From assembly GCA_905178155.1 (NCBI GenBank), contig CAJINV010000005.1:3469902-3533901 (forward strand): a stretch of 64,000 nucleotides of DNA. The letters run 5' to 3'. The notes under the pieces are model-generated. The model was given only the letters and a program-made list of their open reading frames with translations, did not search any database and was not told the origin of the DNA. The DNA is from Amoebophrya sp. A120. Taxonomy: Eukaryota > Protista > Dinoflagellata. Numbering within the stretch: position 1 is the first letter of the stretch; the number at the start of each line of letters is the position of its first letter. Below, in pieces: positions 1 to 64,000 of this stretch. The translations under genes were made by a program, and so were the position numbers.

Positions 1-73
1 CTTTCTCGGCCTTTCGGCTCTTTCTCGGCCTTTCGGCTCTTTCTCGGCTTTCTCGGCCTTTCGGCTTTCTCGG
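1..73. repeat. Short tandem repeat, 19-bp unit CTTTCTCGGCCTTTCGGCT (about 4 imperfect copies, truncated by the window edge)
   Basis: Read directly. Probably intronic, downstream of the CAG|GTTATG donor at 130 on the minus strand. Confidence 0.85.
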
Positions 74-130
74 TTTCGCGGGCCCTCGCTTTCCTGATTC
101 TCGTTGATCGACACACTGTGGCGACATAAC

Positions 131-815
131 CTGCCGACTTGTAATTACATTGTGTATCCGCCACTAGTCTGGGCAACAGCGCGGTCTGCACACTGCTTAA
201 CGCTGCTGTGCTCGCTTTCAACACTTCTGCATCTTCCTTCTCCCGGTCCGTCAAATTTTTTTCCAAGCTTCGGATAACTTCCTGCATTTTGACAAACTGC
301 TTTTTGTATTTCCGTTTTCTTTTGTTTTCCTCCTTTTCCAAAACTCTTCTCTCCGCCTGGATCCGACGCTCGAAAAGTCTCTTCAAGTCCGTGTCTGCCG
401 TGAGCGGATCTTCATGGTGGTAAAAAGCGGGAGGTTCTTGTTGAGAGCGATGAGACACGTCTTGCTGTGGCGAGCCTCGGATATTTGAAGCTGTTTTACT
501 GTTACTGCTTGTCGGCTGCGGTCCCGCTCCGGTAGCATCATCGTTTTCCTCTTTGTTCATCTTCCCTCCTGCTCGCAGCTCTTCTAGCAGCGCGTTCAAA
601 TCCGCTCGGAGTTCGGCGTTTTCGCGCTGCAGTTCCTCCATGTCATTTGTGACACCGGGCGCGGAGATCGAATCGACGTCGTCGGCAAGCACGGGGAGCT
701 TGCCGATTGTGTTTGCCTGTTGAGACGATGATTCAGTCTGCCCAGTCGCTGCGGCTGCACTACCGGGTGGCGGCCGGCTCCGGCCACGACGAATACGCTC
801 AGCGAATTGCTTCAT
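131..815 (-). CDS. 5' part of a hypothetical coiled-coil protein; the gene continues off the window start
   Basis: Stop-free frame from ATG 815 (MKQFAERIRRG...MEELQRENAELRADLNALLEEL...RRVLEKEENKRKRKYKKQF). It is missing from the ORF track because there is no stop inside the window. Probable donor at 130. Confidence 0.7.
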
Positions 816-1379
816 TATATTTTTGGAGCTCTTGTGCAGCTAGCTTCTACACATTTATTCCGACGTAATAAGATTGCCATTTGAGCTGCAAGAACTGCTC
901 ACAATGATCTACACAAGATGAACCAGCATGGCGGATCTTCTCACTGAAATTCAACTCCTCAAGAACGACAGTCGCTAAAATCTCTTCTACAAGTAAAATA
1001 TTGTCCACAGACGTGCTCCCGGAAAAATTTTGCACGACTTGCATTTTGTTGCACGGAAGACCTGTACTATTGTTCTTGCCTCTACTCTCGGTATCGAACG
1101 ACGGTGACGGAAGAGACAGAAGTAGATGAGGAGACACGACAAAATGATGTGCGGCGGATAGCAGGCACACAATTCCTCGCCCATTAGCTTGAAACTGCAG
1201 TGCAGCCAGTGGCCAAAAGACTGCATCTGTTGCAGCTGCGCAGAAGTACTACAACTGCCATATTTACATGTTGTGTCGCTGTGTCGTGATATTATGCTTT
1301 TTTGCTTCGCGTCTCTTGCGGCGTCAATGTAGTTTATCACATGAATCACAGAGAGTACTACGTGAAGCTGCCTCGCGCA

Positions 1380-4300
1380 TCATTTCAAAACAACCGCCAA
1401 CCTTCCGGGAGCGGCCATTTCCAAGGCGGTCGGCCGTGTATTCGGCATGACCTCCGCCACGCCGTGAAACAAATCCCTACACTTATTGCCGAACACCAGA
1501 GCATCGCCGGACTTAACCGTGACCAGCAACTGCCGGCCTGAAGGGCCGCCCGCTCCAATTGCTCCGCCCGCTTTGCTCGCCGCTAGTTTCGACGAGGACG
1601 TCGGCGTATTTGTTCCCTGCTGGTCTAGCGACTGGGTTAATGTGTAGGAGATCTTCACCGAGTCGCCGATGTTGATGAGCACAACGGGCACGTCCGCCGT
1701 GTCCACGATTTCCTCCTGCCGTACATCCACCGTCGCTTCGGCACCGTGGAATTCCGCCCAACAAACGTCGGGGGAGAAGTTCGGAAGTTGCTCTGTAGTA
1801 GTTGTTATGCATTGCAAAAGCACCCCACTGCACTAGTATAGATTGCATCACAAATTTTGGCAAGAGGGGAAGTGGAATTTGTAATGCTGCTTTCCCTATA
1901 GGAAAAACATTTGCCACGCACGACATTTGCAATTAGTACGAGTGCGATACTTTTGCACAGGATAGTTGTCTTGCTGATGCTTTTGGTCGTACTCACAGCA
2001 GACGTACTCGTGTCTTTCTTTCCCGGAGTAGTGGACGAGGCTGCTGCCAGTAGAGCCGCGGTATTTTTCTGCTTTTTTTTGCTATTTTTCTCGGCGTTTT
2101 TTGGCGAAGGTGCTACAGGGTCTTTCTGTTTGAGCAGCACAAGATCGTCCACCCGCTCTTCTTCTGACCCACTTAGAGTTTCTGCGTAGGGGACGAACCG
2201 GTCGACGATTTTGGGGATCGCGTTATTCGCCTCCTTGACCGCGTGCTTAAACCACTTTTCCAACAACCCCTTCGAAATGTCCCGAATTTCGTCCCCCGCT
2301 TCCCACCGGTTGAGCCGGAAATTGAAGACGAAGCTACCGTATGAAATGTAAAAGTGTCTGGGTCCTCTGGAAGAATGCAACTTGTCATGCTAAATCTGAA
2401 GCATGCAAAAATTTGTGTTGCATGATTACCAAAAGGTGTCCAGTTTTGACCAAGTCGGGAGGGAGTTTCTCATGCAGGATAGGCATGAGAGAGATCGCGC
2501 AGAATCTGTCATGCTAGGTCCTGCATTCCGGACCTCATGGGTCATGGAAAAGCTGCATGACAAATCGCGCATTTTTCCAGACCCAGACATTTTTGCATTT
2601 GATATACCGAGACTCATGCGACAAACCTTCGCGGTCTTGGTCTTCAGGAACTTCTTGTTAATATCGCTCGTTGTTGTATCAGCTTGATGTTGTTGTGCTT
2701 GTTTGTCAGTTGATGTTGTCGTGGTGGTCTTTGAAGAAGAACTACAGGCTGTCGTACTGACGTTGCTGACCTGTTCCACGAAAAACCCGCCGTTGTTTCG
2801 TTGTGCGTTGCAAGCATCGGACTTCGCAGCTAAATAGTCGATTATCTGCTGTTGCTCGTTGATCGGAATCAAGTCGTGCAAATGGATAAAACTCTCCGCC
2901 AATCTGGCCGACGCCGTGAAGTTCGCCTTAAAAATTTTGTTGTTATTACGCTCGAGTTTTGATGCTGTTGACTCGGAGTGGTGGTCCAGCAGGTTTTGGT
3001 ACAGCTTTTGGTCCGATTTATTTTCTGCACTCGTGGTGGTCGCAGCTGCTTTGCTGGCGCTGTTATTTTCCGCTTTTGTCACAGCGTGGTCTGCACCACT
3101 CGAGGCCGGTCGCTCCTCTCGGTAAATGCCGCCGGTTTTTAGGTCAAATCGCAGATCATGTCTGGCTTCGAACTGCTGCGGCAGGCCCTGCGCCGGCCAC
3201 TTCACCGGGAGCAACGCTTTTTGCAGCGTTTTCAGAGTGTCTCGCGGTATGTCCCAGAACTTGTGGTCGCCAGACATTTTGCAGGGGACCGCGAGCTTCC
3301 GCGGGGTTTCCAGCCAGAAGATGTAGTCGGAGCTGTTTTCTTCCAAGTGAATGTCCTCTGCATCGTCTAAATTGTCTTCCGCCGTTCCTGCGCTGCCTGG
3401 CTCCTGCTCACCTCCATCTGCATAATTCGCCCCGCTACTACTTTGGTCGTTCATCTTCACTTTCCGTATCCCAAGCAGTTCCTGCTTTCTCCTCACCTTG
3501 TAGCTTTCGTTATCCTCAATGGACACTAGATCGACGCAACCGAGGATGCACCCGCTCGGGTAGCCGAGGCCGGATTCTGAAGGAAAAAGTGGGAGTTTCG
3601 GGTAGTTTCCGTACAAATTTTTGTAGTAGTCCTCCATTTGCGACACCGTTTCGTCCTCCACGTCCTTCATCGCGGCGTGAATCCACAATCTCCCGCGGTT
3701 GAAATGCTTATTTTTCCCGTCACTGTTCCACCCCCGCCCTTCCGCGCGCTTGAACCCGGCGACAATCAGCGACGCCCAGGGTTGGTGCAGCGAGAGACAC
3801 TTCCCTTCGTCCAGCGCGTCCGGAAAGAGCGGCTTGGGGGCCGGGAAGTCCTGCTGTGCTTTCGTACCATTTCTACTACCTGGGTTGTCCTGTTGATCGA
3901 CGTCTTCCTCTCTACTGCCGGCAGGATTGTCGTTTCTATCTTGGTGGTTGCTGTTTTTATCTCCAAACAGCGCCGCCTGATTCAGCGCGTCGTCGAATTC
4001 TCTGTCCTCATATCTTGGTCGATAAGCTGCGGTAGAGGAACTGGAGCCGCCTTGCTGCTCTTGCCCTCTACTTTTACTGCCTGTTGCAGCGGGCCCGCCT
4101 GGAGAAGACGACTTGACAACAATATCCTTCAACTCATCCGAGTACTGTGGCCCCCCGGCAGACGAAGAAGTGGATGGGTTTTTATTATTGTTCCGCGCGT
4201 TATCGCGCAAACTTTTCTGCAACGATTCGTACAGGTCCTTTGCGGGACCGACCAAAGCGGGCACGGAGGCCCCGTGCACCTTCTCGTAGTCGATTTGCTT

Positions 4301-6569
4301 GTTGTTTCGGCCCAGCAAATCCGTGCTGTCGAGAAGCAATTTCGAGTCCACGTCGATAAACTGCTCCAATTTACTCGCGTTGTCGGATTCCAACTGCTTC
4401 CCATCCGACGACTCCACGATCGTCCGGCCAAAGAAATCAACCGTGAGGTGGATTTTCCGCTTTTCCAGCTCCCTCTGCTTCCGGAAAATTTTCTCTTGCT
4501 TCTTCGCCTGCTCACGTGCGGACTGGGACAGCCAGGGGTTCTGCGCTTCCAAATACCAATCAGTAGACTCGTCGAACACTTTGGTTCTCTTCTGCGATTC
4601 TCTATCGAACTGCACCAATTTCTTCGCTTTTTCCACGGCTTTCTGCAGGGAAGCGATCTCCTCATCCGTTTTGTCAAATGCGATTTTGTCCAGATCGTCG
4701 AAGATCAGCTCGTTGCCGCAAAAAAGGCAGGGTCCGTAGCCCTCCTCTTTGCAGTTAATCTTCCCGCAGTGCAGACAGTTGGACAAAACGCCGTGCTTCA
4801 TGCCCTGGCAAAGACAAATGCGCCGGTTCTCTTGCTGCTTCTTTGAAGCTTTGGTGTGGGAGCCGGAGGTAGAAGAACTAGTACCGGTGGCGGGGGCGCC
4901 TGTGAAGGAGGTGGTGAGGGAATGTTTGTAATACTGCTTGAGCTAGGTCTGGAACTAGATCTAGAAGTATGAGGGAACTGGAGCAGCGTACATTCATCGT
5001 GTTTATTGCTTAGCCAATTTAAAGAGCCTGCGAATCTTTGATGTTTCTTTATGTTTTATCCCGTATCAGACTGAAAACTACTCGAGAGCGGGACTGAGAT
5101 CCTAGGTCATCGTCTCCACGCAAAGTTTGTCTTGCAGAAACTGCAAGACAACTTAATACCCGGAAAGACGTACCAGAGACGGCCTCTCTTTCACAGTGTC
5201 TGTTGTAACTTTGTGTTGCAGACGATGCAAGACACTTACAACGGGCATGCTGGATATGCGTCAGAGGCTCCTTTCGTACGTGTTTTCAGCTCCTAGCTAC
5301 GCATCACAGGTTTTCTCCGTCATGCAGAGCAAACCTGTGATGCTGTTCCTCCAAGAAAGTTACACTTACACAGTTTTTTCCTTGCATAGCACATTCATCG
5401 TGTTTATTCTTGCGTAGCCAATTTAAAGAGCCTGCGGATCTTTGATGTTTATGTTTTATCCCGTTTCAGACTGAAAACTACTCGAGAGCGGGACTGAGAT
5501 CCTAGGTCATCGTCCCCAAGCAAAGTTTGTCCTGCAGAAACTGCAAGACAACTTAATACCCGGAAAGACGTACCAGAGACGGCCTCTCTTTCACAGTGTC
5601 TGTTGTCATCATGCGGGAAATTATTATTATAAACAAGCGTAATACTACAACTAGTGGGTGCTTACTACGTACAATTCTACATCAGCACTCTAGACCGCAA
5701 AAGACGCACAGGGCATCTACTTTGTTAATATGCCCATGCAAAATACAAACCACCAAAATTATAGAAGTACCAGTCGCCAGCGCTGTAGCCTGCGAGCTGC
5801 AGAAGAAGTTCTGGCTCGCCCGCTCCTGCCGCAGTTTCTCCATTCTTTCCTTCTCCTGCTTCAAGGCAAATTCGTGTTTTTGCCGTGCCTATCCTGTGCA
5901 AAAGTATCGTACTCGTAGTAAACGCAGTTATGCATTACAAATCTAGTTGGTTAGGTAAATCCGCATTACACCTCTAATTTGTAATTATGCTGAGCCAATT
6001 TGTATTGCGATTTGTACTAGTACGATACTTTTGCAGTGCATAGTGCCGTCATTCCCTTTAATTTCGGGAAGTTCGCCTCCATCTCTTTTGTGTGCTGTTT
6101 CGCGGCGTGCTCCTGTAGAAGTTCAATAGGCGAGAAGAGTTTTTGTACCACTACCACGGAGCGTTTGAGTTTGTATTCTGATTCTGACTGTGTGATCATG
6201 ATTCTCATCATGCAGCCATCACAGGCCGTCGAGCGAGGTTTCAATTTACTCCTGGATGTCATGAAGGTCGTCATCTGTGTAGTGTTGTAGATTGTAAACA
6301 CAGAGTGACTACGACGACGAGCGCGAAAATTCATTTCTTACCTGGATCACTTGCGCCTCGAATTTTTTGTGCACCAGATTTTGACAGAAGGTGTAAGCCT
6401 CTCGGTCTTCGACACCAAAACTGACCAAAAACTGCTGCAGGTCGTTGTTCTCCTTTTCCAGCACCATCGTGACCACCTCGTCGCCACAATCTCCCACCAT
6501 ACGCATCAGCTCCTCTTTCGCCCATTTCAAGACGGGAGGTGGCAGGGGCTGTTTGCTCGGGTCGGTCAT
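1380..6569 (-). CDS. TRIP4: TRIP4/ASC-1 homologue (PWI-like N-terminus, zf-C2HC5, ASCH) fused to a C-terminal AlkB-like 2OG-Fe(II) dioxygenase fold, ~1165 aa, 6 exons
   Basis: Exons 6569-6342, 6112-6043, 5884-5771, 4899-2605, 2334-1965, 1800-1380 join in frame (3498 nt). Zinc finger CLCQGMKHGVLSNCLHCGKINCKEEGYGPCLFCG; ASCH CLSLHQPWASLIVAGFKRAEGRGW...RGRLWIHAA...YPSGCILGCVDL; AlkB-like PDVCWAEF...PVVLINIGDS...SGDALVFG...LFHGV...PGRLAVVLK. GT-AG introns at 6113-6341 and 4900-5770, plus three introners. Confidence 0.88.
1806..1964. mobile_element. Introner E1 (TIR family A, TATNNNNTGCAAAAG), 159 bp
   Basis: TAT...ATA ends, direct repeat GTTGT at 1801-1805 and 1965-1969. Removal gives ...SISKTTTTEQLPNF in frame. 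Confidence 0.88.
2340..2604. mobile_element. Introner E2 (TIR family B, TATCAAATGYAAAARTGTCTGGGTCTGGAA), 265 bp
   Basis: Direct repeat TACCG at 2335-2339 and 2605-2609. Removal gives RMSLGSFVFNF. Near-identical to E4 in the reverse orientation. Confidence 0.93.
4988..5606. repeat. Intronic direct duplication (~218 bp; 4988-5206 and 5389-5606) flanking a half introner (5204-5388)
   Basis: Two near-identical copies of ACATTCATCGTGTTTATT...CACAGTGTCTGTTGT. The spacer ends in TACACTTACACAGTTTTTTCCTTGCATA, matching the right TIR of E5. Confidence 0.9.
5890..6042. mobile_element. Introner E3 (TIR family A), 153 bp
   Basis: TIR TGCAAAAGTATCGTACT, direct repeat GTGCC at 5885-5889 and 6043-6047. Removal gives KGMTARQKHEF; can be read as a GC-AG intron. 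Confidence 0.92.
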
Positions 6570-8143
6570 TTTTTTCGTGGTTTGTAAACGTCTCCGGTTG
6601 ATGTTGTTCTGATTGTTTTATCTGGCTGGAAAGGAAATGACAGAAGCCCGAGGACAAAAATTAGCGAGGAAAATATTCAACGAGAGGAGCAATTCGGTAA
6701 GTCGTAAGTGGCTAATTGTGAACAAAATCAAAGGAGCAATTCTTTCATAGCAACCAATGGTAATTGAAATTGTGAGCAGAGCGACGAATATCTTCCTAAA
6801 ATGCTATAATAGAAATGAAGAAAGATACACACCAAAAACGAAACTTTTACTTCCTACTTGAGCACTATGTATGTAAAAACTTCACAAATTTCAGAAGAAA
6901 CGATTGCGCCATGAACGAAGGGACTGAGATGAAATTGGATCGAAAAAATCATTGAGCTCGGATGCTGTCTTGAATTCTTCAGAACTTTGTCTTTGAGTGA
7001 GGCGACCCGGCACACTACATCTTCCTTGCAGAAGTTCCTGAGATCTTCACACTTGGAGCATAAGCAATTCATCTTGCTTGTTTCTTGGCCGTGCATTGTG
7101 GGATGCGGAACATGCTACATTCCCTATGAGAAGTACTCACGGCTGCGCTGCTAGGAGCGCATCAAATATCCACTTCTGCCTTCGCGGAAGCGTCAATCCT
7201 AGGCTAGAAGCACAAGAAAGTGGTGAAAAGAAATCAAATTATTCGCGGAAACGGAAACTGTTGTCCTGCTTATTTTCATTCTACATGGGCATCTTGTTGC
7301 ATGACTTTGTTGCCGTGTCGAAGTAGAGTCCTCTCATTGGGGAAGTGATGTGTTCGCGAAGATAGATTAGTACTGTTTACGTAAGTGGAGAACTGAAACG
7401 ACCGGAAATTGCGAAACGTTGTTAACAGCAGGAGCGTGGTTGTAATGGTATTTTCGAACATACGAAGAATTGGACTTCACTGTAATTAAAAAAAGGCACT
7501 CGGGTGAAAAACAGGTTAGCTTGGAGGTTTGGTGAACAATTTTGTGGAAGTTCCAAAAGCGGTAATAAGGGGTATCAGTAACAGGGTACGCAGCTTGAGT
7601 TTTCCTAGCTGATTTGTCAGCGGGCAGGGTCGGTCTGGAAGAACTAGATTAGTTCGTGTTGAAGAAGCAAGCAGGGTGGATAAAAAGTTGGTTAAAAAAA
7701 GGTAAAAAGGATTCTTCATCTCGCTTTCGTGTCGGAGGTGCGTGTCGGTGGAAAAATGATACGTATACACAGTTGCTGTAAAGAGGTTAAAAACGTAAAA
7801 ATCAGGGCGAAATAAACGAGGCTCGACGCCGACGCGGCCGTGATTGAAACGGCGAAAATAAATATGTGGCATTTGCAAAGCGCAGTTCAAACGCTGAAAC
7901 GTGTGAGATCTTTCCGAATCGTATTGTAAATAAATCTGTACGTTGAGTATGTTCGATACATTTAGGTGAGCAATAGCGAGGTAGTGAAACTGATAGAACC
8001 CCTAATTTTATTTCTTCATTTGATGCTCGAAGATCGAGACCGCGGTACATTGGTATGTAAAACTTCTTGCGCTTGACACCTCTACTATAAAGATCAAGCG
8101 TCTTGTTGGTCTTCCTCTTCAAAAGCAGCAGCAACGTGCTTTT

Positions 8144-11100
8144 TCATTTCGCCTGTTCTGTCGGAGAAGATTTGGTCGAGGTCACAGCCAAGCCGGCTTG
8201 CTGCAGTTTCTATCAAATGCAAAAATGTCTGGGTCTGGAAGAATGCGCGATTTGTCATGCAGCTTTTCCATGACCCATGAGGTCTGGAATGCAGGACCTA
8301 GCATGGCAGATTGTGCGCGATCTTTCTCATGCCTATCCTGCATGAGAAACTGCCTCCCGACTTGGTCAAAACTGGACGACTTGCTTTGGTAATCATGCAA
8401 CACAGATTTTTGAATGCTTCAGATTTAGCACGACAAGTTGCATTCTTCCAGACCCAGACACTTTTACATTTGATAGTTTCCACTCCTGGTCCAAAGGTTT
8501 CTCTTGCAAGACGAGCTCGAACGGCCAGCTCACCCCGATCTCCACCATCTTTCCCCTCGACAGAGCGTATGCAAGAAAAAAACTGTGTAAGTGTAACTCT
8601 GTGATGCAGAACGGGCAAAAGAGTTACATCTGTCATGCGTCACAGCCATGAAGTCCTCTTTTCATGTGTGTTTTTCCTTATAAGCCGCACATGACAGGTT
8701 TTCTCTGTCATGTAGAGCAAATTTCTGATGCTGTCAGCCAAAGAAAGATACACTTACACAGTTTTTTTCTTGCATAGAGCGGACGACCCAACTAGTACAT
8801 CGGAGCTGTGGTGATCTCCGCTGTCAAAACCGCCAGGATCCCCCTTGTAATACACCAAGTGAATGGTTTTTCTGGTGGACCCGAGCGACAAGCCGCCGAC
8901 GGTGCTGGAGACAAAAATCTCGTCGCCGCCGTACCGAGCGTTCCTCTGCAGCTCCTTTATCACACAGAAAAAAGCAGGCAAGTCACATTTGTATATGCAA
9001 AAGCAAACTAACAGACTAATCTGTCATGGGCGACCCCACAGCATGCATGGCGCTTAGGACATGCAAGGCAATTTTTTGTTTTTTTGTCTGTTTATTTTTG
9101 CATTACAAATATGACCTGCCTGCTTTTTTCTCTGGGTATCCTTCTCAAATTCCATACAGTCGTCGAAATCCCACAAGTTGTTCACGATAAACTCAATTTC
9201 GCTGTCCTGCACGTAGGGGTGGCGCCCGCGGATGGAAATCTGTAGTTCCCAAGATTTTGTTGTGATGCATGTATGACAACGGCGCATATGTGTGACGCAC
9301 ACGATGTGTTGACCTCATAGAAAATGCAAGAGACAGTGCGTAGAAATTCATACTCACACGGTGCTGGTCCTTGTGCTGCGTGAACAAACTGCAAATGCAA
9401 TACCTGTAACGGATCGTATTCGATTTCTTCATCCTGTACGTCTGACAAGTCGACAAAACCGCTGCTGTTCTTGTGGTCTGTGCAGTTGTTTACAAAATTC
9501 GCCTCATTCTGTTCGCCTTTCTCCTCTTCCGCTGCGACAAAAATGGCGTCAGCTTTGCTGTCTTCGTTTTGCGCCGTCTTGGTTCTGCTTACCTGCAAGA
9601 TGTTCCTTTCAAGATTGTTACAATCGTGCTTGTCGTCGTAGTCGTTTTCGTTAACCCAAAAGGTATAATCAAAATGAGCGGTTTCATTTTGCGTGCGTTT
9701 GCCAAACAACTGGAAAAAACACCACCAGCAAATCGATAATGGTCTACTTGCAATTATATTGTAATTCCACAAGAACACGCATGAAGAATCAAAGTAAGAG
9801 CACGAGTACGTTCTCCGCACGGCTCGTCGGTGAGATCACGTCATCACCCTCGGCGTGGTTCGCTTCTGGCGTCTCTCCCTCTAGTCCCGCAGCAAGAACT
9901 ACATCCTCCTCGCAAAGATTGTCGCCGCCTTCCACAGACTCCGGCTTGGGGGTTGGAAATTCGTCCTCCTGCTCCTCTTCCTCATCCTCCACGACTACAG
10001 GCTCATCTTGAGCCTCAGCATCCGCAGGTGGATCATCTTGTTCGACGTCCTCACTTGCTGCTGCACGAGCAAGCTCTTCTTCTCCCTCTTCCGCAGCAGC
10101 CGAGGCAGTCGCTTCTTTCACTGGATCCCACGGCAACGGTTTTAGCAATCGCTTCATTCCCGGGAAATACGCATAACCGGACTTCAATTGCGGGAAATTC
10201 GTTGAAGGAGTTGATGTCGACGTTGCTGCAATGGTCTTTGAACTACAAATGGAAGATACAGAAGGAGCTCCCAAGCGCGTTGATGTCGTGAAAGCTGTCG
10301 TCTGCGCCAGAGGGACAACATGCGATGCTGTAGATGGTGAAGACTTTTTGACACCTGTCAACGCAATCACTTCAAGCGGACTTTTCAACGACACACCATC
10401 CGCGACGTCTACTGGAGATTTCGAAGCAGTCACTGCGTCGCGAGCCGTGGTCCGGAGCTGGATATTTTATTGAAGTTATTTGACTTTCTTTGTTACACGC
10501 AGCTCCACCTACACGAGAGTCTCTAAGTCGCTGCATCACAATCAAAATTGTTGCCTTTTCATCCTCCAATCGGAACAATTATCTTCAATCAACAGATTCA
10601 TGAGTACCTTTTCCAAAAAGTTTGTCTGCAGCAACTCCGACGACCTAGCTGATGAGGTATTTTTCGAGGCGGCCGCGCCGGCGCTTGTACAACTGGAACT
10701 GGTGCCCGCTGTCACGACTACGCTACTAGACAAACTACCCATGGGCGCCGCCCAGGGCAACGCGCTCCGGAGTTTTTGCGCTGGATTCGCCTTCGTGCTC
10801 TCAAACACGTAGTTGTGTAAATTCTGGTGCAGCAACACCTTTGCCTGTTTAGTCGAACTCCTACTGCACTCGGCGGTAGTGGGGAGGTCGGGGGTTGAAA
10901 ATGGTGCGAGAACTTGTTCCGCAGCTTTGTCCTCACCGTCTCCATTCACAGAAGATTCCGGCGGAGCAACAGCATCAAGATGTTTCGACGCAGTAGAAGA
11001 AGAGTCCCCCACTTCAACAGGAAGAGCGACATCCTCTGTCTTTACCTGTGTGGAAGATGTTGTTCCTGGAGAAAAATGCAGCGACGACCTTACTGGCTGT

Positions 11101-11258
11101 GCGGTCGCTATGTAGATGGAATTCCACGGGTTGTTTTTTGCTCCGGGCGGCGGCAAGAGGAGCTCTCGTGGCAAAACCCGGCCGGACAGGAGTGGCGACG
11201 GCTGCACCTGGATCCGCGTCGGGGAGACCGCGATCGGAGTTGTGACACCGGAAAACAT
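8144..11258 (-). CDS. Hypothetical protein, ~612 aa, about 8 exons, low-complexity N-terminal half and globular-looking C-terminus
   Basis: Exons 11258-10608, 10457-9810, 9709-9593, 9433-9404, 9206-9139, 8952-8777, 8562-8476, 8205-8144 join in frame (1839 nt) using four GT-AG introns and three introners. The start codon and the 9434-9592 intron are uncertain. Confidence 0.7.
8211..8475. mobile_element. Introner E4 (TIR family B), 265 bp
   Basis: Direct repeat GTTTC at 8206-8210 and 8476-8480. Removal gives DQEWKLQQAG. Reverse-complement near-copy of E2. Confidence 0.93.
8568..8776. mobile_element. Introner E5 (28-bp TIR TATGCAAGAAAAAAACTGTGTAAGTGTA), 209 bp
   Basis: Direct repeat GAGCG at 8563-8567 and 8777-8781. 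Removal gives VGSSALSRGKM. Confidence 0.92.
8958..9138. mobile_element. Introner E5b (long imperfect TIR AGAAAAAAGCAGGCARGTCAYATTTGTA), 181 bp
   Basis: Direct repeat TCCTT at 8953-8957 and 9139-9143; right end is GTA rather than ATA. Removal gives MEFEKELQRN; readable as GA-AG. Confidence 0.87.
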
Positions 11259-12007
11259 GGCTTAATTTCTTCTTCGGACCACAACACGTTTTTATCCGAA
11301 CGCACCGACGGCCGGAGAGGCCACCACGCAATACAGATGACCGGTTGCGCGGTAGATCCGAGCAGTTGTCGGTTATACACCTTTTATCTTCGTGCGAACG
11401 TGCAGCACCGTGTGCTGAGTAAATGGGTGTTCGATGCAGACGCAGGGTCTTCACACTCACACTACCCAAGCAATCTCGATTGGGCAAATGCACAGCTAGT
11501 CCATCTCACAAGAATAACCACAGACTCGCTCAACGCTCAACGGATACACCAAATACATCGCTCCTTGCGTTTTTCCTTACAAATGGGATGCGGAAAGAAC
11601 GAGGAAGAATCTGAAGACCGAGTGAGAACAGGAAAGTGCTCATGGGCGAAAATACGCCTTTCCACATGACTGCGGGCTTTCATGTGGAACCAGCACTCCC
11701 GTTGCTACTAGTTCTTATTTTCAAAACTGTGTACAACCGCAAAACAACAAAAAGATCAGAATCACCTGGCTGTCGTGGTCGGCCGGCTGCATCTACTGCA
11801 ACTGAAGTAAGTTGATACACCATGATCATAACATATACTTAAGAACTTGCTTCATACTTTCTTCCACACACATATAACATTGCTTCGTGTTTTGTTCGGC
11901 TTGGGTACAAGTCATGTAGTATACTAATTTTCAAAATACTATACTGCTCTATGCAGCTCGCTTGCTAGAAGTTCAAGCTCTCCCCTCATTTGAGCGGCGG
12001 CGGGCCG

Positions 12008-15000
12008 CTACTTGTCGCCGGCCGTAGCCGCGAAATCAGTCGCGTGCTTCGCATACCAACTCGCCAGCACATCAGCCTCGATCCACTCCTTCGCGCCCCG
12101 GTTCTCAAAGAGATGCAACGTGCTGTCCGCCTCCGCAACTGACATGACGACAAACTTCAGCGGTTCGTCGGGTTCCAGTTCCTCACCGGCAACATCGGCA
12201 GAGCGAGGGATTTCTTGCGCCGAGTCCTCCTGCTCCAACGAGGACGTGGGACGTGCAGTTGCTGCAAGTCCTCCTCCAGTGCTGCGGGTCCCCGCTGTTC
12301 TGGGCCGCTCCTGCGTTGTAGTCCTACTGCTTTTGGCAACCAATCGCACCGCCGCACGGACGGCGTTCCTCACATGCTCCACGTCTTCATCTTCGACGGC
12401 CAATATGGCGCGAATGTTTAACCGGTCAGCCCACTTTTCGCAGCGCATCAGCATGTGCATCTCGGTTTGGAAAAGCCAGCGCCGCAACCCCGCCGAGGAC
12501 GTCCACGAAAACCTTTCGCGAAAGAGAAGGCTCTGATTTTGCGCCCAGGAGGACACGTCCACCACATCTGCCAGCACTAGCACTGGCATATGACCCGGAC
12601 CCAGGTCCTGACGCAGATTCGTGATGGCGCTCGTGGTAGCCTGACGCACCATGCCACCAAGCCGGCCCTTCCAGCCGTGCGCGACGCAGCCCGCGTTCTT
12701 TAGTGCGTATTCTTTTGCGACGTCCCACATGTGTACACTTTCGCCCTCCCCCGTGCACTCATGCCTCTTAAAGGAAAGCGGCGCCGCGGCAACAACGTTC
12801 TGGCGGGCGTCGGCAGTCTTGTTGTAGCCCTTCCCCGCCTCGTCCATCTGCGCACGCTCACCACCGGCAAAAGCAATCCCCTTTCGTTCCAGGAACAACG
12901 TGCCGGCCAGTTGCGCGTTGGTGAAGAGAATCGCAGAAACGACATGGTAAATGGCTGCCCCTGCAATCGCCCAAGGGCGTGGAAAAGTCAAGTCTTCACT
13001 TCTGGGCCTCAGCAGCTCAAGAGCTCGACTGGCAACCGTAGTCGGCGCGACCGTCTCGTTGGTATGTTCCTCAAGCAGATCCACAAACCACTGGAGGGCC
13101 GAAAAGCCCCAGAAACCAGAGTCCGCAGGAGGCGAAAGGCGGGAGCGCGCTTCCAGGGTTGATTGCGCCAAGGCGTAGTACTTCTCGTCCAGGTATGGTG
13201 GGTCAAACGCTTCCACAAATCTATACCACGGCCACCCGGTATCTTTCTTGCCAAGCGAGGACACTGGACTGCGCTTGATCAATTCCCAGTATTTCCGTGC
13301 CAGATTCCGGGCCTTCACTTCATCCACGACTGTGAGAAACTGTTCCCCCTTTGCGATCCTCTCCGGCATGGACGTTGCTTCCTGGACGTACCACTCGGAA
13401 GTAAAACTAGTGGACGCATTGTACATCGGGCGAGGAGACGAGGACCGAAGCTGAAGATCCCTGCCTCCACGCGCCGGCACTAGGTGACTCGCAGTATTAT
13501 CATCATCTCCACGAAGTGCATTCGCTGCGAAAACAGTTGCCACCCAGCTGAAAGGAGACCCGGAGAAGAATGCCTTCGGCGAGACGCACAGGACAGAGGT
13601 CCGCTGATGCCCCTTGATTTTTATTGTTTCAGATGATGAAGCTGCGTCTCTACTAGTATGATCTCCTCCTGCAGCTGCTGCCTCTTTCGCCGCCTGCAAG
13701 TCAGCACTGGACAAAGTCCCAACCTGGACGTCGTCGCTGCTCTGCTCTTGGAACTCACAGTTGTCCGCTTCCCCCTGCAGGACCTGTAAACTGATTTTCG
13801 CCGACCTGTTAAATTCGCGCGCGAGCTCTGCGTTGGCGATCCGAAGTTGCTCTGCAATAGGATTTATCAACTGCTGCAAATATCGTCGTGTCTGGGTCTG
13901 GAGAAATGCAAATACAGGACAAGTTGAAGTTCTTTTTCATGCCCGCGTCCAGAATTATTTAACGGCTGGGCCTGGGCCGCGACGCCCCTTCTGCTTGAAA
14001 AACCCGTAAAACGGTACTTACTAGCGGCACTAGCCACCTACTTAACAAACTCTAGCGGGGCGGAACACGTTTGGCAAACTCTCGGCGGAACGCAGGAGTT
14101 TGTCATGTTGAAAGGCTGAGGGCAGGGCAGGGCGCAGGAGTTTGTCATGCAGGTTTTGGACCCCCACCACATTAATGCATGGTGTGGAATTGTGCATGCG
14201 ACAGCGCTACAGGTTTGGCGCAGGAGGCCTCCTGATGCCTGTCCAACATGAGAAATACGCTATTTGCGTAGCAGTAAATGGACAACTTTTCTAGGCGCTC
14301 ACGCAACTACACAAGTTTTTGTGTATACAGAGGCTTTTCTTTTCTTTTTGTGTGGTTATCGTCACGCCCGATCCCCCCTGTACGAGGATGAGTCGGTAAG
14401 GCGCGACGGCCTTTATACAACTGCGACTGAGAGCTCGCCTCTTCTGCATCATAAGTTTGCGCCCACCTTCCAGACCGAGACAAACAATTTCCAATCCATA
14501 GGGTTTTTCCACCGGACGAAGTCGCAGATCTCGTTTTTGCACATGGATGCAAAGTCAGTAGTTGCCGCTTCACTCGTCGTCCGTTGTGAAGATCGTCGAC
14601 TTGTTGCTTTAGCGCCGGCCAACAAGAGAGGACCGCTTTCGACGTACGCCGCTGGCAGCGGCTGTTGATCCTGCTGCCCCTCGTCGCTGGACGACGCCAC
14701 TCCTGCGGCTTCATCGGAAAAGTACACGGACTGCGCGCTCGCGCGGAGATGATGGGGGTCAAGGTCATCCAGGTGTAGTTGCTGACCATCCAAGTTGTAG
14801 GCGCGTGGTCGTGTGGTCTCACCTTCCGCGGACTCCCGGTAGTTCTTCCTCGTGCTAGGCGGTTCGAGGAAAGCTACGCCATACTGGTCCACCCCGACAG
14901 CGACCTTTACGGGAGAACTTTGTGACGTTCTTGCAGCGTCGAGCGCAGGTGCTGGCGGTAGAGAACCGCTTTCGACGCTTTGCAGCAGCACTGGGCCAGA

Positions 15001-15231
15001 AACAGACACAGAATCGCTCTCCGTGCTCGAAGATGATGATGGTGAAGTGCTTGCTCGCGGCCTGAGCTTGTCATGCTTTTCTGCAGCCTCTGCTACTACA
15101 CAAAGACAACATGTCTCGAAGCCACCGTCTATCTCACGGTCCTGGAGACGAGTGGTCGTCGCAAAAATAAATGCGAGAAGTGGCGAGATGAACCACGGTC
15201 GGTGAAGGTGAGCAGAGGACAGCATTTTCAT
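12008..15231 (-). CDS. Hypothetical protein, ~876 aa, possible N-terminal signal or anchor, 2 exons
   Basis: The 260-aa and 623-aa ORFs join in phase 0 across a GT-AG intron at 13874-14466 (SVWK|QLINPIAEQL). Hydrophobic N-terminus WFISPLLAFIFA. No family recognised. Confidence 0.65.
13865..14330. mobile_element. Degenerate family-B introner remnant within a GT-AG intron
   Basis: TATCAACTG...GTGTCTGGGTCTGGA near 13865-13903; 14141-14330 aligns by eye to the interior of E6 (CCTGATGCCT..CATGA.AAAT...GTAGCA...TGGACA). Confidence 0.65.
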
Positions 15232-15912
15232 TTATTCACACAAGTCGGACTCTACTTCATCGCAGCGCAGTGGTGGCCCCGACAATCAACATTGAGCCAA
15301 AGAAAATGGCTACTAAGTATTTCATCTACATCTATTTTGGAGGTAAACTACTAGTACTTCGAGATATTAAAACAAGATGAATACTATCTAACTAGCTTCA
15401 CGCGTCTCGACGTCCCGCCGCCACCAGGAACTTTGTATATTGGTTTCGATACCCCGGCAGCGGGAGTTGTGTTCGAGTCTTCGCATAACAAGACCAGTCC
15501 GAGCACCACGAACAGCTTTCAGCCACGTCGACTTGTTCCCTTACTACACGACTATTCGTCATTCATCTCGGGTACGAATCTCTCCCGCGACAAGCGATCA
15601 TACGACCCACGACGCGTGCGCCTATAAGTACGATTCTTCTTCGGAAGCGTCAAGTGACGACCCCAAATCTTCGATGGTTCATGGACGACGACAATCAATA
15701 TTTATACGACGTGAGAAACTGAAACAGTAGCTATCCCGGGGGTCGGGGAATCTGCGATCGGAGTTGTGACATTGGAAATAAACCTGGTTTTTTTCTTCCG
15801 GACCAAAAGAAAAACACAACAAGGTGCATCTTGCGCAGAAGTAGAATGTTGCAAAAATAAAAGAGCCGCGTGTGTCTACAGCAGAGCTTTTGCTTTTCTA
15901 CGATGCGGACAA

Positions 15913-17357
15913 TTATGAGTTACTGGTACTAGTAGCGACCGGTAGCCCGCTCTTTTCATATTCCAGCCAACTTCCATCGAAAAGCGACACTGTCGGTTTT
16001 GCCTTCCCCTCATGCGCGCACACCACCTCCGCGGCCAAGGCAACAATACAGGCTGTCATGCCGGAGCCGCAGGTAACGACGAAGGGCTTCTCTACATCGA
16101 CATTCTTTGTGTTAAAAATTTTTTTCAATTCTCCCGGCGATTTCAATTTCGTTCGCTTTGTCGGTGCAGATGATATCATCTTCAGACCGTCCTTCGTAGA
16201 AGTTGTAGTTGCTTCCTCGTGGTCCCTCACGTCCAACAACTCCAGAAACGGCACATTTGTTGAATTCGGAATGTGTCCACTCCGCATTCCGGCCCTCGGC
16301 TCCGCCGCTTCTCCCGTGAACCGCCCAGCCGGACGGGCGTCCAGGATCGTCGTGGTATCTTGTAGAGAGGTTCTTTCCTGCTCGTCAGTAGTGCAGCTGG
16401 TGATTTCCTGAATATCCGCCAGGGATGCGACGGATTTGTTTTCCTTTTCGGCGTTCGTTTGTTCCGCAGATGAGGTTGTTCCTCCAACAGTTGTGTACTC
16501 CTCCACTGGTTTCGCGACTGTGGTTCCAGTTGTTCTGGCAGTTGTACCAGCTACACTCCCTTCAGCAACGTCACCCCCGGCCTCCACCCACTCCGGCAAG
16601 CCACCGTCCAACACAAAAGTGTTCCTATGCCCAAAGAACCGCAGCATGTACCAAGCCCGCGCCGCCGAAAACAAGCCGTGCCGGTCGTAACAGACGATCG
16701 AGTCTTCCGTGCTGATGTTCAAAGACCGCATGTAGTTTTCGAACACGTCTCTACTCGGCATCATGTGGGGTAGTTCGCTTTTCTCGTCCGCGCACTCGTC
16801 CAGGTCGAGAAAGGCGGAATTTGGTACTATTCGGTTGAAGTTTTGGTAAAGCGACTTCGCCGACTCGGCCGCGAACGGGCAAGCGAAGGGGGAGTTGGGC
16901 AAATACCACGTCGCATCGACGAAGACGAGCGTGGGGGTATCAAATGTAAAAATGTCTGGGTCTGGAAGATTGCCAGGTTTGTCATGCACATTTTGCATGA
17001 CTCCTGATGTCTGTGATGCATGCCCTAGCATCACAGATTTTGTGAGGGCTTCCTGATGCCTATACCGCATGACAAATGCTCTTTCCGTGTAGCAAAACTT
17101 GGACAGGACTCTCTTTGCTGCTCATGCAATACAGATTTTTTTAGGATCCAAAATCAGCATGACAAGTTGAATCCTTCCAGACCCAGACACTTTTACAGTT
17201 GATAGGGGGCATCGCGGGTTGATGTAGTTCCAGCAGGAGACGAGGCAGTCGCAGACGCGGCCATGGAAGCCGCTAACTTTTCCTTTGCCCATTGCACAGA
17301 CACTAACGGTGAGGACCCGGGTGGGGGAATGAGCGAGGACGTCATTTTTTTCATCAT
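15913..17357 (-). CDS. MPST: 3-mercaptopyruvate sulfurtransferase (tandem rhodanese), 390 aa
   Basis: PLVSVQWAKEKL...LVFVDATWYLP, LPHMMPS, SAARAWYMLRFFGH..VLDGGLPEW, ILDARPAGRFTG..AEPRAGMRSGHIP, active-site loop CGSGMTAC, LFDGSWLEY. One introner; exons 17357-17205 and 16932-15913. Confidence 0.95.
16938..17204. mobile_element. Introner E6 (TIR family B, diverged interior), 267 bp
   Basis: Direct repeat GGGGG at 16933-16937 and 17205-17209. Removal gives STRDAPTLVFVD. Confidence 0.93.
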
Positions 17358-18248
17358 CGTGATTCTTGGCCTGCGTAGATGAGCGAACTACGAGAAATGA
17401 AGTAAAAGTAAGCCGAGCACGAGCATGGTCATTGTTCACACTTGGGGCGGCGCGGGAGGATAGGTCTGACAAAACACTTGATAACGGATGGAACTACAGA
17501 AAGATTGTACAAATTGGTACCTACTGATCAGGATCGCATTCCCCATCTACATCTCAACAAGTTCATCATAATGCCAATCAGATCGAGGCTGCGTATGCAT
17601 ATCGTAATCGGCTTTGGGTTCGACGTGCTCGAGACGTTAAGACATTGATATCGAACTCGTTGTCTAGTCGAAGTCAATAAGTGTGAAGGCGCCAGCACCG
17701 GTGCTGCGCATTCTTGGCATTGTTCCTTCAGCTTGCTGGGGCTGGCGGTGGGCACCAACGTCAATATATCCTTGTTGATATTGGAATTTGGCTGTTTGCG
17801 TTGTAGAATCCTTGCATCTACGACCGCATTCATCGAGACATTTACTTTCCCGTCTCCGTTGCAATGATTCCATCGAGATTCATCTACTTCTTTCAAACAT
17901 CTAAGCTGCTCGTCACGCTGACGTAATTTGAAATTGTAATTGAATACCCTTTTGATGTCAAAATAAAACCTCCATGTCCATACTGTAACTATCGTACGTC
18001 TAATAGTCCACTACCACTATCCAACATCATTCTTCGCAGTTCTGTAAAAGAAGTTGATACTTTAAGTGTACTTTTTGAGGGACCTTATCAAGAAAAAAAC
18101 CGATCCATCCGTCCCAGGTAAAAAGATTTGCTGATTCATTTGTGATTTATGATTTCTGTTGCTTAAATTTCAAAGGAAACACCCTGACCTGATAATGATA
18201 AAATTTTGGTGAATACTAAATACCCCAGTTGCCGTGCATCCCGCCTAC

Positions 18249-21200
18249 TCAGAACAGCTTCAGCCCTTTCTGCGTCTGCTTCCGAAACACGCTCTGCGCC
18301 AAGCCACCACGCACAGTAGATCTAGCACCGCCAGCTGAAGAACTGTTCAAACTACCTTGTTGCGCCCCCACGGCAGCTGCTGCTCTTTGCTCTTGCTTCC
18401 ACGCCTCGCTAGTGAGAATCCGACTCCTTCCCGGCATCAGGTGATCCTCGCTCCTTTCCGGAAGTTGAAATTGCACTGAACTTTGCTGTTTTTGCTTGTG
18501 TTGCTGGGTGGTCTGTGAAATAGTTGTTTTTGGATGAAACATGGACGCATTGCTGACATTGCTCCTGCTTCTCGGGGTAGATTGGGAGGAAATGTTGCTT
18601 TTGTTCACTGTAGCGGCTACACTGCTGCTGATTTTAGTATTGTTTGCATCCGCACGGCCCTGCGGTCGTCGCGCAAAATTTATATCTTGTCGGGCGGTCG
18701 TGTAGCCCCCAACGAGCGGCGCGACCACTGTCGTGTGCGAGGAAGAGGACGGTGGCTCCTGGTGTCCACCAGGCCTGTTGTAGAAATGATCTGGAAGGAT
18801 TCTCGATCGGTTCACCGACAATACGCTTGTGGACACCTCGTCCACTTCCTGCAACGCGGAATTTTCGGCACGGTGAGAAGAGGTGGAGATGTCGTGACTT
18901 CTCTGCTCCTCAATCGTGTGGTCCGTGCGTTGCATTTCGGCTTTTTCTACTTGTGCAGTTGCTTGCTTTACCACGGTGGCTTCGCGTCGCTTCTGGAAGA
19001 ATTTCGCAAATTGGCTGGCAACCGCTTCTTGCTCGTGGTCCTGACTTGCGATTATTTCGGATGACGTTGCAGGAGCTGGCTTTTGGCGAGTGGTTGTCTG
19101 CGAATCTTCGACTTTGATGTTCGCGTTAGAATTATTGTGCGGGTGAATTTCTCTTGCTGGTGCTTTCAAATGCTCAGGATGTTGCACGGAGACAGCGCCT
19201 GCTTCGCGAGCGACTTTGTTGTAACTTTTATTCACTGTTTCTTCTGCAGGATGAATACCCGTCTGTGCAACATTCGTTGCAGTACTACTCTCTTTGGCCC
19301 GATCCGCCACCCCGCCCGCCCGCTCCCGATTTGCCACACTTTGCAACAGCCTGGAAGACGAAGTTAGTTCTTGTCGCGTTTTGGGACTGGCAGATCTGCT
19401 CGTTTTGTTCATTTCCGTCGTTCTTGCAGTCCCCCCGCTCTGCGACCGCGAGGGAAGTAGTGGTGCAGCTTCTTCATGCAAAACAGCCGCACGGTGTTCT
19501 TCTCTTGGCGCGGGTTGAAACACTGTTGCCGCACTGGTGTTCGTCGTGCGCCACGTTGCGGGCGAACCGCGCGAGTGCGTTATCGGGGAGATCGCGGATC
19601 TTTCCCCAACTGCGATTGCTGCTTCTACTTGCGCCGAATGGTCATCTTCTCGACCCTCGTTATACCGCTCTTCTTGCGTAACTTCGCCTCCGTGTCGTCG
19701 ACTCGTTACCTCGTGGTCGGTTACTTTACGTGCGCGCTGCGAATTGGACCTGGACCTGGACTTGCGTTCACGTTCGTCGGAGTGCCGATCCTGATGCTCT
19801 TCATGTGTTCTTCCCACTCCAGCCCCCGCGGCGCCATCACGAGACCTGCGCTGAAGCACTCCAGCCGCTTCGAGTTTTCGCCGCTGATTCTCCAAGTAAT
19901 CGAGGTAATCCTGCTCGTCCATCTGCTCCTGATTTTCTTTCTGGGCTGTATCGGCGTGAAGATCATGTTGGTGATCATCGTTTTCATCATCATCGTCTTC
20001 GTCTGCCCCCTTCGCACTATCAAACAAAGATGTCAAAGAGAGCGACAAACTTGCGTCACCATTCAAATTGTGACCCGCAGGAACAGTTCCTGAAGCCTGC
20101 TCCTTCCGACTGCGCGAGCTTCTTTCCCCGCCCTGCAGATGAGCATTCTTATCGTCCACAGGTCCACCACCGCCCGTCGAGACAGCAAGCGACATTTTTT
20201 CTATCTCAATGCTCGAGAGCGGCCCCACATCGTGAAAGAGGTTGTCATGATGCTCGAGATCACCTGCAGAACCGTTTTCCTCTTTCCGGAAGATGCTTTC
20301 CTTGAGCCGGTTGGTGATTTGAATCAGCTGCTCTGCTTCCAGCGAGTCGATGTAGCTTTCCTTCTTTGCTCCGATGGCGGAAGATGGAGACGTTCGTCCG
20401 GACAAGGTTCTTTTCTTCGGGGAAAAGGGTCCGGTGTCTCGCGGACCCTGCTGTCGGAGGTGCTTTTTTTTCATTGCTGGATGTTGAACACGTGGCTCTT
20501 CTGGTTTTCCATCATTGTGGTTCGTGAAGATCCTGGGGCTAATTATGTCGTCGACGACAGCATCAGCATTTCTCATTGCCGCAAGGTCGTCCTCGTGTGA
20601 GTGCAACTGCTCTACTTGTCGTGCATTGACGTTCTCGTCATCACTGCGTTGTTGAGCTTGTTTCTCTACTTCTCGACGGCCGACCACATCATGAAGATCC
20701 TGCTCATCTCCGTAGTCAGCACTCACAACACCACCAGGACTTCTGTGCGCACTGGAGATACTTTTCTGCGTACTTACCGGCAGCAACGGCCGCGTATGGT
20801 ACTCCGCGACAGAAAACTTTTTGTTTCTCCCACTCCCCCCACCTGAGAACACGCCACCGCCCAACCCCCGATTCGCTTGCAACCCGAGAGCATAAGCCGC
20901 TCGCGCGACGTCCGCGCCGCGCTTCGTGTCCCTCCCCTGGGCTTCGAAGGAGGCACGAAGGATTCCGAAGTTCGCGGACAGCGTTTCCTGCAGTTTTTTC
21001 TTGTTGCTACTAGGGGGCGGCGACCTGGACGCCTGGCGGAGAATGGCCTTCATCGAGGAGGGAGAATCGTCTGGAGCGGGCAAGGGGTTCACGATGAGTC
21101 CGGCGTGTCGTGGGGTTGTTGTGTTGGTAGCAGAAGAACTACTTGTCTTACTAGTGTTCTTTGAAGAGGTCGCTGCGCCAATAGTACTGTTCTGAGTGTA

Positions 21201-24200
21201 GTGTTGGGAATTATGCTGCTTTTGCCGGTTCGCTGTTGCCACGTAGAGTTGCGAAAGTGCGGCGTTCCGGGGTGTTGTCGTTTTTGTTGACAATTTCGGC
21301 GAGGAAGAGGGATGTTGTTGCGCAGATGACACAGAAGTCGTGGGATGATCATGAACAGCTGCATTTGAGGATGCCTGCCTGCTAGACGAAGACAAATTGG
21401 AATTGCTTGCCTCAATTTTTGACACGCGGTCAGTGCCAACATGCTCCGCCGTCTTTCCTTCTGCTGGTTCGGTTTCCGGTCGCGGCGTCAACACTTTTCC
21501 GAGTAAAGGACTTCTGCGGTTTGAGGTTGTGCCAGCTCGGGTGCTGAGGCCTCTAGCAGGCGTGTTTGTGCTTGAGGACGCAGTAGAGGAGCCCAGTGGC
21601 ACGACGCCCTGCTGCACAGAGCGACCTTGCTGGTACGCTCCTGCATTCGATTGCGGCTCGTGGTCTACTTCGGCGTGTGAAGTAGTAGCCTCACTTTTGT
21701 TTGTTCCAGCAGTTGCAGGTGTTGGTGTTGCTTTGCCCCCCGGATGAAGATAGTTGTGCTCGTAGTACCCGCCATCGAGAGCACTGTCACCTCCCACTTC
21801 CCGCGCCAACAGCAAATTCTGGACCAGACTCTGCTGCGATGGCAGCCTGTTATGCGCCGTGTTTTGACTGTTCTGACTATTGTTCCCCATCGCATTTAGA
21901 TGCCTTTGCGCTCCCGCGGCCAGGATGTTGTGGTAGGATCGGATAGCAGCCGCTCCTCCCGAGGAACTGGAGAGACTTGCCGTCGGTCCCTGACTCATCT
22001 CCGACCCACTGGCCGTCTGGTACAGCTCCTTACTGACCCCGCGCGGCGTGTAGCGGCCGGCGGAGCGGCTTCGACTCGCAGTTGCTGACTGAGAAGTTTG
22101 GAGATTTTTACTTGGCAATCGATTTGGAGTTTTGGCCCCCGCCGCAGCGGAAGGGGCTGGTTCCTGCGTTGTTAGGATGCGACCCCTCGTTCTGGCACTG
22201 GTCTTCGTGGCGGAGGAACTGCTTGTGCGGTGGTAGGAGGTTGCGGATAAGCTTGTTGTGTTGTTCATACTTCGAGAATTGGACGAATTGATCGCATGAT
22301 CTTGTTCAACAACTACTTCTGTGTGCTTCATCGTAGTTCCCTCACAGCCGCCACTGCCTTCGCTGTCCTCAGCCTCGCTGGCAAGAGGAACCACTTGCAC
22401 TAGCGAAACCGGTGCCGGCGTGTGCGGATTGTTGTGCTGCGTAGTTGTACCGCGCAGCTGATTGATTGCCGCTTCCTGCGCTTCTCGCGACGGCGCAACG
22501 TTGCCACTACCTGTGCTGGAAAAGCCGGTAGCTTCCGGTCGTGGTACCACGAAAGACGTCGAAGAAACCGCTGCTGCGCCAGCTGTAGTCCCTGCCGCCC
22601 GCAGCGGCATCACATCCACCGCTGTGTTTTTGTCCCCGCTCGCACTGGTTCGACTCAAACTGCGCATCAGAGCCACGACGTTGCTTCCTCCTCTGCCCTG
22701 ACTTTGGTCTCTCTCCCGCTTGCGCTGTTCCTCCCGCATGCGGCTCGTCCGCGTGGATCGGTAGCCGCGAGGCGTGGAGGTTCTCTCCCTGGAACGGGCT
22801 CGAGTGGTTGCTGCTTTTAGCTCGGAAAACGACGTGTCCTCTGGTTTCGCGCCGACAGATCGCCGAGAATTTTGCTTTTTGCCACTGTACTGCTCGTGAT
22901 GTTGTTGTCCTGAGTAGGAGTCTAGTGGAAAATTGCTCGTGCTGAATGTGGTTTCTTTCGGGACGATCGTATGCGAATCTGGTCCCGCGGCTCCCGACCT
23001 GGAGTGTTGATACGACGAGGACGACGAGGATGCTCCTGCGGCTCCAGCACTTTTCCTCCCCATAGAGGGTGCCCGTCTTGGACTCGGGCTTGGACTGCCT
23101 CGATTTAATGTCACAGCCAGAGCCAACTCATCTGCTCGCCCATGATCTGGTGGTGCATTTATTTGAGACGTCTCGTCCCTTTTCTCCTGCGGATGAACCA
23201 CGAGCAGCTGCGACACAAATTCGTCTGCGACAAGCACTTGCTCGACTCTCTGCCGATCATCCTGGGCGAGAACCCCAGCTGATGGCTGCACCACCTCGCT
23301 TTGATACGGCACAACTTCCGCCAGCTCTAACAGCGCCTCCGGGCCGCCGCGATGATCGTGTGGTTGGTCCACGTGCTGCTCTGCCAGGTCACCACCCTCA
23401 TCTCCATGTCCATCCAAAGGCGATGACTTCTTCTTTCCGGCGGAATTGCTGCTTTTCGAGGTGGAGCCGCTTGCCCTACTGCCGCCGAGTACCGCCGCTA
23501 AGTTTTTGTGAATGTCCTCACTGGTCACATTCACCCGCTTCAGCATCTTCCCGTTGGTCGAAGCCGTTTGGTAAACTCCCAATCCCAACCTCGAAGGCGC
23601 GCTGGCGAAAGAGAGTGAGTTGACACTGTGCAGCAGCAGGTCTACTTTGGGCGAGGATTTTCGAGAAGTAGAGTGTTCGCGGAAATGCTTGTCCTGCAGG
23701 AGACTTTGGCGAGTAATGAGTTGCTCCTCTTGTTCTTGTTCAGCAGCTGCGAAGGCAGGCCGTATGGACTCGCTTTCAGAAGGCTTGTCCTCGATGTTCA
23801 ACGGCTCGTCCTGAAGAGTTTGATTTGTAAGGCCGGTACTGGAAGCAACAGGAACAGCATGGACAACATTCCCCGCCCCGACCGTCGAGCTCGAAGACTT
23901 CGACGAACTGCGCATCACGTTGTCAAGCACCTCTTCGTAAATGCTGCGGTCCAGGACCTGCCTTGATCCAGATAAAGAGTTCAGCATCTCGTGATCTTTT
24001 TCTTGTTTGTAGTCATGCTCGCAGTTTACTAGAAACGCGCCCTGTTCGCTAGTACAACTTCCGATGTTTTCTTTACTTTGCCGTCTGCTCGCGCTGCGAA
24101 AGCCGCCTGTGGAAAGGCTGACATTCTCCATGGACTGCGACATCATTCTTCCCGGAGATTTGTCGCGGTGCTCTTGCTGGTCATGAAGATGACGCAAAGC

Positions 24201-27200
24201 TGCAGTAGTTGTTCTCGTTCTGGGCGATATGGTTCGTTGTTGTAACACAGGACTTCTGCTGTGTTGTGATTTCGGACTTTTAGACTTGTCACTGTCCAAT
24301 TTACTGAACAACCGGTCCTGAAAAATCTGCCTGCGTGACCGGTTCTCCACCTGTACTAGTTGCTCCTGTTCTCCCTTTTGTCCGATGATTCTTATCGAGG
24401 AATCGTCATCCTTTGTTTCCGAAAAAACGGACCTAGAACCCCCGACATCAAAAATTTCCTCCAGGGAAGGCTGCTCCAGGTGATGTCTTGACGCAGCAGA
24501 GTCGACATGATGTTCTTGGCGCGCAGATGAAGTCGAGCCAAGTCTAGGCGCGTTCAGCTGCGGAATGATCGGAGCTGCGAGGTCATGAGGACGAGTACAA
24601 GCACCCGTCGAGCCAGAAACCATGTAGGGGTCCTCTTCTTGGTCTACAGAATCTCTGAGCGTGCGTCGCAGTGGTCCTCCTGCGGAGGTGGTTGCAGAGC
24701 CGCTGGAAGATGAAGAAGGTAACCACGCGCCGCCGGTTGTGCTACTAGACCCCGACCCAGAAAAAGCCTTTAACACCCGTTCCTGCATGCGCGGCTCCAC
24801 ATTCGCCAGTGCATTGTGTTGTTGTTGAAGCGATGTGGCGGACGCGGCCCGGGACATGCCGTGAGGATTGGTGGTCGTCGTATTTGCGGCTGGGGCAGCT
24901 CCAGATGCAGATGCTGTTCCTGCTAGTGGTGGCGAAGATATTGTTGACCCTAGTATTCGCGAGTGCAGCTGCGGCGACACGGACTTCGCTTGTTTCGGTG
25001 AGCTCTGTTTGATACTCGGAAAGAACCCCGCCGACGGTACTATGGAGGCAGCTGTCGCAGGAATCATTACTTCTCCTCTCTCAGCTTCCACGGCTGAAAA
25101 GCTGGACATGGGTGGGCTACTGGGGCTGGCCCTCGGCGGCGACGCTCTCGACGGCGACGAGAGCTGCGGTGCGAGAAGCCCTCGTCCCGGGGAGCTCGAG
25201 ACAATCGGCATCACAAAGGTGTGTCCGTTGATAGTTTTCGCTAACCCCCGAGTCGTGTGGGAGGGGGAGGACGTGTTGGCCGGGATGCGCTGCAGCGGAG
25301 AAATGGACTTGGACTTCTTGTTGTTTTCTTCTGTAGTTCTTTCGCCCGTGGGGGTCTTCGGAGCTGTTGGTGCTGCCTCACCATCATCTTGCTTTTTGTT
25401 CTTTGTTGTGACGAGCAACTGTACCTCCTCCGGCGAAGAAGACGAGCCTGCAGGGCCAGGATCTCTATGCGACTGCTCGTCGGCGGAAGTCGAGGTAAAG
25501 TCCTCGGTGTGCTGCTGGAGCTGCACTTTTCCTGCTGATGTTGTCGGTGCTTTTGCATCTATTTCTGCGAAAGGCTTAGTCGTGCTGTCATCAACGACAA
25601 TATCGAGCACGACGGCCTTGCTGCTACCGAGTACGCGTCGCTTTTTCGTTGCTGGATCGGAAGCTACACCGAACTGGATCGTGCCTGGGCGCGCGGGTGG
25701 TGTTGCAACTACAAGGCCGCCAGAGATGTTGGCCACGACAGTAGGCACAGCACCCTGTTGCGTTGATGGTTGACCGATCTCTAGTACCGCGACATTGTCC
25801 TCCTGCGCTTCGGTTTCGTCTTCCACCCCCGCATCTACTTCACCCGGCGGCGTTTCCGGCTGTACAATCATCGCCTGATTCATTGCTGGATTCAGACCTG
25901 CTCCACTGGTGGGCGCCACCGGCGGTCTTCCGAGATAACCACCACTAGTTTGCTGCTGTGCCCCGCCTGCTGGTGCCACCCCGCGTGGGGTAATCAGAAA
26001 CTCCTGCGCGCTGTTCCCCTCCTGCAAGTAGTGGGTGCTCTCCTCATTCTGGTGCACCGGGGAGAGGCTACCAAAAGACGCGGTGTCCTGTTGGGGCTGA
26101 TGTTCCTCTTGTTGTAATATTTGCTCTCCAGCGCGAGGACCTCCTTCGGTGTGGTCCTGCTCACTGGTAATTGTAGCGGCGGTGGCGTTGAACGGCTGGA
26201 ACGTGGTTGGGGGTTGAGTTGTCGCCGCATCTGCTGCTCTCGCTATGTTCAGTTGCAGAAGCCCTGAAGTCGTTGAGTCGGTTCTGGCCCCATTGCCCAA
26301 AACCGGCTCCGGACTGGCTAGCAGCGCTGTCCGCAGCTTCTCGTGCGGATCTGCGTCCATTGGCGGAGACTCCTGCGTGTCCGTCCCGAAGGTCACCTCG
26401 TCACCCGGTGATGCTTGCAGAATGCCGTCCGCACTGGGCGTTCGGCAGAACTTCTTGCCGAAGGAAGGCGGCGAAGGGTGCGGTTGGTTCGGGTTGGAGG
26501 ACGAGATAAATCCGCGGGCGAAATCCGGCGAAGCCGTGGAGAAGTTTGTGAGGACAGGAACAGATGCGGGCCGCTGTTCTCCCTGCACAGCATCTCCGAC
26601 CACGGGTGGAACAACCTCTGGAGCTGTGGTGCCGCTGCTGGGTAGTTCTTGCGGAGGTCCTCCACCTCCTTGAGCAATGTTTATTGCGCTTGTTGTTTCA
26701 GCAACCTCAATCTCACTGGCTTGTAGTTCTTGCGGACCAAATGAAACTTTACCGGCCAATGTGTCTTTCTTGTCTCTAGTTTCGACATTGGCTTTGGGGG
26801 ATTTTGCATTTCCATTTGATGTTAGTACATCTCGCGTCTGCTGCTTCGGAGAAACGCTGTTGCCGGAAGATCTGTTCTTGATCCAAGAGGGCAGGGGGTG
26901 CTTTGTGAGCTGCGTCGGTGACGTAGCTGCACTCGTGGCGTTTCTCCCAACTGCAGGTGGATTCTCTCCTGGGCAGCTATCATGAGAAAAATAAAACCCA
27001 TCCCACCCACATCCATTTTTTGCATGACAAACACAAGATTTTTAACCTTTACCTCCTTATGTATGTTTTGCATGACAAATTGGATGTGGATGGGTGTTTT
27101 TTCCTGGATAGCAGCCTCCCCGTGGCGACTTCGACTTCTTCTTCTGCCGGCTGCTCGTACTACCGCCTGCCAACAGCGATCCAATACTCGTCGACGCTGC

Positions 27201-30200
27201 ATTTATTCTCCCCGTCGTCGTGGGCTGTTCTTGTAGTCCAAGCTTCTCTTTCTCTTTCTGTGCCTGCGTGTGCTCCAGCAAAACCTGTTGCATTCGGCTT
27301 TTCAGGGAGGGCATGCGCGCTAAGGCAGGAAGATCGTCGTGACCACGAGGGCTTAAGCTCGGTGTCGCCCGGTTGTGCGTTGAGCTTGACGAAGTGGAAA
27401 ACAGTTCTTGCACGGGACTCGGACCACCTCCACCGGCAAGGCCGCCTGCTGGTGCGCCGGAAGAAGCGGACGCTGCCCCGGGACTGCTGACAACAACGGA
27501 CTCCTCGATGAGCACATCTTCTGTCTTTGAGTCCAGAATCTGGTAGGACCAGGCCAGATGCTGACCGTCTTCATCTGGACGACGAGGTGCAGCTACGTCT
27601 TCTTGTGGAGAACTGTGCGCACCTGTCGCCACCTCGGTTGGAGGCAGCTGCACTATCGCCCCCACGGCTTCGTTGTGGCCGCGGCTAGCATGTTCTGCCG
27701 TCTCTGTACTTCTTTGCGGACGATCGTTCTTAGGTCTCTCCTCCTGTTCGACGAGATTGTTATCACCATTTGTTCCCACCTCCTCCAGCGCTCCCACTCT
27801 CGCCTGTTCCTTCTTCGCGTTTACCGCCGCTGTCAGGGCCGCAAACCTCTCCGCAGCCGGACTCAGCGGACTCGCCCCGGTTGGTGAAGACGCGGACAGC
27901 ATTCCTCCCCGTTTTGACCGGGTGAGCAGCGAGCTGGAGCTGCTCGTGCCTGAGGAGCTGCTGCCTGGGGAAGTGGCTGAAGTCGTAGTCGCAGCTGCTG
28001 CTGCGACAAGCGGATGCACAGCAGGAGCTGGTGGGACGAGAGGAGGAGAACTGCCAAGATTTGCACCAGCAGCAGCAGCACGACCCCCGAAAGATGAACC
28101 AGACGACGTGGCAGTCTGTCCTGGTGCAGCAGCGACGCCATAATTCTGTTGAACAAGCTGCTGCTGTTGCTGTTGTTCCGTGCTCGAGGACGCTGAGGAA
28201 CAGCTGCTGTTCGCCGAGGCGCTAAGTTCATCGACGCAGCCAGTCTCGTTGTCCACGACGAGATGCTTGTTCTGCTTCTTCAAATACGAAAACGCGCGCG
28301 TCGGTTCGCGCGGACTCCTCGGCATCTTGAACTGCACCCCCTGGTGCTGCGAGTGCTGCTGCGCGCGCTGCTCCACCCACTCTTGCAGGGAAATCCGCTT
28401 TTCCTTGTCCATCTGCTTCGCCGGCCAGAGCAGCTTGGGTTTGGTGTTGTTTTCCTTACTGGAAGACGCAGAGGAGGAGGACGAGGACGCAGCGGAGGTG
28501 CCAGTGAGAACTGGAGAGACCACTTGCGTTGGCGAAGTACCCTTCACCCCGGCGCCCGCTGGTGCTGGGACCACGTTTGCCGTTTGCGCTGGTGGCACTC
28601 CTTTCGGTACTGATGCTGCAGCTTCGGGCGCAGTTGAAGTCGTAACAGTAGCCGTTGTCGCAGGTAGTTCCGAAGCAGGGGCTATCGTCGGGCACGTTGT
28701 AATCAGCGTATTTCCACTGCTTTCCGGGCGGAGAACCTCGTCCACGTTCGCCGCTTCTAGTCTTTCTCTTTGCCCCTGGAATGCAGCTACGCCCCTTGGA
28801 GGGGACGTTGGCGAAGATGATTTGCTTTTCGGCTTGTCGCCTCGTTGTCGTGTCCACGTTGGCTGTACACTGGAGGAGGACGACGAGGAGGGTGCTGTTG
28901 CTGGTGTTGCTTCTTCCTGCTTCGCTTCCCCCGATGCTATCATCTTCTCCATCGTCCGTAGCTTTTCCAGCAGTCTCTGATTCTCCTGCTCCAAGGCTGC
29001 GTGCCTTGGAGACCGCGTCAGCTGGCTCTGCAGTTGGTGGTCTTCGTGGGATTTTCGAATTGTGTTGCTTTTCTTCTCTCGGCTGCTTTTGGACTTCCGA
29101 TTTTGAGCGGCAGTGCGGGCCGGCGCCGGTGGCTGTTTTTTGACGTTGCTGGCAATTCCAACATGCAGGCATCATGCGAACAAAGCGCTTTTCATATAAA
29201 AAATGAGTGCACACAAAAAACACATCTCGGGTTGGTTTTTGTTGTTGGAAAAAAACCTCCAATTTTCAAAAGTACATCAAGAAACCTGCCCTTCCACAAA
29301 CGCATCGTCCGTTTTCTCACTCGCGGCCAGAAACAGCGAATTCACCATCTCCAGCCATTCCTCCTCGCCTCCCAACTTTGGCGGCAGCGCTTTTTTCGCC
29401 ACTTTCCCGACCAGGCGCAGCGTCGCCACCGTCTGCGAAAAGTCCGCCGCCCAGGGCGAGCAGGTCGCGACCATCGCGAGCGTGGTGACTCTCGGCCCGA
29501 GGAAATTCGCAAGTCTCTCCGCCTCTCGATCCCCGGGGCGCTCGTCCAGAGCGCTGGTTGGGGAGGAGGGGGCGGGGAGGAGGCCGGCATTCTGTGGGCC
29601 AAGGGATGGAGATGCGGCGGCGGGGGGTCGGTAGTCACCTAGCAGCATCGTGACGAGTGGAGAGGTTTTGTGAAAGAGAGGAGCAGGAGTTCCATTTGCT
29701 TTCAAATACTGACAGAAACCAGGGCCATATGATCAAGAGAGGGCAATAGAGTGTTACGTATGCATGATTGATCATGCTAAAACTCTTATACCAGAACCTT
29801 GCGCCACTATGGTGAATAGGTATTCCAGCCAGCGTAGCTGCGCCCGGCTTTGCCTCTGGCTCTGCCCTTCCTGCTGCAATGCGGCGGGAAAGTGTGACAC
29901 ATCGACGATGTGCAGTGCAGTGGTTTGGGATGTGAAGATAGACAAAGCCATCCAATCCGCGGGCCGATGATCACTGGAGGTTTCCTGCTCTCCAGATAAT
30001 GCTTCCTCCTCGCTGGTCGTTCGCCCGACGTCTGCAGCATTGTTTACGCGGTCGACACTGTATCTTCTGTGTTCTCGAGAAGAGGAGTTATACGCTTTCC
30101 TGATTTCCCGTTTCACAAATTGCTGCGCAACCTCCACACTCCGAAACGCTTTTTCCGACACGATTATGGAGTTTTGGTCCACTCTTTCCTCTTCCTTACA

Positions 30201-31034
30201 TCTCCTCGTCGGCGAGCTGCAGTTGATCTTTTTCTTCGCTGCGACAACGTCTGTGATGCGGGAAATGCGGACGATGATTGGGCTAGACGCCGGGGGTGAC
30301 GATACTGGCTTTGATGTTGTCGTGAAAGCAACATTTAGTACATTCCGAGAACTAGAAGAGGAGGAGGTTGTGGCAGGTGAGGTTTTTGTGGTAACCCGAG
30401 TTTCCTTGTCCAGAAACTGCATCGCGAGCGAGGCCATCGTTGCTTCCTGTCCCGTGTCGTGGTCACCGCAGATGAAGATGGCGCGCTCGCCGGATGGTGC
30501 TGACTGCTTCTGATTCTCTTCGTCTTCCCCTGATGAGGAAGACGAAGAAGAGGACGCAGCTCTTTCATCCACTAGATCCTTCGCTTTCGAACGTGAAAGT
30601 GCTGACCCAAACAGCAGCTCTTCCGGAACGTCATTTTGATCCGTACCTCCACCAGCAGTGGTCTCACGACCTTTATTCATCGTCCCGACGAATGCGTCAC
30701 CGGTCAGCAACGCGCGGAATTCCTGACAGGGGTCGTACAAAGTCGAGACCTTGCTTGTGCTAAACAAGCTACTGGCCGCGGAGGAGGAGTCTCCTGCGTT
30801 GGACAAAATCGACGTGTGAAGTGCGCAGGATGTGGTCGTGTTGTTCGTGGCATTGTTGATCTCGTCGGCGTGCTGGTTTGATGTTCCACCGCCGTTGAGA
30901 CTGATGGTGAGTATCCTCTGCGAGTTTAAGTCCTGCCGCGCCCAATGGATTCGCGGGACCAGAGCGGTGCGCTCGCAATTCTCCTCCTCGTTCACGTGGA
31001 GGCGCGCGTACGTTTCGACGGAAGGACCGAGCAT
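18249..31034 (-). CDS. Giant (~4,100 aa) kinesin-like protein with a degenerate N-terminal motor domain, a short coiled coil and a very long S/T/A/Q-rich disordered tail
   Basis: Exons 31034-29792, 29638-29286, ~29132-27111, 26972-18249. Motor-like motifs in kinesin order: SVETYARL, AIFICGDHDTGQEATM (P-loop position), NSSSREH (switch I), LHIVDVS (switch II), LANFLGPRVTTLAMVATCSPWAADFSQTVATLRLV. The acceptor of intron 2 is uncertain. Confidence 0.75.
26978..27110. mobile_element. Introner E7, 133 bp
   Basis: TAT...ATA ends, TIR including AAAAA.A.ACCCATCC, direct repeat GCAGC at 26973-26977 and 27111-27115. Removal fuses the 645-aa and 2836-aa ORFs in frame. Confidence 0.92.
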
Positions 31035-31808
31035 CTTGATTTATCGTTGTGAAGGTCCTGCTCACATGTAGTATACTTGTTCGGTGCGACGTGTTGATCA
31101 GGTACTGCTATGGTTACACCACTAGAAGCGTGCCTCTAACAACATCTCAACAACATTGCGGAAAAACTACCAGCAGCACCGCGCCGCTGTGTTGCTGAGC
31201 TGACTACAAAGAACTCCAACTTCTCAGACATTCTTATTCTTTCCCTATCCAATAGTTGAGGTGTTTTCTACAGCGTCTACTCCTCGTCGATTCGTAAAAT
31301 GTATGCCGCGCAGCGCCTTCATATCATCTCATCATCGGGCATCTTCTCGTTTAGACACATACGATGACAAGTTGCATCAACTCTTGAAAGTTGATCCAAA
31401 GCAGCAGAAGAAACATCTTCTTGTTCTGTGGCAGACCTGAAAGATGAAACTTGCTGCAACGACGCTCTCAGACAGACTAGAATTAGTACACGACCTTCCT
31501 TGCTGCACGAAGACGGAAATAACGCAGACGCAAGTATAGTTTTCGCAGAAGTCATCGAATAGTGCCTGTGACAGAAGAGAGATGAGAAACCGGTACCGAG
31601 AGTGAAAGTGAAAGAACAGTCAAATAGCAGTTGCTATGATGACAGGAAGGCTGAGTCGCAAGCGACTGGGGCTGGCCGAGCGAGTCCAAGTCAAACACCA
31701 AGAGCCTAATAATGCGCCGATGCAGTCAGTTTCAGTTACAGTAGTATTTTTGTCGCGGAGATTGAAATATAGAAATCAGAGAGGAACTACCTCTCTCCCG
31801 TTCTTACT

Positions 31809-33923
31809 TTACATCATATCGTCCACATTGTACAGGTCATGCGCTGCGAGCTTCACAGGCAGATGTGCACGATACCGGTCTGTGCATGCGTTCAGAAGGG
31901 TTGCAAATTCCGGGAGGGAATCAGATCGCGAGTCATCTGTAGCAACTAGTACAACATCATCTTCCGTATTTACTCCTCTTTCGTGAAGATCTTCCGATGA
32001 ATCCGTTCTACACACAATCGCCCGGTTTTGCATCGAGTTTGACAGCGGTACGTAGACGATTTGGGAAACGCTTTTGAAGAACGTCCTTAATTTTTCCATC
32101 CGCAAGGCCTGCACCAAATCGTCGCAGACTTCCGCAATTTTGATGTGTTCCGTGGAAAGTTTCGAATCCACAGACTGCTCCGTATTCCGCCACGCTGCCC
32201 ACTTACAGAGCTGGGCGAAAATGTGCTGCTTATTGGTTCGCGACGGGTTGGTGCTTGTTTTAGTGCTGGTGCTTTCTGATTTCTTACCAACATCTTCGCT
32301 GGCAGAGGCAGTGTCTTCCTCTGCAACAGAAGAAACGATGTCATAGTAGTCCGTGAAGAACTTCAAGTCGCGTTTTTCTGGGTCTGTGGAGATTTTGTGG
32401 GTGCAACAGCTGGCGAAGACGGCACCGTGGAGGTACATAGAATTTTTATGCTCGTCTTTGGTGCTCTCGTCCTCCAGCGCCAGCTCTCGTCCCAAATTCT
32501 CCATAAACCGAATGCAGTAATCCGTGCCGGCTCCGCAGAGATGCTTGCAGAGGATGATCACCTTTCTGTACGGCCTTAGCTTCTCAGCAGCAGCAGCTTC
32601 ATTTATCTCCCGCAACAATTTGAGAATGTCTGGCAAAACCGTGCTGACGCACTGCTCCAGCCTCTTGAATTTCAACTCCGGAAACTTCTCCTTCGGGAAG
32701 TAAAACTCCCCCTGACAGTTTTCGTGCGGCGTTCTCCTGTCGACGCCGACCGCAAAACTGTTGAAGATGAGGCCCGCGAGAAGAACTAGAGTCGCGTTCC
32801 CGCAGCCTAAGTCGATGATCACTGTCTCGCTGTCACAGTTGAGTTTGTAGAGCTGCTCTAGGAGGGAAGCTTCTTGGGCGGAAAACTTTTGCGCGTAGTT
32901 CTCGCCGCGGATGAAAAAGCTTTCGACAAACTGGAGTGCTTGCTTCGAACAATGCTGCTGCGGAAGGAAATCGTAGGGGACGTAGGGGGTGTGGGTGTGA
33001 GGGTTGTTGTTTTCGATTCTATTTTCGGCGTTTTTGCGCTTCATTTGTTCCTCGTTGATGTTCATCATCATACTATTCTCGTCAGTCCCTTCCGTCTCGC
33101 CACTACGGGTACTCGCAGGGGAGAGTGAAAGATTGCCAAATTTTGCGGACACAAGATCTACTTCCTCGCGCTGCGCCGAGATCATTCTATTTGTCGCATC
33201 GCGACTGGTGTCAACACCAGAACCCTGGTCTTCGCATGGCTGGCAGAGGAATCCAAAGTGTTCCAAAATCCTGCACCGAACCGAGTCAATCACCTCTGCC
33301 GGCGCGGGCTCCTTTCGCTTGGCCGCTTCGCGTTCGCGAATGACCGCGAGCTTGTGGGCCTCGCGTTCGTGGGGTGGGAGAAGTGAGAGGTCGGGTTTGG
33401 AGGCTAGATTGCTTGTTTTATTCTTCATCCCTGGTCGTTGTTCTTGCTGCTGGTCATGGTTCATCGCCATCGCGAGATCGTCGCCATTACTTTGGCCATT
33501 AGAAAAGCCCTGTGCTATGGAGCCGTGTTGAGACAGAAACGACGTTAGAGGGTCGGACCCGTGGCGTTCTTCCCTTTCATTATCGCTACTGCCCGTATTG
33601 TGGCAGGTTTTGTGCCATTGAAACAGCGCTGCCACCTTCTCTACTGCGTCGTATTTCACCTTCGATCGTTTCTCCCGCCGTGCGAGCTTTCGGATTTCAC
33701 GTCGGTGCTGCCGCTTCTTGTCTTGCTTACTTGTGGACGAGGGGGTTGCTGGCTCTGGGACAGAAATTCTCTGGCCGTTTGTTCCTGCGTTTACAGTGGC
33801 GTTTTGTGCTGTCGTGGGTTCTTGCTCGGTCTGTGACACTTCCTGCTCCTGACTATCGTCATCCATTTCGGTCCAGGGGAATGGTTCCGGAGGGTCGAGG
33901 TTTTCGTCAGACACTTTAGTCAT
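31809..33923 (-). CDS. TRM13: TRM13-like tRNA position-4 2'-O-methyltransferase, 704 aa, single exon
   Basis: QEASLL, IIDLGCGNATL, GVDRR, CKHLCGAGTDYCIR, GAVFASCCTHK, LR..L...F..V..IVYVPLSNSMQNRAIV follow the TRM13 motif order. Confidence 0.82.
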   Translation of the reverse strand: MTKVSDENLDPPEPFPWTEMDDDSQEQEVSQTEQEPTTAQNATVNAGTNGQRISVPEPATPSSTSKQDKKRQHRREIRKLARREKRSKVKYDAVEKVAALFQWHKTCHNTGSSDNEREERHGSDPLTSFLSQHGSIAQGFSNGQSNGDDLAMAMNHDQQQEQRPGMKNKTSNLASKPDLSLLPPHEREAHKLAVIREREAAKRKEPAPAEVIDSVRCRILEHFGFLCQPCEDQGSGVDTSRDATNRMISAQREEVDLVSAKFGNLSLSPASTRSGETEGTDENSMMMNINEEQMKRKNAENRIENNNPHTHTPYVPYDFLPQQHCSKQALQFVESFFIRGENYAQKFSAQEASLLEQLYKLNCDSETVIIDLGCGNATLVLLAGLIFNSFAVGVDRRTPHENCQGEFYFPKEKFPELKFKRLEQCVSTVLPDILKLLREINEAAAAEKLRPYRKVIILCKHLCGAGTDYCIRFMENLGRELALEDESTKDEHKNSMYLHGAVFASCCTHKISTDPEKRDLKFFTDYYDIVSSVAEEDTASASEDVGKKSESTSTKTSTNPSRTNKQHIFAQLCKWAAWRNTEQSVDSKLSTEHIKIAEVCDDLVQALRMEKLRTFFKSVSQIVYVPLSNSMQNRAIVCRTDSSEDLHERGVNTEDDVVLVATDDSRSDSLPEFATLLNACTDRYRAHLPVKLAAHDLYNVDDMM

Positions 33924-34744
33924 TTTTTTTTATGTCGAACCTGTCTAATGCCTCGCACATCAATGGAGGCGAAGCTTAAGTAGACCTCCGCTCCAACAAT
34001 ACTTACAACATGTACTCTTATAAGTGGTTTACAAGCAAAAGGGTTTTTTTTCAGAATAAAGTCTAATGTCGAAAAGTGAAGACCGAGTTAACAACAATAG
34101 GAAGTCAATTACGGGCTGTACTGGAATGTCACAAAAACGGCTACCTAGATAACATTCAATCATCTTATTTTCTATAGAGACAACAAGGATCAATATTTTC
34201 AATCGCTTTTGTTGATCTATCTCTTTGCGTCGATGCCACGATCTCCTTGTGTTCTCATGATTGCTGCGAAGGAGCAATTGGTGCGAAGGTTCGTAGGATC
34301 AATTGATGCGAGGGTTCAAGTTCATCATAGGGATAGGACCACTTTCACTGTTGATTCATAGCATCAATAGGTGCGAAGATCGGAATGTAGTGATTTTCAT
34401 CTATGTACATTGCGCCGCGTGTCTGTGTGCTGGCGCAACGGCGGTGTGTTTGATCTCGATAACTATTGTATCGGATATTGATAAATATTCTTGAACTTTC
34501 GGACCCCCGCGCCCCCTTTGAATCTTCTCAAAAAAAACGAAGGGCGCGCCGGACATTCTTCTCAAGAGAAAAAGAGCGGGCGCGAGAAAGTTGAGGAATT
34601 ATTAGCACGACCCACAGCATTTTTCGGATTCAACAAGGGGTCCGGGGACGCACTCCCATTTGTTTAGTAATATTTATCGACATCCGATTCTCAAAGACTC
34701 TTTTTCACGAACAGACCTGTGAGTAGAAGTTGGAAAACAATCAC

Positions 34745-36440
34745 GAGGCCGGCCGGCACTTCTCCAAGGGCAGCGGGCCGCAGCCGTGCTACAGGTCCCG
34801 ACAGCCCAGGGACATAGATACACACAACCACGCGAAACGTACTTTACCACCACGCCCCGAAGCGGACGCGGGGCCATTAGCTATTTGGGCCAGCCGGTGG
34901 CTGGCTGCAGGCGGGCGGCGGCGCCGTGCGTGCAAAATCATGCGCGGCCATCCGCGGCATCCGCGCCTGCGAATTCAGCGAAATAAGCGCGGCAGCTACG
35001 GTCCGTCAGCCGCCACAGGCCGGCGGGCAGCCAAGCAACACTGTGAAGGCCGGCCCGCAGGCGGAAACAAAGAGCCGGGGCCGAGGGGAAACGGGGCGCG
35101 GGCGGGCCTACCGGGGGGGCGAACGGGTGAGCGGGGCGGCGCCGAAGGGGGCGGCGCGCGCTGGCATGCAAGCGGAAGCGGGCGGCTGCCCAACCCGCCC
35201 GGCGGGAGCTCGGAGGCCACAAACCGCAGGGGCAGGCGCCCACGCACCGCGAAAATGGGCGGCCGCAGGGGGTTGCCGATGGGGGGAGGGCGCGGGCCGC
35301 GCGGTCTTCTCCTTTGCGTGGGCCATGGCTGCGCGCCTTCGGGGTTATACATGGGGTAGCCGGCCCAGCGCAAACACACCGGCCGCCGTTTTTCATTCGC
35401 CGGCCCCGCTCGGCCGAAGTTTTGCGCGCGCGGCGCCGCCCGGCCGCCCGACGAAATCGGGCCGACGAAGGCGGCGCCGGCCCGCGGGGGAGTGCGGGGG
35501 CGGGCCGCTGACTTTGCCCCCCCAAGCCCTCCAGCCCGCCAAGCCGCCCAACCTTGCCAAGTGCCTGCCTGCGAGCGCCCATAGCGCCCCCGAAGGCAGT
35601 CCGACGGAACGCGGCCCGGGGGCCTTTCGCGCGGCCCGGGGGCCTTTCACGCGGCCCATGAAAAAACATGGCGCCACAGGCCCGCCGCTCGCGAGTACGG
35701 TGAGAAGGAACCCGCTGGAGGCCGGCGGGGTGGCTCTGTTTCCGTGGGTGCATCTCCTTGGGCTTCCCATTCACAGAAATTGCGCGGAGTTTGCTGTAGG
35801 CGACGGCCCCGCCGACTTCTCTGGGGCTGCGGTTCCCATTCCTGGATCCCAAAGGACGGGGCTGCTCAAACACCGGATACGACTCCACCGCCTTCTCCCT
35901 AGCAGCTGCGCGTTTAGCAGTGCCGCTCTTTTTGCTTTTGCCGCGCCGCCACAATTCGGGGACCTAGCCAAGGCGGAGGCGCTTGCAGGGTAAGCCCCCC
36001 CCCCGGGCATGCGGCCCGCCAGTCACTCAACCAAAGGGAGCGCGGCTGGCGGCTATTCGCACAACACCCAGGCAGGGCGGCAGCACACACAAACGACGAG
36101 GCCCCCTCTGGCCCGGCAGCTCGGGCGGTCGCGGCGGCTTTCACGCAAAGCCAACAACCACACCGGGGGCCGGCGCTCCGCTCTCTAGGTGCGGGCCCTC
36201 CGGCGCCGTCTACCGGCGTGAAAAGAACAGGCACGCAGGTCATAGCTGCCGCCTTTCGTGCGCCCTTGGCCTTGCAGGGTGCGAGAGCAAGCACGCCGCC
36301 CGCGAGTCGGTCCGGCACGCGCGTGGCCCGCCGCGCGTAGGACTGGCATGCTCGGCCGCTTTTTCGGCGCGTCCGTTTTTGGCTTCAAAGTTTCAACTCC
36401 GGCGCTGTTCTTCACAAACTCAGCAGGTTACCACTGCAAA
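34745..36440 (+). mobile_element. GC-rich relic, probably non-LTR retrotransposon (LINE) reverse transcriptase
   Basis: 77% GC in 35041-35280 by manual count. Ordered motif ghosts LTLPPQ..PAKP..LAKCLPASA (PK...RPIS), GAFRAARG, DFSGAAVPIP (D..KAFD), TTPRQGGS (G.RQG). Highly degenerate. Confidence 0.5.
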
Positions 36441-36611
36441 GTGCAACTACGAACACACGTGGCCATCATGTAGACGGCGACACAAATGCCGCTGCAACTT
36501 GTTTGTAAGCGGCGACTCGTGCTTGTCCGTGCAAATGCTAGGCATCAATACTCACCGAGGACTCAGAAAATGAGAAACAACACACACCCACGGTCGTGCT
36601 TTGCAACTAGA

Positions 36612-39600
36612 CTACAATCTTTGCTGATTTGAAGAGGAAGACACCAGCTTCACGAAAGTCTGATACGTCATCAACTGGTCCTCTGATGACTTGCCACCTG
36701 CAGCACGCGGCACCGATTTTCTCCACAACAATTCCCCATTGTCGATGTTCAATTTGCGCATGGCGTTCAAAAACTCTTTTTTCGTCACCGCCTTGTCCCG
36801 GTCCTGGTCCATATCGTGAAAGAAATCTTGCAGCGCCAAGCTTTCGTCCTCTCCGTTTTTGCTCTTCCCACTTCCGCTTGGTTGCGCCACCGCATCAGCA
36901 CCACCTGTGGTCCTTCCCACAGCAAAAACCTTCTCCCGCAACTCGTAGTTCAGCGGCAGCGGTTGCAAACTGGCCGTCTCAACAAACCCCTCCCCCTCGT
37001 TCATCGCAGATTTCTTGATCTTGCTTTGCTTGCTCAAGCTGCTGCTACTCCCGGTAGTTGTCGTGCTGTTCTTCGGAGCTAAGCGTCGAATCAAAGCCCA
37101 CGAGCCGTCGTCCACAACGGCCAATACTTCCAGCGGTTCGCTGGGTAGAATCTGCCCCCGCAGATCCGCCCGAATGTGGGGCCACTTGCGGATGTAGAGC
37201 AAATCGTCGCTCGTGACGCGAGGGTTCGCTTGGAGGGATTTTGCCTTCGCATTTTTACCCCCTTGTCCTCTTCCGCGACCCACACCACCGCGCAGAAAGC
37301 TGTCCCTCTCCTCCCCTTCCAAGTCCGCTACCCGCTCGGTCAAGTACTCGATCTGCTCATTTTGCTTCAGAATCAACGCCCGCAAATCCGCGCTCCATCG
37401 GCGGATGTCGGACAATTTCGCGTCTGGTGGAATGTTCTTCCGCAACGCGGGGGCACGCTTGCTGTCGAAAATGGTCGTGGTGGTGGAAGAAGTGGACAAA
37501 GCAGTCGCCTTGTAGGAGTTTTTCGCTGAAAGCACAGACTGCTGGAAGCTACTGGTCGGCTGCAATGGCGCCGCGGTTGGTTTTGTGGTTGAGCGGGCCC
37601 CGTCATTTTCTTTATCCTTGCTCGTCTCAGCGCGGCTAGTTGTTTTCTCCTTTGAGCTCTTCTTCGACGATGAAGACGATGGCAGCAAAACGTTCTCCAA
37701 CAATCGATCCACATCCCGAAGCAGCGGCGCAGCGCTCCCTTCCCGCGGTTTGCTGCTGTTCGTTTTTCCACCTGCGTAGAAGTGGTCTGCCGCCGAACAG
37801 TAGTCCTCGTCCAGCTCAATTTTCACTACAACTTTCAGCTTCGGACCCTGCCGGCTCAACATCTGTCCGTCCTGTTGGTTCAAAGCAGCGGGGGTGACGA
37901 ACTCCCTGGGATCCTCTTCGATTTTGTTCGCCGCATACGGTTCCGCAACTGGGCAGTCCGCGGGGGACCAGATACCCTGCGGAAGCTCGTAGAACTCGTT
38001 GCTAAGAAGATGATGCGACTGGGAAGATGAAGACGAGGACAAGCTTGACCCCCCTCCTACGCCGCCTTTCTTCAGAACAATCTTCATGACGCCCAGTGGC
38101 CGTCCGTAGCGAACAGTGGTATTGCTGGCCCCTTCTACCGGTGAAGCCGGTACTTCCTGGTTGTGATCTCCGTCGGCGTAAAATGCCGCGGCAAAAAAAT
38201 CTTCAGGTTGTTCTTCCTCCGAAGTAGTTTTGTTCCCGCCTCCAAGGCCGAGGAAAGCGTCCAAGCCAAATTCGTCGTCGTCGCTGTCGTTCTTTTGGTC
38301 CTGATTCTCAGCGTCCTCCTCAAGCTGAAAGCTTCCCGGCTCTTCCTCTTCCTCTGTATTGCTGCTTTTCACAGGAGGGTCTTCTGATGAGCTGTTTTTC
38401 GAGGAGGACGCTGATGCGCCGGGGAGGTCGAGGCTATCACCCGGCTCGTCATCCTCCTCCTCTTCGTTTTGATTCCGAAACAAATCGTCTTTTTTCGTGG
38501 CGTTTACCGGACTCGAACCCAGGATGGCGGCGTTGAGACCTCCATCGTCCTCGTCGGACGAGCCTTCGACTTCGACGGACGTTGAGCTTTTGGAGGAAGA
38601 GGATAGAAGCTCCCGGCTTGCTGGTGCTTGGATTTGTGCTTGGGCTTGGGAGAGCTCCCCCTGTTCAGCTTCCCCATCGTCAACATCCTCGTCAAACGCG
38701 TCTTCTTCCTCGCTGTACGACTCTTCGGGCGGTGGATCGTCGCGTGTTTTTGATTGGGGTGGTTCTAGCGTATTCGCATTTATTGCAGGGCGAGCTTCCC
38801 CTTGTTCACTGCCCTGGTCACTCTGTAGCTCCCCCTCCTCCGCCTCCTTCGTCCCGCCAAAAAGTTGAAAGTGCTGTGCCCCTGCTGCAGAGCCAGAAAC
38901 CGCCGCGTCGAAACTGTTGCCGCTACTTCCAACGTCCTCCCCGCCATCGTCTGCCGAGGACGAGCTCTTCCCTAGCAGCTCGTCTTGCTGCTCTCTCGTC
39001 GCGTCGTGTTTCTCGTCGTCATCTGCGTCCGCAGAGGGGATGTTGCTGGCCTCATCCTGCTGCTCTATGTCCACTTCCTCGTCCTCACTGTCGTCTTCCC
39101 GAAGCAGGGCAGCGAGAAGTTTCGCCGCAGCTGCGTCCTCTTCGCTTTCCTCGCTTGAGGTAGCGCCGCCCTCGTGACCTGGATCAGCATTGTCGAATCC
39201 CAGAGAGTCCAAAACCTTCGGAAGACTCTTGTCGCCCGCTCCTTTGGACGATCTAGACAGTTTTTGTTGACCAGCACCCGACGAAACAAAGTCGGCGAGA
39301 AAATTATTGCCGCTCGTGGAAGTAGCGTCATCAGGACCTCCTGCAGTTTCTGTTGGTGCTGCTGGATGTTTGGAACTAGACGAGGGATGAAACTCTGCAA
39401 GATTCCCCTGAAGGAAGTCGTTTGCGTCGGCGGTTTCCTCATTGCAGATAGGAGACTCGTGCTCCTCGTCCTCATCATGCAACATCTCGGGGTTTTCATG
39501 CATATTGTAGTCACACGCCACTGCTGCTATGGGTACGACTACCTCTGTTCCAGCAGGACCTCGCGGAGCCTGCTGCGAAGAGGCCAACATTACCTCCTGC

Positions 39601-40373
39601 TCCTGCAAGGTGCGTCGGAGGGCCCTTGCGATCGGTGATTCTTCTACTGATTCAGTGGCATCATGATCCTGATCGCTTTGCCTACCTCCACCTTTAATTT
39701 CGGCTACTTTCGTTCTCTCGCTTCGAGCTCCACCTTCTCGCGTCTGTCTCTTCGCAACCTCATTCGTATAATCGCTTTCAACCGGTGTGGCCGAAACCAC
39801 CCTGAAGAGGTAAATGGAAACAGACTCGACCTCCTCCAACCCGCGCCACTGATGCAGTAAATCCGTTTTTGTGCAGCTCCGGCGGGATTTTCGATGGCGT
39901 GACGACTCGTCCCCATCATCGATTGTTCCTGCCGCTCCACCACCGTGCCATGAAAAAATGCTGTTCGCGCCTGCGGCGACTGGATAGTTGTTTTTCAAGA
40001 ATAACTTTTCCATCTCCTTGCTTCGTACGACGTGAGAAGTGAAGCAGTGAATTCCGTTCACCTTCATGACGAAGTAGAGCTCCGTGTTTTTCGAAAAACT
40101 CAAGGGTGCGACGAGTTCCAGATCCCGCGCTTCTAGACGGAGAAGACTCAGGCTGAATTTAGGGCCAGGCGTGGTGGATGCCAGGGCCGCTTTGTTCTGG
40201 CCAACTACATCCTGGACAGATGTAGCTCCATGTCTTTGTCGGGAAGTAATTTTCGATGCAGCTAGTACCCCTGCCCCACCAGGGCCGCCTGCGCTCGCCG
40301 ATGGATCTTTAATTGGCTGCAGCTTGCCTGGTTTTTTCGTCGGGGAGAATGCCGGGGAGGTGAGACGCGACAT
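36612..40373 (-). CDS. ~1253-aa protein: split C2-like domain with acidic insert, coiled coil, SH3b-like domain, C-terminal EF-hand pair; single exon
   Basis: Long ORF, first ATG at 40373. LRLEARDL...LYFVMKVNG...TSHVV; RPLGVMKIVL...KLKVVVKIEL; LYIRKWP...GQI...EPLEVLAVVDDGSWALIR...EGFVETASL; FHDMDQDRDKAVTKKEF. Confidence 0.8.
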   Translation of the reverse strand: MSRLTSPAFSPTKKPGKLQPIKDPSASAGGPGGAGVLAASKITSRQRHGATSVQDVVGQNKAALASTTPGPKFSLSLLRLEARDLELVAPLSFSKNTELYFVMKVNGIHCFTSHVVRSKEMEKLFLKNNYPVAAGANSIFSWHGGGAAGTIDDGDESSRHRKSRRSCTKTDLLHQWRGLEEVESVSIYLFRVVSATPVESDYTNEVAKRQTREGGARSERTKVAEIKGGGRQSDQDHDATESVEESPIARALRRTLQEQEVMLASSQQAPRGPAGTEVVVPIAAVACDYNMHENPEMLHDEDEEHESPICNEETADANDFLQGNLAEFHPSSSSKHPAAPTETAGGPDDATSTSGNNFLADFVSSGAGQQKLSRSSKGAGDKSLPKVLDSLGFDNADPGHEGGATSSEESEEDAAAAKLLAALLREDDSEDEEVDIEQQDEASNIPSADADDDEKHDATREQQDELLGKSSSSADDGGEDVGSSGNSFDAAVSGSAAGAQHFQLFGGTKEAEEGELQSDQGSEQGEARPAINANTLEPPQSKTRDDPPPEESYSEEEDAFDEDVDDGEAEQGELSQAQAQIQAPASRELLSSSSKSSTSVEVEGSSDEDDGGLNAAILGSSPVNATKKDDLFRNQNEEEEDDEPGDSLDLPGASASSSKNSSSEDPPVKSSNTEEEEEPGSFQLEEDAENQDQKNDSDDDEFGLDAFLGLGGGNKTTSEEEQPEDFFAAAFYADGDHNQEVPASPVEGASNTTVRYGRPLGVMKIVLKKGGVGGGSSLSSSSSSQSHHLLSNEFYELPQGIWSPADCPVAEPYAANKIEEDPREFVTPAALNQQDGQMLSRQGPKLKVVVKIELDEDYCSAADHFYAGGKTNSSKPREGSAAPLLRDVDRLLENVLLPSSSSSKKSSKEKTTSRAETSKDKENDGARSTTKPTAAPLQPTSSFQQSVLSAKNSYKATALSTSSTTTTIFDSKRAPALRKNIPPDAKLSDIRRWSADLRALILKQNEQIEYLTERVADLEGEERDSFLRGGVGRGRGQGGKNAKAKSLQANPRVTSDDLLYIRKWPHIRADLRGQILPSEPLEVLAVVDDGSWALIRRLAPKNSTTTTGSSSSLSKQSKIKKSAMNEGEGFVETASLQPLPLNYELREKVFAVGRTTGGADAVAQPSGSGKSKNGEDESLALQDFFHDMDQDRDKAVTKKEFLNAMRKLNIDNGELLWRKSVPRAAGGKSSEDQLMTYQTFVKLVSSSSNQQRL

Positions 40374-40849
40374 TTTACCGATTTTCTTGTAGATATTGAA
40401 CACAACTAATCGCAATCCTCATCAACCTGCATAAGAAGAAGAACTTCTTCTACAACTAGAGGGATATGAGCAATAAAAGTGTCCTCGCGCTCCTTTTTCA
40501 TCCCGTTGGCGTTGCACCTTTTACAAAGTTAGTGAGTACTTTCTCTCAAGTGCACCCCCCCCAGCCCAACTTCTCTCTGCCTGCCGTTGTGCTTGCCACC
40601 TTAGTTTGCTCTTCTCATCGGTCTTGTGCACGGTCTTCTCCTTCGAGGACCTCGAGTCATGATTTTATCCACGAAGCCCTGAGGACCGCCCTCGTAGCTC
40701 GACGGCGAAAATTGTTCGCCGTGTTTGATGGGTTTGCGTGCCACACAAATTGGGTTTGGTGCTCGTCTCTCTTCTTTCCTCGCCAGAATCGATAGCACAG
40801 AAGGGTCTCTCACCATGAAGAGGCCACCGAGCTGCGCCTACTTCTGCGC

Positions 40850-42400
40850 CTGCCCACATTCATTAGCCAGCAGAGCGGTAGGGCGGGAGCTAGGTAACTA
40901 CACAAGGAAAAGCGGCCACCCAAGCGCAAGGGCACTAATGCCGATCGCCTCCTCTTTTATTCAGTTGAGTGCTCGCTTCCGCCAAGTTCCCGGCCGGTGT
41001 CGGAGCTTTGGGCAAATTAGTATATTTGATACTACAGAGCCACGAACGCGCGCGCATGCACTGGCTGCGCAGGTGGCGGGGGGCACGGAGTGTGGGGCAG
41101 GCACTCACTGGAGGATGGGTGGATGGAAAGTTGAACCAAGGTGCGCGGCGGACCGACGCTGGCAGTTGGTGGCCCCACCCCCATGCGTGCCTTCCACAAC
41201 ATGGCATGCGGGGACGGAGGCAGACAGACGCAACAACCAGCCACGGAACCTGATTGGCCCGCCGGTCGCGCGCGCACGATCAAACGATGCTTGCATCCAT
41301 GGCGATGGGTGCCGGCGCGCCCCTCCAACGCCGCTCCTTCGCAATAGGCCCCGACGCAAAAGAACCAAACCCCGGGAAAGGGGGGCCGCCGCGGATTACC
41401 TCCAGCACGAACGGGGCGCCTCGCGCCTGCCCAGATCAGACTTGCGGGGGCGCGCCGGCCGGCGGGCCGACGGACCCGCCGCTCCAGATCAGTGGCGCAG
41501 CCCGCTGCGCGCGCGCCGGGGTCGATCCTACAAGGCGCCCAAGGGCGCTGCCTGCAATGAATTGGTTCACATGGGAGCCCGGCCGCCCGGCCGCCAAGGT
41601 GCGTGGCCGCGGCTGGCTGGCTCGCGCGCTGTCCCCCGCGGGGGCCTGCCCACATAAGGATGGCGGTCGATGCAGATTGGTGATTTCCATACCACCCGCC
41701 GCCTGCGAGATAGCCAACCAGGAAGGTCGCCACCCCCTGCGCGGGCGCATGCCATGCGTTCCGTCCCACCGGAGGCCCAGGCGCCTGCCGCGCATGCTTG
41801 CAGCTCGACGACGTCGGCGCGGCGCGCAATTAACTCACGGACCACGGGGGTGCGTGCGCCGGGCGGAGGGGCGCCCAACCTGCAACCAAGACGGCCCGCC
41901 ACAGATGGGCACGGGGCGGGGGACGCTACTAACCCAGTCGCCACACTCCGCCCGCTGCCTGATGTCCCGCCGCCTCTCCCCCCCGGGGCGCCGCGTGGCA
42001 TGTGCCGGGCTGGCGCAAAACCGAACGCATACCGCTGGCACGCGCCGCCAGCCTGCCCGCGCGGGTCTCGGCGCCTTTCGAATTCGCCACGGGCTGCCTC
42101 GCCATGGAGGTCCAAGACGAAAACCCAGGCCAGTTGGTTTTCGATCGGGCCGCTGCGTCGCCACTTAATAAGGGCCCAGCCCCGTCGATTCTCTAAACAA
42201 GCGCACCGCTTTCCTTGTTTAGCAACGGTCGCAATAAAGCGGGAGGCCGTGGCTGGCCATCACAGCCGCGAATCATGGCGCCGGGCTCGACAGTCTGAAT
42301 CTGTGTCATCGCAGGCAGCAACACAGGACGAACGAAATCCACAGACGGGCGGGCTTCATTTAGTATGTTCGGCAAGTACGAACTGCGCCCGAACACACCC
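40850..42400 (+). mobile_element. GC-rich relic, possibly Ty1/Copia pol
   Basis: 80% GC in 41401-41520 by manual count. Ghost motifs RKSGHPSARAL (pre-integrase GHPS), NWFTWE...KDGGRCRLV (RT start), LRPLPDVP...KPNAYRWHAPPA (K.LYGL..AP) occur in Copia order. Confidence 0.4.
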
Positions 42401-42993
42401 TGCTGCGTGTCCTTCGTTGTTCTTGAGTTCGTTTAGTAAATTCTTTTTCTCGGCGCCAATTTCATTTTCGTGATATTCCTGTGCTCCCTATGTCTTGATA
42501 TGACTAAGAGTCTGGTGTACAGTTTCATTTTTCAGCATGCTTGTCAAAAAAGAAACGATCTTTCAACTGATTTCCGAATTCGCACACCCAGCTAATCTTT
42601 CAGATTATGTCGATGGGTATTCATTTCCGAATCAGTGTAGCATCGTTCGGCTGGAAACATAGACAAAAGCTTCATCACGACAAGCACCGCATGCCGTGGC
42701 ATCGACAAGGCTTAGATCATCATCGTCTATCTTCGAAATTTAGTTTTTGTGCTTTTTCTGATCTGTACGAAAAGGAAACAAATGATAAACAATTTACGAA
42801 ACAAGAGGAAACGCGTAAACAAACACGTCCCCTATTTATGCTATTTCTTCATCATCTTCTTCGAAACTTGCTTGAGTGAAATTTGGCTGCTTAAAATTTC
42901 TAGTACAAAGTACAACTTCATCACGTACCATTCTTTACCACCCCCGACAGCCGAAGCCGTCCGCTGTTCCTCCTCTTTTCAAAAAAACATTCC

Positions 42994-44574
42994 TCAGCCC
43001 CCCGGAATCTTCTGGCTCTTCTCCTGCTGCAAGGTGACTGACACTTCCGCTCCCGTTTTCTTCCGCACAAAGGGTTTTGTCAAGTGCCACTTCTCCTTGT
43101 CGCCGTCGCTGAGAACCCCGTTTTCGGTCGGCAAAGTCCCTCCGTCCGGCCCCGGTTCGTCTATTATTGCCGGGGTAAACATCTTCCCAGACAGCTGCGC
43201 CTCTTCACTAGTTTCGGCTCCACTCCCGCCGCGCCTCTTCGACAACAAGCTTCCGGGGATTCGTTCCGGCACCCCCAGAGGCACGAGCACCTGCCCCCGC
43301 CCCGGCCGGAACCCGATCGCCCTTATCCTTTCCTTCGGCGGTAGGATCGGAATACACGGTGCCGCCGCGATTTGCGCAGCGGACAAACCCATGCACGGCT
43401 CCCCCCACGGCTCTCCCTCGTCTAACACCATGTGGACCGTGGCGCCGCGGTTGTAGTACTCGACTAGAACGTCCAAGGTGTGCACGCTGGTGCTGTAGTC
43501 CGTTTCGTTGTTCGGTTTTCCCGCCCGAGGTGTCTCCCACCCCGCTGGTAGATGTGTCACGTTCGAGGAGAAAGCGGAAATCGCAAAGGTACCGTTCACA
43601 CTGGAGTCGTTGTTGTCGTAGTGGTCCGTGTTAAACGAATACTCCATCCCGGAAAATCCAATCAACACGATCGCAAACCCGGTGCCGTTGATCGCCGACG
43701 GTTGCACGTACTGTATCTTCGACCGGTCGATCACCCAGCTCTGCCCGTCCAGCGCGTAGGTTCGGAAGGGTGAGGCCCGGAGTTCATTTCCCTCCCCTTC
43801 GCAGCTGTAGTAGTCGTGTTCCGGCGCCAGGTTCACCTCGCCCTCGCAGGTCCCGAGGTTCTCCAGATCCGGATCGCGCATCACAATGTTGTTGATTTTC
43901 CACTGCATCGGACGCAGGAACGGATTGTAACCGAGGGTCGGAATCATATCTGAGAGTTTTGTACAATAGGAAGATTTGTGGCTGCGTATAGCGCTTGTGA
44001 TCAATACTTGTGCCTGACATCAAACATGCATATGCAAATATGATGACTATACCAAAGTGCAAAAACTATACGTGTGTGTATCCTGATCGTGGGCGTTCCG
44101 TACCGGCAGTCATGCTCTGGGTTGTTACACGGCATAAACCCAAACTTCTCCCACCTGTCGTTCGGTGCTAACGTTAGATTTTTCCCCCACGGCATGAGAT
44201 ACCCGTCCAACATGGCGTGTATCTTTGTGCGGTTCACCGGGTCCCGGTAGAACTGCACAAGATGGGGTCTCCCATCCGCTATCACGTCGTTGTTCAGCGG
44301 TATCGATTCGTCATCGTACGCTTCGCTCGGATCGATGAAGTACTCCGTGTAATTGACATCGTCGCGCTATAAGAGTGCACCACTTCGTCCCCTCCCCCTC
44401 ATTTTGCGATGCAAAATACCAAATCCATTCCTTGCCTGCCTTTCCTTTTGGCACTTTTTGCATGACAGGTTTTCTTGGCAGCTCAAACAGAACTAAAGTC
44501 ATGGGTCGTGAATTCGTCATGCAAAACCTGCACTCTTGCCGGCGCTCGTATCGCTGCTCATGCCATGCATACAA

Positions 44575-44609
<35 letters not shown>

Positions 44610-47453
44610 GCGTCGAAAATGTCTTATTGGCCGAACGCTTACTGCGTGACCTAGTGCTTCCATACAAAAACACTTTCCGCTGGCGCACCCTCTTGGGTAT
44701 CCTAAAGCGAGTTACACCGTCCGGCGTTGTTCTCACTTTGTAACGAGGACCCCGGGATGCGTACCTGTTGGCGTCTCCCAAATGAAGGGGAGTTGAAGTT
44801 GTGCACCCTCATACGGCCTCCATGTGCCGAATCGTTCTCCGCGTCACCAAAAATCGGTACCGCTGGTGGTGCTCGTCGCCCTTCGCCACGCTCATCTCTT
44901 TCATCCTCTTCGTGAAATTCACGTCCTCACTGTCGAACGTGAAGGTGTGCGTCGTCGTCCGGTTGAACTCCGGCCCACTCAGGTCGGTGGTGTTGGTCCA
45001 AATTTGAAACGCCGCACCGGAATCAAACATTTCGCTGCCCCAGTGCGAGTGCGCACTCAACTCGTTGATGTTCAGTGCGGTGAAAAAGACCTCGATCCGG
45101 TCGATGTCGATCTTCGGCCAGAGAAAGTCCGGTCGTTCCGGGCGGTACCAGAGGGACAACCCCGGTACGGCGTGCATGTCCAAGTGACGAAACTCGGTCC
45201 GCCAGTCCGGTTTGCGGGCGAGAAAGTAGGAGCCCTCGACCGGGTCTATGCCGCCAAGGTGCTCGTCTTCGGAGAAGGACATCGGTTCTATCTCGTCCCA
45301 GTAAACGTCTGCGGGCTTGTTCAGAGTGGCGTTGGTGTAGACTAAGAAATCCAAAGGGGGTGGGGACGTTGTGGTCGTCGTCGGGCGCTTGGTATTGATG
45401 TAGGAGTCGTACTTGAGGGAGGTCATGCAAGTGCATTTGTCCGTGAAAGCGTAGGAGGGATCGCAACTGTTGTAGACCGGCCAAAACCTGTACAGCTGCG
45501 CGTTCCAGTCGTGGTAGCCACCGCTGCCTTCCCTGTGTTGTGTTTTTATCATGCGCTACTTATTGCATGATTGGCAGCTGCATCGACTTGTCATGCGTAG
45601 GCCGCGCCTTTAGAGAATAGATCAAGATGGAAGTAAAGCTCCTTATCACACGACTTGATATAATACCACACAGTAAACCCCGCGCAGTTGTCGGAATCCT
45701 GCATGCACTTCGCTATTCCTTCATTTCGTGCGTGTTCACCACTTGACTGCTCAATCACCCGTCTCAGTGGGTATTCCGAGTCAAAGCACATCTGTCTGTG
45801 CTTAAAAGCGTACTCACCCGCGCCCGCACCTGCTTTGATGTTCAGCTTTTTCCTTGCTTTCTCCTGCGCGGCGAGAACGGCTTCGGTTTCAACGACGTTT
45901 TCGCTTTCTCCTTGTGCTTCTTCGGCTTCAATCTTGTGTTTGTGGTTTTTCTGCGACGATAACCTCGACGCAGCTTCCCCTTCCGCTGCTCTAGTGCTTT
46001 TTGCAGTTTCTAATTCTGCGCTTTTGCTCACTAACGATGGATCTGGAGGCTCTTTGACGGATTGTGTGACTACAGAATCACTGTTCGTTTCGCTTCTCAT
46101 CCTCTGCGCACCACGACCGCCACCAGCTCTTATCTCCTCGTCTTTGCTTTTCACATGTGCTTTTAACTTTTCCAGTGATGTAACGCCCTCCTGTTCGTGA
46201 TCCTTCTCCGCATGAGGATGCAATTCTGCTTCATGATCATGCCCCCCTGTGGTCGGTTTCTCTTTCTTCTGTTTATCATGCTCGGTATTAATCGCGGAAC
46301 CGTGGTCCTCCTGCCCTCCTACCACCACCCCACCTTTCTGGAGGTACTCCTTCAGCTGCTGTCTCCGGTGCAAGATTTCGCTGTACGAGACCTGGTTCGC
46401 GTTCGTTCCGCCAGCCCTGTGCACCTCTTCCCCCGGTTTTCTCCTCGCGATTTTTAGCGAGATGGTTTTCTCGGTCAGGGAGGGGTCGTCCGCGAAATCT
46501 AAATTGTCCCGAAAGATTAAATCGTCCTCTTCTTCCTGCGTCAGAGGCGGTAACTCGCTGTCGATGATATCAGATCTTGACGGAAGATCTTCATACACAC
46601 CATCAGCATCATCGGCCCACAGGTTTTCCGGCAGCTGCGCCGAGTTCATTTTCGAGATCTGCTCCTGCCACAACCGCTCCTCCTTGATCTCCTCTTCGTG
46701 GCCCCATCCTTGACTACTGGAAGACGGGTAGCTGCCGTGCTTTTTTCTGCCGATAATCGCGGGGCCGGCTTTCAAAACGGTGTCTCCTGGGGTGGTCCTT
46801 GGATAGCTTGTGACCGAAGTGGTTGCGAGGAAGTAGAAAGTTGAATGTTTGAAAACGAGCGCACAAGAAGCAAGGACGGCAGCTTTCGTAGTAGGTCGAG
46901 TGAAAAGCTGCAAATGCGCTGTTGTCGCTCCGGGAGGTCGTCGTCGACGGCGGCGACGGAACCGCGAGGGGTGATCGACGGCTTTTGGCGTTGGCCTCGA
47001 AGAATTTCTACCAACTTGAACTTTCATCGTCGTGGCGACCGAGCTCACCACCGCAAATGTGGTTGTGTCTTTGCCTTTGCTGTTTGGTCTTCTTCTCCTC
47101 CTCCGGTTTTTCAGGGTTCTTGTTTCCTCGTTTATTTCGTTTTGAATTTGCAATTTGGACGCACGTCGTCGCCCGCGCAACGCCGACCACTGCGTGCTGT
47201 TGCCCACCGCGTCTTCGTATTTTGTGGTTTTTTGACGCGAGCTGTTACAACGGCTGCGGGTCCTGGAAGGAGATGAGGGTGTACTGCTCGAAGTAGAGCA
47301 ATGGTGCGAGCTTGTGCTTGCGCTCGAGGGATGGCTTGGCGAACTAAACATCCTATGTTGTCTTCCCGGTACGCGGGTAGGGCCGTCCGTTCCTTCATCG
47401 CTCGCCGTGTTGCTGGAGCCCGCAGCTCGTCGCCTTTCGGCAACCAAAGTCAA
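42994..47453 (-). CDS. Hypothetical, probably membrane-anchored or secreted protein (~1,250-1,280 aa) with a Cys-containing PAN/apple-like segment
   Basis: Exons ~47453-45603, 45555-44815, 44553-44541, 44362-44072, 43949-42994 join in frame. Hydrophobic stretch AAVLASCALVF..STFYFLA, many NxS/T sequons, KCMQDSDNCAGFTVW. Start codon uncertain. Confidence 0.65.
44368..44540. mobile_element. Introner E8, 173 bp, one terminus decayed
   Basis: TIR AAGAGTGCA; left end TAT, right end GCC; direct repeat CGCGC/GGCGC (4/5 match). Removal gives RYERDDVNY. Confidence 0.8.
44575..44607. repeat. (ATG)11 microsatellite in intron 44554-44814
   Basis: Read directly. Confidence 0.95.
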
Positions 47454-48149
47454 ATGCGCGTCGGATCCGCCCGCACGTCATGTGTTGAGCCCCGACCACG
47501 AATTCAGGCAGCGGACTAGATGCCTGTTGAACTCATCATCATGCGAAGTCTGCAACTACTTTTGTTTCTGTCGTGTGGTTTTTCGTTTCTCTCTGACCTA
47601 CGTAAGTGTGTGTAGTTAGATGCACATGCAGTATGATTTTGTCAAGCATGCAGCGTCTTCTTTCTGGCTTTGATTATTCATGTTGTGCCCGAATGTCGTC
47701 CAATTCCAATATGATCGGATGCATCTCGATCTCCAATTCGATGCATTCATGTATCCTCTACCACGACTCACCCTGACGCTTACGCAACTTAGCCTCATTT
47801 CATTATCCATGCAGAAATACCAATGGAGACGCTCTTTCGCTCGCCTTGTCGTTTTCATGAATGATAAACGGCACGTACTACAGATAACATGGAGAGACAC
47901 GGCACGTCGTATGGGGCCTGAGGCAGGTACATGTTGGTTGCCCCAGGCCGCAGCTGGTTCCAAAGAGCAATCGTTTGCAAGACAGACTCTCTCATTGCCT
48001 GACCCGGTCGCATCCCAACTACAGTAGCCGGAGGAGGAGGACGAACAATGCTGCAAAAGGCCCACAAGAGACCTACTAGCGCTGGCCAACGAACCATATA
48101 CCAAAATGTGGCCAACTTAATGTGCGTGAAGATTGATTAATATTCTTTC

Positions 48150-50260
48150 GCGACGGGCAGCCCACCTACAACCCGGCGCGCTGCGTGCAGATTGCTTGGG
48201 TTGGTCCTTCCAAGGCACACGCATGGCCCGCTTGCCGCTGCGACATCATAGCCAACCAGGCCACACTCACACGAGACGAGGCAAAGGCGCGCGCGCTCAC
48301 CTGCAAGCCGCCGCCCGGGCGAGCCAGAGTGTGCGGCCACCCGGCGGCCGGCCACTGCAAGACCCGGCGCCCTCTTGCGCTTGGCTGAGCCGGGGTAAGC
48401 AAGTAAACAACCAAAGCGGGGGCCGGCCGACGCAAAACGAGGGAGAGGACTGCCACAAACCTGGCGGCCCCACTCCCACAAAGAAATTGGTGAGAGAGCT
48501 GGCCCGCCAGCAGGCCCGCCCCAAGCAGGGGCCGGCAAACATAGACGCCGCACAATGGTCCATCGAGCAATGCCCGGCGGCCGGGGCGCCACCGACCTCA
48601 AGCAATTGGGCGGCGCGCGGGGCGCCCCGCCCGGAGATGACGGCGCCCGGGCCCTGCCTCGCAGATTGGGAAAGCTAGCGAGCAGGCGCGCGCGCAGGAT
48701 GGAAAACAATCAAGGGAGGGCGGCCGGGAGGCGGCAGCAGCCTTGCCCCTGCCCTGTACGGGCGGCAGCAGGCGGGACCGCAGCAGGCGGGCGCCCCCCA
48801 CGCAAACTAACCGCCCGAGCCCCGCGGCCCTCTCGGGGAGTTCGCGCCCCTTCTTCGTGCGGTGCGTAAGCCCAGCGCGGCCGGCGCCGGCGGGCGCCGC
48901 GCGGGGGGGCAGGGCCAGGGGCCGCCCCTGCGAGTTTGTCTCAATCCTAGAAAACGGGCCGGCCCGGGCCGCCGGGCGCTGGCTTTACGCCAATGACAAA
49001 GAAAAAACAATGGGCCGGGCCCGCTTCGGGTGCCGCCGTGCGTCTGGAATCATCCGAAACACCTCCGAACCCCCATCATATTCCGGGCTTTTCGGGCCGT
49101 GAATGTGGGACACGAGATCTCGGAGCCCGCGGCAGGGGCCCCCCCAAACGCTGGCTGGCGAAGGCGCGGGGGCCATTGAACAACCCGCCGGCGCGCCCCC
49201 CTGGGCAAAATAGACCGGCGGCCGCCTGGTTCGTTCCGGTTGCTTTTCGCTCTTACTCGCAGCACAGCCCCCACACGATGTGACTACTTGCATGGAGCGC
49301 CAAGCGTCGGCCGGCCATGCTGCCAGCCAAGCCCCCCCTTCCTATGCCTCCGTCCGGCCCAGCCCTCTGTCAGTCACGGCCCCCGGGGAATTCTACCTGC
49401 ATCACAGTGCTACACTGTGAATCGTCTTCCACCGGGGCCATGAGGCCCCGCAGCCCCGTGGCGGTCTCCCGCGCCAGTCGCTGCCGCTGGTGCTCCTCAC
49501 ACAAGTCGCCGGAATAGTGCGAAGCGCTCGCGCCATGGTTCCCGCGAGCTCGTCAGCGGCGGGGGCCATTTTCCGGGCAATTGCTTCGGCGGGCATGCAA
49601 ATGCGCCCGGCGGCCCTTCAGGTGCTCGCGGGGCCCGGCCGTGGGTGCGGGGTGGGCTTGCGCCGATTCTTTACCGGGGAAGCGGTGGCGATTTTGCCGC
49701 GCGCCGGGGTGTAGTGGGCCCGACGCGACGCAGGGCTTTGGCACAGCCCTTTTCCCACAATCGCGACCGCGCGCGCCGCTTCTTTCGGCGCGAGCGCTTC
49801 AACGCCTCCCGCCAAAGTAAAAAAAGGCCCGGCCGGCGCCCATGCATAGGTAGACAACGCAAGGGCGGCGGCTGGCAAGCGCCTGGGCGGCCTGCAACTG
49901 GGGCAGGCACGCACGGGGTCGCTTTCGTCCCAAGGCGCTCGGGATGCCTCTCCGACAGACTGGGAGCTCCTCTGTGGAGGCGGCGGCGGCCTCGTCGCGG
50001 GCCTCGGTGGCCATGCGCTTCACGGCGACGCACTGGCCCAAGTTCTCTTCGGGGCTTCTGCGCAGCGAGTTTGTAGCCCCCCAACTTCCGGAGGTTCGGA
50101 ATCCACTCAGAGGAGACAAAAACGAGCCAGGCCCCCACCGGGCCGCTGAGAGTTGGCGCGGCGATCTAATCGGAACGCGAACAATCTCGGGCCGCCGCGG
50201 GCGCAGGCAATCTATCATGGGCCGCCCTGCTCACAAGCATCGACGAAATCCGTGCTGACG
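48150..50260 (-). mobile_element. GC-rich relic of a LINE ORF2 (AP endonuclease plus reverse transcriptase)
   Basis: 75% GC in 48841-48960 by manual count. Minus-strand order: DFVDACEQ, FRLDRRANSQRPGGGL/LVFVS (endonuclease R.DR...GGGV), GAPAGCSMAP (G.PQG..SP), RFLGL....W (KYLG). Many frameshifts. Confidence 0.62.
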
Positions 50261-51268
50261 CGCGACTTGCTAGGCCTCTCGCTCACAAAAAAAACCTCGC
50301 CTCCGAGGTTTAGATTTAGAACACCAACCATTGATGTGGTTCTCAGGAAGATGGCGACCACACGAAGCCTGGAGCGCGTGTCTGATGCTTGAACTGCTCA
50401 AATCGCAGATCCACAGCGGTCTACTGTTAAAGGTGGAGATCAATATGGGAATTCATTGCTGCATCGACCACTGCTGTAAAAAATAGAACCAGCACTGACA
50501 ACTAATTTTAGACATGCTCATGCTATTGGAGGCAGAGTCGCAGTACTTTTTGAGAGAAAGAACGAAGCCTGTGAGGCGCAGGTTAAAAAAGCAAAATTGT
50601 CCGCCAGTCTATCATCAGCTGCCGTTCCGCCAGATCTCTTTAATGAACGACGGCACTACGCTCCTCTTCCTGCTGCGCCGAGGACAAATTTTCAATGATT
50701 GCGAGTATCTATGTATACACAGCCCCAGAGCCAGCCAACGCGTTGCATTGTCGACTCTAAACGAAGCGCACTTTATTCCTCCAGCAAAACGATGGTGTGA
50801 GTCGCCGAAACTGCAGCAATGCCATCTTCAACATGCCATCTTCAACTCCAACATCGTGGTGGAGTCATAGTCGCTCGAACTACGTCGTGGCTGCTCCCCT
50901 TGAAAGCCGTTCGGAGCCCCAAGTTGAATAGGCAATGGAAAGCGCGGCGTGGTGTCTTTGACGGTCGTCATCCGCCGACACGAAGACTTTTTGAGGTCGG
51001 CGTCAGGTTCTTGCAGAGTCTCGAAACTGCCGGCTCTCCCTTTCGTGTATACCTGCAATTCTGCTCGCTCGTTTCAACGAGGAGCTGCAAGCCAGTTGTA
51101 GTCCCAGTCCGCACGACAACCGTCCACAATCCTAATGTCCGGCCTTCGGTCTCGGTGCAAATGCTGTACCCAGCTGCACCGCGATCACGCTCCAAGCGGC
51201 ATCCTATAAGAAGATCGCTTCTCAAGTCTCCAGTCCCGCTGCGAAGAGACGAACAAACTGATATCATC

Positions 51269-52229
51269 TCACTCCACCTTCTTCGCCCTACTGTTCGCCG
51301 TTAGCCTGTGCAGTTCCTGAATCGGCCCGTGGATCTCCGCGTCATCTGCTGACCAGGTTTTTGTTCTCGACGACTTCCGCCGCAGATCCGGCACGGGTTT
51401 CGCCTTCATCGTGGAATCTGGATGCACCAGCTCTTGTCGATCAGCAAGCTGTAGTGCAGCGGCGTTTCCGACACCAACGTCTGCAGAAGTTGAATTCATT
51501 GCTATTTTCTCAGCAGATAATTCCTCTACTTCCTCATCCTCATCCTTCGCGTTGATGTAATCAATTATCACGTTCCACGCTAAACACCCGCAGTTGACAA
51601 ACAGCACCCGGTAGTGCGGGGGGACGAAGGCAAAATTGACAAACTGAAACGGAACCCACATGGTGCAGCAGGCGAGCCAGCTGGGCAGGAAGGACTTCTC
51701 CATCTCCTGCCTGATCTCCGGCAGTTGTTGTCCCTGCATCGCGCCCAACGTCAGGTAAAAGCAGGGCAGGTAGGCCAGGGGAACGTGAACAAAATTGTCG
51801 AAAATGGCGGAGACCATGCCGAACTTGAGCGGGGAAAAGTGACCCCAGACGCGGGCGTAGCTGTTTTGATTATCACGGTTGGTAGGCTGTCAGCGCGGCT
51901 GCAGATATGATCTAAATCTGTATGAGTAAAGAAACAAAGCACGAAGTGCAACTAGATCACGAGCAACACAACAATGAAAGCTGCTACCAACAATTACAAC
52001 TAATAGAATACACTCCGTATATGAAGGTGTCCACTCCGCCCTGGTACCAACCGCAAAATGTTGTGAACGCGAGATTTCTGCCTGGGTCAAGTGTCTCCCG
52101 TTTTTCCACGACAAACTGGCAGACGACATCACCAACGAAGCCCAACGTTGCGCCGGCAAGGGTGTTGGTCAAGTAGGGTCGCTTTTCGAGGAGTTTTCCG
52201 TAGCTCTCGAGCAAGCGACGGTAGAGCAT
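51269..52229 (-). CDS. Mpv17/PMP22 family membrane protein
   Basis: YGKLLEKRPYLTNTLAGATLGFVGDVVCQ, DPGRNLAF, FDNFV, WVPFQFVNFAFVPPHYRVLFVN. GT-AG intron at 51861-52011. A further phase-0 intron (51053-51277) could extend the CDS to 50828. Confidence 0.92.
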
Positions 52230-52978
52230 TTTGCGACTAGCACAGCTGCGGGCATGGGGATGAGGAGATGGCGACGTCGATCATAAATTCGTAAATTCTT
52301 GTTTTCAGCTCAAGCTGCTTATTTGATATTTTACACGGTGTTCTCCTATCATGTTGTAACGACGCTTTCGACCATCATTTCGATGGATGAAATAGATTGG
52401 AGTGTGATTATCAGATCTGCTTCTTCGAACAAACTAGTATGCCTTCGTCTCCAATGTGAAAAGACCATCATGAACACCAAAACAGCAGGCGGAGCCAGGA
52501 CGTTTTTAAGTACCTCGTTACTGATGTGGTGCCGTTTTTAAGTACCTCGTTAATCAGTCCAACTACTACAATCTTAGAGGTCAGTACTTGTCGGCCTTTC
52601 TCCGGTTTTGCTTGTGCTTGTCAACAAACTTCAGAAGTTTTTGCATTTCAAAAGAGGGTGCGTTTTAGCAAATCTTGAATTGAAGCAGAAAATTTTAGGA
52701 AAAAAAGCTCGCGCATGCTGAAGTAGGACGAGTGTAGAGTAGTTTACAGTAGAGACAGCACAAGCTCAATTCAGAAGATTCGTGTGAGTTCAGTATAATA
52801 GCATTCATTTCATCAAGTCCTCGTCCTTTTCTTGACACGGTGGAACAAGTGGATAGATAAGGATAAGCACTAGTGTAATATATCGAAAGCTGCAGCACGC
52901 AAGACAATCGTAAGTCTGCCAAAGAATTGACATCATTGCGATACACCAGCCCAACAACAACAATGTTGTCCTGCGTTC

Positions 52979-55900
52979 TCAATACTTGAAGTAATCCCGA
53001 TCGTTTTCGAAGATGCTCTTTCCTCCCGCCGGGGGTCCCTCGCGGAACTTGTGCGCAAAGGGCACGCCCATCTTCTTCAAGATAAACTCATCCCGTTGCA
53101 TGTTCGGTTCGATCACACTCTTGTCCTTCAAAGACAGCATCAGCCGATCCAAGTTCTGGAAAAACGCGAGGATCAGGGAAAGACTGTCTTTTAACAAATC
53201 CATGTCCGCGTCGTCCGCAACTTTCACCCGCAAAAATTTCCGCACCGCCAAGGCCTGTCTGACCATCTGCTTCCGTTGCTCCATCGGGATGTTCAAGGCG
53301 TCGAGTTCCGGCGAACCCAGGTCGGACTTCACGTTCGCCTGGTTTTTCGCGTCGGTGTCTTTGTTGAAGGGGAGCAGCATGCGCGAGAGCTTGCCCTTCA
53401 TGATGCCCGACTGTTTCGCGATTTTTTCCACGTTCTGGACCCAATCCAACCCCTGTTCTGCCTGCTGGAGAGTGGAATCGATTCGATCCTTGCTGTTCAC
53501 TGCGTTAATCCCCTCGGTCAGGAGAATCTGCACTTGGCCCCACTGACTGTCGAGGGCGGGTGGAATCAGGGAAGAGGTCGCCGGGGGGTCTGGATAGAAT
53601 GGTTGATGTCACATTGATGTAGTCGAAATGAAATTCAAATTATTTTGAGTACGACCAGCGCCGGTGATTGAATGATGTGAAATACGATGAATCGACGATG
53701 AATCGGCAATCAAAAGTGCAGCTACGCGTGACGTCCGCAAAGAACCGAGATGCGCAATGTTTCTGCGTGCAGCATCCACAAGCTGCCCTCAACCACACAG
53801 TTTAGTGCACATTCATCACACACTACTTTAGCAGCCAAACAATAACAAAGAAAAAAAAATGTTTGTAACTCATTATACCCGCAGCCTCTGCCGTACTGAC
53901 GCTGGTTTCCTGCTTGTTTCGAGCTGCTGATTTTCCTTTTCCTTTCCCTTTTGCAGTTCTCGCCGCTACGCCAGCGCCTTCACCTTCCTCTGCTCCACCT
54001 CCCGCAGCCGGTCCACCACCGCTACCACCACCAACAGCGCCCGGCTTTTCTTTGACTTCGATTCTTCTCCCCAGCTTGTCCACGATGTACTTCTTCTTCT
54101 GCAGGCTCCGTGCCGCCGGCCGGTGCTTGATGTCAGCGCACCGCGGGATGTGCCTGGCGGCCGCTTCCTTGTTAAAATTTCGGTTGCAGTGGGGGCACGC
54201 AATCCGCGTTTCTTCGCGGGTTGGGATCAAAAGTCCGGTGTTTGGGTCGATTTGAAACTGCTCGTCGTCGGGATTCGCGGGCATGGCGAGAAGATTCGGG
54301 TGGTTGGCTGTCGCAAAATCGGCCGCGGGGGTAGGTAGATGTTCCGACGAAGGTTCTAGTGGTGGCTCGACTGGTGCTCCGATTGTGGTATTGGTGCCCA
54401 TCGGGATCGCGGCGATCGTCGAACCCGAGGCGGCAAATGGAGGTAGGAGTGTCTGAATATGAAGAAAAAGTGCTGTTCATTCAAAGAAGATGCTTTCTTT
54501 CCTTGTCAATGCCAACCCAACATGCGTCAAATAAATGAATTGCAGCTTCTTATTTAAAGCTCGCCATCCCCCCCCTGAATAATCTTACGCACGATGGTAT
54601 GGCGCAGTCATCAAAAGTGAACTCACTTCAAAAGACTTGGTGCTCTATTACCTGATTCTCCGCGCCACCCCCTCCTGCGTTCGTGATCGGCGAGCCGAGC
54701 TGCACGCTCCCGGTGTCGCCACTGATCCTCCTTCCAGTGTCGCCGCTGATTCGCGGGCCGCCGGCTGTCGTGACTATTGAGCTGTTTTTGATCGTCAACT
54801 GTTGCAATGGGGCCGGAGCACCAGAAGCGGGGACTCGTTCATCTGTGGTTGCCGTGTCTTCTGGGGAAGGATCACCTACGAAGTCCAACGCCACCGCGTC
54901 ACCGCTGTGCGGAAGGAGCTTTTCGGCTCTTCTTGTTTCCTCCCCTTCCTGTTGCGCTTGCGTCTTACCACGTGCGGCTGCACCAGTTGCCTGCCCCTCA
55001 TCCGCCGACGACGACGAACTTGATGCTAAGGCACTGGAGGATGTCGGTGCTTCGGTTTCATCTTGATGCACATCCTCGGGGTCGAACAAAGTGCCACCTG
55101 GCGGAGGACCAACCCCCACGGCAGCAGTGCTCGGTTTAATATTGTTCCCCTTCGTAGACCCACCTCCAAACGCTTTGTTCCGCAGGCTGCTTGTCCGCTG
55201 CAGATGGATCGGGGTAGAGCCGGAGACTGTGCAAGACACCAACTCTTCGAGGTCATTGTTGTCTAATTCACCACCATTTCGAAGAGTTCCCCCGTCGGCA
55301 ACGTAGTTCATGGTGAGCAGAGAACCCGTCTTCTCGTCCTCCACACTCGGCCTCGCGGTTCCTTTTGACGTCCCCATCCGATCCTCCAACACAAGGGACG
55401 GATCGACCTCCTCGAAATAATCCTCTTCGTTCGACAGCACACCAGCTGCTGTTCCGGGTTTATTCTGGAAATCTCTCGCGTTCAGCGGGCGAGTCTTCCG
55501 CGCCCAAGGATTCTTGATCGGCGCCTGCGATGCAGAACATGCAGCTTGTGGCCCTTCTGCATCCACTTTATTCGCAGCTGCAGCAGCTGCTCCGGCTTGT
55601 TGCTTTTCACTGACAGGAACACTTGGACGAACAAGAGAGCCACGTTGCTGCGACACAACACGTCCTTCCGACTCTCCACCCGGGGGCACGATTTCTGTAG
55701 GCGACGACGCGACGGAGGAAGAATTGTTGCTCGGCCTGCCTGGGGCAGCTGCTGCTGTTTTCGAACTTCTAGACCGCACTTTCGCTTTGACATCCCGGAG
55801 ATTGGCCGCGATCATTTCTTTCTTGTCTTTAGACATGCCCCTTGTTTCCTGTACTGATGGTTCCGCTTGTTTCGCATTCGCGCCGGTCATTCTACTTCTC

Positions 55901-57371
55901 GCGGGCATCGTGGTGGCGGGCGCATCACCAGCCGCAGTATTCCTGCTGGTTCGCGGTGTTTTGCTTCTACTTCTCACGTCACTGCTTCTACCTCCTGCAG
56001 TTGCTCCTGTCGCGCCACTGTTTCGACCTACTGCCGCCGCTCCGGACGAGGATGAGGAGGAAGAGGAGGATGATCCACTTCTTTGCGGCGGCGGGGGCTG
56101 CTGTTGGACCGCATGTAGTTGACCATGAGCTCCTCCAGCGCCGGGTGCTGCAGCAGCGGTTCCACCCACCGCCCCTCCGGTCATCCCCGAATCTACACGG
56201 CTTTTCACATGCCTGTAGTGACCACTCGACGCCCCGCCCCCGCCGCCGCAGCTGACCGACCGGGCCCTTGTGTGAAACTGCTGGTGGTTCAGCGCGTTTT
56301 GGATCCGGGCGAGGGACGGCTTGTTGTTTTCCTTGTTGGAGATGCTGGTCGCGGTAATTTTACCAGGAGTAGGGTCGCAGCTAGTGCCGCTTATTTCTCC
56401 GACCGGTGTTGATGTTGTGCTGGCAGGTCCTGCAGCTACTGACGCCAACTCCCCCGGCTTCACGTTCTTCAGTGTTTGCTGGCTCTCGGGCAAGGAAAGG
56501 ACAGCCTCCTCGGCTCCTGCCGGATCCGTATGCACTGCAAAAGTATCGCACTCGTACGAAAAGTAAATCTATATGCGTCGCAATTATGCATCACAAATCT
56601 GGCCGCCGCGTTCTGCATGAATATAAACGACATACTTCAATTTTGTTCTTGAGAAGGTTTGTCATGCGATTTGTACGTAGTACAACACTCTTGCATTGCA
56701 TACTCCGGTTGCAATAAAGATGTTTCTCCACCCGCCTGCTCACCACGCGCCACCATTCCGGAACCAGGGGCCCACGTGGCGCGCTGCGCCGGAAGGTTGT
56801 GCTCAGCATCGGACGCTTGCTGAGGTTGGACCTATTTTTTCATGGTTTCAGAACGAGACTAGATCAGTTTGAAATAAAATCGACTGTGCACCATCCGAAG
56901 TTCGAGTTCTAATGTTGCTAATGGTTGCCGTGCAGTATAGGTCCTGAAGAGATGAACTTCTTTAGCATGAGTTGGGTTGCATTCCATTAGATCCAAAATT
57001 TTGGTTTTCACCCACCATGCACGTACCTTCCTGAGCTGGGGATGCTTCCGTTTCAACAAAGCCAGCCGGCTGGTTGTCGGTGTCTTGCTCACTGGTAATA
57101 TTTCGACCGGTCTTGGTGGTGCGGTAGGAGCTTCGGGTGGCGACGTGGCAGTTGTGCCAACTACGGGAGCAGCTGGTGCCCCAGGAACTACAGTGTCCTG
57201 CTCTTGATGTAGTTGCGATATTAAGAAAGCCGCTCCAGCATCATCTCCTTCTCCGGCCGGTGGTCTGCTGCTGGCATTGTTCGCGTTCCAGTGAACCAGA
57301 ACTGGACCTGCGTCGAGAAGCGGCGCTGGGTGGTGGTCCATCCCGGCCACAACCGCGTCCACGATTTCCAT
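52979..57371 (-). CDS. Zinc finger C2HC (zf-C2HC_2, ZC2HC1/FAM164-like motif) protein, ~1176 aa, 5 exons
   Basis: Exons 57371-57027, 56831-56703, 56523-54652, 54452-53879, 53589-52979 join in frame (3531 nt). RIACPHCNRNFNKEAAARHIPRC. Confidence 0.82.
56529..56702. mobile_element. Introner E9 (TIR family A), 174 bp
   Basis: TATGCACTGCAAAAGT...ACTCTTGCATTGCATA; direct repeat ATCCG/CTCCG (4/5 match). Removal gives LLQP(D/E)PAGA. Confidence 0.88.
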
Positions 57372-58278
57372 GCAATGATCCTCGATGAGCAAGCAGCTTT
57401 CTCGTACTACTAGCTACTTCTCCTACAAGTTTCTAGTGCAATTTTGGTGTTCGTGTTTCTCTTCTTTCGATGATAAAAATATGCAAATCTGCGAATTCTC
57501 AGATGGATGGGCAACACGTACAGGCACACGGTAAACTTTGAAGATTCAACATGATTCTATCACAGTGCTCACTCTTTTCACTCTCTTCCGTGTGAGTGCC
57601 ACACCACACACACCCGTGGTCCTTTGATGGAGAAACTCAATCGCTCGAACACCCGAAACGCTTCTACTCCTCATGGTGCATCTCGAATACCTCTCGATTC
57701 TGAAAGAATTTCTCGATGAAAACGAACAGAAGACGTAAGACAAGCCACGTGCTGGTGTCAACTACGTGAGGATGCCAGCACCCTCGCGCCTAACTCGACC
57801 AGGAACGATTCAAATTGGTCGTGTATGTACTGGTACTGGCAACATGTGCATCAACAAAAGTAGTTTACAAGGTCGTCTTTTGCTTTATGCTTGTTTTCTT
57901 GCTCTCCAAGCTTTTTCATCATGAAAAACAATGTTATGGTCTACAGGCAGAAAAGACACGGCGGAAATAAAACCCCAGAAATGTGTTGTAGTTTCATCAA
58001 CATGATTGGAGAGGCTTTTCTTGAGTTTTCCTACTACTTATGCTTCCAGTTGTTGTGGTGCAGAAGATCTACTAGTACTGTGGAAGATCATACAGTGTCG
58101 TAGTCGCTCACGATTGACTGAAACTTCTCATGCGTGGTGTTATTTGTTTGCGGGTTGGGATTGTGAAAAAGGAATTGGAGACATAATCATAAACAGAAAC
58201 TGCATGCATATGCTTATCTAAAAAAATCCACGTAACTCTAAAGGATGTGAAAACGAAGCAGTCCTATTCGATATCGAC

Positions 58279-61200
58279 TCAAACTCTGTCCTCGACTGGC
58301 GACACCGGAGGGAGCGCTGCGCGGTAATCGTAGTCTTCATCGATTGCAGCTTTTTGCTGCTGTTGCAGTACGAATTCTGCAGTCCGATTCGAGGGATCGG
58401 CATCTTGATCGTGTTCCTGCTCCCCCGATAGCTGTGCAACTGGTTCGCGGCTACTGGCCCCACCTGACTGGTGCCCCCGCAACACAAATTCCTTCGCGTT
58501 TTTCAGCGCCAGCTTTCCCATCGGGTGCACCGTGTACAGTAACTGCCCGACGTGGCACATCTCGTGGTAGATCTGCAAGTCCACGCTCAGCCCACACTTC
58601 GCCATCAACTGCGCTAACTCGACGTGAATGTCCCGGAGCACCTCCGTTTCGCCGGACTGGATCAGGATCTCGATGGGCTTATTAACGACCTGCTTTTTTC
58701 GTCCGACTTCATCTTGTGGCGAAGAAATTGTACTACCAGTCGTAGCAGTACTACTAGCGGGGGGACGTTCTTGTGGTCTTCTATCCGACAAGAAGTTCTG
58801 AAACGCGTACACACTGGACAGCACTGGGTCCTCGAAAGCCCTGTTGCAACTTCTGGCAATCCCGGAAGCAAGCATTTTCACCGTTTCCGGGTGAATCATG
58901 TCAGTTTGCCGGTTGGACACAAAACTCGGCGTTTTCTTTTCGTTCGCACTTTGGTCGGCCCAGGGGGAGAACAGAATCGCTTTGCCCGGGAGGGCGAGTT
59001 TGTTGTTCTGCTTTTTCATCATGATCTTCGGAGCTGCACCGATTTTTGTGCTCGCCGGTTCATCTTTGCACTGCTGAACAAGCGTCAACGGGGCGATTGT
59101 TGCGTTGATGTTGGGAGAAGCATTTTCGTTCGCGCTGTTCTCTATGTCAATGAGACCACCGACGTCTCCGTCACCGTCTAAGAGAATGCCGTCCTCTGGT
59201 ACAACCAGATCCTCTCGTGGAGAGCAGAACTCGAGGGATTTCTGGTCATCCTCATCTTCCGAAAAGAAATCCTTCTCGTCCTGCTCCAACAATCCCAACT
59301 TGAGCAATAACTGCACGCACAGCTGCCCGCCGGCGGAATCTCCGACCAAAATGATGTTTTCGCAGGGCACAGATAACTCCTCTATCCTGATTAAAAACGT
59401 CCCCACACCAGAGTCAAGATGGGGATTTTGCAACACAAACCTAGGAGTTTTAGGAGTCACGCATGACAAGTTTCAGTCCGTAAGGTAGTGCAAGTTAGCA
59501 AGGAAAGCCGCATGACAAATCGACCTTCTGATCCTGTTTACAGCATTACAAGTTCCCAAACACGATTGAAAACGCCTGTAATGGGGTTGCGCATCACAAA
59601 CGTTCCTGTCATGGCAAATCTGCATGACAACTCTGGGGTGGGGGCGTTTTTACATTTGATATCCTCGACCAGAAACCTGTAGACCTGCAGCCCATCTTCC
59701 ACCGCACACTCCACATCGAAATCCGGCGGTCTTCTGAAATTCGCCAGGAGCGCCACAAAATCACTGCCGCAATTGCGGACCAACCAGGCCAGCAGCGCGG
59801 TGTTCGCGCTGTCCGCGTCGCAAAACACGAACGCGCCGCCGTGAAAGTAGAGAAAAACCTTCTGCCGCGCGGGGTCGGGGATCACGAGTTTTCCGAGTTC
59901 GAGATTTGAGTAGACTTTTTTCTTATCGAAGTTTTTCTTTTCCGCTTCTTCTTTCGACCAGAGCCAGTAGTGCCGGACGTGGGCTTCGGCGACGGAGGTT
60001 GTTGTCGTTGTACTGATAGGAGGCTTTGACTTTGTAGTAGTACCTTTATTACCAGTTGCAGCTCTTCCCGTCGGGGATCCAGTGCCAGTACCAGTAGCAG
60101 TACTTGGAGACAGTAATTGCCTGATATTATCATCGTCGTTGGTATCAGCGATGGATCCCGACTGGAGTTTCTTCGCGAACGCGATACTGCTCGTAATCCC
60201 GTTATCCGAGACGCTATGAAAGCCTCAGGTTGGAAATCCTCAAAGTGGAAATATTTTGTAATGCAAGAAAACGACTCCCGTTGAATCGCCATTTCTAGTC
60301 GGCGCATGACAAATTTTCCGGGCACTCAAAGCATGTCTGTCATGCTAGGTAGGCAAAGGGGTGCCCTTCTCTCGTGCTAATCAGCAGCCCAATTCTGAAC
60401 CCCTAGCAGGACAATAGTCGGTCTCCATTGCGTCCTCTGCAATACAGTCTTTTTTGCCTTGCATTTCATGCATCACAAATTATTTCCACTTTGAGGATTT
60501 CCATTCTGAGGCTTTCATAGACGCACGGGTGGGCGGACTCCACAAACCCGCACTCCATCCAAAAAGACGCTTTCTTATCAAAAGAAAAAAGTTCGTCACG
60601 ATCACTCATGGGCATTTTTGCAATACAAAATTGTCTGTCATGCGTAAAAATGCATCACAGCCACACTTCATAAGGGATTTCCCTAGTGTTTCTGCAATAC
60701 AAGGAGAAGTTGTGATGCTAAAAAAATTTGTAATGCAAAACCTGCAACTTGGTGACTGTGACAAACTTTTTTCTCTCCATATTTCTGGAGTTTGCTGTAG
60801 TAGGGGAAAAGAAAGCTAGGGAGCGTCATGTCGGTCAGGAAGCGGTAGAGCCGGACGTTCAGTCTGGACAGCGGATCTAGTCGTAACGTTTTCAAGGCCG
60901 TGAACAACAGCCGGAGCAGCAAAACGTGGTAGAACCCGTTCTGCCGGTCCTGCTGGGAGAGTAAAATGTCTACAGGCTCGGGAATGCGGTAGTGGTACAG
61001 TTTCTCCAAGTCAAATTCTTGCTCGAAGGGAAGAGATTCAGGTTGGTCTTCTTTGCTCTTACTTCGGTTTCGCTTCACTTTACTGCTGTTACGCTCGTCT
61101 CCCGCCACAGTCGACCTGTCGTCATTTTTACCAACAGCAAGAGCACCACCAGCATTGTTCTGAGACTGAGGATTTTTACCACGATGGTGATCTTCATCAT

Positions 61201-62257
61201 GATCCTGCTTACTATTGTTCGTGCCACCAGCGCCAGCTCCACTTGTTCTCTGTGCCAAAAACAGTTTTCGTTTCCTTTTCCGCATCAGTTTCAAGGCGTT
61301 CGGATTGGTCAAATACTTCGACGAGGTACTGGAGCAGGCGTTGTCTATGCCCAGACTCCCGTACAACAAGCTCGCTTCCAACCGCGTCTTTGTCGCTTTC
61401 AAGTAGTTCCACAACCAGGATTTTCGCGAACTGTCGAGTGCACGTAAAACCTGATCGACTGTCGCCAGCTCTAGAAGGTACGCATCCTGGGTGCCGTCGG
61501 CCGTCTCGTGAAAGTAGACGGCACGAGACGTGGTGGCGGTTTTGGATGGGGAAGGTGCTGAGCTGGACGACGCAGGGGAAGAGCCGACTCTTAGGATTGC
61601 CGCCGCCTGCAAAACCTGTTTTCTCGTCGTGATACGAGCTGGTTCTTGCGGGGATTTTTGGGTGTGCTGTGCGTGGTCCACATGGTCTCCGGAAGTAGTG
61701 GCTTCGTGCTTGTTCTTATTTTCTGGCGAGATAGGTGGTAGCTGCGGATTGCGAAGAGCTCCTGCTTTGGTGTGTACATCCGCAGCTTGATGCTGGTCAT
61801 GGTTCTGCTCGTCATCTTTTTCGCTCAGGAGTGTTTTTTCATTTTCTCCACCACGGTTCTTCACATCAGCCACTGCTTTCTGCGGCGCTCCGATCACCAC
61901 AGCGCCACCTGTGGTTCCCGTCACATCATTCTCGGCGGTTTTGCTTTTTCGCGGCAAATTGTAGTCGGTTGTACTACTAGCGCTTGTTGCAACATCTTCT
62001 CGATCTCCCGTCGGTCTTTTCGGAGGACAGCAGGCACGCAGAAACAGGAAATGCAGAAAGAAAAAGACCAAGCCAATCAAACCGCTAAGGAGGACATCCA
62101 GGAAGAGCCAGGCGAGGAAGTAAAGCAGCGGCAGCCCCACGAGCAGGAAGATCGCGGAGAAAGGGAGGACGCAGCAGGTGGTCAGAAACGTGTTATAGCA
62201 GGGAAAACCGGCTTTGGGAAGGGGCTTGGAACTCTCGTCGCCGGGTTGGTAAACCAT
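58279..62257 (-). CDS. Membrane-anchored alpha/beta hydrolase, HSL/GDXG family, ~1057 aa
   Basis: FLYFHGGAF, ILVGDSAGG, LFSPWAD, QSGETEVLRD, YHEMCHV, plus N-terminal hydrophobic helices. Exons 62257-60782, 60570-60520, 60209-59662, 59377-58279 (3174 nt) are separated only by introners. Confidence 0.92.
59383..59661. mobile_element. Introner E10 (TIR TAAAAACGYCCCCACMCCAGAGT), 279 bp
   Basis: Direct repeat TCCTC at 59378-59382 and 59662-59666. Removal gives YRFLVEELSVPCENIILVGDSAGG. Confidence 0.93.
60215..60519. mobile_element. Introner E11 (~50-bp TIR TATGAAAGCCTCAG..TGGAAATCCTCAAAGTGGAAATA), 305 bp
   Basis: Direct repeat GACGC at 60210-60214 and 60520-60524. Removal gives AHPCVSDNG. Confidence 0.93.
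60576..60781. mobile_element. Introner E12 (TIR AGAAAAAAGTTYGTCAC), 206 bp
   Basis: Direct repeat TTTCT at 60571-60575 and 60782-60786. Removal gives SKLQKASFWMEC. Confidence 0.9.
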
Positions 62258-63798
62258 TTTCTTCGATAAAGCACTACAGAGGAGGACGTAGTGCAGGTTG
62301 GTCGGCGCGGCTGGAACTACACAGATTCTTCAGCGGTGGTCCTTGCGATTCTCAAAAGCAATCGCATTCGGAAAATAAGTTACAAAATTTGTACAGGTCG
62401 TGCGTTCCCCAGGTCATTGATGTTGCCATCTTCTTCTTCCTCTGTGAGTTTTGTTTGGCTGCTCAGTAACAAACTCTGATGGCATGAAGATTGAATTTTT
62501 CCCGTCCCAGGTAGAAAGTATTGTCTCACCCGTCCCAGTAGTCGTTGCTTCAGCGGTGGTGTGTTAACCGAACAGCACGATATCCATTATGAATTGATGG
62601 AATGCGAACGATAGTAAATGGTGGAAAAAAATCACTTGCAATGCTGCTTTACTACAATATACAATTGTTCAATCAACAACAACGGTCGCAAACAAAATTT
62701 AAACCTCAGGAGGAGGATATTAAGCTCTGAGCATCAATTGCGTGCCCGAAAAACGACGAAAGGAAAAATACTCACGAAGTAGTGCAAAACGAAGTTTCAC
62801 ACGGATTTTCTGATATACCGCAGTGGATCTTCTTCTGTGCAATGTGAAAACCCATACGACTAGGACAACTACACGTTAGAGGATAAGATAGCTACTACAC
62901 AGCTCTCGTCACGCTTCCCTGCCCATCATGCGTCATGGAAATGTACTAAGTGGGTTGATTGTTTGTGGTGCTTCAACAACAAACATGCGGTGCGCTGAAA
63001 AAGACGGAAAAAATATGAAAGAATCTCGCCAAGCCGGTGTCTCACACTAGGGATCTTGTTCAGGATCTACTTGACCTTGAGACTCATCTATATTGTTCAC
63101 GACTGACCATGATGTCGATCTCATACATTTATTCAGACCTCCTCTAAATAAACGCTCCGAATTGCCCCAGGTGCGGCCTTTGACGAATCTGCACCGTTCT
63201 GTATGATCATGTCGCTCGTCGTGATGAAGATGATCTTGTCATTCAAAATCTTTTGTCGATCTCAGCAGTGCCATTACCAGATCCATTTTCATTAGGACCT
63301 GCATACTATACTCACTTCAAAATCTTCAGAGCGATAGTTTTAGTACTTAGCAGAAGTCGCTCAGAAGTCAAAATTCGAGATCGAGCGGAACAGATGACAC
63401 AGATGGACGTCAGGAGCACGACCCTGGTACTAGATGCAAATTGCAGCGAGCACGAATCGATCGACGACACTTGAATACTTTAGATGATCCATCCTGCAGC
63501 TTCTGGAGAAGCTAAAGTTACAATAAATGAGGAAGAAACAGGAGCTTGTCGTGCTGTCGCTAGTCAACGAGTCGCTTTCACTTTCGAGTTCACATCACTG
63601 ACCCAAATTTTTCGATTTTCTGCGAAGAACTTCACGCATCTTCATTGAGTGGACGGACTTTTACTTCTTGTACTATACATTCATGTCTTCTGACTGTTGA
63701 TCGAACTGTAGATGAGAATAAGCTTTGAAGGGGAGCCAAAGTACTAGCCGGAGCGCGCTAGTACAAACATAGCCATAAGTACATCAAAAACCAGTCTG

Positions 63799-64000
63799 TT
63801 AGGTGCTATCCATACAGTCGTCCTCTTCCTCGTCGCCACTGTCGATGATTTGATCAGCCCAAGGATTTTCGATGTTGTAAATCGCATAGATGTCCCCCAC
63901 TTTCTGCACGTCTTTCGCCATCTTTTTAGCAAGCTGCTGCACATCCAGCAAGGGCGCAATCCGGCTAAGCACTTTGTCCAGATCGATCACGTCTTTCTTT
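63799..64000 (-). CDS. 3' end of a gene entering from beyond the window, product unknown
   Basis: Open frame from the window edge: ...VIDLDKVLSRIAPLLDVQQLAKKMAKDVQKVGDIYAIYNIENPWADQIIDSGDEEEDD...stop, with coding-like composition. Confidence 0.7.
   Translation of the reverse strand, partial: KKDVIDLDKVLSRIAPLLDVQQLAKKMAKDVQKVGDIYAIYNIENPWADQIIDSGDEEEDDCMDST

Follow-up and report, generated by a model that had tools for sequence, protein, structure and literature searches.

How are transposon-like sequences removed when they lie inside coding exons and carry no conventional splice sites? We addressed this question in a stretch of 64,000 nucleotides from Amoebophrya sp. A120 (the window). The elements found there belong to the introners of this organism, which number in the tens of thousands, and are already in the literature (Farhat 2021, PMC7789003). 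One window exon is 100% identical to an A120 protein (P0001, over the query), and the annotated A120 proteins P0203 and P0001 are accounted for in full by window exons. As Farhat 2021 describes them, A120 introners form hairpins, are about 240 nt long and occur in very many copies, with inverted repeats that start with TAT, then ~7 nt, then AAA, with direct repeats of 3-5 nt, including a 5-bp example, and with non-canonical borders (PMC7789003). The initial annotation of the window was right to place the elements with the Amoebophrya introners but understated the published part, to which the TAT end and the 5-bp example belong. Added here are the uniform 5-bp repeat, the lack of selection for GT or AG on the repeat bases, the motif GCAT[GCT]ACA across families and a common cut register: the elements are likely cut at one fixed place, 1 base before and 4 bases after the element.

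Introner elements in the coding exons of the window

The initial annotation had listed 13 TIR elements in exons of seven genes. All were confirmed, and all seven genes lie on the minus strand. The scan for (N5)TAT...ATA(N5) proposed there, run strictly and combined with TIRs, returned 10 elements in the window, and the remaining three came from a motif scan and from reading; each of five shuffled controls gave 0 TAT/TAT matches. The elements, together with a fourteenth that had been missed and a relic, are as follows.

E1, 1806..1964, minus strand: 159 bp, repeat GTTGT; in the ASC-1/TRIP4-AlkB fusion gene; removal of element+5 fits P0203; also in L049
E2, 2340..2604, minus strand: 265 bp, repeat TACCG; P0203 match; a contig piece begins at 2605
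E3, 5890..6042, minus strand: 153 bp, repeat GTGCC; E1 family; P0203 match
E4, 8211..8475, minus strand: 265 bp, repeat GTTTC; summed length test
E5, 8568..8776, minus strand: 209 bp, repeat GAGCG; summed length test
E6, 8958..9138, minus strand: 181 bp, repeat TCCTT; sense 5' end TAC, not TAT; summed length test
E7, 16938..17204, minus strand: 267 bp, repeat GGGGG; in a rhodanese/sulfurtransferase gene; P0001 match; a contig piece ends at 16932
E8, 26978..27110, minus strand: 133 bp, repeat GCAGC; flanked by two ORFs (704 and 2930 codons); frame only
E9 (corrected), 44368..44813, minus strand: 446 bp, TAT...ATA intact, repeats CGCGC/CGGCC (3/5); joint 44362>44814, 451 nt, 3/4 runs
E10, 56529..56702, minus strand: 174 bp, repeats ATCCG/CTCCG (4/5); joint 56524>56704, 179 nt, 3/4 runs
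E11, 59383..59661, minus strand: 279 bp, repeat TCCTC; in an alpha/beta hydrolase gene; 284-nt joint, 2/4 runs
E12, 60215..60519, minus strand: 305 bp, repeat GACGC, 57-nt TIR; 310-nt joint, 3/4 runs
E13, 60576..60781, minus strand: 206 bp, repeat TTTCT; 211-nt joint, 3/4 runs
EX, near 13881..14500 (approximate borders), minus strand: composite degenerate fourteenth element resembling the ends of E2, E4 and E7
Relic, 5204..5388, minus strand: E5-family copy with a single end, lying in a GT-AG intron (871 nt) of the ASC-1 gene

The 451-nt joint sets E9 at 446 bp, outside the size range of 133-305 bp given before, which suggests that a shorter inner piece had been taken for E9. With this correction, TAT...ATA is intact in 12 of the 13 elements rather than 11. 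Eleven perfect 5-bp repeats stood; the other two, both put at 4/5, are one at 4/5 and one at 3/5. The full TAT-N7-AAA was present at one or both ends of 11 of the 13, the exceptions being E9 and E12. E2, E4 and E7 form one large family of ~262 bp. Contig depth in the EX region was near zero in 13742-14295, and the 637-aa gene holding E4 gave no Pfam match in the four exon frames scanned.

The end form common to the elements is TAT(C/G)...(C/G)ATA, with C at position 4 in 382 of 506 ends. GCAT[GCT]ACA was found across families, in 248 of 253 elements against 5.5 in shuffled sequence, and sits symmetrically, about 33-45 nt from either end. Hairpins joining the two ends were predicted for 13/13 (z -2.5 to -11.5). 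The elements are repeated in the genome: one end pattern had at least 152 stretches, and summed DNA-contig depth rose to up to 2.8e5 in element-holding bins, compared with about 50 elsewhere. The end pattern was not found in viral contigs.

TIRs, a target duplication of fixed length, short size, lack of coding capacity and high copy number are all features of MITEs. Shared ends, one repeat length and a common internal motif agree with the earlier proposal of a single transposase for all families, but the transposase itself was not found, either in 34 window frames or in six long members. Farhat 2021 likewise reports finding none in A120, and argues against general mobilisation by a transposase (PMC7789003). 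A literature search for Copia elements with TA...TA ends and 5-bp duplications returned nothing. At the single orthologous locus compared no empty site was seen, E1 and E2 being filled in both assemblies.

Removal of elements with five flanking nucleotides

Deleting the element plus 5 nt restored the reading frame at 13/13 sites, as the initial annotation had stated; removal of the element plus 2 nt, with cuts 1 base outside each end, also keeps every frame, so that the frame test is not decisive alone. The shorter removal was ruled out by joints and proteins. For E9-E13, removal of element+5 was seen directly in 5/5, as joints in contigs of presumed RNA type from one sample. These contigs also skip GT-AG introns. 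For seven further elements (E1-E7) the same removal was shown indirectly. E4, E5 and E6 jointly gave an exact length match, in that removing 1051 nt leaves a model of 2964 nt, the length of the contig (2964 nt); E6 was thus apparently removed although it is TAC-ended. The annotated A120 proteins fit element+5 removal for E1, E2, E3 and E7, and at E7 P0001 was reproduced exactly by removing element+5 but not element+2. A raw RNA run contributed 28 reads, which fell on elements only (26 of them at 90-95%) and left the window genes uncovered. Since the element is removed with exactly one repeat length, the host sequence is restored.

Repeat bases, cut register and native donors

The 5-bp repeat extends beyond the window. 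Among 253 TIR pairs of a conspecific assembly, chosen without requiring a repeat, 195 were flanked by perfect 5-bp repeats and 37 by repeats with one mismatch, whereas a perfect 3-bp repeat was seen in four and a perfect 4-bp repeat in one. The 117 elements outside the seed family had 75 perfect 5-bp repeats and 101 with at most one mismatch.

None of the 13 elements can be read as GT-AG at any equivalent register, as had been noted. Random repeats give GT-AG in about 4 of 100, so 0/13 is unsurprising. GT-AG at any register occurred in 6/108, against 4.4±2.0 in random repeats, and repeat composition fitted the coding background at all five positions (p 0.10-0.44, n=108). The repeat bases show no selection for GT or AG, and removal is not guided by terminal dinucleotides; on this point the initial annotation was right. 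Selection for a G before TAT, our first idea, was rejected, as G at this position (+1 of the register described below) was not enriched (25/108, 30.7 expected). A palindromic G...C target, suggested by the window, was dropped as well (45/195, 49.3 expected). Repeat mismatches carried no signal in position or direction (18 and 34 elements). NNAGG targets, readable as GT-AG when the register is -1, showed a weak excess (7/155 against 3.3 expected, 0 antisense) and numbered 3/108 in the strict set. AG at the 3' end was not clearly enriched (12/108, 8.2 expected).

About 1 in 6 elements had imperfect repeats. Five such repeats, with the assumption of a single register, point to N-TAT...ATA-NNNN, in which the intron would run from 1 base before TAT to 4 after ATA. 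E10 places the 5' cut at offset -1 or earlier, a bound given by this one element in contigs of presumed RNA type from one sample, and E9 places it at -2 or later. The cut is at least -1 in L026 1778-2081, where K is found in the annotated protein as well as in two orthologues, at least -4 in L026 3305-3560, and at least -1 in L032 5413-5565, where a homologue (44% identical) has F. A search with 20 exon frames yielded no further annotated proteins and 12 flanking frames no usable Pfam residue, so that most of the 44 listed imperfect repeats are uninformative on register.

Native GT-AG donors read GTA in 17/17, with a pyrimidine at +4 in 13/17 and G at +5 in 3/17. At the proposed register, the element TAT would coincide with native TA(T/C) at donor positions +2 to +4, and +5 is mostly not G, as end position 4 is mostly C. 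TAT is also the transposon end, so the match may be chance (~1 in 30 at a preset register, by our estimate). The initial annotation held that removal is guided by the hairpin or a bound protein rather than by splice dinucleotides. The irrelevance of the terminal dinucleotides stood, but at the proposed register TAT agrees with native donors at positions +2 to +4, and setting hairpin or protein against splice signals was probably only half right. In Table S4 of Farhat 2021, 9/9 predominant non-canonical pairs of A120 start N-T and all nine of A25 start TT (PMC7789003), border counts that hinge on aligner choices within repeats and are not independent proof. A25 repeats start TTA followed by two purines. 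Among the spliceosome components, 83/89 proteins were found, and U1 snRNA and snRNP27 were not detected; for yeasts, loss of SNRNP27K is described as accompanying +4U donors.

Spread, removal and known systems

On balance, the A120 introners are probably MITEs spread via one transposase type and removed by a modified or relaxed U2-type spliceosome at a fixed register. A DDE transposase making 5-bp staggered cuts would bind the element ends and GCAT[GCT]ACA; a candidate is the Copia-integrase-like ORF of A120 family 38, a TIR-flanked family whose putative transposase region is Copia-like (Gozashti 2025, PMC12130899). N-U-A-U would be read as a donor with +1 relaxed from the native GTA(T/C), and would be available in both orientations, since the two ends are inverted copies of each other. 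The 3' site lacks AG and may be defined by how far it lies from the TIR hairpin base or from a protein bound there. It counts against this explanation that a spliceosome lacking any preference is difficult to envisage. A wider reading, which we put forward tentatively and hold short of probable, covers both strains: the spliceosome would need neither a first G nor a final AG, the transposon end would be the donor (N-T-A-T in A120, T-T-A-R-R in A25), and the 3' cut would fall 4 bases past the hairpin base. Such a rule would let a whole 5-bp-duplicating superfamily with a shared GCAT[GCT]ACA enter any exon, in either orientation, and leave no trace in the mRNA.

The same MITE origin could be combined with removal by a ligase and a non-spliceosomal, structure-specific nuclease that cuts a defined distance away from the TIR stem; such a mechanism has been proposed for the nonconventional introns of euglenids. 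We consider this rather unlikely. In its favour, neither terminal dinucleotide shows selection, the predicted end-to-end hairpins are strong, U1 snRNA was undetected, and the proposed 1-nt/4-nt asymmetry resembles that of N3-CDG...CH'G-N5-6 in Euglena, where the spacer is likewise longer on the 3' side (PMC12501133). Against it stand the match of the proposed 5' end to native donors at +2 to +4, the different ends of A25, which likewise read N-T-A, the absence here of the Euglena CAG/CTG motif and exon-start purine, and a tunicate U2 spliceosome described as handling 95% non-GT/AG introns.

It is improbable that hairpin-guided removal lacks a fixed register, with the cut sliding within the repeat and the five constraints agreeing by chance. 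Farhat 2021 does report that splice sites vary in their position with respect to the hairpin and lie 1-5 nt away from the repeats (PMC7789003), and five elements constrain the register, one of them giving the upper bound; however, all five fit one offset, and element+5 was removed at every tested site, which requires coupled cuts. Least probable is that the joints are reverse-transcriptase template switches, or DNA excision in some life stage, with no RNA splicing. Hairpins combined with short direct repeats are a textbook source of false introns, and contigs show neither molecule nor strand. Yet the elements introduce stops or frameshifts into conserved proteins, which therefore require their removal, DNA-run contigs extend from exon into elements, the second assembly contains E1 and E2, and the contigs with joints skip GT-AG introns as well.

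With a fixed register, a border so far called "variable, unknown" becomes a rule checkable with existing RNA-seq; the register gives exact positions for lariat or circle sequencing and would permit proper annotation of these genomes. If the spliceosome is responsible, the elements show how far splice-site recognition relaxes under transposon pressure; if not, this is a second lineage with Euglena-like splicing.

The closest system is that of Farhat 2021, the same organism by protein identity and, as described there, with no difference in kind; that account puts the repeats at 3-5 nt and leaves the border undefined, compared with the uniform 5 bp, single proposed register and shared internal motif here (PMC7789003). 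The A120 families of Gozashti 2025, compared with the window families by description only, are mostly "TIR DNA, Unknown", of similar length and with about half of the sites non-conventional, and the TSD lengths assigned to them automatically range between 2 and 6 (41/58 rows) (PMC12130899). Euglenid nonconventional introns share a TIR-like stem joining the ends, frequent direct repeats, a proposed MITE origin and a fixed spacing from stem motif to cut with a longer 3' spacer (PMC12501133; PMC11282704). They have CAG/CTG at +4/-8 and an exon-start purine, whereas the A120 elements have TAT/ATA and no purine bias (60/108 at the start of the 3' exon, 59.5 expected). Fritillaria borealis likewise has MITE-derived non-GT/AG introns, attributed to a modified U2 spliceosome (bioRxiv 2025.08.15.670264; PMC11282704); as described, these keep specific ends (AG-AC, AG-AT), whereas in A120 neither the first base nor the last two are constrained. 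The introners of Micromonas and Aureococcus are also non-autonomous TIR transposons with target duplication and clean splicing, but they are described as carrying or co-opting canonical splice sites, which the A120 elements do not (PMC11282704; PMC7789003).

Exonic elements and their removal from transcripts

A strict scan, which required TAT...ATA ends, TIRs and flanking repeats of 5 bp, recovered ten elements in the window, compared with zero in five shuffles of the window; E6, E8 and E9 were added by a motif scan and reading. All 13 elements are exonic and spread over seven genes on the minus strand, with hosts including an ASC-1/AlkB fusion, a rhodanese and an alpha/beta hydrolase. An end-to-end hairpin was predicted in every element (z -2.5 to -11.5). 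The initial annotation had held that none is GT-AG and, indeed, no equivalent register of any of the 13 yields GT-AG.

All modelled genes of the window lie on the minus strand, resembling the unidirectional gene clusters described for the genus Amoebophrya. The ASC-1/TRIP4 gene (zf-C2HC5, ASCH; window 1380-6570) is fused to an AlkB-like 2OG-Fe(II) domain, an architecture common to many database matches. Three GC-rich blocks (about 34700-36400, 40800-42300 and 47900-50250), unlike the flanking genes, gave no Pfam match in the scanned frames and are possibly repeats or other mobile DNA. An intergenic inverted repeat of a different type (27 nt, 81%) lies at 34470-34688.

Joints were taken from contigs of four runs of one sample, whose RNA status was guessed. 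In these presumed RNA contigs, the complete set of 11 joints in 43800-61200 was accounted for by GT-AG introns (six) and elements (five), and every one of these elements was gone together with one 5-bp repeat length (element+5). Joint 44362>44814 corrected the earlier version of E9: the element measures 446 bp, has both ends intact and is flanked by a repeat that agrees at 3/5 positions. Across E4-E6, a model that takes out each element+5 as well as three GT-AG introns gave 2964 nt, exactly as long as the spanning contig. Furthermore, element+5 agreed with the annotated proteins at E1, E2, E3 and E7, and at E8 the one line of evidence for removal is the frame. The frame test of the initial annotation stood in that the frame is kept, but it does not separate element+5 from element+2.

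Since one window exon and an annotated Amoebophrya sp. A120 protein agree at 100% identity, the window elements are a rediscovery of a published introner class in the very genome from which it was described. The class, its TAT end and its non-canonical borders are in print (Farhat et al. 2021, PMC7789003), and the introner finding overall is already known. The fixed register, uniform 5-bp repeat and internal motif are unstated in the available portions of the literature searched (including PMC11282704, PMC11453091 and PMC12005148); Farhat Figures 3 and S19-S25 and Roy 2023 may contain some of these.

Repeats, ends and internal motif beyond the window

At least 152 stretches of metagenome contigs matched the element end pattern. 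Because the 78 loci listed have a single assembly prefix in common, and one of the loci (L049) matches window exons at 99.8-100% identity, the locus set represents a conspecific source and is skewed towards one element family. From 150 loci (412 kb), 253 TIR pairs were chosen by ends alone, with TAT but not the repeat imposed. The 5-bp repeat was perfect in 195, had one mismatch in 37 and more in 21. Mostly 3-bp repeats, which the initial annotation had named as contrary evidence, did not appear: only four perfect 3-bp repeats and one perfect 4-bp repeat were present.

A strict set of 108 elements with perfect repeats, oriented by codon usage, was drawn from 239 with at most two mismatches, leaving out those with unclear strand or imperfect repeat. 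In this set, the repeat bases fit the coding background at 5/5 positions, and GT-AG in any register occurred six times versus 4.4±2.0 at random. Thus, the terminal dinucleotides are not under selection, and 0/13 GT-AG in the window is expected. End types at the 5' and 3' sides were alike, so element orientation seems free.

The motif GCAT[GCT]ACA occurred in 248/253 elements (5.5 in shuffles), in 113/117 outside the seed family and in all 13 window elements, pointing inwards and mostly 33-45 nt from each end. Taken with the single repeat length and the single end type, the shared motif suggests that one common factor mobilises or binds these elements. Duplications of 5 bp are made by integrases, e.g. 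of Ty3 and Tnt1. No transposase was found in 34 window frames or in six long element members, and Farhat et al. (PMC7789003) reported none for A120. Gozashti 2025 (PMC12130899) describes an A120 TIR-flanked family 38 with a Copia-like putative transposase region.

Relics, composites and spread of families

One further, degenerate element (EX) was present in the window:

13881..14500, minus strand: degenerate composite, in which some pieces resemble the E2/E4/E7 ends and one end resembles that of E6

EX has no clear 5-bp repeat, and its longest frame is restored by 620 or 623 nt, not by element+5, making it a test case for the requirements of the removal machinery. At 4990-5607, inside a GT-AG intron of the ASC-1 gene, a one-ended relic of the E5 family lies between the copies of a ~217-bp direct duplication, an arrangement that may be the trace of a one-ended transposition or repair event. 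The introner motif was also found in three of nine GT-AG introns (9240-9403, 10458-10607 and 45533-45666); canonical introns may in some cases derive from introners that have decayed.

Raw RNA reads of run X9 matched only the large ~262-bp E2/E4/E7 family (2340-2604, 8211-8475 and 16938-17204). Because identity was mostly 90-95%, this family is also carried by a diverged organism that bears the same species name, in contrast to the description of introner families as strain-specific.

Proposed cut register and removal mechanism

Imperfect repeats were used to tell the surviving repeat copy at each joint, with the 5' cut given relative to the TAT end (-1, one base before TAT). E10 kept the downstream copy at position 5, placing the cut at -1 or earlier, and E9 kept the upstream copy at positions 2 and 3, placing it at -2 or later. 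At metagenome locus L026, a conserved hydratase-dehydrogenase, one element can be read in three ways, yielding H, N or K. K is the residue in the annotated A120 protein and in two orthologues, which indicates -1 or 0; another element at this locus gives -4 or later. At locus L032, F in a 44%-identical homologue likewise indicates -1 or 0. If a single register holds, we infer that it is -1, N/TAT...ATA-NNNN/ (slashes, cuts), with the upper bound from E10 alone. This register makes the removal mechanism directly testable. An L026 element with repeat CCAGG (3001-3264) reads as a perfect GT-AG intron at -1, which may account for the report that 15% of canonical A120 introns have inverted and direct repeats.

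Native GT-AG donors, eight of them slid to GT by eye, read GTA in 17/17; 13 have a pyrimidine at +4 and three carry G at +5. N-TAT agrees with these donors at +2 to +4. In Farhat Table S4 (PMC7789003), where placement is aligner-dependent, the nine predominant A120 non-canonical pairs all start N-T and the nine A25 pairs all start TT; A25 repeats begin TTA plus two purines. Of the spliceosome components, snRNP27 and U1 snRNA have gone undetected; in yeasts, +4U donors go with SNRNP27K loss (PMC10581693). We lean slightly towards removal by a relaxed U2-type spliceosome, in which the 3' cut position would be set by distance. Against it count the finding that neither G at +1 nor AG at the intron end is preferred, the predominance of C at +5, and the need for TAT anyway as a transposon end. 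Removal by a Euglena-like nuclease and ligase (PMC12501133) is a rather doubtful alternative. For the relaxed U2-type spliceosome, a precedent is described in a tunicate (bioRxiv 2025.08.15.670264).

What the first reader, a model, noticed from the sequence alone, without database searches (positions are those of the whole stretch)
2335..8480. Near-identical introners removed in opposite orientations
Seen: E2 (2340-2604) and E4 (8211-8475) are both 265 bp and near-identical reverse complements, yet both interrupt minus-strand CDSs whose frames need precise removal. E1 and E3 (family A, same gene) likewise carry the TATCCTGTGCAAAAG end at opposite transcript ends. Inference: strand-specific spliceosomal signals (donor, branch point, pyrimidine tract) are not carried in one fixed polarity, so recognition is symmetric. 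That fits a hairpin-directed or protein-directed mechanism, or DNA-level excision.
Basis: partly seen in the sequence, partly recalled or inferred. Interest (0 to 1): 0.78.

Follow-up and report, generated by a model that had tools for sequence, protein, structure and literature searches.

The report
Transposon introns removed in either orientation
These are small transposon copies inside genes of what is likely the marine parasite Amoebophrya; they are missing from the transcript assemblies whichever way round they sit, likely because their mirror-image ends look the same both ways, an already described intron type whose cutting machinery is still unknown.

Summary
Observation confirmed. E2 (2340-2604) and the reverse complement of E4 (8211-8475) match at 250 of 262 aligned bases. 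RNA-like contigs skip E1-E4 and three more copies, each exactly as element plus one 5-bp target duplication. DNA-like runs and a second assembly keep the elements, so DNA excision is unlikely. In 146 related loci, 73 of 84 copies have an exact 5-bp duplication. Coding copies of the E2/E4 family split 24:19 by orientation, and only 9 of 70 coding copies allow a GT/GC/GA-AG reading. The elements fit the Amoebophrya A120 introners of Farhat 2021. What stays strange is the precise removal with no splice-site dinucleotide rule. Best reading: RNA-level excision guided by the paired ends (0.6); spliceosome or another enzyme is unresolved. The scan's own notes held nothing on this DNA.

The parts
1801..1969 (.). 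E1: 159-bp family-A element 1806-1964 with 5-bp duplication GTTGT on each side; TATCCTGTGC end at the transcript 5' side
   Evidence: RNA-like joint 1798|1963; registers; scan
2335..2609 (.). E2: 265-bp family-B element 2340-2604 with duplication TACCG; about 36-nt terminal inverted repeats
   Evidence: joint 2334|2605 in X3; alignment; 262 bp in L042
5885..6047 (.). E3: 153-bp family-A element 5890-6042 with duplication GTGCC, opposite orientation to E1; one GC-AG reading is possible
   Evidence: joint 5884|6043
8206..8480 (.). E4: 265-bp family-B element 8211-8475 with duplication GTTTC, opposite orientation to E2
   Evidence: joint 8204|8475 in X3; X6 record 19 length fits its removal
8563..8781 (.). 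E5: 209-bp element 8568-8776, duplication GAGCG
   Evidence: joint 8561|8776
8953..9143 (.). E6: 181-bp element 8958-9138, duplication TCCTT, ends TAT..GTA; one GA-AG reading is possible
   Evidence: joint 8952|9139
16933..17209 (.). E7: 267-bp family-B element 16938-17204, duplication GGGGG, E4 orientation (79% to E4); no GT/GC/GA-AG or AT-AC reading in any register
   Evidence: joint 16932|17205
26973..27115 (.). E12: 133-bp element 26978-27110, duplication GCAGC; removal joins two long minus-strand frames
   Evidence: no RNA laid here
56524..56707 (.). E8: 174-bp family-A-like element 56529-56702 with unequal duplication (ATCCG left, CTCCG right); the mRNA base here would show where the cuts fall
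   Evidence: no RNA laid here
59378..60786 (.). E9 59383-59661, E10 60215-60519, E11 60576-60781, each with a perfect 5-bp duplication; removing all three gives one 1081-codon minus-strand frame (62329-58282)
   Evidence: no RNA laid here
1380..6569 (-). Host gene of E1, E2 and likely E3: TRIP4/ASC-1-like (zf-C2HC5, TRIP4_3rd, ASCH) running on into a 2OG-Fe(II) oxygenase-like domain
   Evidence: Pfam; 1042-codon frame after removing E1 and E2; link across 5770-4899 inferred
8144..11261 (-). Host gene of E4-E6: 638-codon frame after removing three elements and three GT-AG introns; no Pfam hit on its pieces
15913..17387 (-). Host gene of E7: rhodanese-domain protein, 400-codon frame after removal
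6113..6341 (-). Canonical GT-AG intron; three more at 9240-9403, 9593-9809 and 10458-10607, removed in the same contigs as the elements

Best explanation
These are short non-coding transposon copies with inverted ends (TAT..ATA) and 5-bp target duplications that sit in exons in both orientations, and they are likely cut out of the pre-mRNA by machinery that reads the two matching ends, predicted to pair as a hairpin, rather than GT-AG splice sites. Shown: the anatomy, presence in DNA, absence from RNA-like contigs, removal of exactly the element plus one duplication, both orientations at equal frequency, no splice-site rule. Inferred: insertion by a DDE transposase with a 5-nt staggered cut; about 30-36 nt of inverted repeat give the same RNA ends either way, which is why orientation does not matter; the cuts are placed by distance from the stem, one copy of the 5-mer goes with the intron, and the original exon is restored whatever the target was. 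Not known: where in the 5-mer the cuts fall, and whether the catalyst is an altered U1-less spliceosome or a separate nuclease and ligase as proposed for Euglena (I lean 55:45 to the separate pathway).
For: 7 of 7 elements in 1-20000 that have a 5-bp duplication are skipped as element + 5 nt. X3 record 3 (2964 nt) equals 7223-11387 minus E4, E5, E6 and three GT-AG introns exactly; X6 record 19 (2080 nt) equals 7314-10444 minus the same three elements and two GT-AG introns. 73 of 84 family-B-ended copies have a perfect 5-bp duplication and none a perfect 4- or 6-bp one. Removing element + 5 restores a coding frame in 93 of 184 copies against 18-20 for +3, +4, +6 or +7. Orientation among coding copies: 16 E2-like to 17 E4-like; by clustering 24:19 (p 0.54) and family A 7:3 (p 0.34) after dropping two duplicates. 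67 different 5-mers in 70 copies, no position differing from exon composition. Only 9 of 70 allow G[TCA]-AG, 6 of 70 GT/GC-AG. The end-to-end stem is in the predicted fold of 77 of 80 copies.
Against: Direct support for pairing is thin. The ends are no more stable on the transcript strand than on the other (42 vs 35 copies, p 0.35). G-U over A-C mismatches is significant only at positions 21-30 (19 vs 5 copies, p 0.005, one of three bins; whole end p 0.065), and almost none of it comes from family B. The outermost pairs are predicted weak in E2, E6, E9 and E11. An inverted repeat is expected from transposition alone, so it does not show a role in RNA. All RNA evidence is cDNA-derived contigs from one sample (X3, X6); the E2 joint rests on one contig of depth 9.8. 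Orientation and coding calls outside the window rest on frames, not RNA.
Confidence: 0.6

Rival explanations
1. An altered U2 spliceosome reads linear signals inside the inverted repeat (a donor-like N-TAT at the 5' end, a T-tract and branch A in the last 36 nt) with ordinary polarity; the symmetric ends supply them in both orientations and no hairpin is needed.
For: Both orientations present nearly the same ends. All 80 copies share TA at positions 1-2 (required by the scan) and most share G9 and A11-14 across families, so every 3' end has a T-tract. The four canonical introns here start GTA, which N-TA echoes. Most spliceosome parts are reported in Amoebophrya, U1 not found (PMC7789003 section 10). 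The tunicate Fritillaria splices non-GT-AG transposon introns with its spliceosome (PMC11282704 section 6).
Against: No enrichment of G at the position that would make GT, nor of AG at the 3' end, in any register. Polarella introners that use the spliceosome do recruit G or AG from their target. In every register at least one end is free sequence. The branch region would lie inside a predicted stem.
Confidence: 0.27
2. The joints are reverse-transcriptase slippage across a hairpin between short direct repeats, and the elements are not removed in the cell.
For: The anatomy (stable hairpin between short direct repeats) is the one shown to give false introns in cDNA (PMC8240250, passages). All RNA data here are cDNA-derived.
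Against: Keeping E2 puts a stop at 2428; five of the seven skips change the frame or carry in-frame stops. Frame restoration in 93 of 184 copies means many coding genes would be broken; the organism is haploid (recalled for dinoflagellates). Weak-stem copies (E1, E2, E6) are skipped like strong ones.
Confidence: 0.07
3. The elements are cut out of the DNA in some life stage, like ciliate internal eliminated sequences.
For: TA ends, inverted repeats and exact restoration resemble DNA excision. The DNA joint table showed only 15 of 930 rows and contigs drop rare forms, so a rare excised form is not excluded. DNA and RNA runs come from different samples.
Against: DNA-like contigs run unbroken at background depth (about 45x) from exon into the element at E1 (56 nt), E6 (32 nt) and, below the tool's 31-nt bar, E2, E3, E4 and E7 (21-27 nt). 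A second assembly holds E1 and E2 at the same sites. A one-nucleus cell would pass any excision to its offspring (established knowledge).
Confidence: 0.04

Closest known systems
Amoebophrya sp. A120 introner elements (Farhat et al. 2021, PMC7789003; sections 10 and 11, passages and supplement legends read)
   Same: Non-canonical repeated introns with inverted ends and 3-5 nt direct repeats; A120 end motif TAT + 7 nt + AAA fits these ends; 5-bp repeats in the Fig. S19 legend; co-oriented genes; hairpin-guided removal already proposed.
   Different: In the text I searched the paper does not treat element orientation (all 'orientation' hits concern genes; figures not seen). It describes variable repeat lengths, where this sample shows an exact 5 bp, and inverted repeats of 8-20 nt, where these run to 30-36 nt.
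Polarella glacialis and Aureococcus introners (Roy et al. preprint 10.1101/2020.10.14.339549, passages read; Huff 2016 not held, known only through that preprint)
   Same: Transposon copies that make introns in either orientation.
   Different: They keep G[TCA]-AG ends taken from constrained targets and mostly favour one orientation; here the target is free, the ends are non-canonical and there is no bias.
Euglena nonconventional introns (PMC12501133 abstract, passages and discussion; PMC11282704 section 6)
   Same: No GT-AG, inverted ends, slidable direct repeats, MITE origin suggested, unknown machinery, coexist with GT-AG introns. The closest match for how it likely works.
   Different: Their code is a short polar motif (N3CDG / CH'G N5-6 before a purine); these have long TAT..ATA repeats. 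Circular excised RNA is reported there and untested here.
IS3EU / GingerRoot DNA transposons (PMC10045372, passages read)
   Same: TA..TA termini with inverted repeats. An A120 introner family with an integrase-like frame and inverted ends is reported (PMC12130899, passages).
   Different: IS3EU duplications are usually 6 bp, these are 5 bp; no transposase was found here.
Fritillaria borealis non-canonical introns (PMC11282704 section 6; PMC13326754 passages)
   Same: Transposon-derived non-GT-AG introns in bulk.
   Different: They have preferred ends (AG-AC, AG-AT) and an exonic target motif and are removed by an adapted spliceosome; here no end rule appears.

Membership tests
Amoebophrya A120-type introner element | Removed from RNA with non-GT-AG ends | tested here: met
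   7 joints in X3; 5 of 7 have no G[TCA]-AG reading in any register
Amoebophrya A120-type introner element | Inverted repeats at both ends, TAT + 7 nt + run of A | tested here: met
   motif from PMC7789003 section 11
Amoebophrya A120-type introner element | 3-5 nt direct repeats at the borders | tested here: met
   5 bp in 73 of 84 copies
Amoebophrya A120-type introner element | Repeated in families across the genome | tested here: met
Amoebophrya A120-type introner element | Host organism is Amoebophrya | not tested
   Inferred from the end motif, co-oriented genes and mixed intron types; no taxonomic search was run
Non-autonomous TIR DNA transposon (MITE) | Short, inverted ends, fixed-length duplication of variable sequence, both orientations | tested here: met
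Non-autonomous TIR DNA transposon (MITE) | An autonomous partner with the same ends | not testable with these tools
   No whole genome held; the one metagenome scan went to the end motif
IS3EU / GingerRoot | TA..TA termini | tested here: met
   criterion from PMC10045372
IS3EU / GingerRoot | 6-bp target duplication (usual) | tested here: not met
   0 of 84 with a perfect 6-bp, 73 of 84 with 5-bp; not filed as a member
U2 spliceosomal intron | GT/GC(/GA) donor and AG acceptor | tested here: not met
   9 of 70 copies allow it in any register
U2 spliceosomal intron | Lariat with a branch-point A | not testable with these tools
   Only contigs cover the locus; raw-read runs X9-X11 laid 28, 4 and 2 partial reads
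Euglena-type nonconventional intron | N3CDG / CH'G N5-6 end code | tested here: inconclusive
   Cut register unknown; position 4 is C in about 71% but the code was not scored
Euglena-type nonconventional intron | Excised as a circular RNA, pairing required | not testable with these tools
   Only indirect G-U test, weak
Self-splicing or other Rfam RNA | Match to an Rfam model | tested here: not met
   0 matches in 1500-18000 at gathering score

The most novel reading that the evidence does not exclude
This parasite has a second, non-spliceosomal splicing pathway: a transposon eraser that recognises the paired inverted ends of an integrase-type mobile element on RNA, cuts with the same 5-nt stagger as the insertion and rejoins the exon perfectly, for any target sequence and either orientation, which lets the elements spread through coding DNA almost for free.
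Probability: 0.33. Interest if true: 0.85.

Novelty: new member of a known kind. Interest (0 to 1): 0.42.

Why it matters
How Amoebophrya removes its tens of thousands of non-canonical introns has been open since 2021. These data narrow it: the signal must lie in the outer 30-36 nt, needs no splice-site dinucleotide and no orientation, and removal equals element plus one 5-mer. Mirror pairs such as E2/E4 are natural controls (the same mismatches are G-U pairs in E4 and A-C in E2), and copies with unequal duplications such as E8 can fix the cut position from existing RNA reads. If a separate pathway does the cutting, it would be a scarless, sequence-free intron system. The orientation effect alone is expected from inverted repeats and is not new.

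Tried and rejected
Raw RNA runs X9-X11 did not cover the locus, so splicing efficiency by orientation, strand and branch points could not be measured; this blank is no evidence. In one search the DNA joint table was filled by element-to-element joins (915 rows not shown), so absence of an excised DNA form was not read directly. A first strand caller on 105-nt flanks was too weak (8 of 75 calls; 4:4) and was replaced; on the seven RNA-confirmed copies the second method called 6, 4 of them uniquely, and missed E4; its strand calls agree in 35 of 36 same-locus pairs. Searches counted E1 and E2 twice (L042 is the window's own region in another assembly); corrected. A wrong start coordinate was corrected. 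Viral contigs: 0 matches to the end motif. Rfam: none. E8's two possible junctions give Glu or Asp, both open, so the frame cannot fix the cut. IS3EU membership was rejected on duplication length. Huff 2016 was not held. Eight paper searches (and 28 for IS3EU) and word look-ups in PMC7789003 (main text and supplement text), PMC9860276, PMC12130899 (12 of 14 supplement files) and PMC11282704 found no statement on orientation of Amoebophrya elements; figures, subscription papers and bioRxiv supplements were not seen and may hold one.
Full report
Observation. E2 (2340-2604) and the reverse complement of E4 (8211-8475) are identical at 250 of 262 aligned bases with two 3-nt gaps. A third copy, E7 (16938-17204), is 79% like E4 in E4's orientation. 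E1 (1806-1964) and E3 (5890-6042) form a second family and are also reversed relative to each other (score 108 vs 42). Scans found 12 such elements in the window; the strict scan gave 9 against 0-1 in each of 10 simulated sequences.

Hosts. All hosts are on the minus strand. Removing E1 and E2 gives a 1042-codon frame with zf-C2HC5, TRIP4_3rd and ASCH hits and a weak 2OG-Fe(II) hit below Pfam's cut-off. E3 lies in upstream exons that can join this frame through a GT-AG intron (inferred). E4-E6 lie in a 638-codon frame without Pfam hits; E4 is 20 codons from the stop, so its removal matters little for the frame. E7 lies in a rhodanese gene.

RNA. Contigs of X3 skip seven elements and four GT-AG introns. 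One 2964-nt contig equals 7223-11387 minus E4, E5, E6 and three GT-AG introns; an X6 contig of 2080 nt fits the same removals over 7314-10444. The loss of GT-AG introns is my ground for reading these runs as RNA; the tool only guesses it. X3 and X6 are one sample. The E2 joint rests on one X3 contig. Three raw-read RNA runs did not cover the locus. In each case what is skipped is the element plus one copy of a 5-bp duplication. E1, E2, E4, E5 and E7 have no GT/GC/GA-AG or AT-AC reading in any register; E3 allows GC-AG and E6 GA-AG.

DNA. X1 and X2 have even depth and keep three GT-AG introns in one contig, so I read them as DNA. Their contigs run from exon into the elements at background depth: 56 nt into E1 and 32 nt into E6, and 21-27 nt into E2, E3, E4 and E7, which is under the tool's 31-nt bar for bridging. 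The joint table was cut (15 of 930 rows), so a rare excised form is not excluded. Locus L042, the same region in an assembly 99.8% identical, holds E1 and E2 at the same sites, E2 being 3 nt shorter.

Related copies. One scan for the family-B end gave 146 loci. Of 84 copies with both ends, 73 have a perfect 5-bp duplication, 7 an imperfect one and 4 are mispaired ends of two elements; none has a perfect 4- or 6-bp repeat. Of 240 elements of any family, 184 had enough flank. Removing element + 5 restored a coding frame in 93, against 18, 19, 20 and 19 for +3, +4, +6 and +7. Among 69 family-B copies, 33 were called coding: 16 in E2's orientation (one is E2 itself) and 17 in E4's. Clustering of the confident set gave 24:19 and 7:3 for the two families after removing duplicates, and 6:2, 5:2, 4:0 and 1:1 for smaller ones. 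These calls rest on frames, not RNA.

What orientation shows. The ends are inverted repeats of about 30-36 nt. The transcript 5' ends of E2 and E4 agree at 33 of 36 positions, and across 80 copies the 5' end and the mirrored 3' end do not differ at any position from 4 to 36 (smallest p 0.2). So the machinery sees nearly the same RNA ends either way. Orientation independence places the signal in the ends and rules out the interior; it does not by itself exclude a polar spliceosome. Several Polarella classes and the Aureococcus element make spliceosomal introns in both orientations (10.1101/2020.10.14.339549, passages).

What stays unusual. The target is free: 67 different 5-mers in 70 copies, no position departing from exon composition (p 0.06-0.62 on 72 copies before removing duplicates), and 9 of 70 copies with any G[TCA]-AG reading. 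There is no filter for insertions that create canonical sites, unlike Polarella. An end-to-end stem is predicted in 77 of 80 copies, but the transcript strand pairs no better than the other (42 vs 35, p 0.35), and an excess of G-U over A-C mismatches appears only at positions 21-30 (19 vs 5 copies, p 0.005; whole end p 0.065), mainly outside family B. Support for pairing is therefore weak.

Mechanism. Best reading (0.6): MITE-like elements inserted by a transposase with a 5-nt stagger and removed from pre-mRNA by machinery that reads the two ends, likely as a stem, with cuts set by distance. Rivals: an altered spliceosome reading linear motifs in the repeat (0.27); reverse-transcriptase slippage, whose anatomy this matches (PMC8240250) but which cannot explain the many frames that need removal (0.07); DNA excision (0.04).

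Known systems. The elements meet every tested feature of the Amoebophrya A120 introners, including the TAT + 7 + AAA end (PMC7789003); the organism is inferred from these features. That paper already proposes hairpin-guided, unusual splicing. Euglena nonconventional introns are the closest working analogue. TA..TA ends recall IS3EU, but the duplication is 5 bp, not 6, so they are not filed there. I found no statement on element orientation in Amoebophrya in the texts searched; figures and subscription papers were not seen. The scan's own notes held no look-alike DNA and one note on another genome that did not bear on this.

Verdict. Real, RNA-supported, a new member of a known kind. The orientation point is a modest addition; the absence of any end rule and the testable cut position are the useful parts. 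Interest 0.42.

Noticed in passing
window 4942-1380 (minus): A TRIP4/ASC-1-like protein (zf-C2HC5, TRIP4_3rd, ASCH) continues in one frame into a 2OG-Fe(II) oxygenase-like domain (E 1e-5, below Pfam's cut-off). In humans the ASC-1 complex works with the AlkB enzyme ALKBH3 (recalled), so this may be a fusion of partners.
   Followed up: partly
window 4990-5606: A 220-nt direct duplication (94%) and a decayed E5-family end (5302-5389) inside the likely long intron of the TRIP4-like gene; no RNA joint was listed for this intron.
   Followed up: partly
window 13881-14330: A degenerate family-B-like end near 13881 and other element-like pieces between two minus-strand frames, without a matching partner end or 5-bp duplication; possibly nested or decayed.
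   Followed up: partly
window 2363-2365: Three bases in E2's left repeat are absent in the other assembly (L042), which also differs at three exon bases and one single-base gap: strain difference or assembly slip.
   Followed up: yes
window 18252-29171 (minus): A 2930-codon frame with no Pfam hit joins a 704-codon frame once E12 is removed.
   Followed up: partly
window 44368-44813: A weak candidate element (16 of 20 end matches, duplication with two mismatches) that the stricter scan did not keep.
   Followed up: no
window 35001-36000, 41001-42000, 48001-50000: Islands of 68-72% G+C in a window of about 52%, with long frames on both strands.
   Followed up: no
E2, E4, E7 interiors; L036 571-1051: Interiors carry many CATG-centred short motifs in both directions, as transposase binding sites often do (recalled); L036 holds a longer 481-bp copy with family-B ends and a perfect duplication.
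   Followed up: no

Follow-up and report, generated by a model that had tools for sequence, protein, structure and literature searches.

The window, by which we mean the whole 64,000-nucleotide stretch analysed here of DNA from Amoebophrya sp. A120, a marine dinoflagellate and parasite, contains 13 introners with TIRs (3,042 bases) and 11 GT-AG introns defined by transcripts (2,721 bases). Amoebophrya A120 introners have been described as non-canonical introns whose TIRs read TAT, seven variable bases and AAA, with short direct repeats that are 5 bp long in the legend of Fig. S19 (Farhat et al. 2021, PMC7789003), and the window shares with the text of that account the TIR signature, the direct repeats and the co-oriented gene blocks. 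Most window elements start with TAT-N7-AAA, the A-run being absent from those at 44368 and 60215. In transcript contigs (runs X1-X4 of one sample, several contigs of which also skip GT-AG introns), 11 of the 13 elements are removed as the element plus 5 nt, equal to one TSD copy, and, as in A120-type introners, no fixed GT-AG ends are needed. The element at 26978..27110 is probably removed as well, judging from the open frame across its junction. A perfect 5-bp TSD accompanies 11 of the 13 elements, with independent support from three empty sites: the elements at 5890, 8211 and 8568 are recent insertions, absent from L056, where one TSD copy is left. Rfam gave no match in the window.

Table 1. 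Introners, relics and motif-bearing GT-AG introns of the window (signs after motif positions give the strand of the match)
Position	Strand	Feature	TSD	Motif	Transcript joint	Remarks
1806..1964		family 1 introner, TAT...ATA	GTTGT	1845+, 1880-	skips 164	
2340..2604		family 0 introner	TACCG	2383-, 2507-, 2555+	skips 270	
5194..5398		family-2 element relic		5301+, 5336-		within GT-AG intron 4900-5770
5890..6042		family 1 introner	GTGCC	5932+/5963+	no junction among the joints listed	pair 31 bp apart; empty site in L056 (158 nt missing)
8211..8475		family 0 introner	GTTTC	8253- (strict)	skips 270	empty site in L056
8568..8776		family 2 introner	GAGCG	8600-/8631-	skips 214	pair 31 bp apart; empty site in L056
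8958..9138		family 12 introner, TAT...GTA	TCCTT	9100+ (strict)	skips 186	insertion also in L056, motif intact there
9240..9403	-	canonical GT-AG intron		9261-	yes	one copy, sense strand
10458..10607	-	canonical GT-AG intron		10533+	yes	one copy, antisense
about 13889..14334		decayed family-0 pieces (BLAST)		14143- (strict)	no junction among the joints listed	
16938..17204		family 0 introner	GGGGG	16980-, 17012-, 17028+, 17067+, 17157+	skips 272	first two 32 apart
26978..27110		family 7 introner	GCAGC	27022+, 27070+		both antisense to gene
44368..44813		old, enlarged family-5 derivative	degenerate	44460+ (strict)	skips 451	
45533..45666	-	134-nt canonical GT-AG intron		45589-	45531 to 45666	contigs of runs X1-X3
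56529..56702		old family-1-related introner	one mismatch	56588+, 56660-	skips 179	
59383..59661		family 3 introner	TCCTC	59461, 59510, 59543, 59591, 59622 (strict)	skips 284	all antisense to gene; pairs 33 and 31 bp apart; final copy 40 bp from end
60215..60519		family 6 introner	GACGC	60257-, 60304+, 60338-, 60470+	skips 310	outer copies 50 bp from either end
60576..60781		family 9 introner	TTTCT	60636-, 60652+, 60711-, 60729-	skips 211	

An internal motif common to introner families

The first-pass annotation had proposed that introners with different TIRs carry the internal motif GCAT(G/C/T)ACA in common, and this is real: 47 matches occur on the two strands of the window, against a mean of 5.56 and a maximum of 10 in 100 shuffles. 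The introners hold 34 of the 47, with at least one copy in all 13, the GT-AG introns 5 (2 of them within a nested element relic), and the remaining 58,237 bases 8 strict matches. The copies and counts cited as examples were found again: 1845+/1880-, 2383-/2555+ (also 2507-), two in 26978-27110, five in 59383-59661, four in 60215-60519 and four in 60576-60781. Two of its features needed redrawing, the supposed 47-nt intron at 45556-45602 being the interior of the longer minus-strand GT-AG intron 45533-45666, and the relic at 14100-14150, whose match at 14143 stands, belonging among the pieces of a decayed copy of the commonest family (about 13889-14324).

The comparison set consists of 607 kb of loci from a close relative, picked by the TIR of one family, which gives 172 of the 386 elements, and with TAT as one detection criterion. 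The elements (median 258 nt) are non-coding, have TIRs and a TSD and are polymorphic in their insertions, in the manner of MITEs; 13 families are multi-copy. Strict motifs number 814 in 68,149 element bases, 25 in 259,162 exon bases and 14 in 82,930 intergenic bases, and the scarcity in exons formerly noted by eye amounts to 0.10 per kb against 11.9 per kb in elements. In representatives of 20 families, 19 of them positive, 54 strict matches compare with 1.2 in dinucleotide shuffles. The extended ten-letter consensus is GCA(T/A)(G/C/T)ACA(A/G)(A/G), A replacing T in 21% of sites, and TIR positions 11-14 are A in 31-37 of the 40 representative ends. The motif is conserved and regularly spaced across TIR introner families.

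Conservation of the motif beyond that of the TIRs, likewise predicted, is seen in the private substitutions of 314 copies, which affect 207 of 8,089 motif core bases (2.6%), 556 of 13,293 TIR bases (4.2%) and 1,821 of 26,947 internal bases. Within families the core varies 2.6 times less than neighbouring DNA, the degenerate position varies as much as internal DNA, and the most diverged copies still keep the motif better than internal DNA. Motif changes lie near the level of TSD mismatch (2-4%) and are more frequent where copies have decayed (19/461), a pattern that selection chiefly at the step of transposition would produce; since private substitutions pool changes from before and after insertion, selection for transposition and selection by the host are inseparable in these counts. 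Three pairs of insertions at the same site were seen across loci, nearly identical, and the TSD-mismatch classes are small.

The families had been called unrelated, and with the motif masked BLAST indeed no longer aligns them. A test of higher sensitivity, however, connects 15 of 190 family pairs through similarity outside motif and termini. The 20 families merge into 6 groups with weak links counted or 14 with only links of z>6.5, and on these grounds they may share a distant ancestor. A motif merely inherited from one ancestral element, with no present function, would agree with these links and with the end signature and TSD length common to the families. Against this, the core is better kept than adjacent DNA when the degenerate base is not, and spacing is kept although the spacers are dissimilar, so that inheritance as the sole cause is largely refuted and has very little probability left, and ancestry plus selection is likely.

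Spacing, strand and the nature of the signal

New in this work is the geometry of the motif, which combines a paired spacing with fixed end distances. Head-to-tail (same-strand) pairs stand 31-33 bp apart in 22 of 83 cases and in 14 of 20 families (null mean 2.5, maximum 8 in 5,000 runs); with families merged to 6 groups, 6 of 22 pairs in 5 of the groups do so (null mean 0.8, maximum 5 in 3,000). The spacers between these pairs are 35% alike, against 31% when shuffled. A positional bias relative to the ends, which the annotation had listed as a check, is also found: with the distance measured to the end toward which a copy points, 26 nearest outward copies lie within 70 bp, 10 of them at 39-42, 11 at 48-52 and 3 at 60-63 bp, and none at 43-47 or 53-59 bp. 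The end phase departs from a jitter null with P about 0.002 (one value per family, 17 families); families 1, 28, 29 and 31 have no outward copy in any of the three distance classes. The fit defines the helical period only broadly (R 0.73-0.74 between 9.5 and 10.5, 0.69 at 11) and same-strand pairs one or two helical turns apart are absent among the representatives, which argues for a fixed ruler more than for general phasing. A short motif repeated inside the element ends at constrained spacing, as found here, is what characterises the class of subterminal transposase sites. A lattice of opposite-strand distances was rejected (convergent P 0.27, not significant; divergent P 0.017, marginal), as was the idea that the motif recurs in degenerate form at terminal bases 4-13, an offset that scored best on average but gave values above 0 in only 8 of 40 ends.

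The earlier idea of a common trans-acting factor fares differently in its two branches, the DNA-binding, transposase-type one fitting the spacing and the RNA-binding one being disfavoured by the strand data. Across 283 elements there are 396 sense and 462 antisense copies, 61 elements have no strict sense copy and 28 of 279 no sense PWM site, and family 3, whose copies are all on one strand, has inserted 6 times in sense and 14 times in antisense. Left and right copies agree at the degenerate position in 45% of 110 pairs, just the 45% expected under independence. The lack of sense bias, together with left and right copies that are not kept complementary, disfavours an RNA-binding or branch-point role.

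The branch-site consensus has a degenerate base at the place where the motif has its own, and TNACA stands 20-60 nt upstream of AG in several window GT-AG introns; from this one might suspect a signal in single-stranded RNA (a branch site in extended form, with a U-N-A-C core, or a site for an RNA-binding protein), present on both strands for splicing in either orientation. It would have to accommodate the absence of sense preference and of strict sense copies just given, the removal of the 59383 element with antisense strict copies only, the A in place of T in a fifth of sites, and 7 sense against 11 antisense matches with no positional peak in 85 GT-AG introns, and we consider it highly improbable. 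The narrower candidate, a spliceosomal branch site, was rejected, the copies showing no preference for the sense strand in elements or in the 85 introns and, in the latter, no enrichment 15-60 nt upstream of the 3' splice site. Equally slight is the chance of a double-stranded RNA signal, in which left and right copies would lengthen the TIR hairpin and a reader of structure plus sequence would remove the intron. Left and right copies are frequently equidistant from the ends, elements fold as long hairpins (z -3.7 and -3.3), and TIR positions 16-28 show a slight excess of G-U over A-C (121 vs 86, with P 0.018 in this one of four zones); but this bias is not significant among private substitutions (P 0.38), complementarity at the degenerate position is not maintained, and all internal copies in the representatives of families 3, 7 and 25 lie on a single strand.

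A proposed shared DNA-binding protein and comparison with known systems

We read the motif as a candidate subterminal, sequence-specific double-stranded-DNA binding site for one shared mobilising protein, a transposase or a host DNA-binding cofactor, that would act in trans on all families, and give this a probability of about 0.6. One putative protein would bind two motif sites three helical turns apart on the same face of the DNA and keep a fixed phase relative to the TAT-N7-AAA end. If recognition rested in this way on the motif and a short end signature, TIR positions 16-28 would be free to differ among families; staying self-complementary, they may separately bring the intron ends together in RNA. 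By comparison with published elements, TA..TA ends together with a duplication of 5 bp would suggest a DDE enzyme of the integrase fold, perhaps Ginger- or IS3EU/GingerRoot-like. No transposase or integrase domain was found in 30 ORFs of the window or 130 selected ORFs of the relative's loci, no autonomous element with matching ends among long TIR pairs or 160 ORFs (a sample of well under 1% of the genome), and no viral contig matching the TIR pattern of family 0. According to the text of PMC7789003, Amoebophrya introners number tens of thousands, fall into about two thousand families and have spread without a recognised transposase; none, nor an integrase, is reported in A120, and the paper argues against a general mobilisation by transposases. 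U1 is reported to be missing from the lineage, and these two puzzles, spread without a transposase and removal without U1, are those addressed here. One shared, spaced DNA site, if true, would make the two thousand families clients of a single machine, and the motif pair offers a defined bait for finding the mobilising protein.

A second DNA-level reading is that the spaced pair is recognised by a host-encoded DNA-binding protein, which labels introns on the template and recruits the removal machinery during transcription, introners succeeding because they carry its sites. All of the DNA geometry is compatible with it too, as is the persistence of the motif in the most diverged copies. Confident GT-AG introns hold 8-fold more sites than expected (21 vs 2.6) and intergenic DNA only 1.8-fold (14 vs 7.6); in 85 relic-free GT-AG introns there are 18 sites against about 1 shuffled, with 4 of 5 same-strand spacings at 32-33. 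A factor also marking introns deserves consideration because some predicted GT-AG introns that lack TIRs hold intact pairs; of 8 TIR-less regions tested, only 2 are traceable to element families. Those two, however, are diverged element derivatives, and a strong site is present in only 13 of the 85 introns. The number of sites is much the same in elements with non-coding surroundings and in exonic ones (4.19 vs 4.48), several old elements that seem to be flanked by exons have no more than 0-1, and a single strict site accompanies the exact removal of the old element at 44368. On this balance the host-factor reading is rather unlikely. Should the binder be a host factor needed for removal, it would be an unusual intron mark at the level of DNA. 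The most far-reaching form appears doubtful to a similar or slightly greater degree: a host DNA-binding protein would read a bipartite 31-33-bp chromosomal code, both mobilising thousands of introner families and flagging introns for removal without U1, with introns defined on DNA rather than RNA and old introners turning into GT-AG introns that keep the code. The motif also offers a way to spot old introners that now look like ordinary GT-AG introns.

The text of PMC7789003, figures aside, describes a terminal motif only and mentions neither an internal motif common to the elements nor any rule of spacing. Gozashti et al. 2025 (PMC12130899) treat A120 families mostly as TIR DNA elements of no assigned superfamily; 56 of the 58 A120 rows give no shared internal site, and the main text is without the word 'subterminal' and has 'motif' once. 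The searchable literature yielded no description of the internal motif and its spacing. Family 38 is annotated there as 'Ginger, 5-bp TSD, TA/TA termini', with integrase-like homology. The IS3EU/GingerRoot and Ginger2 DNA transposons (PMC10045372, PMC6839031) share with introners a short, integrase-type TSD and, in the case of IS3EU/GingerRoot, the TA..TA termini; Ginger elements end in TG..CA, and the introners show no transposase gene in the sampled DNA. The TSD of IS3EU/GingerRoot is 6 bp, but transcript joints and empty sites alike give 5 bp for introners, and membership was rejected on this count. Comparable in arrangement are the Emigrant/Lemi1 MITE, with its subterminal transposase sites (PMC1636448), and the TnsB sites of Tn7-like elements, whose spacing follows the helical pitch (PMC10201428): like them, introners have several short sites inside their ends with helix-tied spacing, cooperative binding being known there and the likeness here being one of sequence. 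In those systems the sites repeat part of one family's TIR and the transposase is known, whereas the introner motif is common to families whose TIRs differ, mostly faces outward and forms a 31-33-bp pair, in elements that, unlike the carriers of Emigrant/Lemi1 and TnsB sites, double as introns.

Introners of the window and of a close relative

Thirteen short TIR elements interrupt genes of the window, in which the minus strand carries the majority of long ORFs and each of the four genes that have a Pfam match. The elements start with TAT, most of them with an A-run at positions 11-14, and sit between copies of a 5-bp direct repeat (TSD; perfect in 11 of 13), in agreement with the introner description for Amoebophrya A120 in the available portions of PMC7789003. 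Eleven of the 13 are skipped in the read-run contigs X1-X4, each as the element plus exactly five bases, a count in which element 5890 (named, as below, by window start) is not among the joints listed and element 26978 lies outside the two stretches covered. These contigs stem from one sample, are presumed to represent RNA, and several also skip GT-AG introns, of which they define 11 in the window. The donors of these introns read GTA in 11/11 and GTA(T/C) in 9/11, the latter being identical to an element end, TA(T/C), preceded by G, such that an element inserted 3' of a G has a host-type donor; no polypyrimidine tract is evident in the window's GT-AG introns. An N+TAT element start would match the GT/CT/AT/TT-rich donors listed for one A120 family in the portions of PMC12130899 available.

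At least 146 loci were retrieved from one metagenome assembly of a close relative with a 21-base pattern from the TIR of the commonest family, those among the matches listed amounting to 607,548 non-redundant bases. Loci L056 and L057 are orthologous to window positions 142-11446 and lack elements 5890, 8211 and 8568, each along with one TSD copy, indicating recent insertion and a 5-bp duplication. A TIR-plus-TSD detector returned 373 elements in the retrieved loci (among matches listed), nine in the window and zero in block-shuffled loci; TA(T/C) ends were required by the detector, as was a 5-bp repeat, so that both are true of the loci elements by construction. With four window elements added manually, 386 elements fell into 32 clusters, for which 20 representatives were kept and 12 singletons left out (nested, enlarged or variant derivatives, an unrelated 866-nt element, artefacts), three of the latter, clusters 18, 19 and 24, being devoid of the motif; family 0 is over-sampled, with 172 copies. 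A predicted exon lies on both sides of 242 of 276 classified elements in 51 gene-modelled loci, exceeding the exon share of the sequence (~58% of non-element bases). The GC-rich intergenic blocks of the window, possibly another class of mobile element, match nothing in Rfam, their tested ORFs match nothing in Pfam, and the motif is almost absent from them.

Features of the window and of the relative's loci (L-numbers)
Location	Feature	Observation
Window 142-5634	Segment shared with L056/L057	~5.5 kb at 98% identity, several 500-base blocks 99.6-100%, which points to a recent shared haplotype or to exchange; next 6 kb 82-97% by block
Window 4990-5170, 5392-5600	Duplicated stretch, ~200 nt	On both sides of a family-2 relic, inside an 871-nt intron
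Window 9240-9403	Transcript-defined GT-AG intron	Donor example
Window 43950-44071	Transcript-defined GT-AG intron	Donor example
Window 44368-44813	Old, enlarged element	Short decayed TIR, degenerate TSD, ATG microsatellite; still removed as exactly element + 5 nt
Window about 34700-36400, 41000-42300, 48100-50300	Three GC-rich intergenic blocks	68-72% GC
L056, at position of window 6141	GC-rich insertion	1.5 kb
L022:11405-12270	866-nt element	TAC ends, 5-bp repeat, long TIRs, no motif; different TIR family
L066:9991-11021	Composite/nested element	Neighbours' outer ends share TSD-like repeat
L017:505-1608	Composite/nested element	As above
L013:1604-2035	Composite/nested element	As above
L027:1731-1890	Predicted 160-nt GT-AG intron	Diverged family-1 element, three intact motifs, no TIR; candidate introner-to-canonical-intron conversion
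L025:14040-14200	Intronic region	Diverged family-5 element; candidate conversion of the same kind

Enrichment of the motif and possible kinship of its carriers

The strict motif, GCAT(G/C/T)ACA, occurs 47 times in the window against 5.6 expected, with 34 matches in the 13 elements (3,042 bases), five in the 11 GT-AG introns and eight in the other 58,237 bases. The first-pass annotation had counted the copies per element correctly, while the transcript contigs reveal its "47-nt intron" to be the interior of a 134-nt GT-AG intron (45533-45666). The 20 family representatives hold 54 strict copies, compared with 1.2 in dinucleotide shuffles, and 19 have at least one; the 8-mers common to most families are GCATGACA and GCATCACA, and the refined profile reads GCA(T/A)(G/C/T)ACA(A/G)(A/G)T. 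Across 51 loci including the window, classified by a simple gene model made for this analysis that recovers 5/11 known introns exactly, the motif is densest in elements (11.9 per kb), followed by relics (7.7), confident predicted GT-AG introns (1.3), other predicted introns (0.42), intergenic DNA (0.17) and exons (0.10), where its scarcity had been noted by eye. Private substitutions within families (314 copies) affect 2.6% of the motif core, 5.3% of its degenerate positions, 4.2% of TIRs and 6.8% elsewhere, the end-proximal copies being lowest at 1.9%, which bears out the earlier proposal that the motif is conserved above the TIRs. That the motif is a real feature is strongly supported.

The description of its carriers as unrelated families goes too far. 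The six BLAST-linked groups formed by 26 representatives become 19 once the motif is masked, but 15 of 190 family pairs still resemble each other in a more sensitive test, which merges the families to six groups with weak links, or 14 with strong links only. The families are thus divergent, and are perhaps remote relatives of one another.

Geometry of the motif and its probable reading as DNA

Of 83 same-strand pairs, 22 have a spacing of 31-33 bp (null mean 2.5, maximum 8), and such pairs are present in 14 of 20 families; their spacers are scarcely more similar than shuffles, and the excess persists after merging the families to six groups. A positional bias relative to the ends is also found: among the 26 outward-pointing copies that lie closest to an end and less than 70 bp from it, 24 are at 39-42, 48-52 or 60-63 bp, the other two at 34 and 68 bp, and none at 43-47 or 53-59 bp. 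This phasing has P ~0.002 when compared with a jitter null to which each family contributes one value, and the period that fits it best is a broad one, 9.5-10.5. In family 1 and its relatives 29 and 31 the arrangement is different, with near-end copies facing inward.

Among elements with confident strand calls (284 of 371; one of the ten confident window calls is wrong), strict copies number 396 sense versus 462 antisense. Family 3, with all strict copies on one strand, is inserted six times sense and 14 times antisense (P 0.12), and transcripts skip its member in the window. The motif has neither sense bias nor positional bias in 85 relic-free GT-AG introns, and the degenerate base of in-register left and right copies is equal in 45% of 110 pairs, the expectation without pairing. 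Given this lack of sense bias and of pairing, the motif acts like a sequence that is recognised in double-stranded DNA, presumably by a protein. Of the common-factor site proposed by the first-pass annotation, the DNA-type version therefore fits, whereas the RNA-type version is disfavoured by the strand counts and the lack of pairing. Positions 16-28 of the TIRs, self-complementary at 65-90% and conserved across families at only 30-60%, are suggestive of a family-specific, pairable sequence.

Intact pairs at 32-33 bp are also present in predicted GT-AG introns without TIR. Of eight such intronic regions tested, those in the loci being introns by gene prediction, two proved to be diverged derivatives of families 1 and 5, and the other six were untraceable to families. 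These may be old introners that turned into GT-AG introns, or the host may have kept the sites; owing to the latter possibility, a host DNA-binding protein that reads the spaced pair and marks introns for removal is retained as an explanation, albeit an unlikely one.

A putative binding site and its known counterparts

The favoured reading, with a probability of roughly 0.6, is that the motif serves as the site of a shared mobilising protein or its cofactor, which would bind it through a dimer-like ruler of 31-33 bp in phase with the element end. The TA..TA ends and short TSD suggest that the mobilising protein might be an integrase-fold enzyme; 160 ORFs of the window and loci yielded no transposase domain. 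What is new here is the motif geometry, pair spacing and end distances, within a known introner system, and the layout would represent a new form of subterminal architecture of putative binding sites. Neither motif nor spacing is described in the available portions of the Amoebophrya and introner literature, including PMC7789003, PMC12130899, PMC9860276, PMC11282704 and PMC12005148, a scope outside which lie figures, some supplements, theses and subscription papers that could bear on novelty; within the portions available, no literature joining introner, dinoflagellate and subterminal was found.

As far as the accessible parts of the sources go, the proposed reading has precedents in the subterminal sites of Emigrant/Lemi1 (PMC1636448) and in helix-phased TnsB sites (PMC10201428). 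Family 38 of the published A120 introners is annotated as "Ginger, 5-bp TSD, TA/TA termini" (PMC12130899), and IS3EU/GingerRoot elements share the TA..TA ends of the introners but have a 6 bp TSD in contrast to the 5 bp seen here (PMC10045372, PMC6839031).

Follow-up and report, generated by a model that had tools for sequence, protein, structure and literature searches.

The window (the whole stretch of Amoebophrya sp. A120 DNA that was analysed, 64,000 nt) contains three GC-rich islands with sharp edges, each lying in one intergenic spacer (Table 1). The three spacers are consecutive and fall within 16 kb. The islands are 1.5–2.1 kb long with a mean composition of about 69% GC; the Amoebophrya-lineage genome has 52% GC. 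The gene between islands 1 and 2 has a GC content of 0.56 at its 4-fold sites and is covered by an RNA-type contig from 36548 to 40441, and the gene between islands 2 and 3 has two GT-AG introns and one non-canonical intron of 451 nt (44363–44813). Four RNA-type contig sets, all from one study, gave no cover over the islands, and one raw RNA run gave zero reads anywhere on the whole stretch; neither result is taken as evidence of silence. Contamination was considered and is unlikely, as the islands share short-read contigs with the flanking genes. Single contigs with zero differences span 34661–44537 and 44739–52000 (in two contig sets, possibly the source data of the window).

Table 1. Genes, islands and smaller features of the locus (window coordinates)
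Feature	Position	Strand	Remarks
TRM13 methyltransferase gene, flanking	31812..33929	-	closest named relative an Amoebophrya sp. A25 protein, 47% identity
Multi-copy inverted-repeat (introner/MITE-like) element	34470..34688	.	arms 34470–34496 and 34662–34688; many contigs match
Degenerate left terminal inverted repeat, island 1 (possible, weak)	34701..34789	+	window picked post hoc
Island 1, GC-rich	34745..36371	.	71% GC; odds of T after C/G vs after A/T 0.36
20-nt tandem duplication, island 1	35609..35657	+	2.5 copies, single A/G difference
Degenerate right terminal inverted repeat, island 1 (possible)	36315..36418	-	
Gene between islands 1 and 2	36615..40418	-	1268-codon frame, weak EF-hand
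Island 2, GC-rich	40820..42286	.	68% GC; odds of T after C/G vs after A/T 0.40
Spliced gene between islands 2 and 3	42435..47590	-	joints in four RNA-type contig sets
Best inverted match to 50174–50240, both island 3 edges	48142..48202	+	p 0.08, not significant
Island 3, GC-rich	48148..50227	.	69% GC; odds of T after C/G vs after A/T 0.38
Inverted-repeat/hairpin stretch, island 3	49374..49443	.	z -3.4 for 90 nt, picked post hoc
Mpv17/PMP22 family gene, flanking	51272..51889	-	RNA-type contig extends to 50426

The bounds of the islands were set with a Markov model that was trained on two islands and then used to locate the third (leave-one-out); every island was recovered from the other two. 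Elsewhere in the window the scan gave only a weak 260-nt segment (29364–29627) inside an ORF. An initial annotation, made from the letters alone, had described three sharply bounded GC-rich intergenic islands, and this segmentation located them again. Over the spans originally drawn the GC content is 0.70, 0.67 and 0.69, with 0.52 in the remainder of the window, and 1.4-kb windows outside the islands never exceed 0.60. The figure of 75–80% GC that had been attached to them holds for the best 240-nt windows, which peak at 0.80, 0.78 and 0.78 in islands 1, 2 and 3, but not for whole islands, which reach only 68–71%. All three have an excess of A over T on the plus strand (p 0.009–0.017 each). 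No codon periodicity in GC was seen in the islands; island 1 has a weak residual 3-periodicity. No mutual homology was found, the best pair scoring 34.8 (shuffle maximum 32.6) through one 47-nt match. Terminal inverted matches, compared with local shuffles in 120-nt end windows picked post hoc, gave p 0.013, 0.066 and 0.083 for islands 1–3, and a reversed-sequence control came close to these values (p 0.047, 0.22 and 0.16). No palindrome or tandem architecture spans whole islands, and no motif or repeat is common to them.

The property that the islands do have in common is a neighbour-dependent loss of A:T. In all three, T is depleted after C or G (odds ratio 0.36–0.40) and before C and is retained in A/T runs, and the context loss is present on both strands, as a dinucleotide preference. 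The context excess persists inside 100-nt blocks. Host 4-fold sites give 0.95 and 1.19 for the odds of T after C/G relative to those after A/T; other non-coding DNA gives 1.16 and the island margins 1.29. GC-rich 4-fold sites are also without the island context (0.95 and 1.62, compared with 0.38 and 0.68 in the islands). Both context effects were present in none of 24 control windows with GC of at least 0.62, mostly of bacterial coding DNA, and the signature was absent from L265, the single dinoflagellate-type contig compared. AA/TT is in excess (odds ratio 1.71, bootstrap 1.51–1.88), which bears out the earlier observation that leftover A/T sits in such runs. Scarcity of both TA and TC had been reported as well. 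TC/GA is indeed depleted (0.75, 0.69–0.83), but TA is not specially so (0.65 in the islands; host ORFs have 0.45, spacers 0.60), and 240-nt windows with at most one TA and at most one TC were found in island 1, as a set of 60 that overlap from position 35007 onwards, and not in islands 2 and 3. This part of the initial interpretation, a shared neighbour-dependent A:T loss in three mutually non-homologous islands, is supported.

Simulated context-free AT>GC change fits the trinucleotides of the islands badly, with or without transversions (G 408–589), whereas neighbour-dependent AT>GC change fits much better (G 33–138). These context models have six fitted parameters and an assumed starting sequence, and the best of them (G 33, noise floor 5) shows residual misfit. 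The best-fitting start is host non-coding DNA, not coding DNA of retroelements. Context-free GC-biased gene conversion, named beforehand in the initial annotation as an outcome that would count against it, is a poor fit. Transition and transversion models behave alike, T>G/A>C matching the composition as well as T>C/A>G or better, so that the specific T>C/A>G change that had been proposed was not borne out. Neither an ancestral nor a sister copy turned up, so the island changes are unpolarised. Adenine deamination of the ADAR/TadA type, offered earlier as one possible route, was rejected: it clashes with the strand symmetry, and the context preferences of ADAR and TadA do not match the island context.

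Ordered LINE or Copia motif ghosts had also been read in the islands. Nothing clearly above shuffled or reversed controls was found. A Pfam scan of 84 stop-to-stop island frames gave no TE family and no transposase, eight frames having weak, unrelated matches. Rfam gave no island match and one sub-threshold match outside the islands. With 34727–35356 as the query, a word-indexed protein search, which covered longer proteins only, drew 7950 candidates and no match among them, and two motif scans of viral contigs gave 0 matches. When an 83-residue frame from island 3 was searched with phmmer against 1.84 billion proteins, the sole match was a bacterial Ig-repeat protein, which was rejected because its score adds up six short repeats. 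A frame from island 1 gave a best E of 0.01 per genome against 33 genomes with eukaryotic contaminant contigs. Purpose-built Copia and L1 profiles found nothing with hmmsearch, block-chain scoring (the sole test of motif order) found nothing consistent, and a coding-ghost model, which has little power after moderate decay, reached a maximum z of 1.7.

The islands were further compared with plant Copia, dinoflagellate Copia, L1, Gypsy, CRE and 282 reference ORFs using a frameshift- and mutation-aware aligner. Scores were at control level for L1, Gypsy, CRE, dinoflagellate-type Copia and the 282 single ORFs. For LINE endonuclease and reverse transcriptase, a 35-ORF L1-type profile and single CRE-like and other ORFs all remained at control level; these tests cover the L1/Tx1 and CRE types. 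The Copia profiles comprised 33 plant-type and 32 divergent or dinoflagellate-type sequences, none of them from Amoebophrya. The ordered integrase, reverse transcriptase and RNase H of Ty1/Copia reached at most about 25–28 bits, near shuffle level, and no Ty1/Copia long terminal direct repeats were found in the three islands (p 0.16–0.92, windows up to about 230 nt). The frameshift-aware search that the initial annotation had called for stayed at control level, save for marginal Copia scores in two islands. With a plant-dominated Copia profile, on the plus strand and under the A>G/T>C model only, island 2 scored 23.7 bits (reached by 0 of 60 shuffles) and island 3 scored 24.8 bits (1 of 60). 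These scores are drawn from 36 strand-by-model tests, of which one other was also above all shuffles, and shuffles elsewhere reached up to 32 bits. Simulated held-out Copia relics scored 36–434 bits up to 15% random substitution with 3% indels, and 25–52 bits at 20% substitution with 4% indels.

Targeting of repeats, another part of the original proposal, is not supported. No close copies of the islands were found at 80% identity in the contigs compared. Several multi-copy inverted-repeat elements are present in the window, shorter than 300 nt and with 44–45% GC; the one in Table 1 sits 57 nt from island 1, is not GC-shifted and serves as an internal control. The 17 polarised changes in these elements include 5 W>S versus 7 S>W, and the elements lean slightly toward the island context (0.71). 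They may be too short or too young to be shifted. The full case that LINE and Copia relics were inactivated by repeat-targeted T>C/A>G hypermutation, a reverse form of RIP, is very improbable. The Copia scores that rise above shuffles only under A>G/T>C speak for it, as do the A>T skew on the plus strand and the leftover 3-periodicity of island 1, but the scores come from many tests and lie below those of the less decayed simulated relics, the other element classes are at control level, transversions fit equally and the nearby multi-copy repeats are unshifted.

Ordinary decay was also considered. On this view the islands have been free of constraint for longer than any other DNA here and have settled at a GC-rich equilibrium that genome-wide mutation bias or GC-biased gene conversion dictates, perhaps within a local recombination hot spot; the other spacers would be younger or constrained. 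The clustering in consecutive spacers agrees with this, as do the margins facing the islands (51–53% GC versus 44% elsewhere), and such an equilibrium could also explain the 0.78–0.88 GC at 4-fold sites of some conserved exons. We regard it as somewhat unlikely, given the bad fit of context-free models, the GC-rich 4-fold sites that lack the context, the 4-fold sites of the genes between the islands, which are not significantly raised (0.62 vs 0.59, p 0.11), and nine other non-coding stretches (0.6–1.6 kb) with only 43–47% GC. Import of DNA that was already GC-rich on arrival, as inverted-repeat-flanked elements or as foreign DNA (e.g. from a dinoflagellate host), and that has decayed since would suit the sharp edges, the lack of close copies and the best inverted terminal matches of islands 1 and 3, which coincide with their compositional edges; a single donor genome would still account for the shared odds ratios. 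It is nevertheless unlikely, since neither GC codon periodicity, a homologue nor mutual homology was found, the reversed control for the terminal repeats is nearly equal and the dinoflagellate-type contig is without the signature. The islands might instead be functional and their composition selected, as a replication origin, a centromere-like region, a boundary or regulatory DNA. They are clustered, near-unique, alike in size and identical in compositional style, and they persist despite a compact genome, but the lack of a common motif or repeat and of an Rfam match makes this highly improbable, and domain boundaries in core dinoflagellates are described as GC-poor in the available portion of PMC11453091.

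The reading that we tentatively prefer is that the islands began as inserts, now old and dead, and were altered by an AT>GC process that is local and neighbour-dependent and may involve a modified thymine. They are probably relics of mobile elements whose class is no longer readable, and it is likely that a local mutational process drove them towards G:C. Inserted DNA fits the sharp edges, the A>T skew on the plus strand, opposite to the minus-strand genes, and the weak terminal inverted matches. As three non-homologous sequences carry equal odds ratios, their composition appears to have been acquired in place by mutation. The cause could be a modification of silent DNA, with oxidised thymine (5-hydroxymethyluracil, 5hmU) as the most plausible candidate. 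Mispairing of 5hmU, or its excision with error-prone bypass, would then give T>C or T>G, and each substitution would raise the mutability of the adjacent A/T. The surviving A/T runs would follow from changes that make neighbouring A/T more mutable. According to the available text of PMC11572971, 5hmU is enriched on repeats in core dinoflagellates and older work on Crypthecodinium located it in TA and TC contexts; base-resolution mapping in Breviolum gave no motif in the available part of PMC11071213. Against 5hmU, TA, one of the two reported contexts, is not depleted in the islands, and the literature searched yielded no evidence from Amoebophrya of either 5hmU or a TET/JBP enzyme. That Amoebophrya has a reverse-RIP defence, in which thymine-marked silenced mobile DNA would have its A:T pairs mutated into G:C at S-T(-C) contexts under positive feedback, is decidedly unlikely; its end state would be unrecognisable, single-copy islands of 70–80% GC.

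Dead eukaryotic DNA usually drifts AT-ward. A local, neighbour-dependent GC-ward drive in an early-branching dinoflagellate would, if true, be an undescribed mutational signature and could explain many unclassifiable repeats in these genomes, and the islands offer a direct test of the mutagenicity of 5hmU in vivo. A reverse-RIP defence, if true, would be the first mutational defence to act GC-ward, and 5hmU in dinoflagellates would then have a mutagenic role; ordinary drift or import would make the islands a minor note on genome composition. No titles or abstracts on such Amoebophrya islands or on GC-ward RIP were found in the open-access literature searched.

GC-biased gene conversion is expected to be largely context-free. 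The islands resemble its effect, or that of neutral drift, in the AT-to-GC shift, possibly a local one, of unconstrained DNA, but differ in being context-dependent and in leaving neighbouring synonymous sites unlifted. Fungal RIP, described in the available portion of PMC3318451 as homology-dependent C-to-T transition in duplicated DNA, likewise leaves sharp-edged stretches of biased composition among normal genes, with a dinucleotide context that holds for both strands; in the islands, however, the skew is GC-ward, there are no close copies, adjacent multi-copy elements are untouched and transitions fit no better than transversions. In the core dinoflagellates, the sister lineage, 5hmU is thymine-directed and repeat-associated (TET/JBP), and its TC context is one that is depleted in the islands; the available portions of PMC11572971 and PMC11071213 describe it as a silencing mark and not as mutagenic, and TA in the islands is undepleted. 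The introner/MITE-like elements of Amoebophrya are inserted, non-coding and flanked by inverted repeats (Farhat et al. 2021, PMC7789003). They belong to the same genus and several elements of this type lie in the window. The islands have no match to them, and their own terminal repeats are weak at best. Introners are short and multi-copy, with about 44% GC here, whereas the islands are near-unique sequences of kilobase length and far higher GC content.

Three consecutive gene spacers are filled by GC-rich islands, each of which was recovered by a model trained on the other two. In the initial annotation's coordinates their GC contents are 0.70, 0.67 and 0.69 (islands 1-3), against 0.52 in the remaining window, and no 1.4-kb window outside them exceeds 0.60. 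The sharply GC-raised blocks of that annotation are real, and its value of 75-80% holds only for their best 240-nt windows (0.78-0.80).

Islands and genes alike are spanned with zero differences by single contigs (34661-44537 and 44739-52000) in the DNA-type sets X1 and X2, which are possibly the source data of the window itself. Among the matches listed, depth in the island bins is that of the one contig only, save small additions at 48216-49483, and the bin holding an inverted-repeat element (34470-34688) has about 20 times that depth. Contamination of the assembly is therefore unlikely, as difference-free contigs join islands to genes; by depth, island copies at at least 80% identity are not evident among the contig matches listed. 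RNA-type contigs lie over the flanking genes, at 36548-40441, at 42435-47590 and from 50426, and the long genes of the window lie on the minus strand.

Islands, genes and repeated elements of the window
Feature	Position	Strand	Remarks
GC-rich island 1	34745-36371	none	leave-one-out model
GC-rich island 2	40820-42286	none	leave-one-out model
GC-rich island 3	48148-50227	none	leave-one-out model
TRM13 protein gene	31812-33929		nearest named relative from Amoebophrya sp. A25 (47% identity; 4 matches, 1 being the window's own protein)
Short frame, probably a small gene	47619-48116	minus	zf-met2 match, E 3e-5; abuts island 3
Open frame	18252-27041	minus	2930 codons; no Pfam match at E 0.01
AlkB-type 2OG-Fe(II) oxygenase domain	1383-1832	minus	PF13532, E 1.3e-5; outside the TET/JBP family
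Inverted-repeat element, three copies	2340-2604, 8211-8476, 16938-17207		270 nt; 93% and 79% alike
Second inverted-repeat family	5204-5389, 8568-8777
Direct repeat	4990-5206, 5391-5606		217 nt, 94%; brackets a 185-nt inverted-repeat element

Within the islands AA/TT is in excess (1.71) and TC/GA (0.75) and GT/AC (0.72) are under-represented, on both strands and also within 100-nt blocks. TA is not depleted below the host level; the AA/TT excess and TC depletion reported initially were thus confirmed and the TA depletion was not. Relative to a preceding A/T, a preceding C/G gives odds of T over C of 0.36, 0.40 and 0.38 in islands 1-3, and the figures before C are 0.60, 0.71 and 0.72, with p values inflated by the non-independence of neighbouring sites. 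At ordinary 4-fold degenerate sites the two figures are 1.19 and 1.52, and at those in GC-rich exon windows 0.95 and 1.62; non-coding DNA elsewhere gives 1.16 and 1.66, and the inverted-repeat elements 0.71 and 1.22. Both effects were sought in 470 control windows (1.5 kb each, drawn from 204 loci): none of the 24 with GC of at least 0.62, mostly bacterial coding DNA, showed them, and 9 of the 408 with GC below 0.55 did. A exceeds T on the plus strand in all three islands.

With a context-free AT>GC process, simulation gave a poor fit to the island trinucleotides whichever of the three starting sequences was used (G 408-589). Six context parameters lowered G to 33-138 (noise floor 5), the best start being host non-coding DNA, from which transversion shares of 0 to 1 fitted about equally; from each start, pure transitions fitted worst or nearly so. 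In these models the composition favours neighbour dependence; it does not discriminate T>C from T>G and, the starting sequence being assumed, gives no direction. Of the context-dependent T>C/A>G hypermutation proposed initially, the neighbour dependence is therefore supported, and the transition class and direction are not.

The proposal that the islands are LINE or Copia relics under full reverse-RIP appears improbable. Blind protein-level searches with the islands gave no retrotransposon match. References were 115 non-LTR loci from metagenomes, 107 Copia-motif loci from genome contigs (eukaryotic contaminants in many cases), further elements from contaminated genomes, and 120 of the 194 relatives of one dinoflagellate-type Copia. 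Profiles of 33 Copia ORFs, 35 L1 ORFs, 32 divergent Copia and 14 Gypsy ORFs were scored by a local aligner tolerating frameshifts and a chosen substitution bias. With a plant-type Copia profile and permissive A>G/T>C scoring on the plus strand, islands 2 and 3 reached 23.7 and 24.8 bits, beating 60/60 and 59/60 shuffles, and showed no such excess under reverse, neutral or transversion models. However, this excess came from two of 36 tests, a third on the opposite strand was equally good, shuffled sequences score up to 32 bits, and the alignments look like noise, that of island 3 being in the wrong domain order. Ordered-block chains gave nothing consistent in the islands, and the dinoflagellate-type Copia profile did not match them. 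With 282 ORFs, scores of at least 26 bits occurred 3, 2 and 6 times in 1692 on real strands and 8, 6 and 9 times in 1692 on reversed or complemented controls. These scores thus lie at control level, and the claimed LINE/Copia identity was not supported by this frameshift-aware check. Five held-out Copia elements, decayed in simulation, scored 36-434 bits with up to 15% random substitution and 3% indels; at 20% and 4% the range was 25-52 bits. As moderately decayed relics outscore them, the islands are not, on these profiles, members of the tested families at a moderate stage of decay. They may be very old relics or derive from Amoebophrya-specific lineages, R2/R4, Penelope or DNA transposons. 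Terminal direct repeats are absent from all three; terminal inverted matches are suggestive in island 1 and weak in islands 2 and 3, with a control nearly as good.

The reference search also showed eukaryotic retrotransposon contigs in many prokaryote representative genomes (GTDB contigs L223-L284; genomes G001-G005, G033, G069), a contamination that includes plant-like, algal-like and Symbiodiniaceae-like Copia, Gypsy and LINE elements. In three Copia polyproteins from G004 (L227, L229, L231), integrase and reverse transcriptase are separated by a long insert that by eye looks SET-domain-like.

Drift towards a GC-rich equilibrium is a rather unlikely explanation. At 4-fold sites the genes lying between islands show no clear GC increase (0.62 vs 0.59, p 0.11), and other non-coding stretches have 43-47% GC, but island-facing margins have 51-53%. 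In three copies of one inverted-repeat element, 17 polarised changes include 5 from A/T to G/C and 7 the opposite. Three conserved exon frames (42997-43949, 44812-45555, 52982-53608) have 4-fold GC of 0.78-0.88; 45594-47477, the 5' exon of the same transcript, has 0.58, giving strong codon-bias heterogeneity within a gene. Import of GC-rich DNA as such is distinctly unlikely; the islands do not align with one another and lack GC codon periodicity. Residual coding signal is weak and seen in island 1 only, in a test of low power. That they are a functional element is very improbable indeed.

The reading tentatively preferred is that a local AT>GC process, dependent on neighbouring bases, altered old dead insertions where they stood. 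A single process behind all three would be the simplest account, because unrelated sequences share the same odds ratios, and it would be local, the signature being missing from synonymous sites and other spacers. Loss of T beside G/C would reinforce itself, leaving A/T runs. A chemical cause may be supposed, for which 5-hydroxymethyluracil (5hmU) would be the natural candidate: the uracil-type base would be excised and the abasic site bypassed, giving a mutation. Such bypass yields mainly T>G. No report of 5hmU in Amoebophrya appeared in the literature searched. Excision with abasic-site bypass is a documented mutagenic route in the accessible text of bioRxiv 10.64898/2026.08.21.746158.

Short inverted-repeat elements recur within the window, and such elements and non-canonical introns are described for the genus in the available part of PMC7789003. 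Together with the named relative of the TRM13 protein, they place the window in the Amoebophrya lineage (Syndiniales). Four RNA-type contig sets show removal of a 451-nt intron (44363-44813) with non-canonical ends, CG..TA on the plus strand; as parts of it are matched by many other contigs, it is a repeated introner-like element. The 217-nt direct repeat looks like a nested insertion or a target duplication of unusual length.

No title or abstract returned by searches of the open-access literature reports such islands; repeat annotations in Fig. S4 of the Amoebophrya genome paper could bear on them (PMC11453091, PMC9860276). In core dinoflagellates 5hmU is TET/JBP-made and enriched on repeats, and of its contexts TC and TA given in the accessible text, TC matches the islands and TA does not (PMC11572971); Breviolum shows no motif (PMC11071213). 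The islands are assigned neither to Copia or LINE nor to RIP, from which they differ in not testing as duplicated DNA and in a direction that is opposite and unproven; the repeat targeting proposed initially is not supported. The window thus lends no support to retrotransposon identity and genome defence. The island signature is real, unexplained and compositional and merits a genome-wide test, and the likeness to RIP is that the islands, too, are bounded blocks of context-skewed composition.
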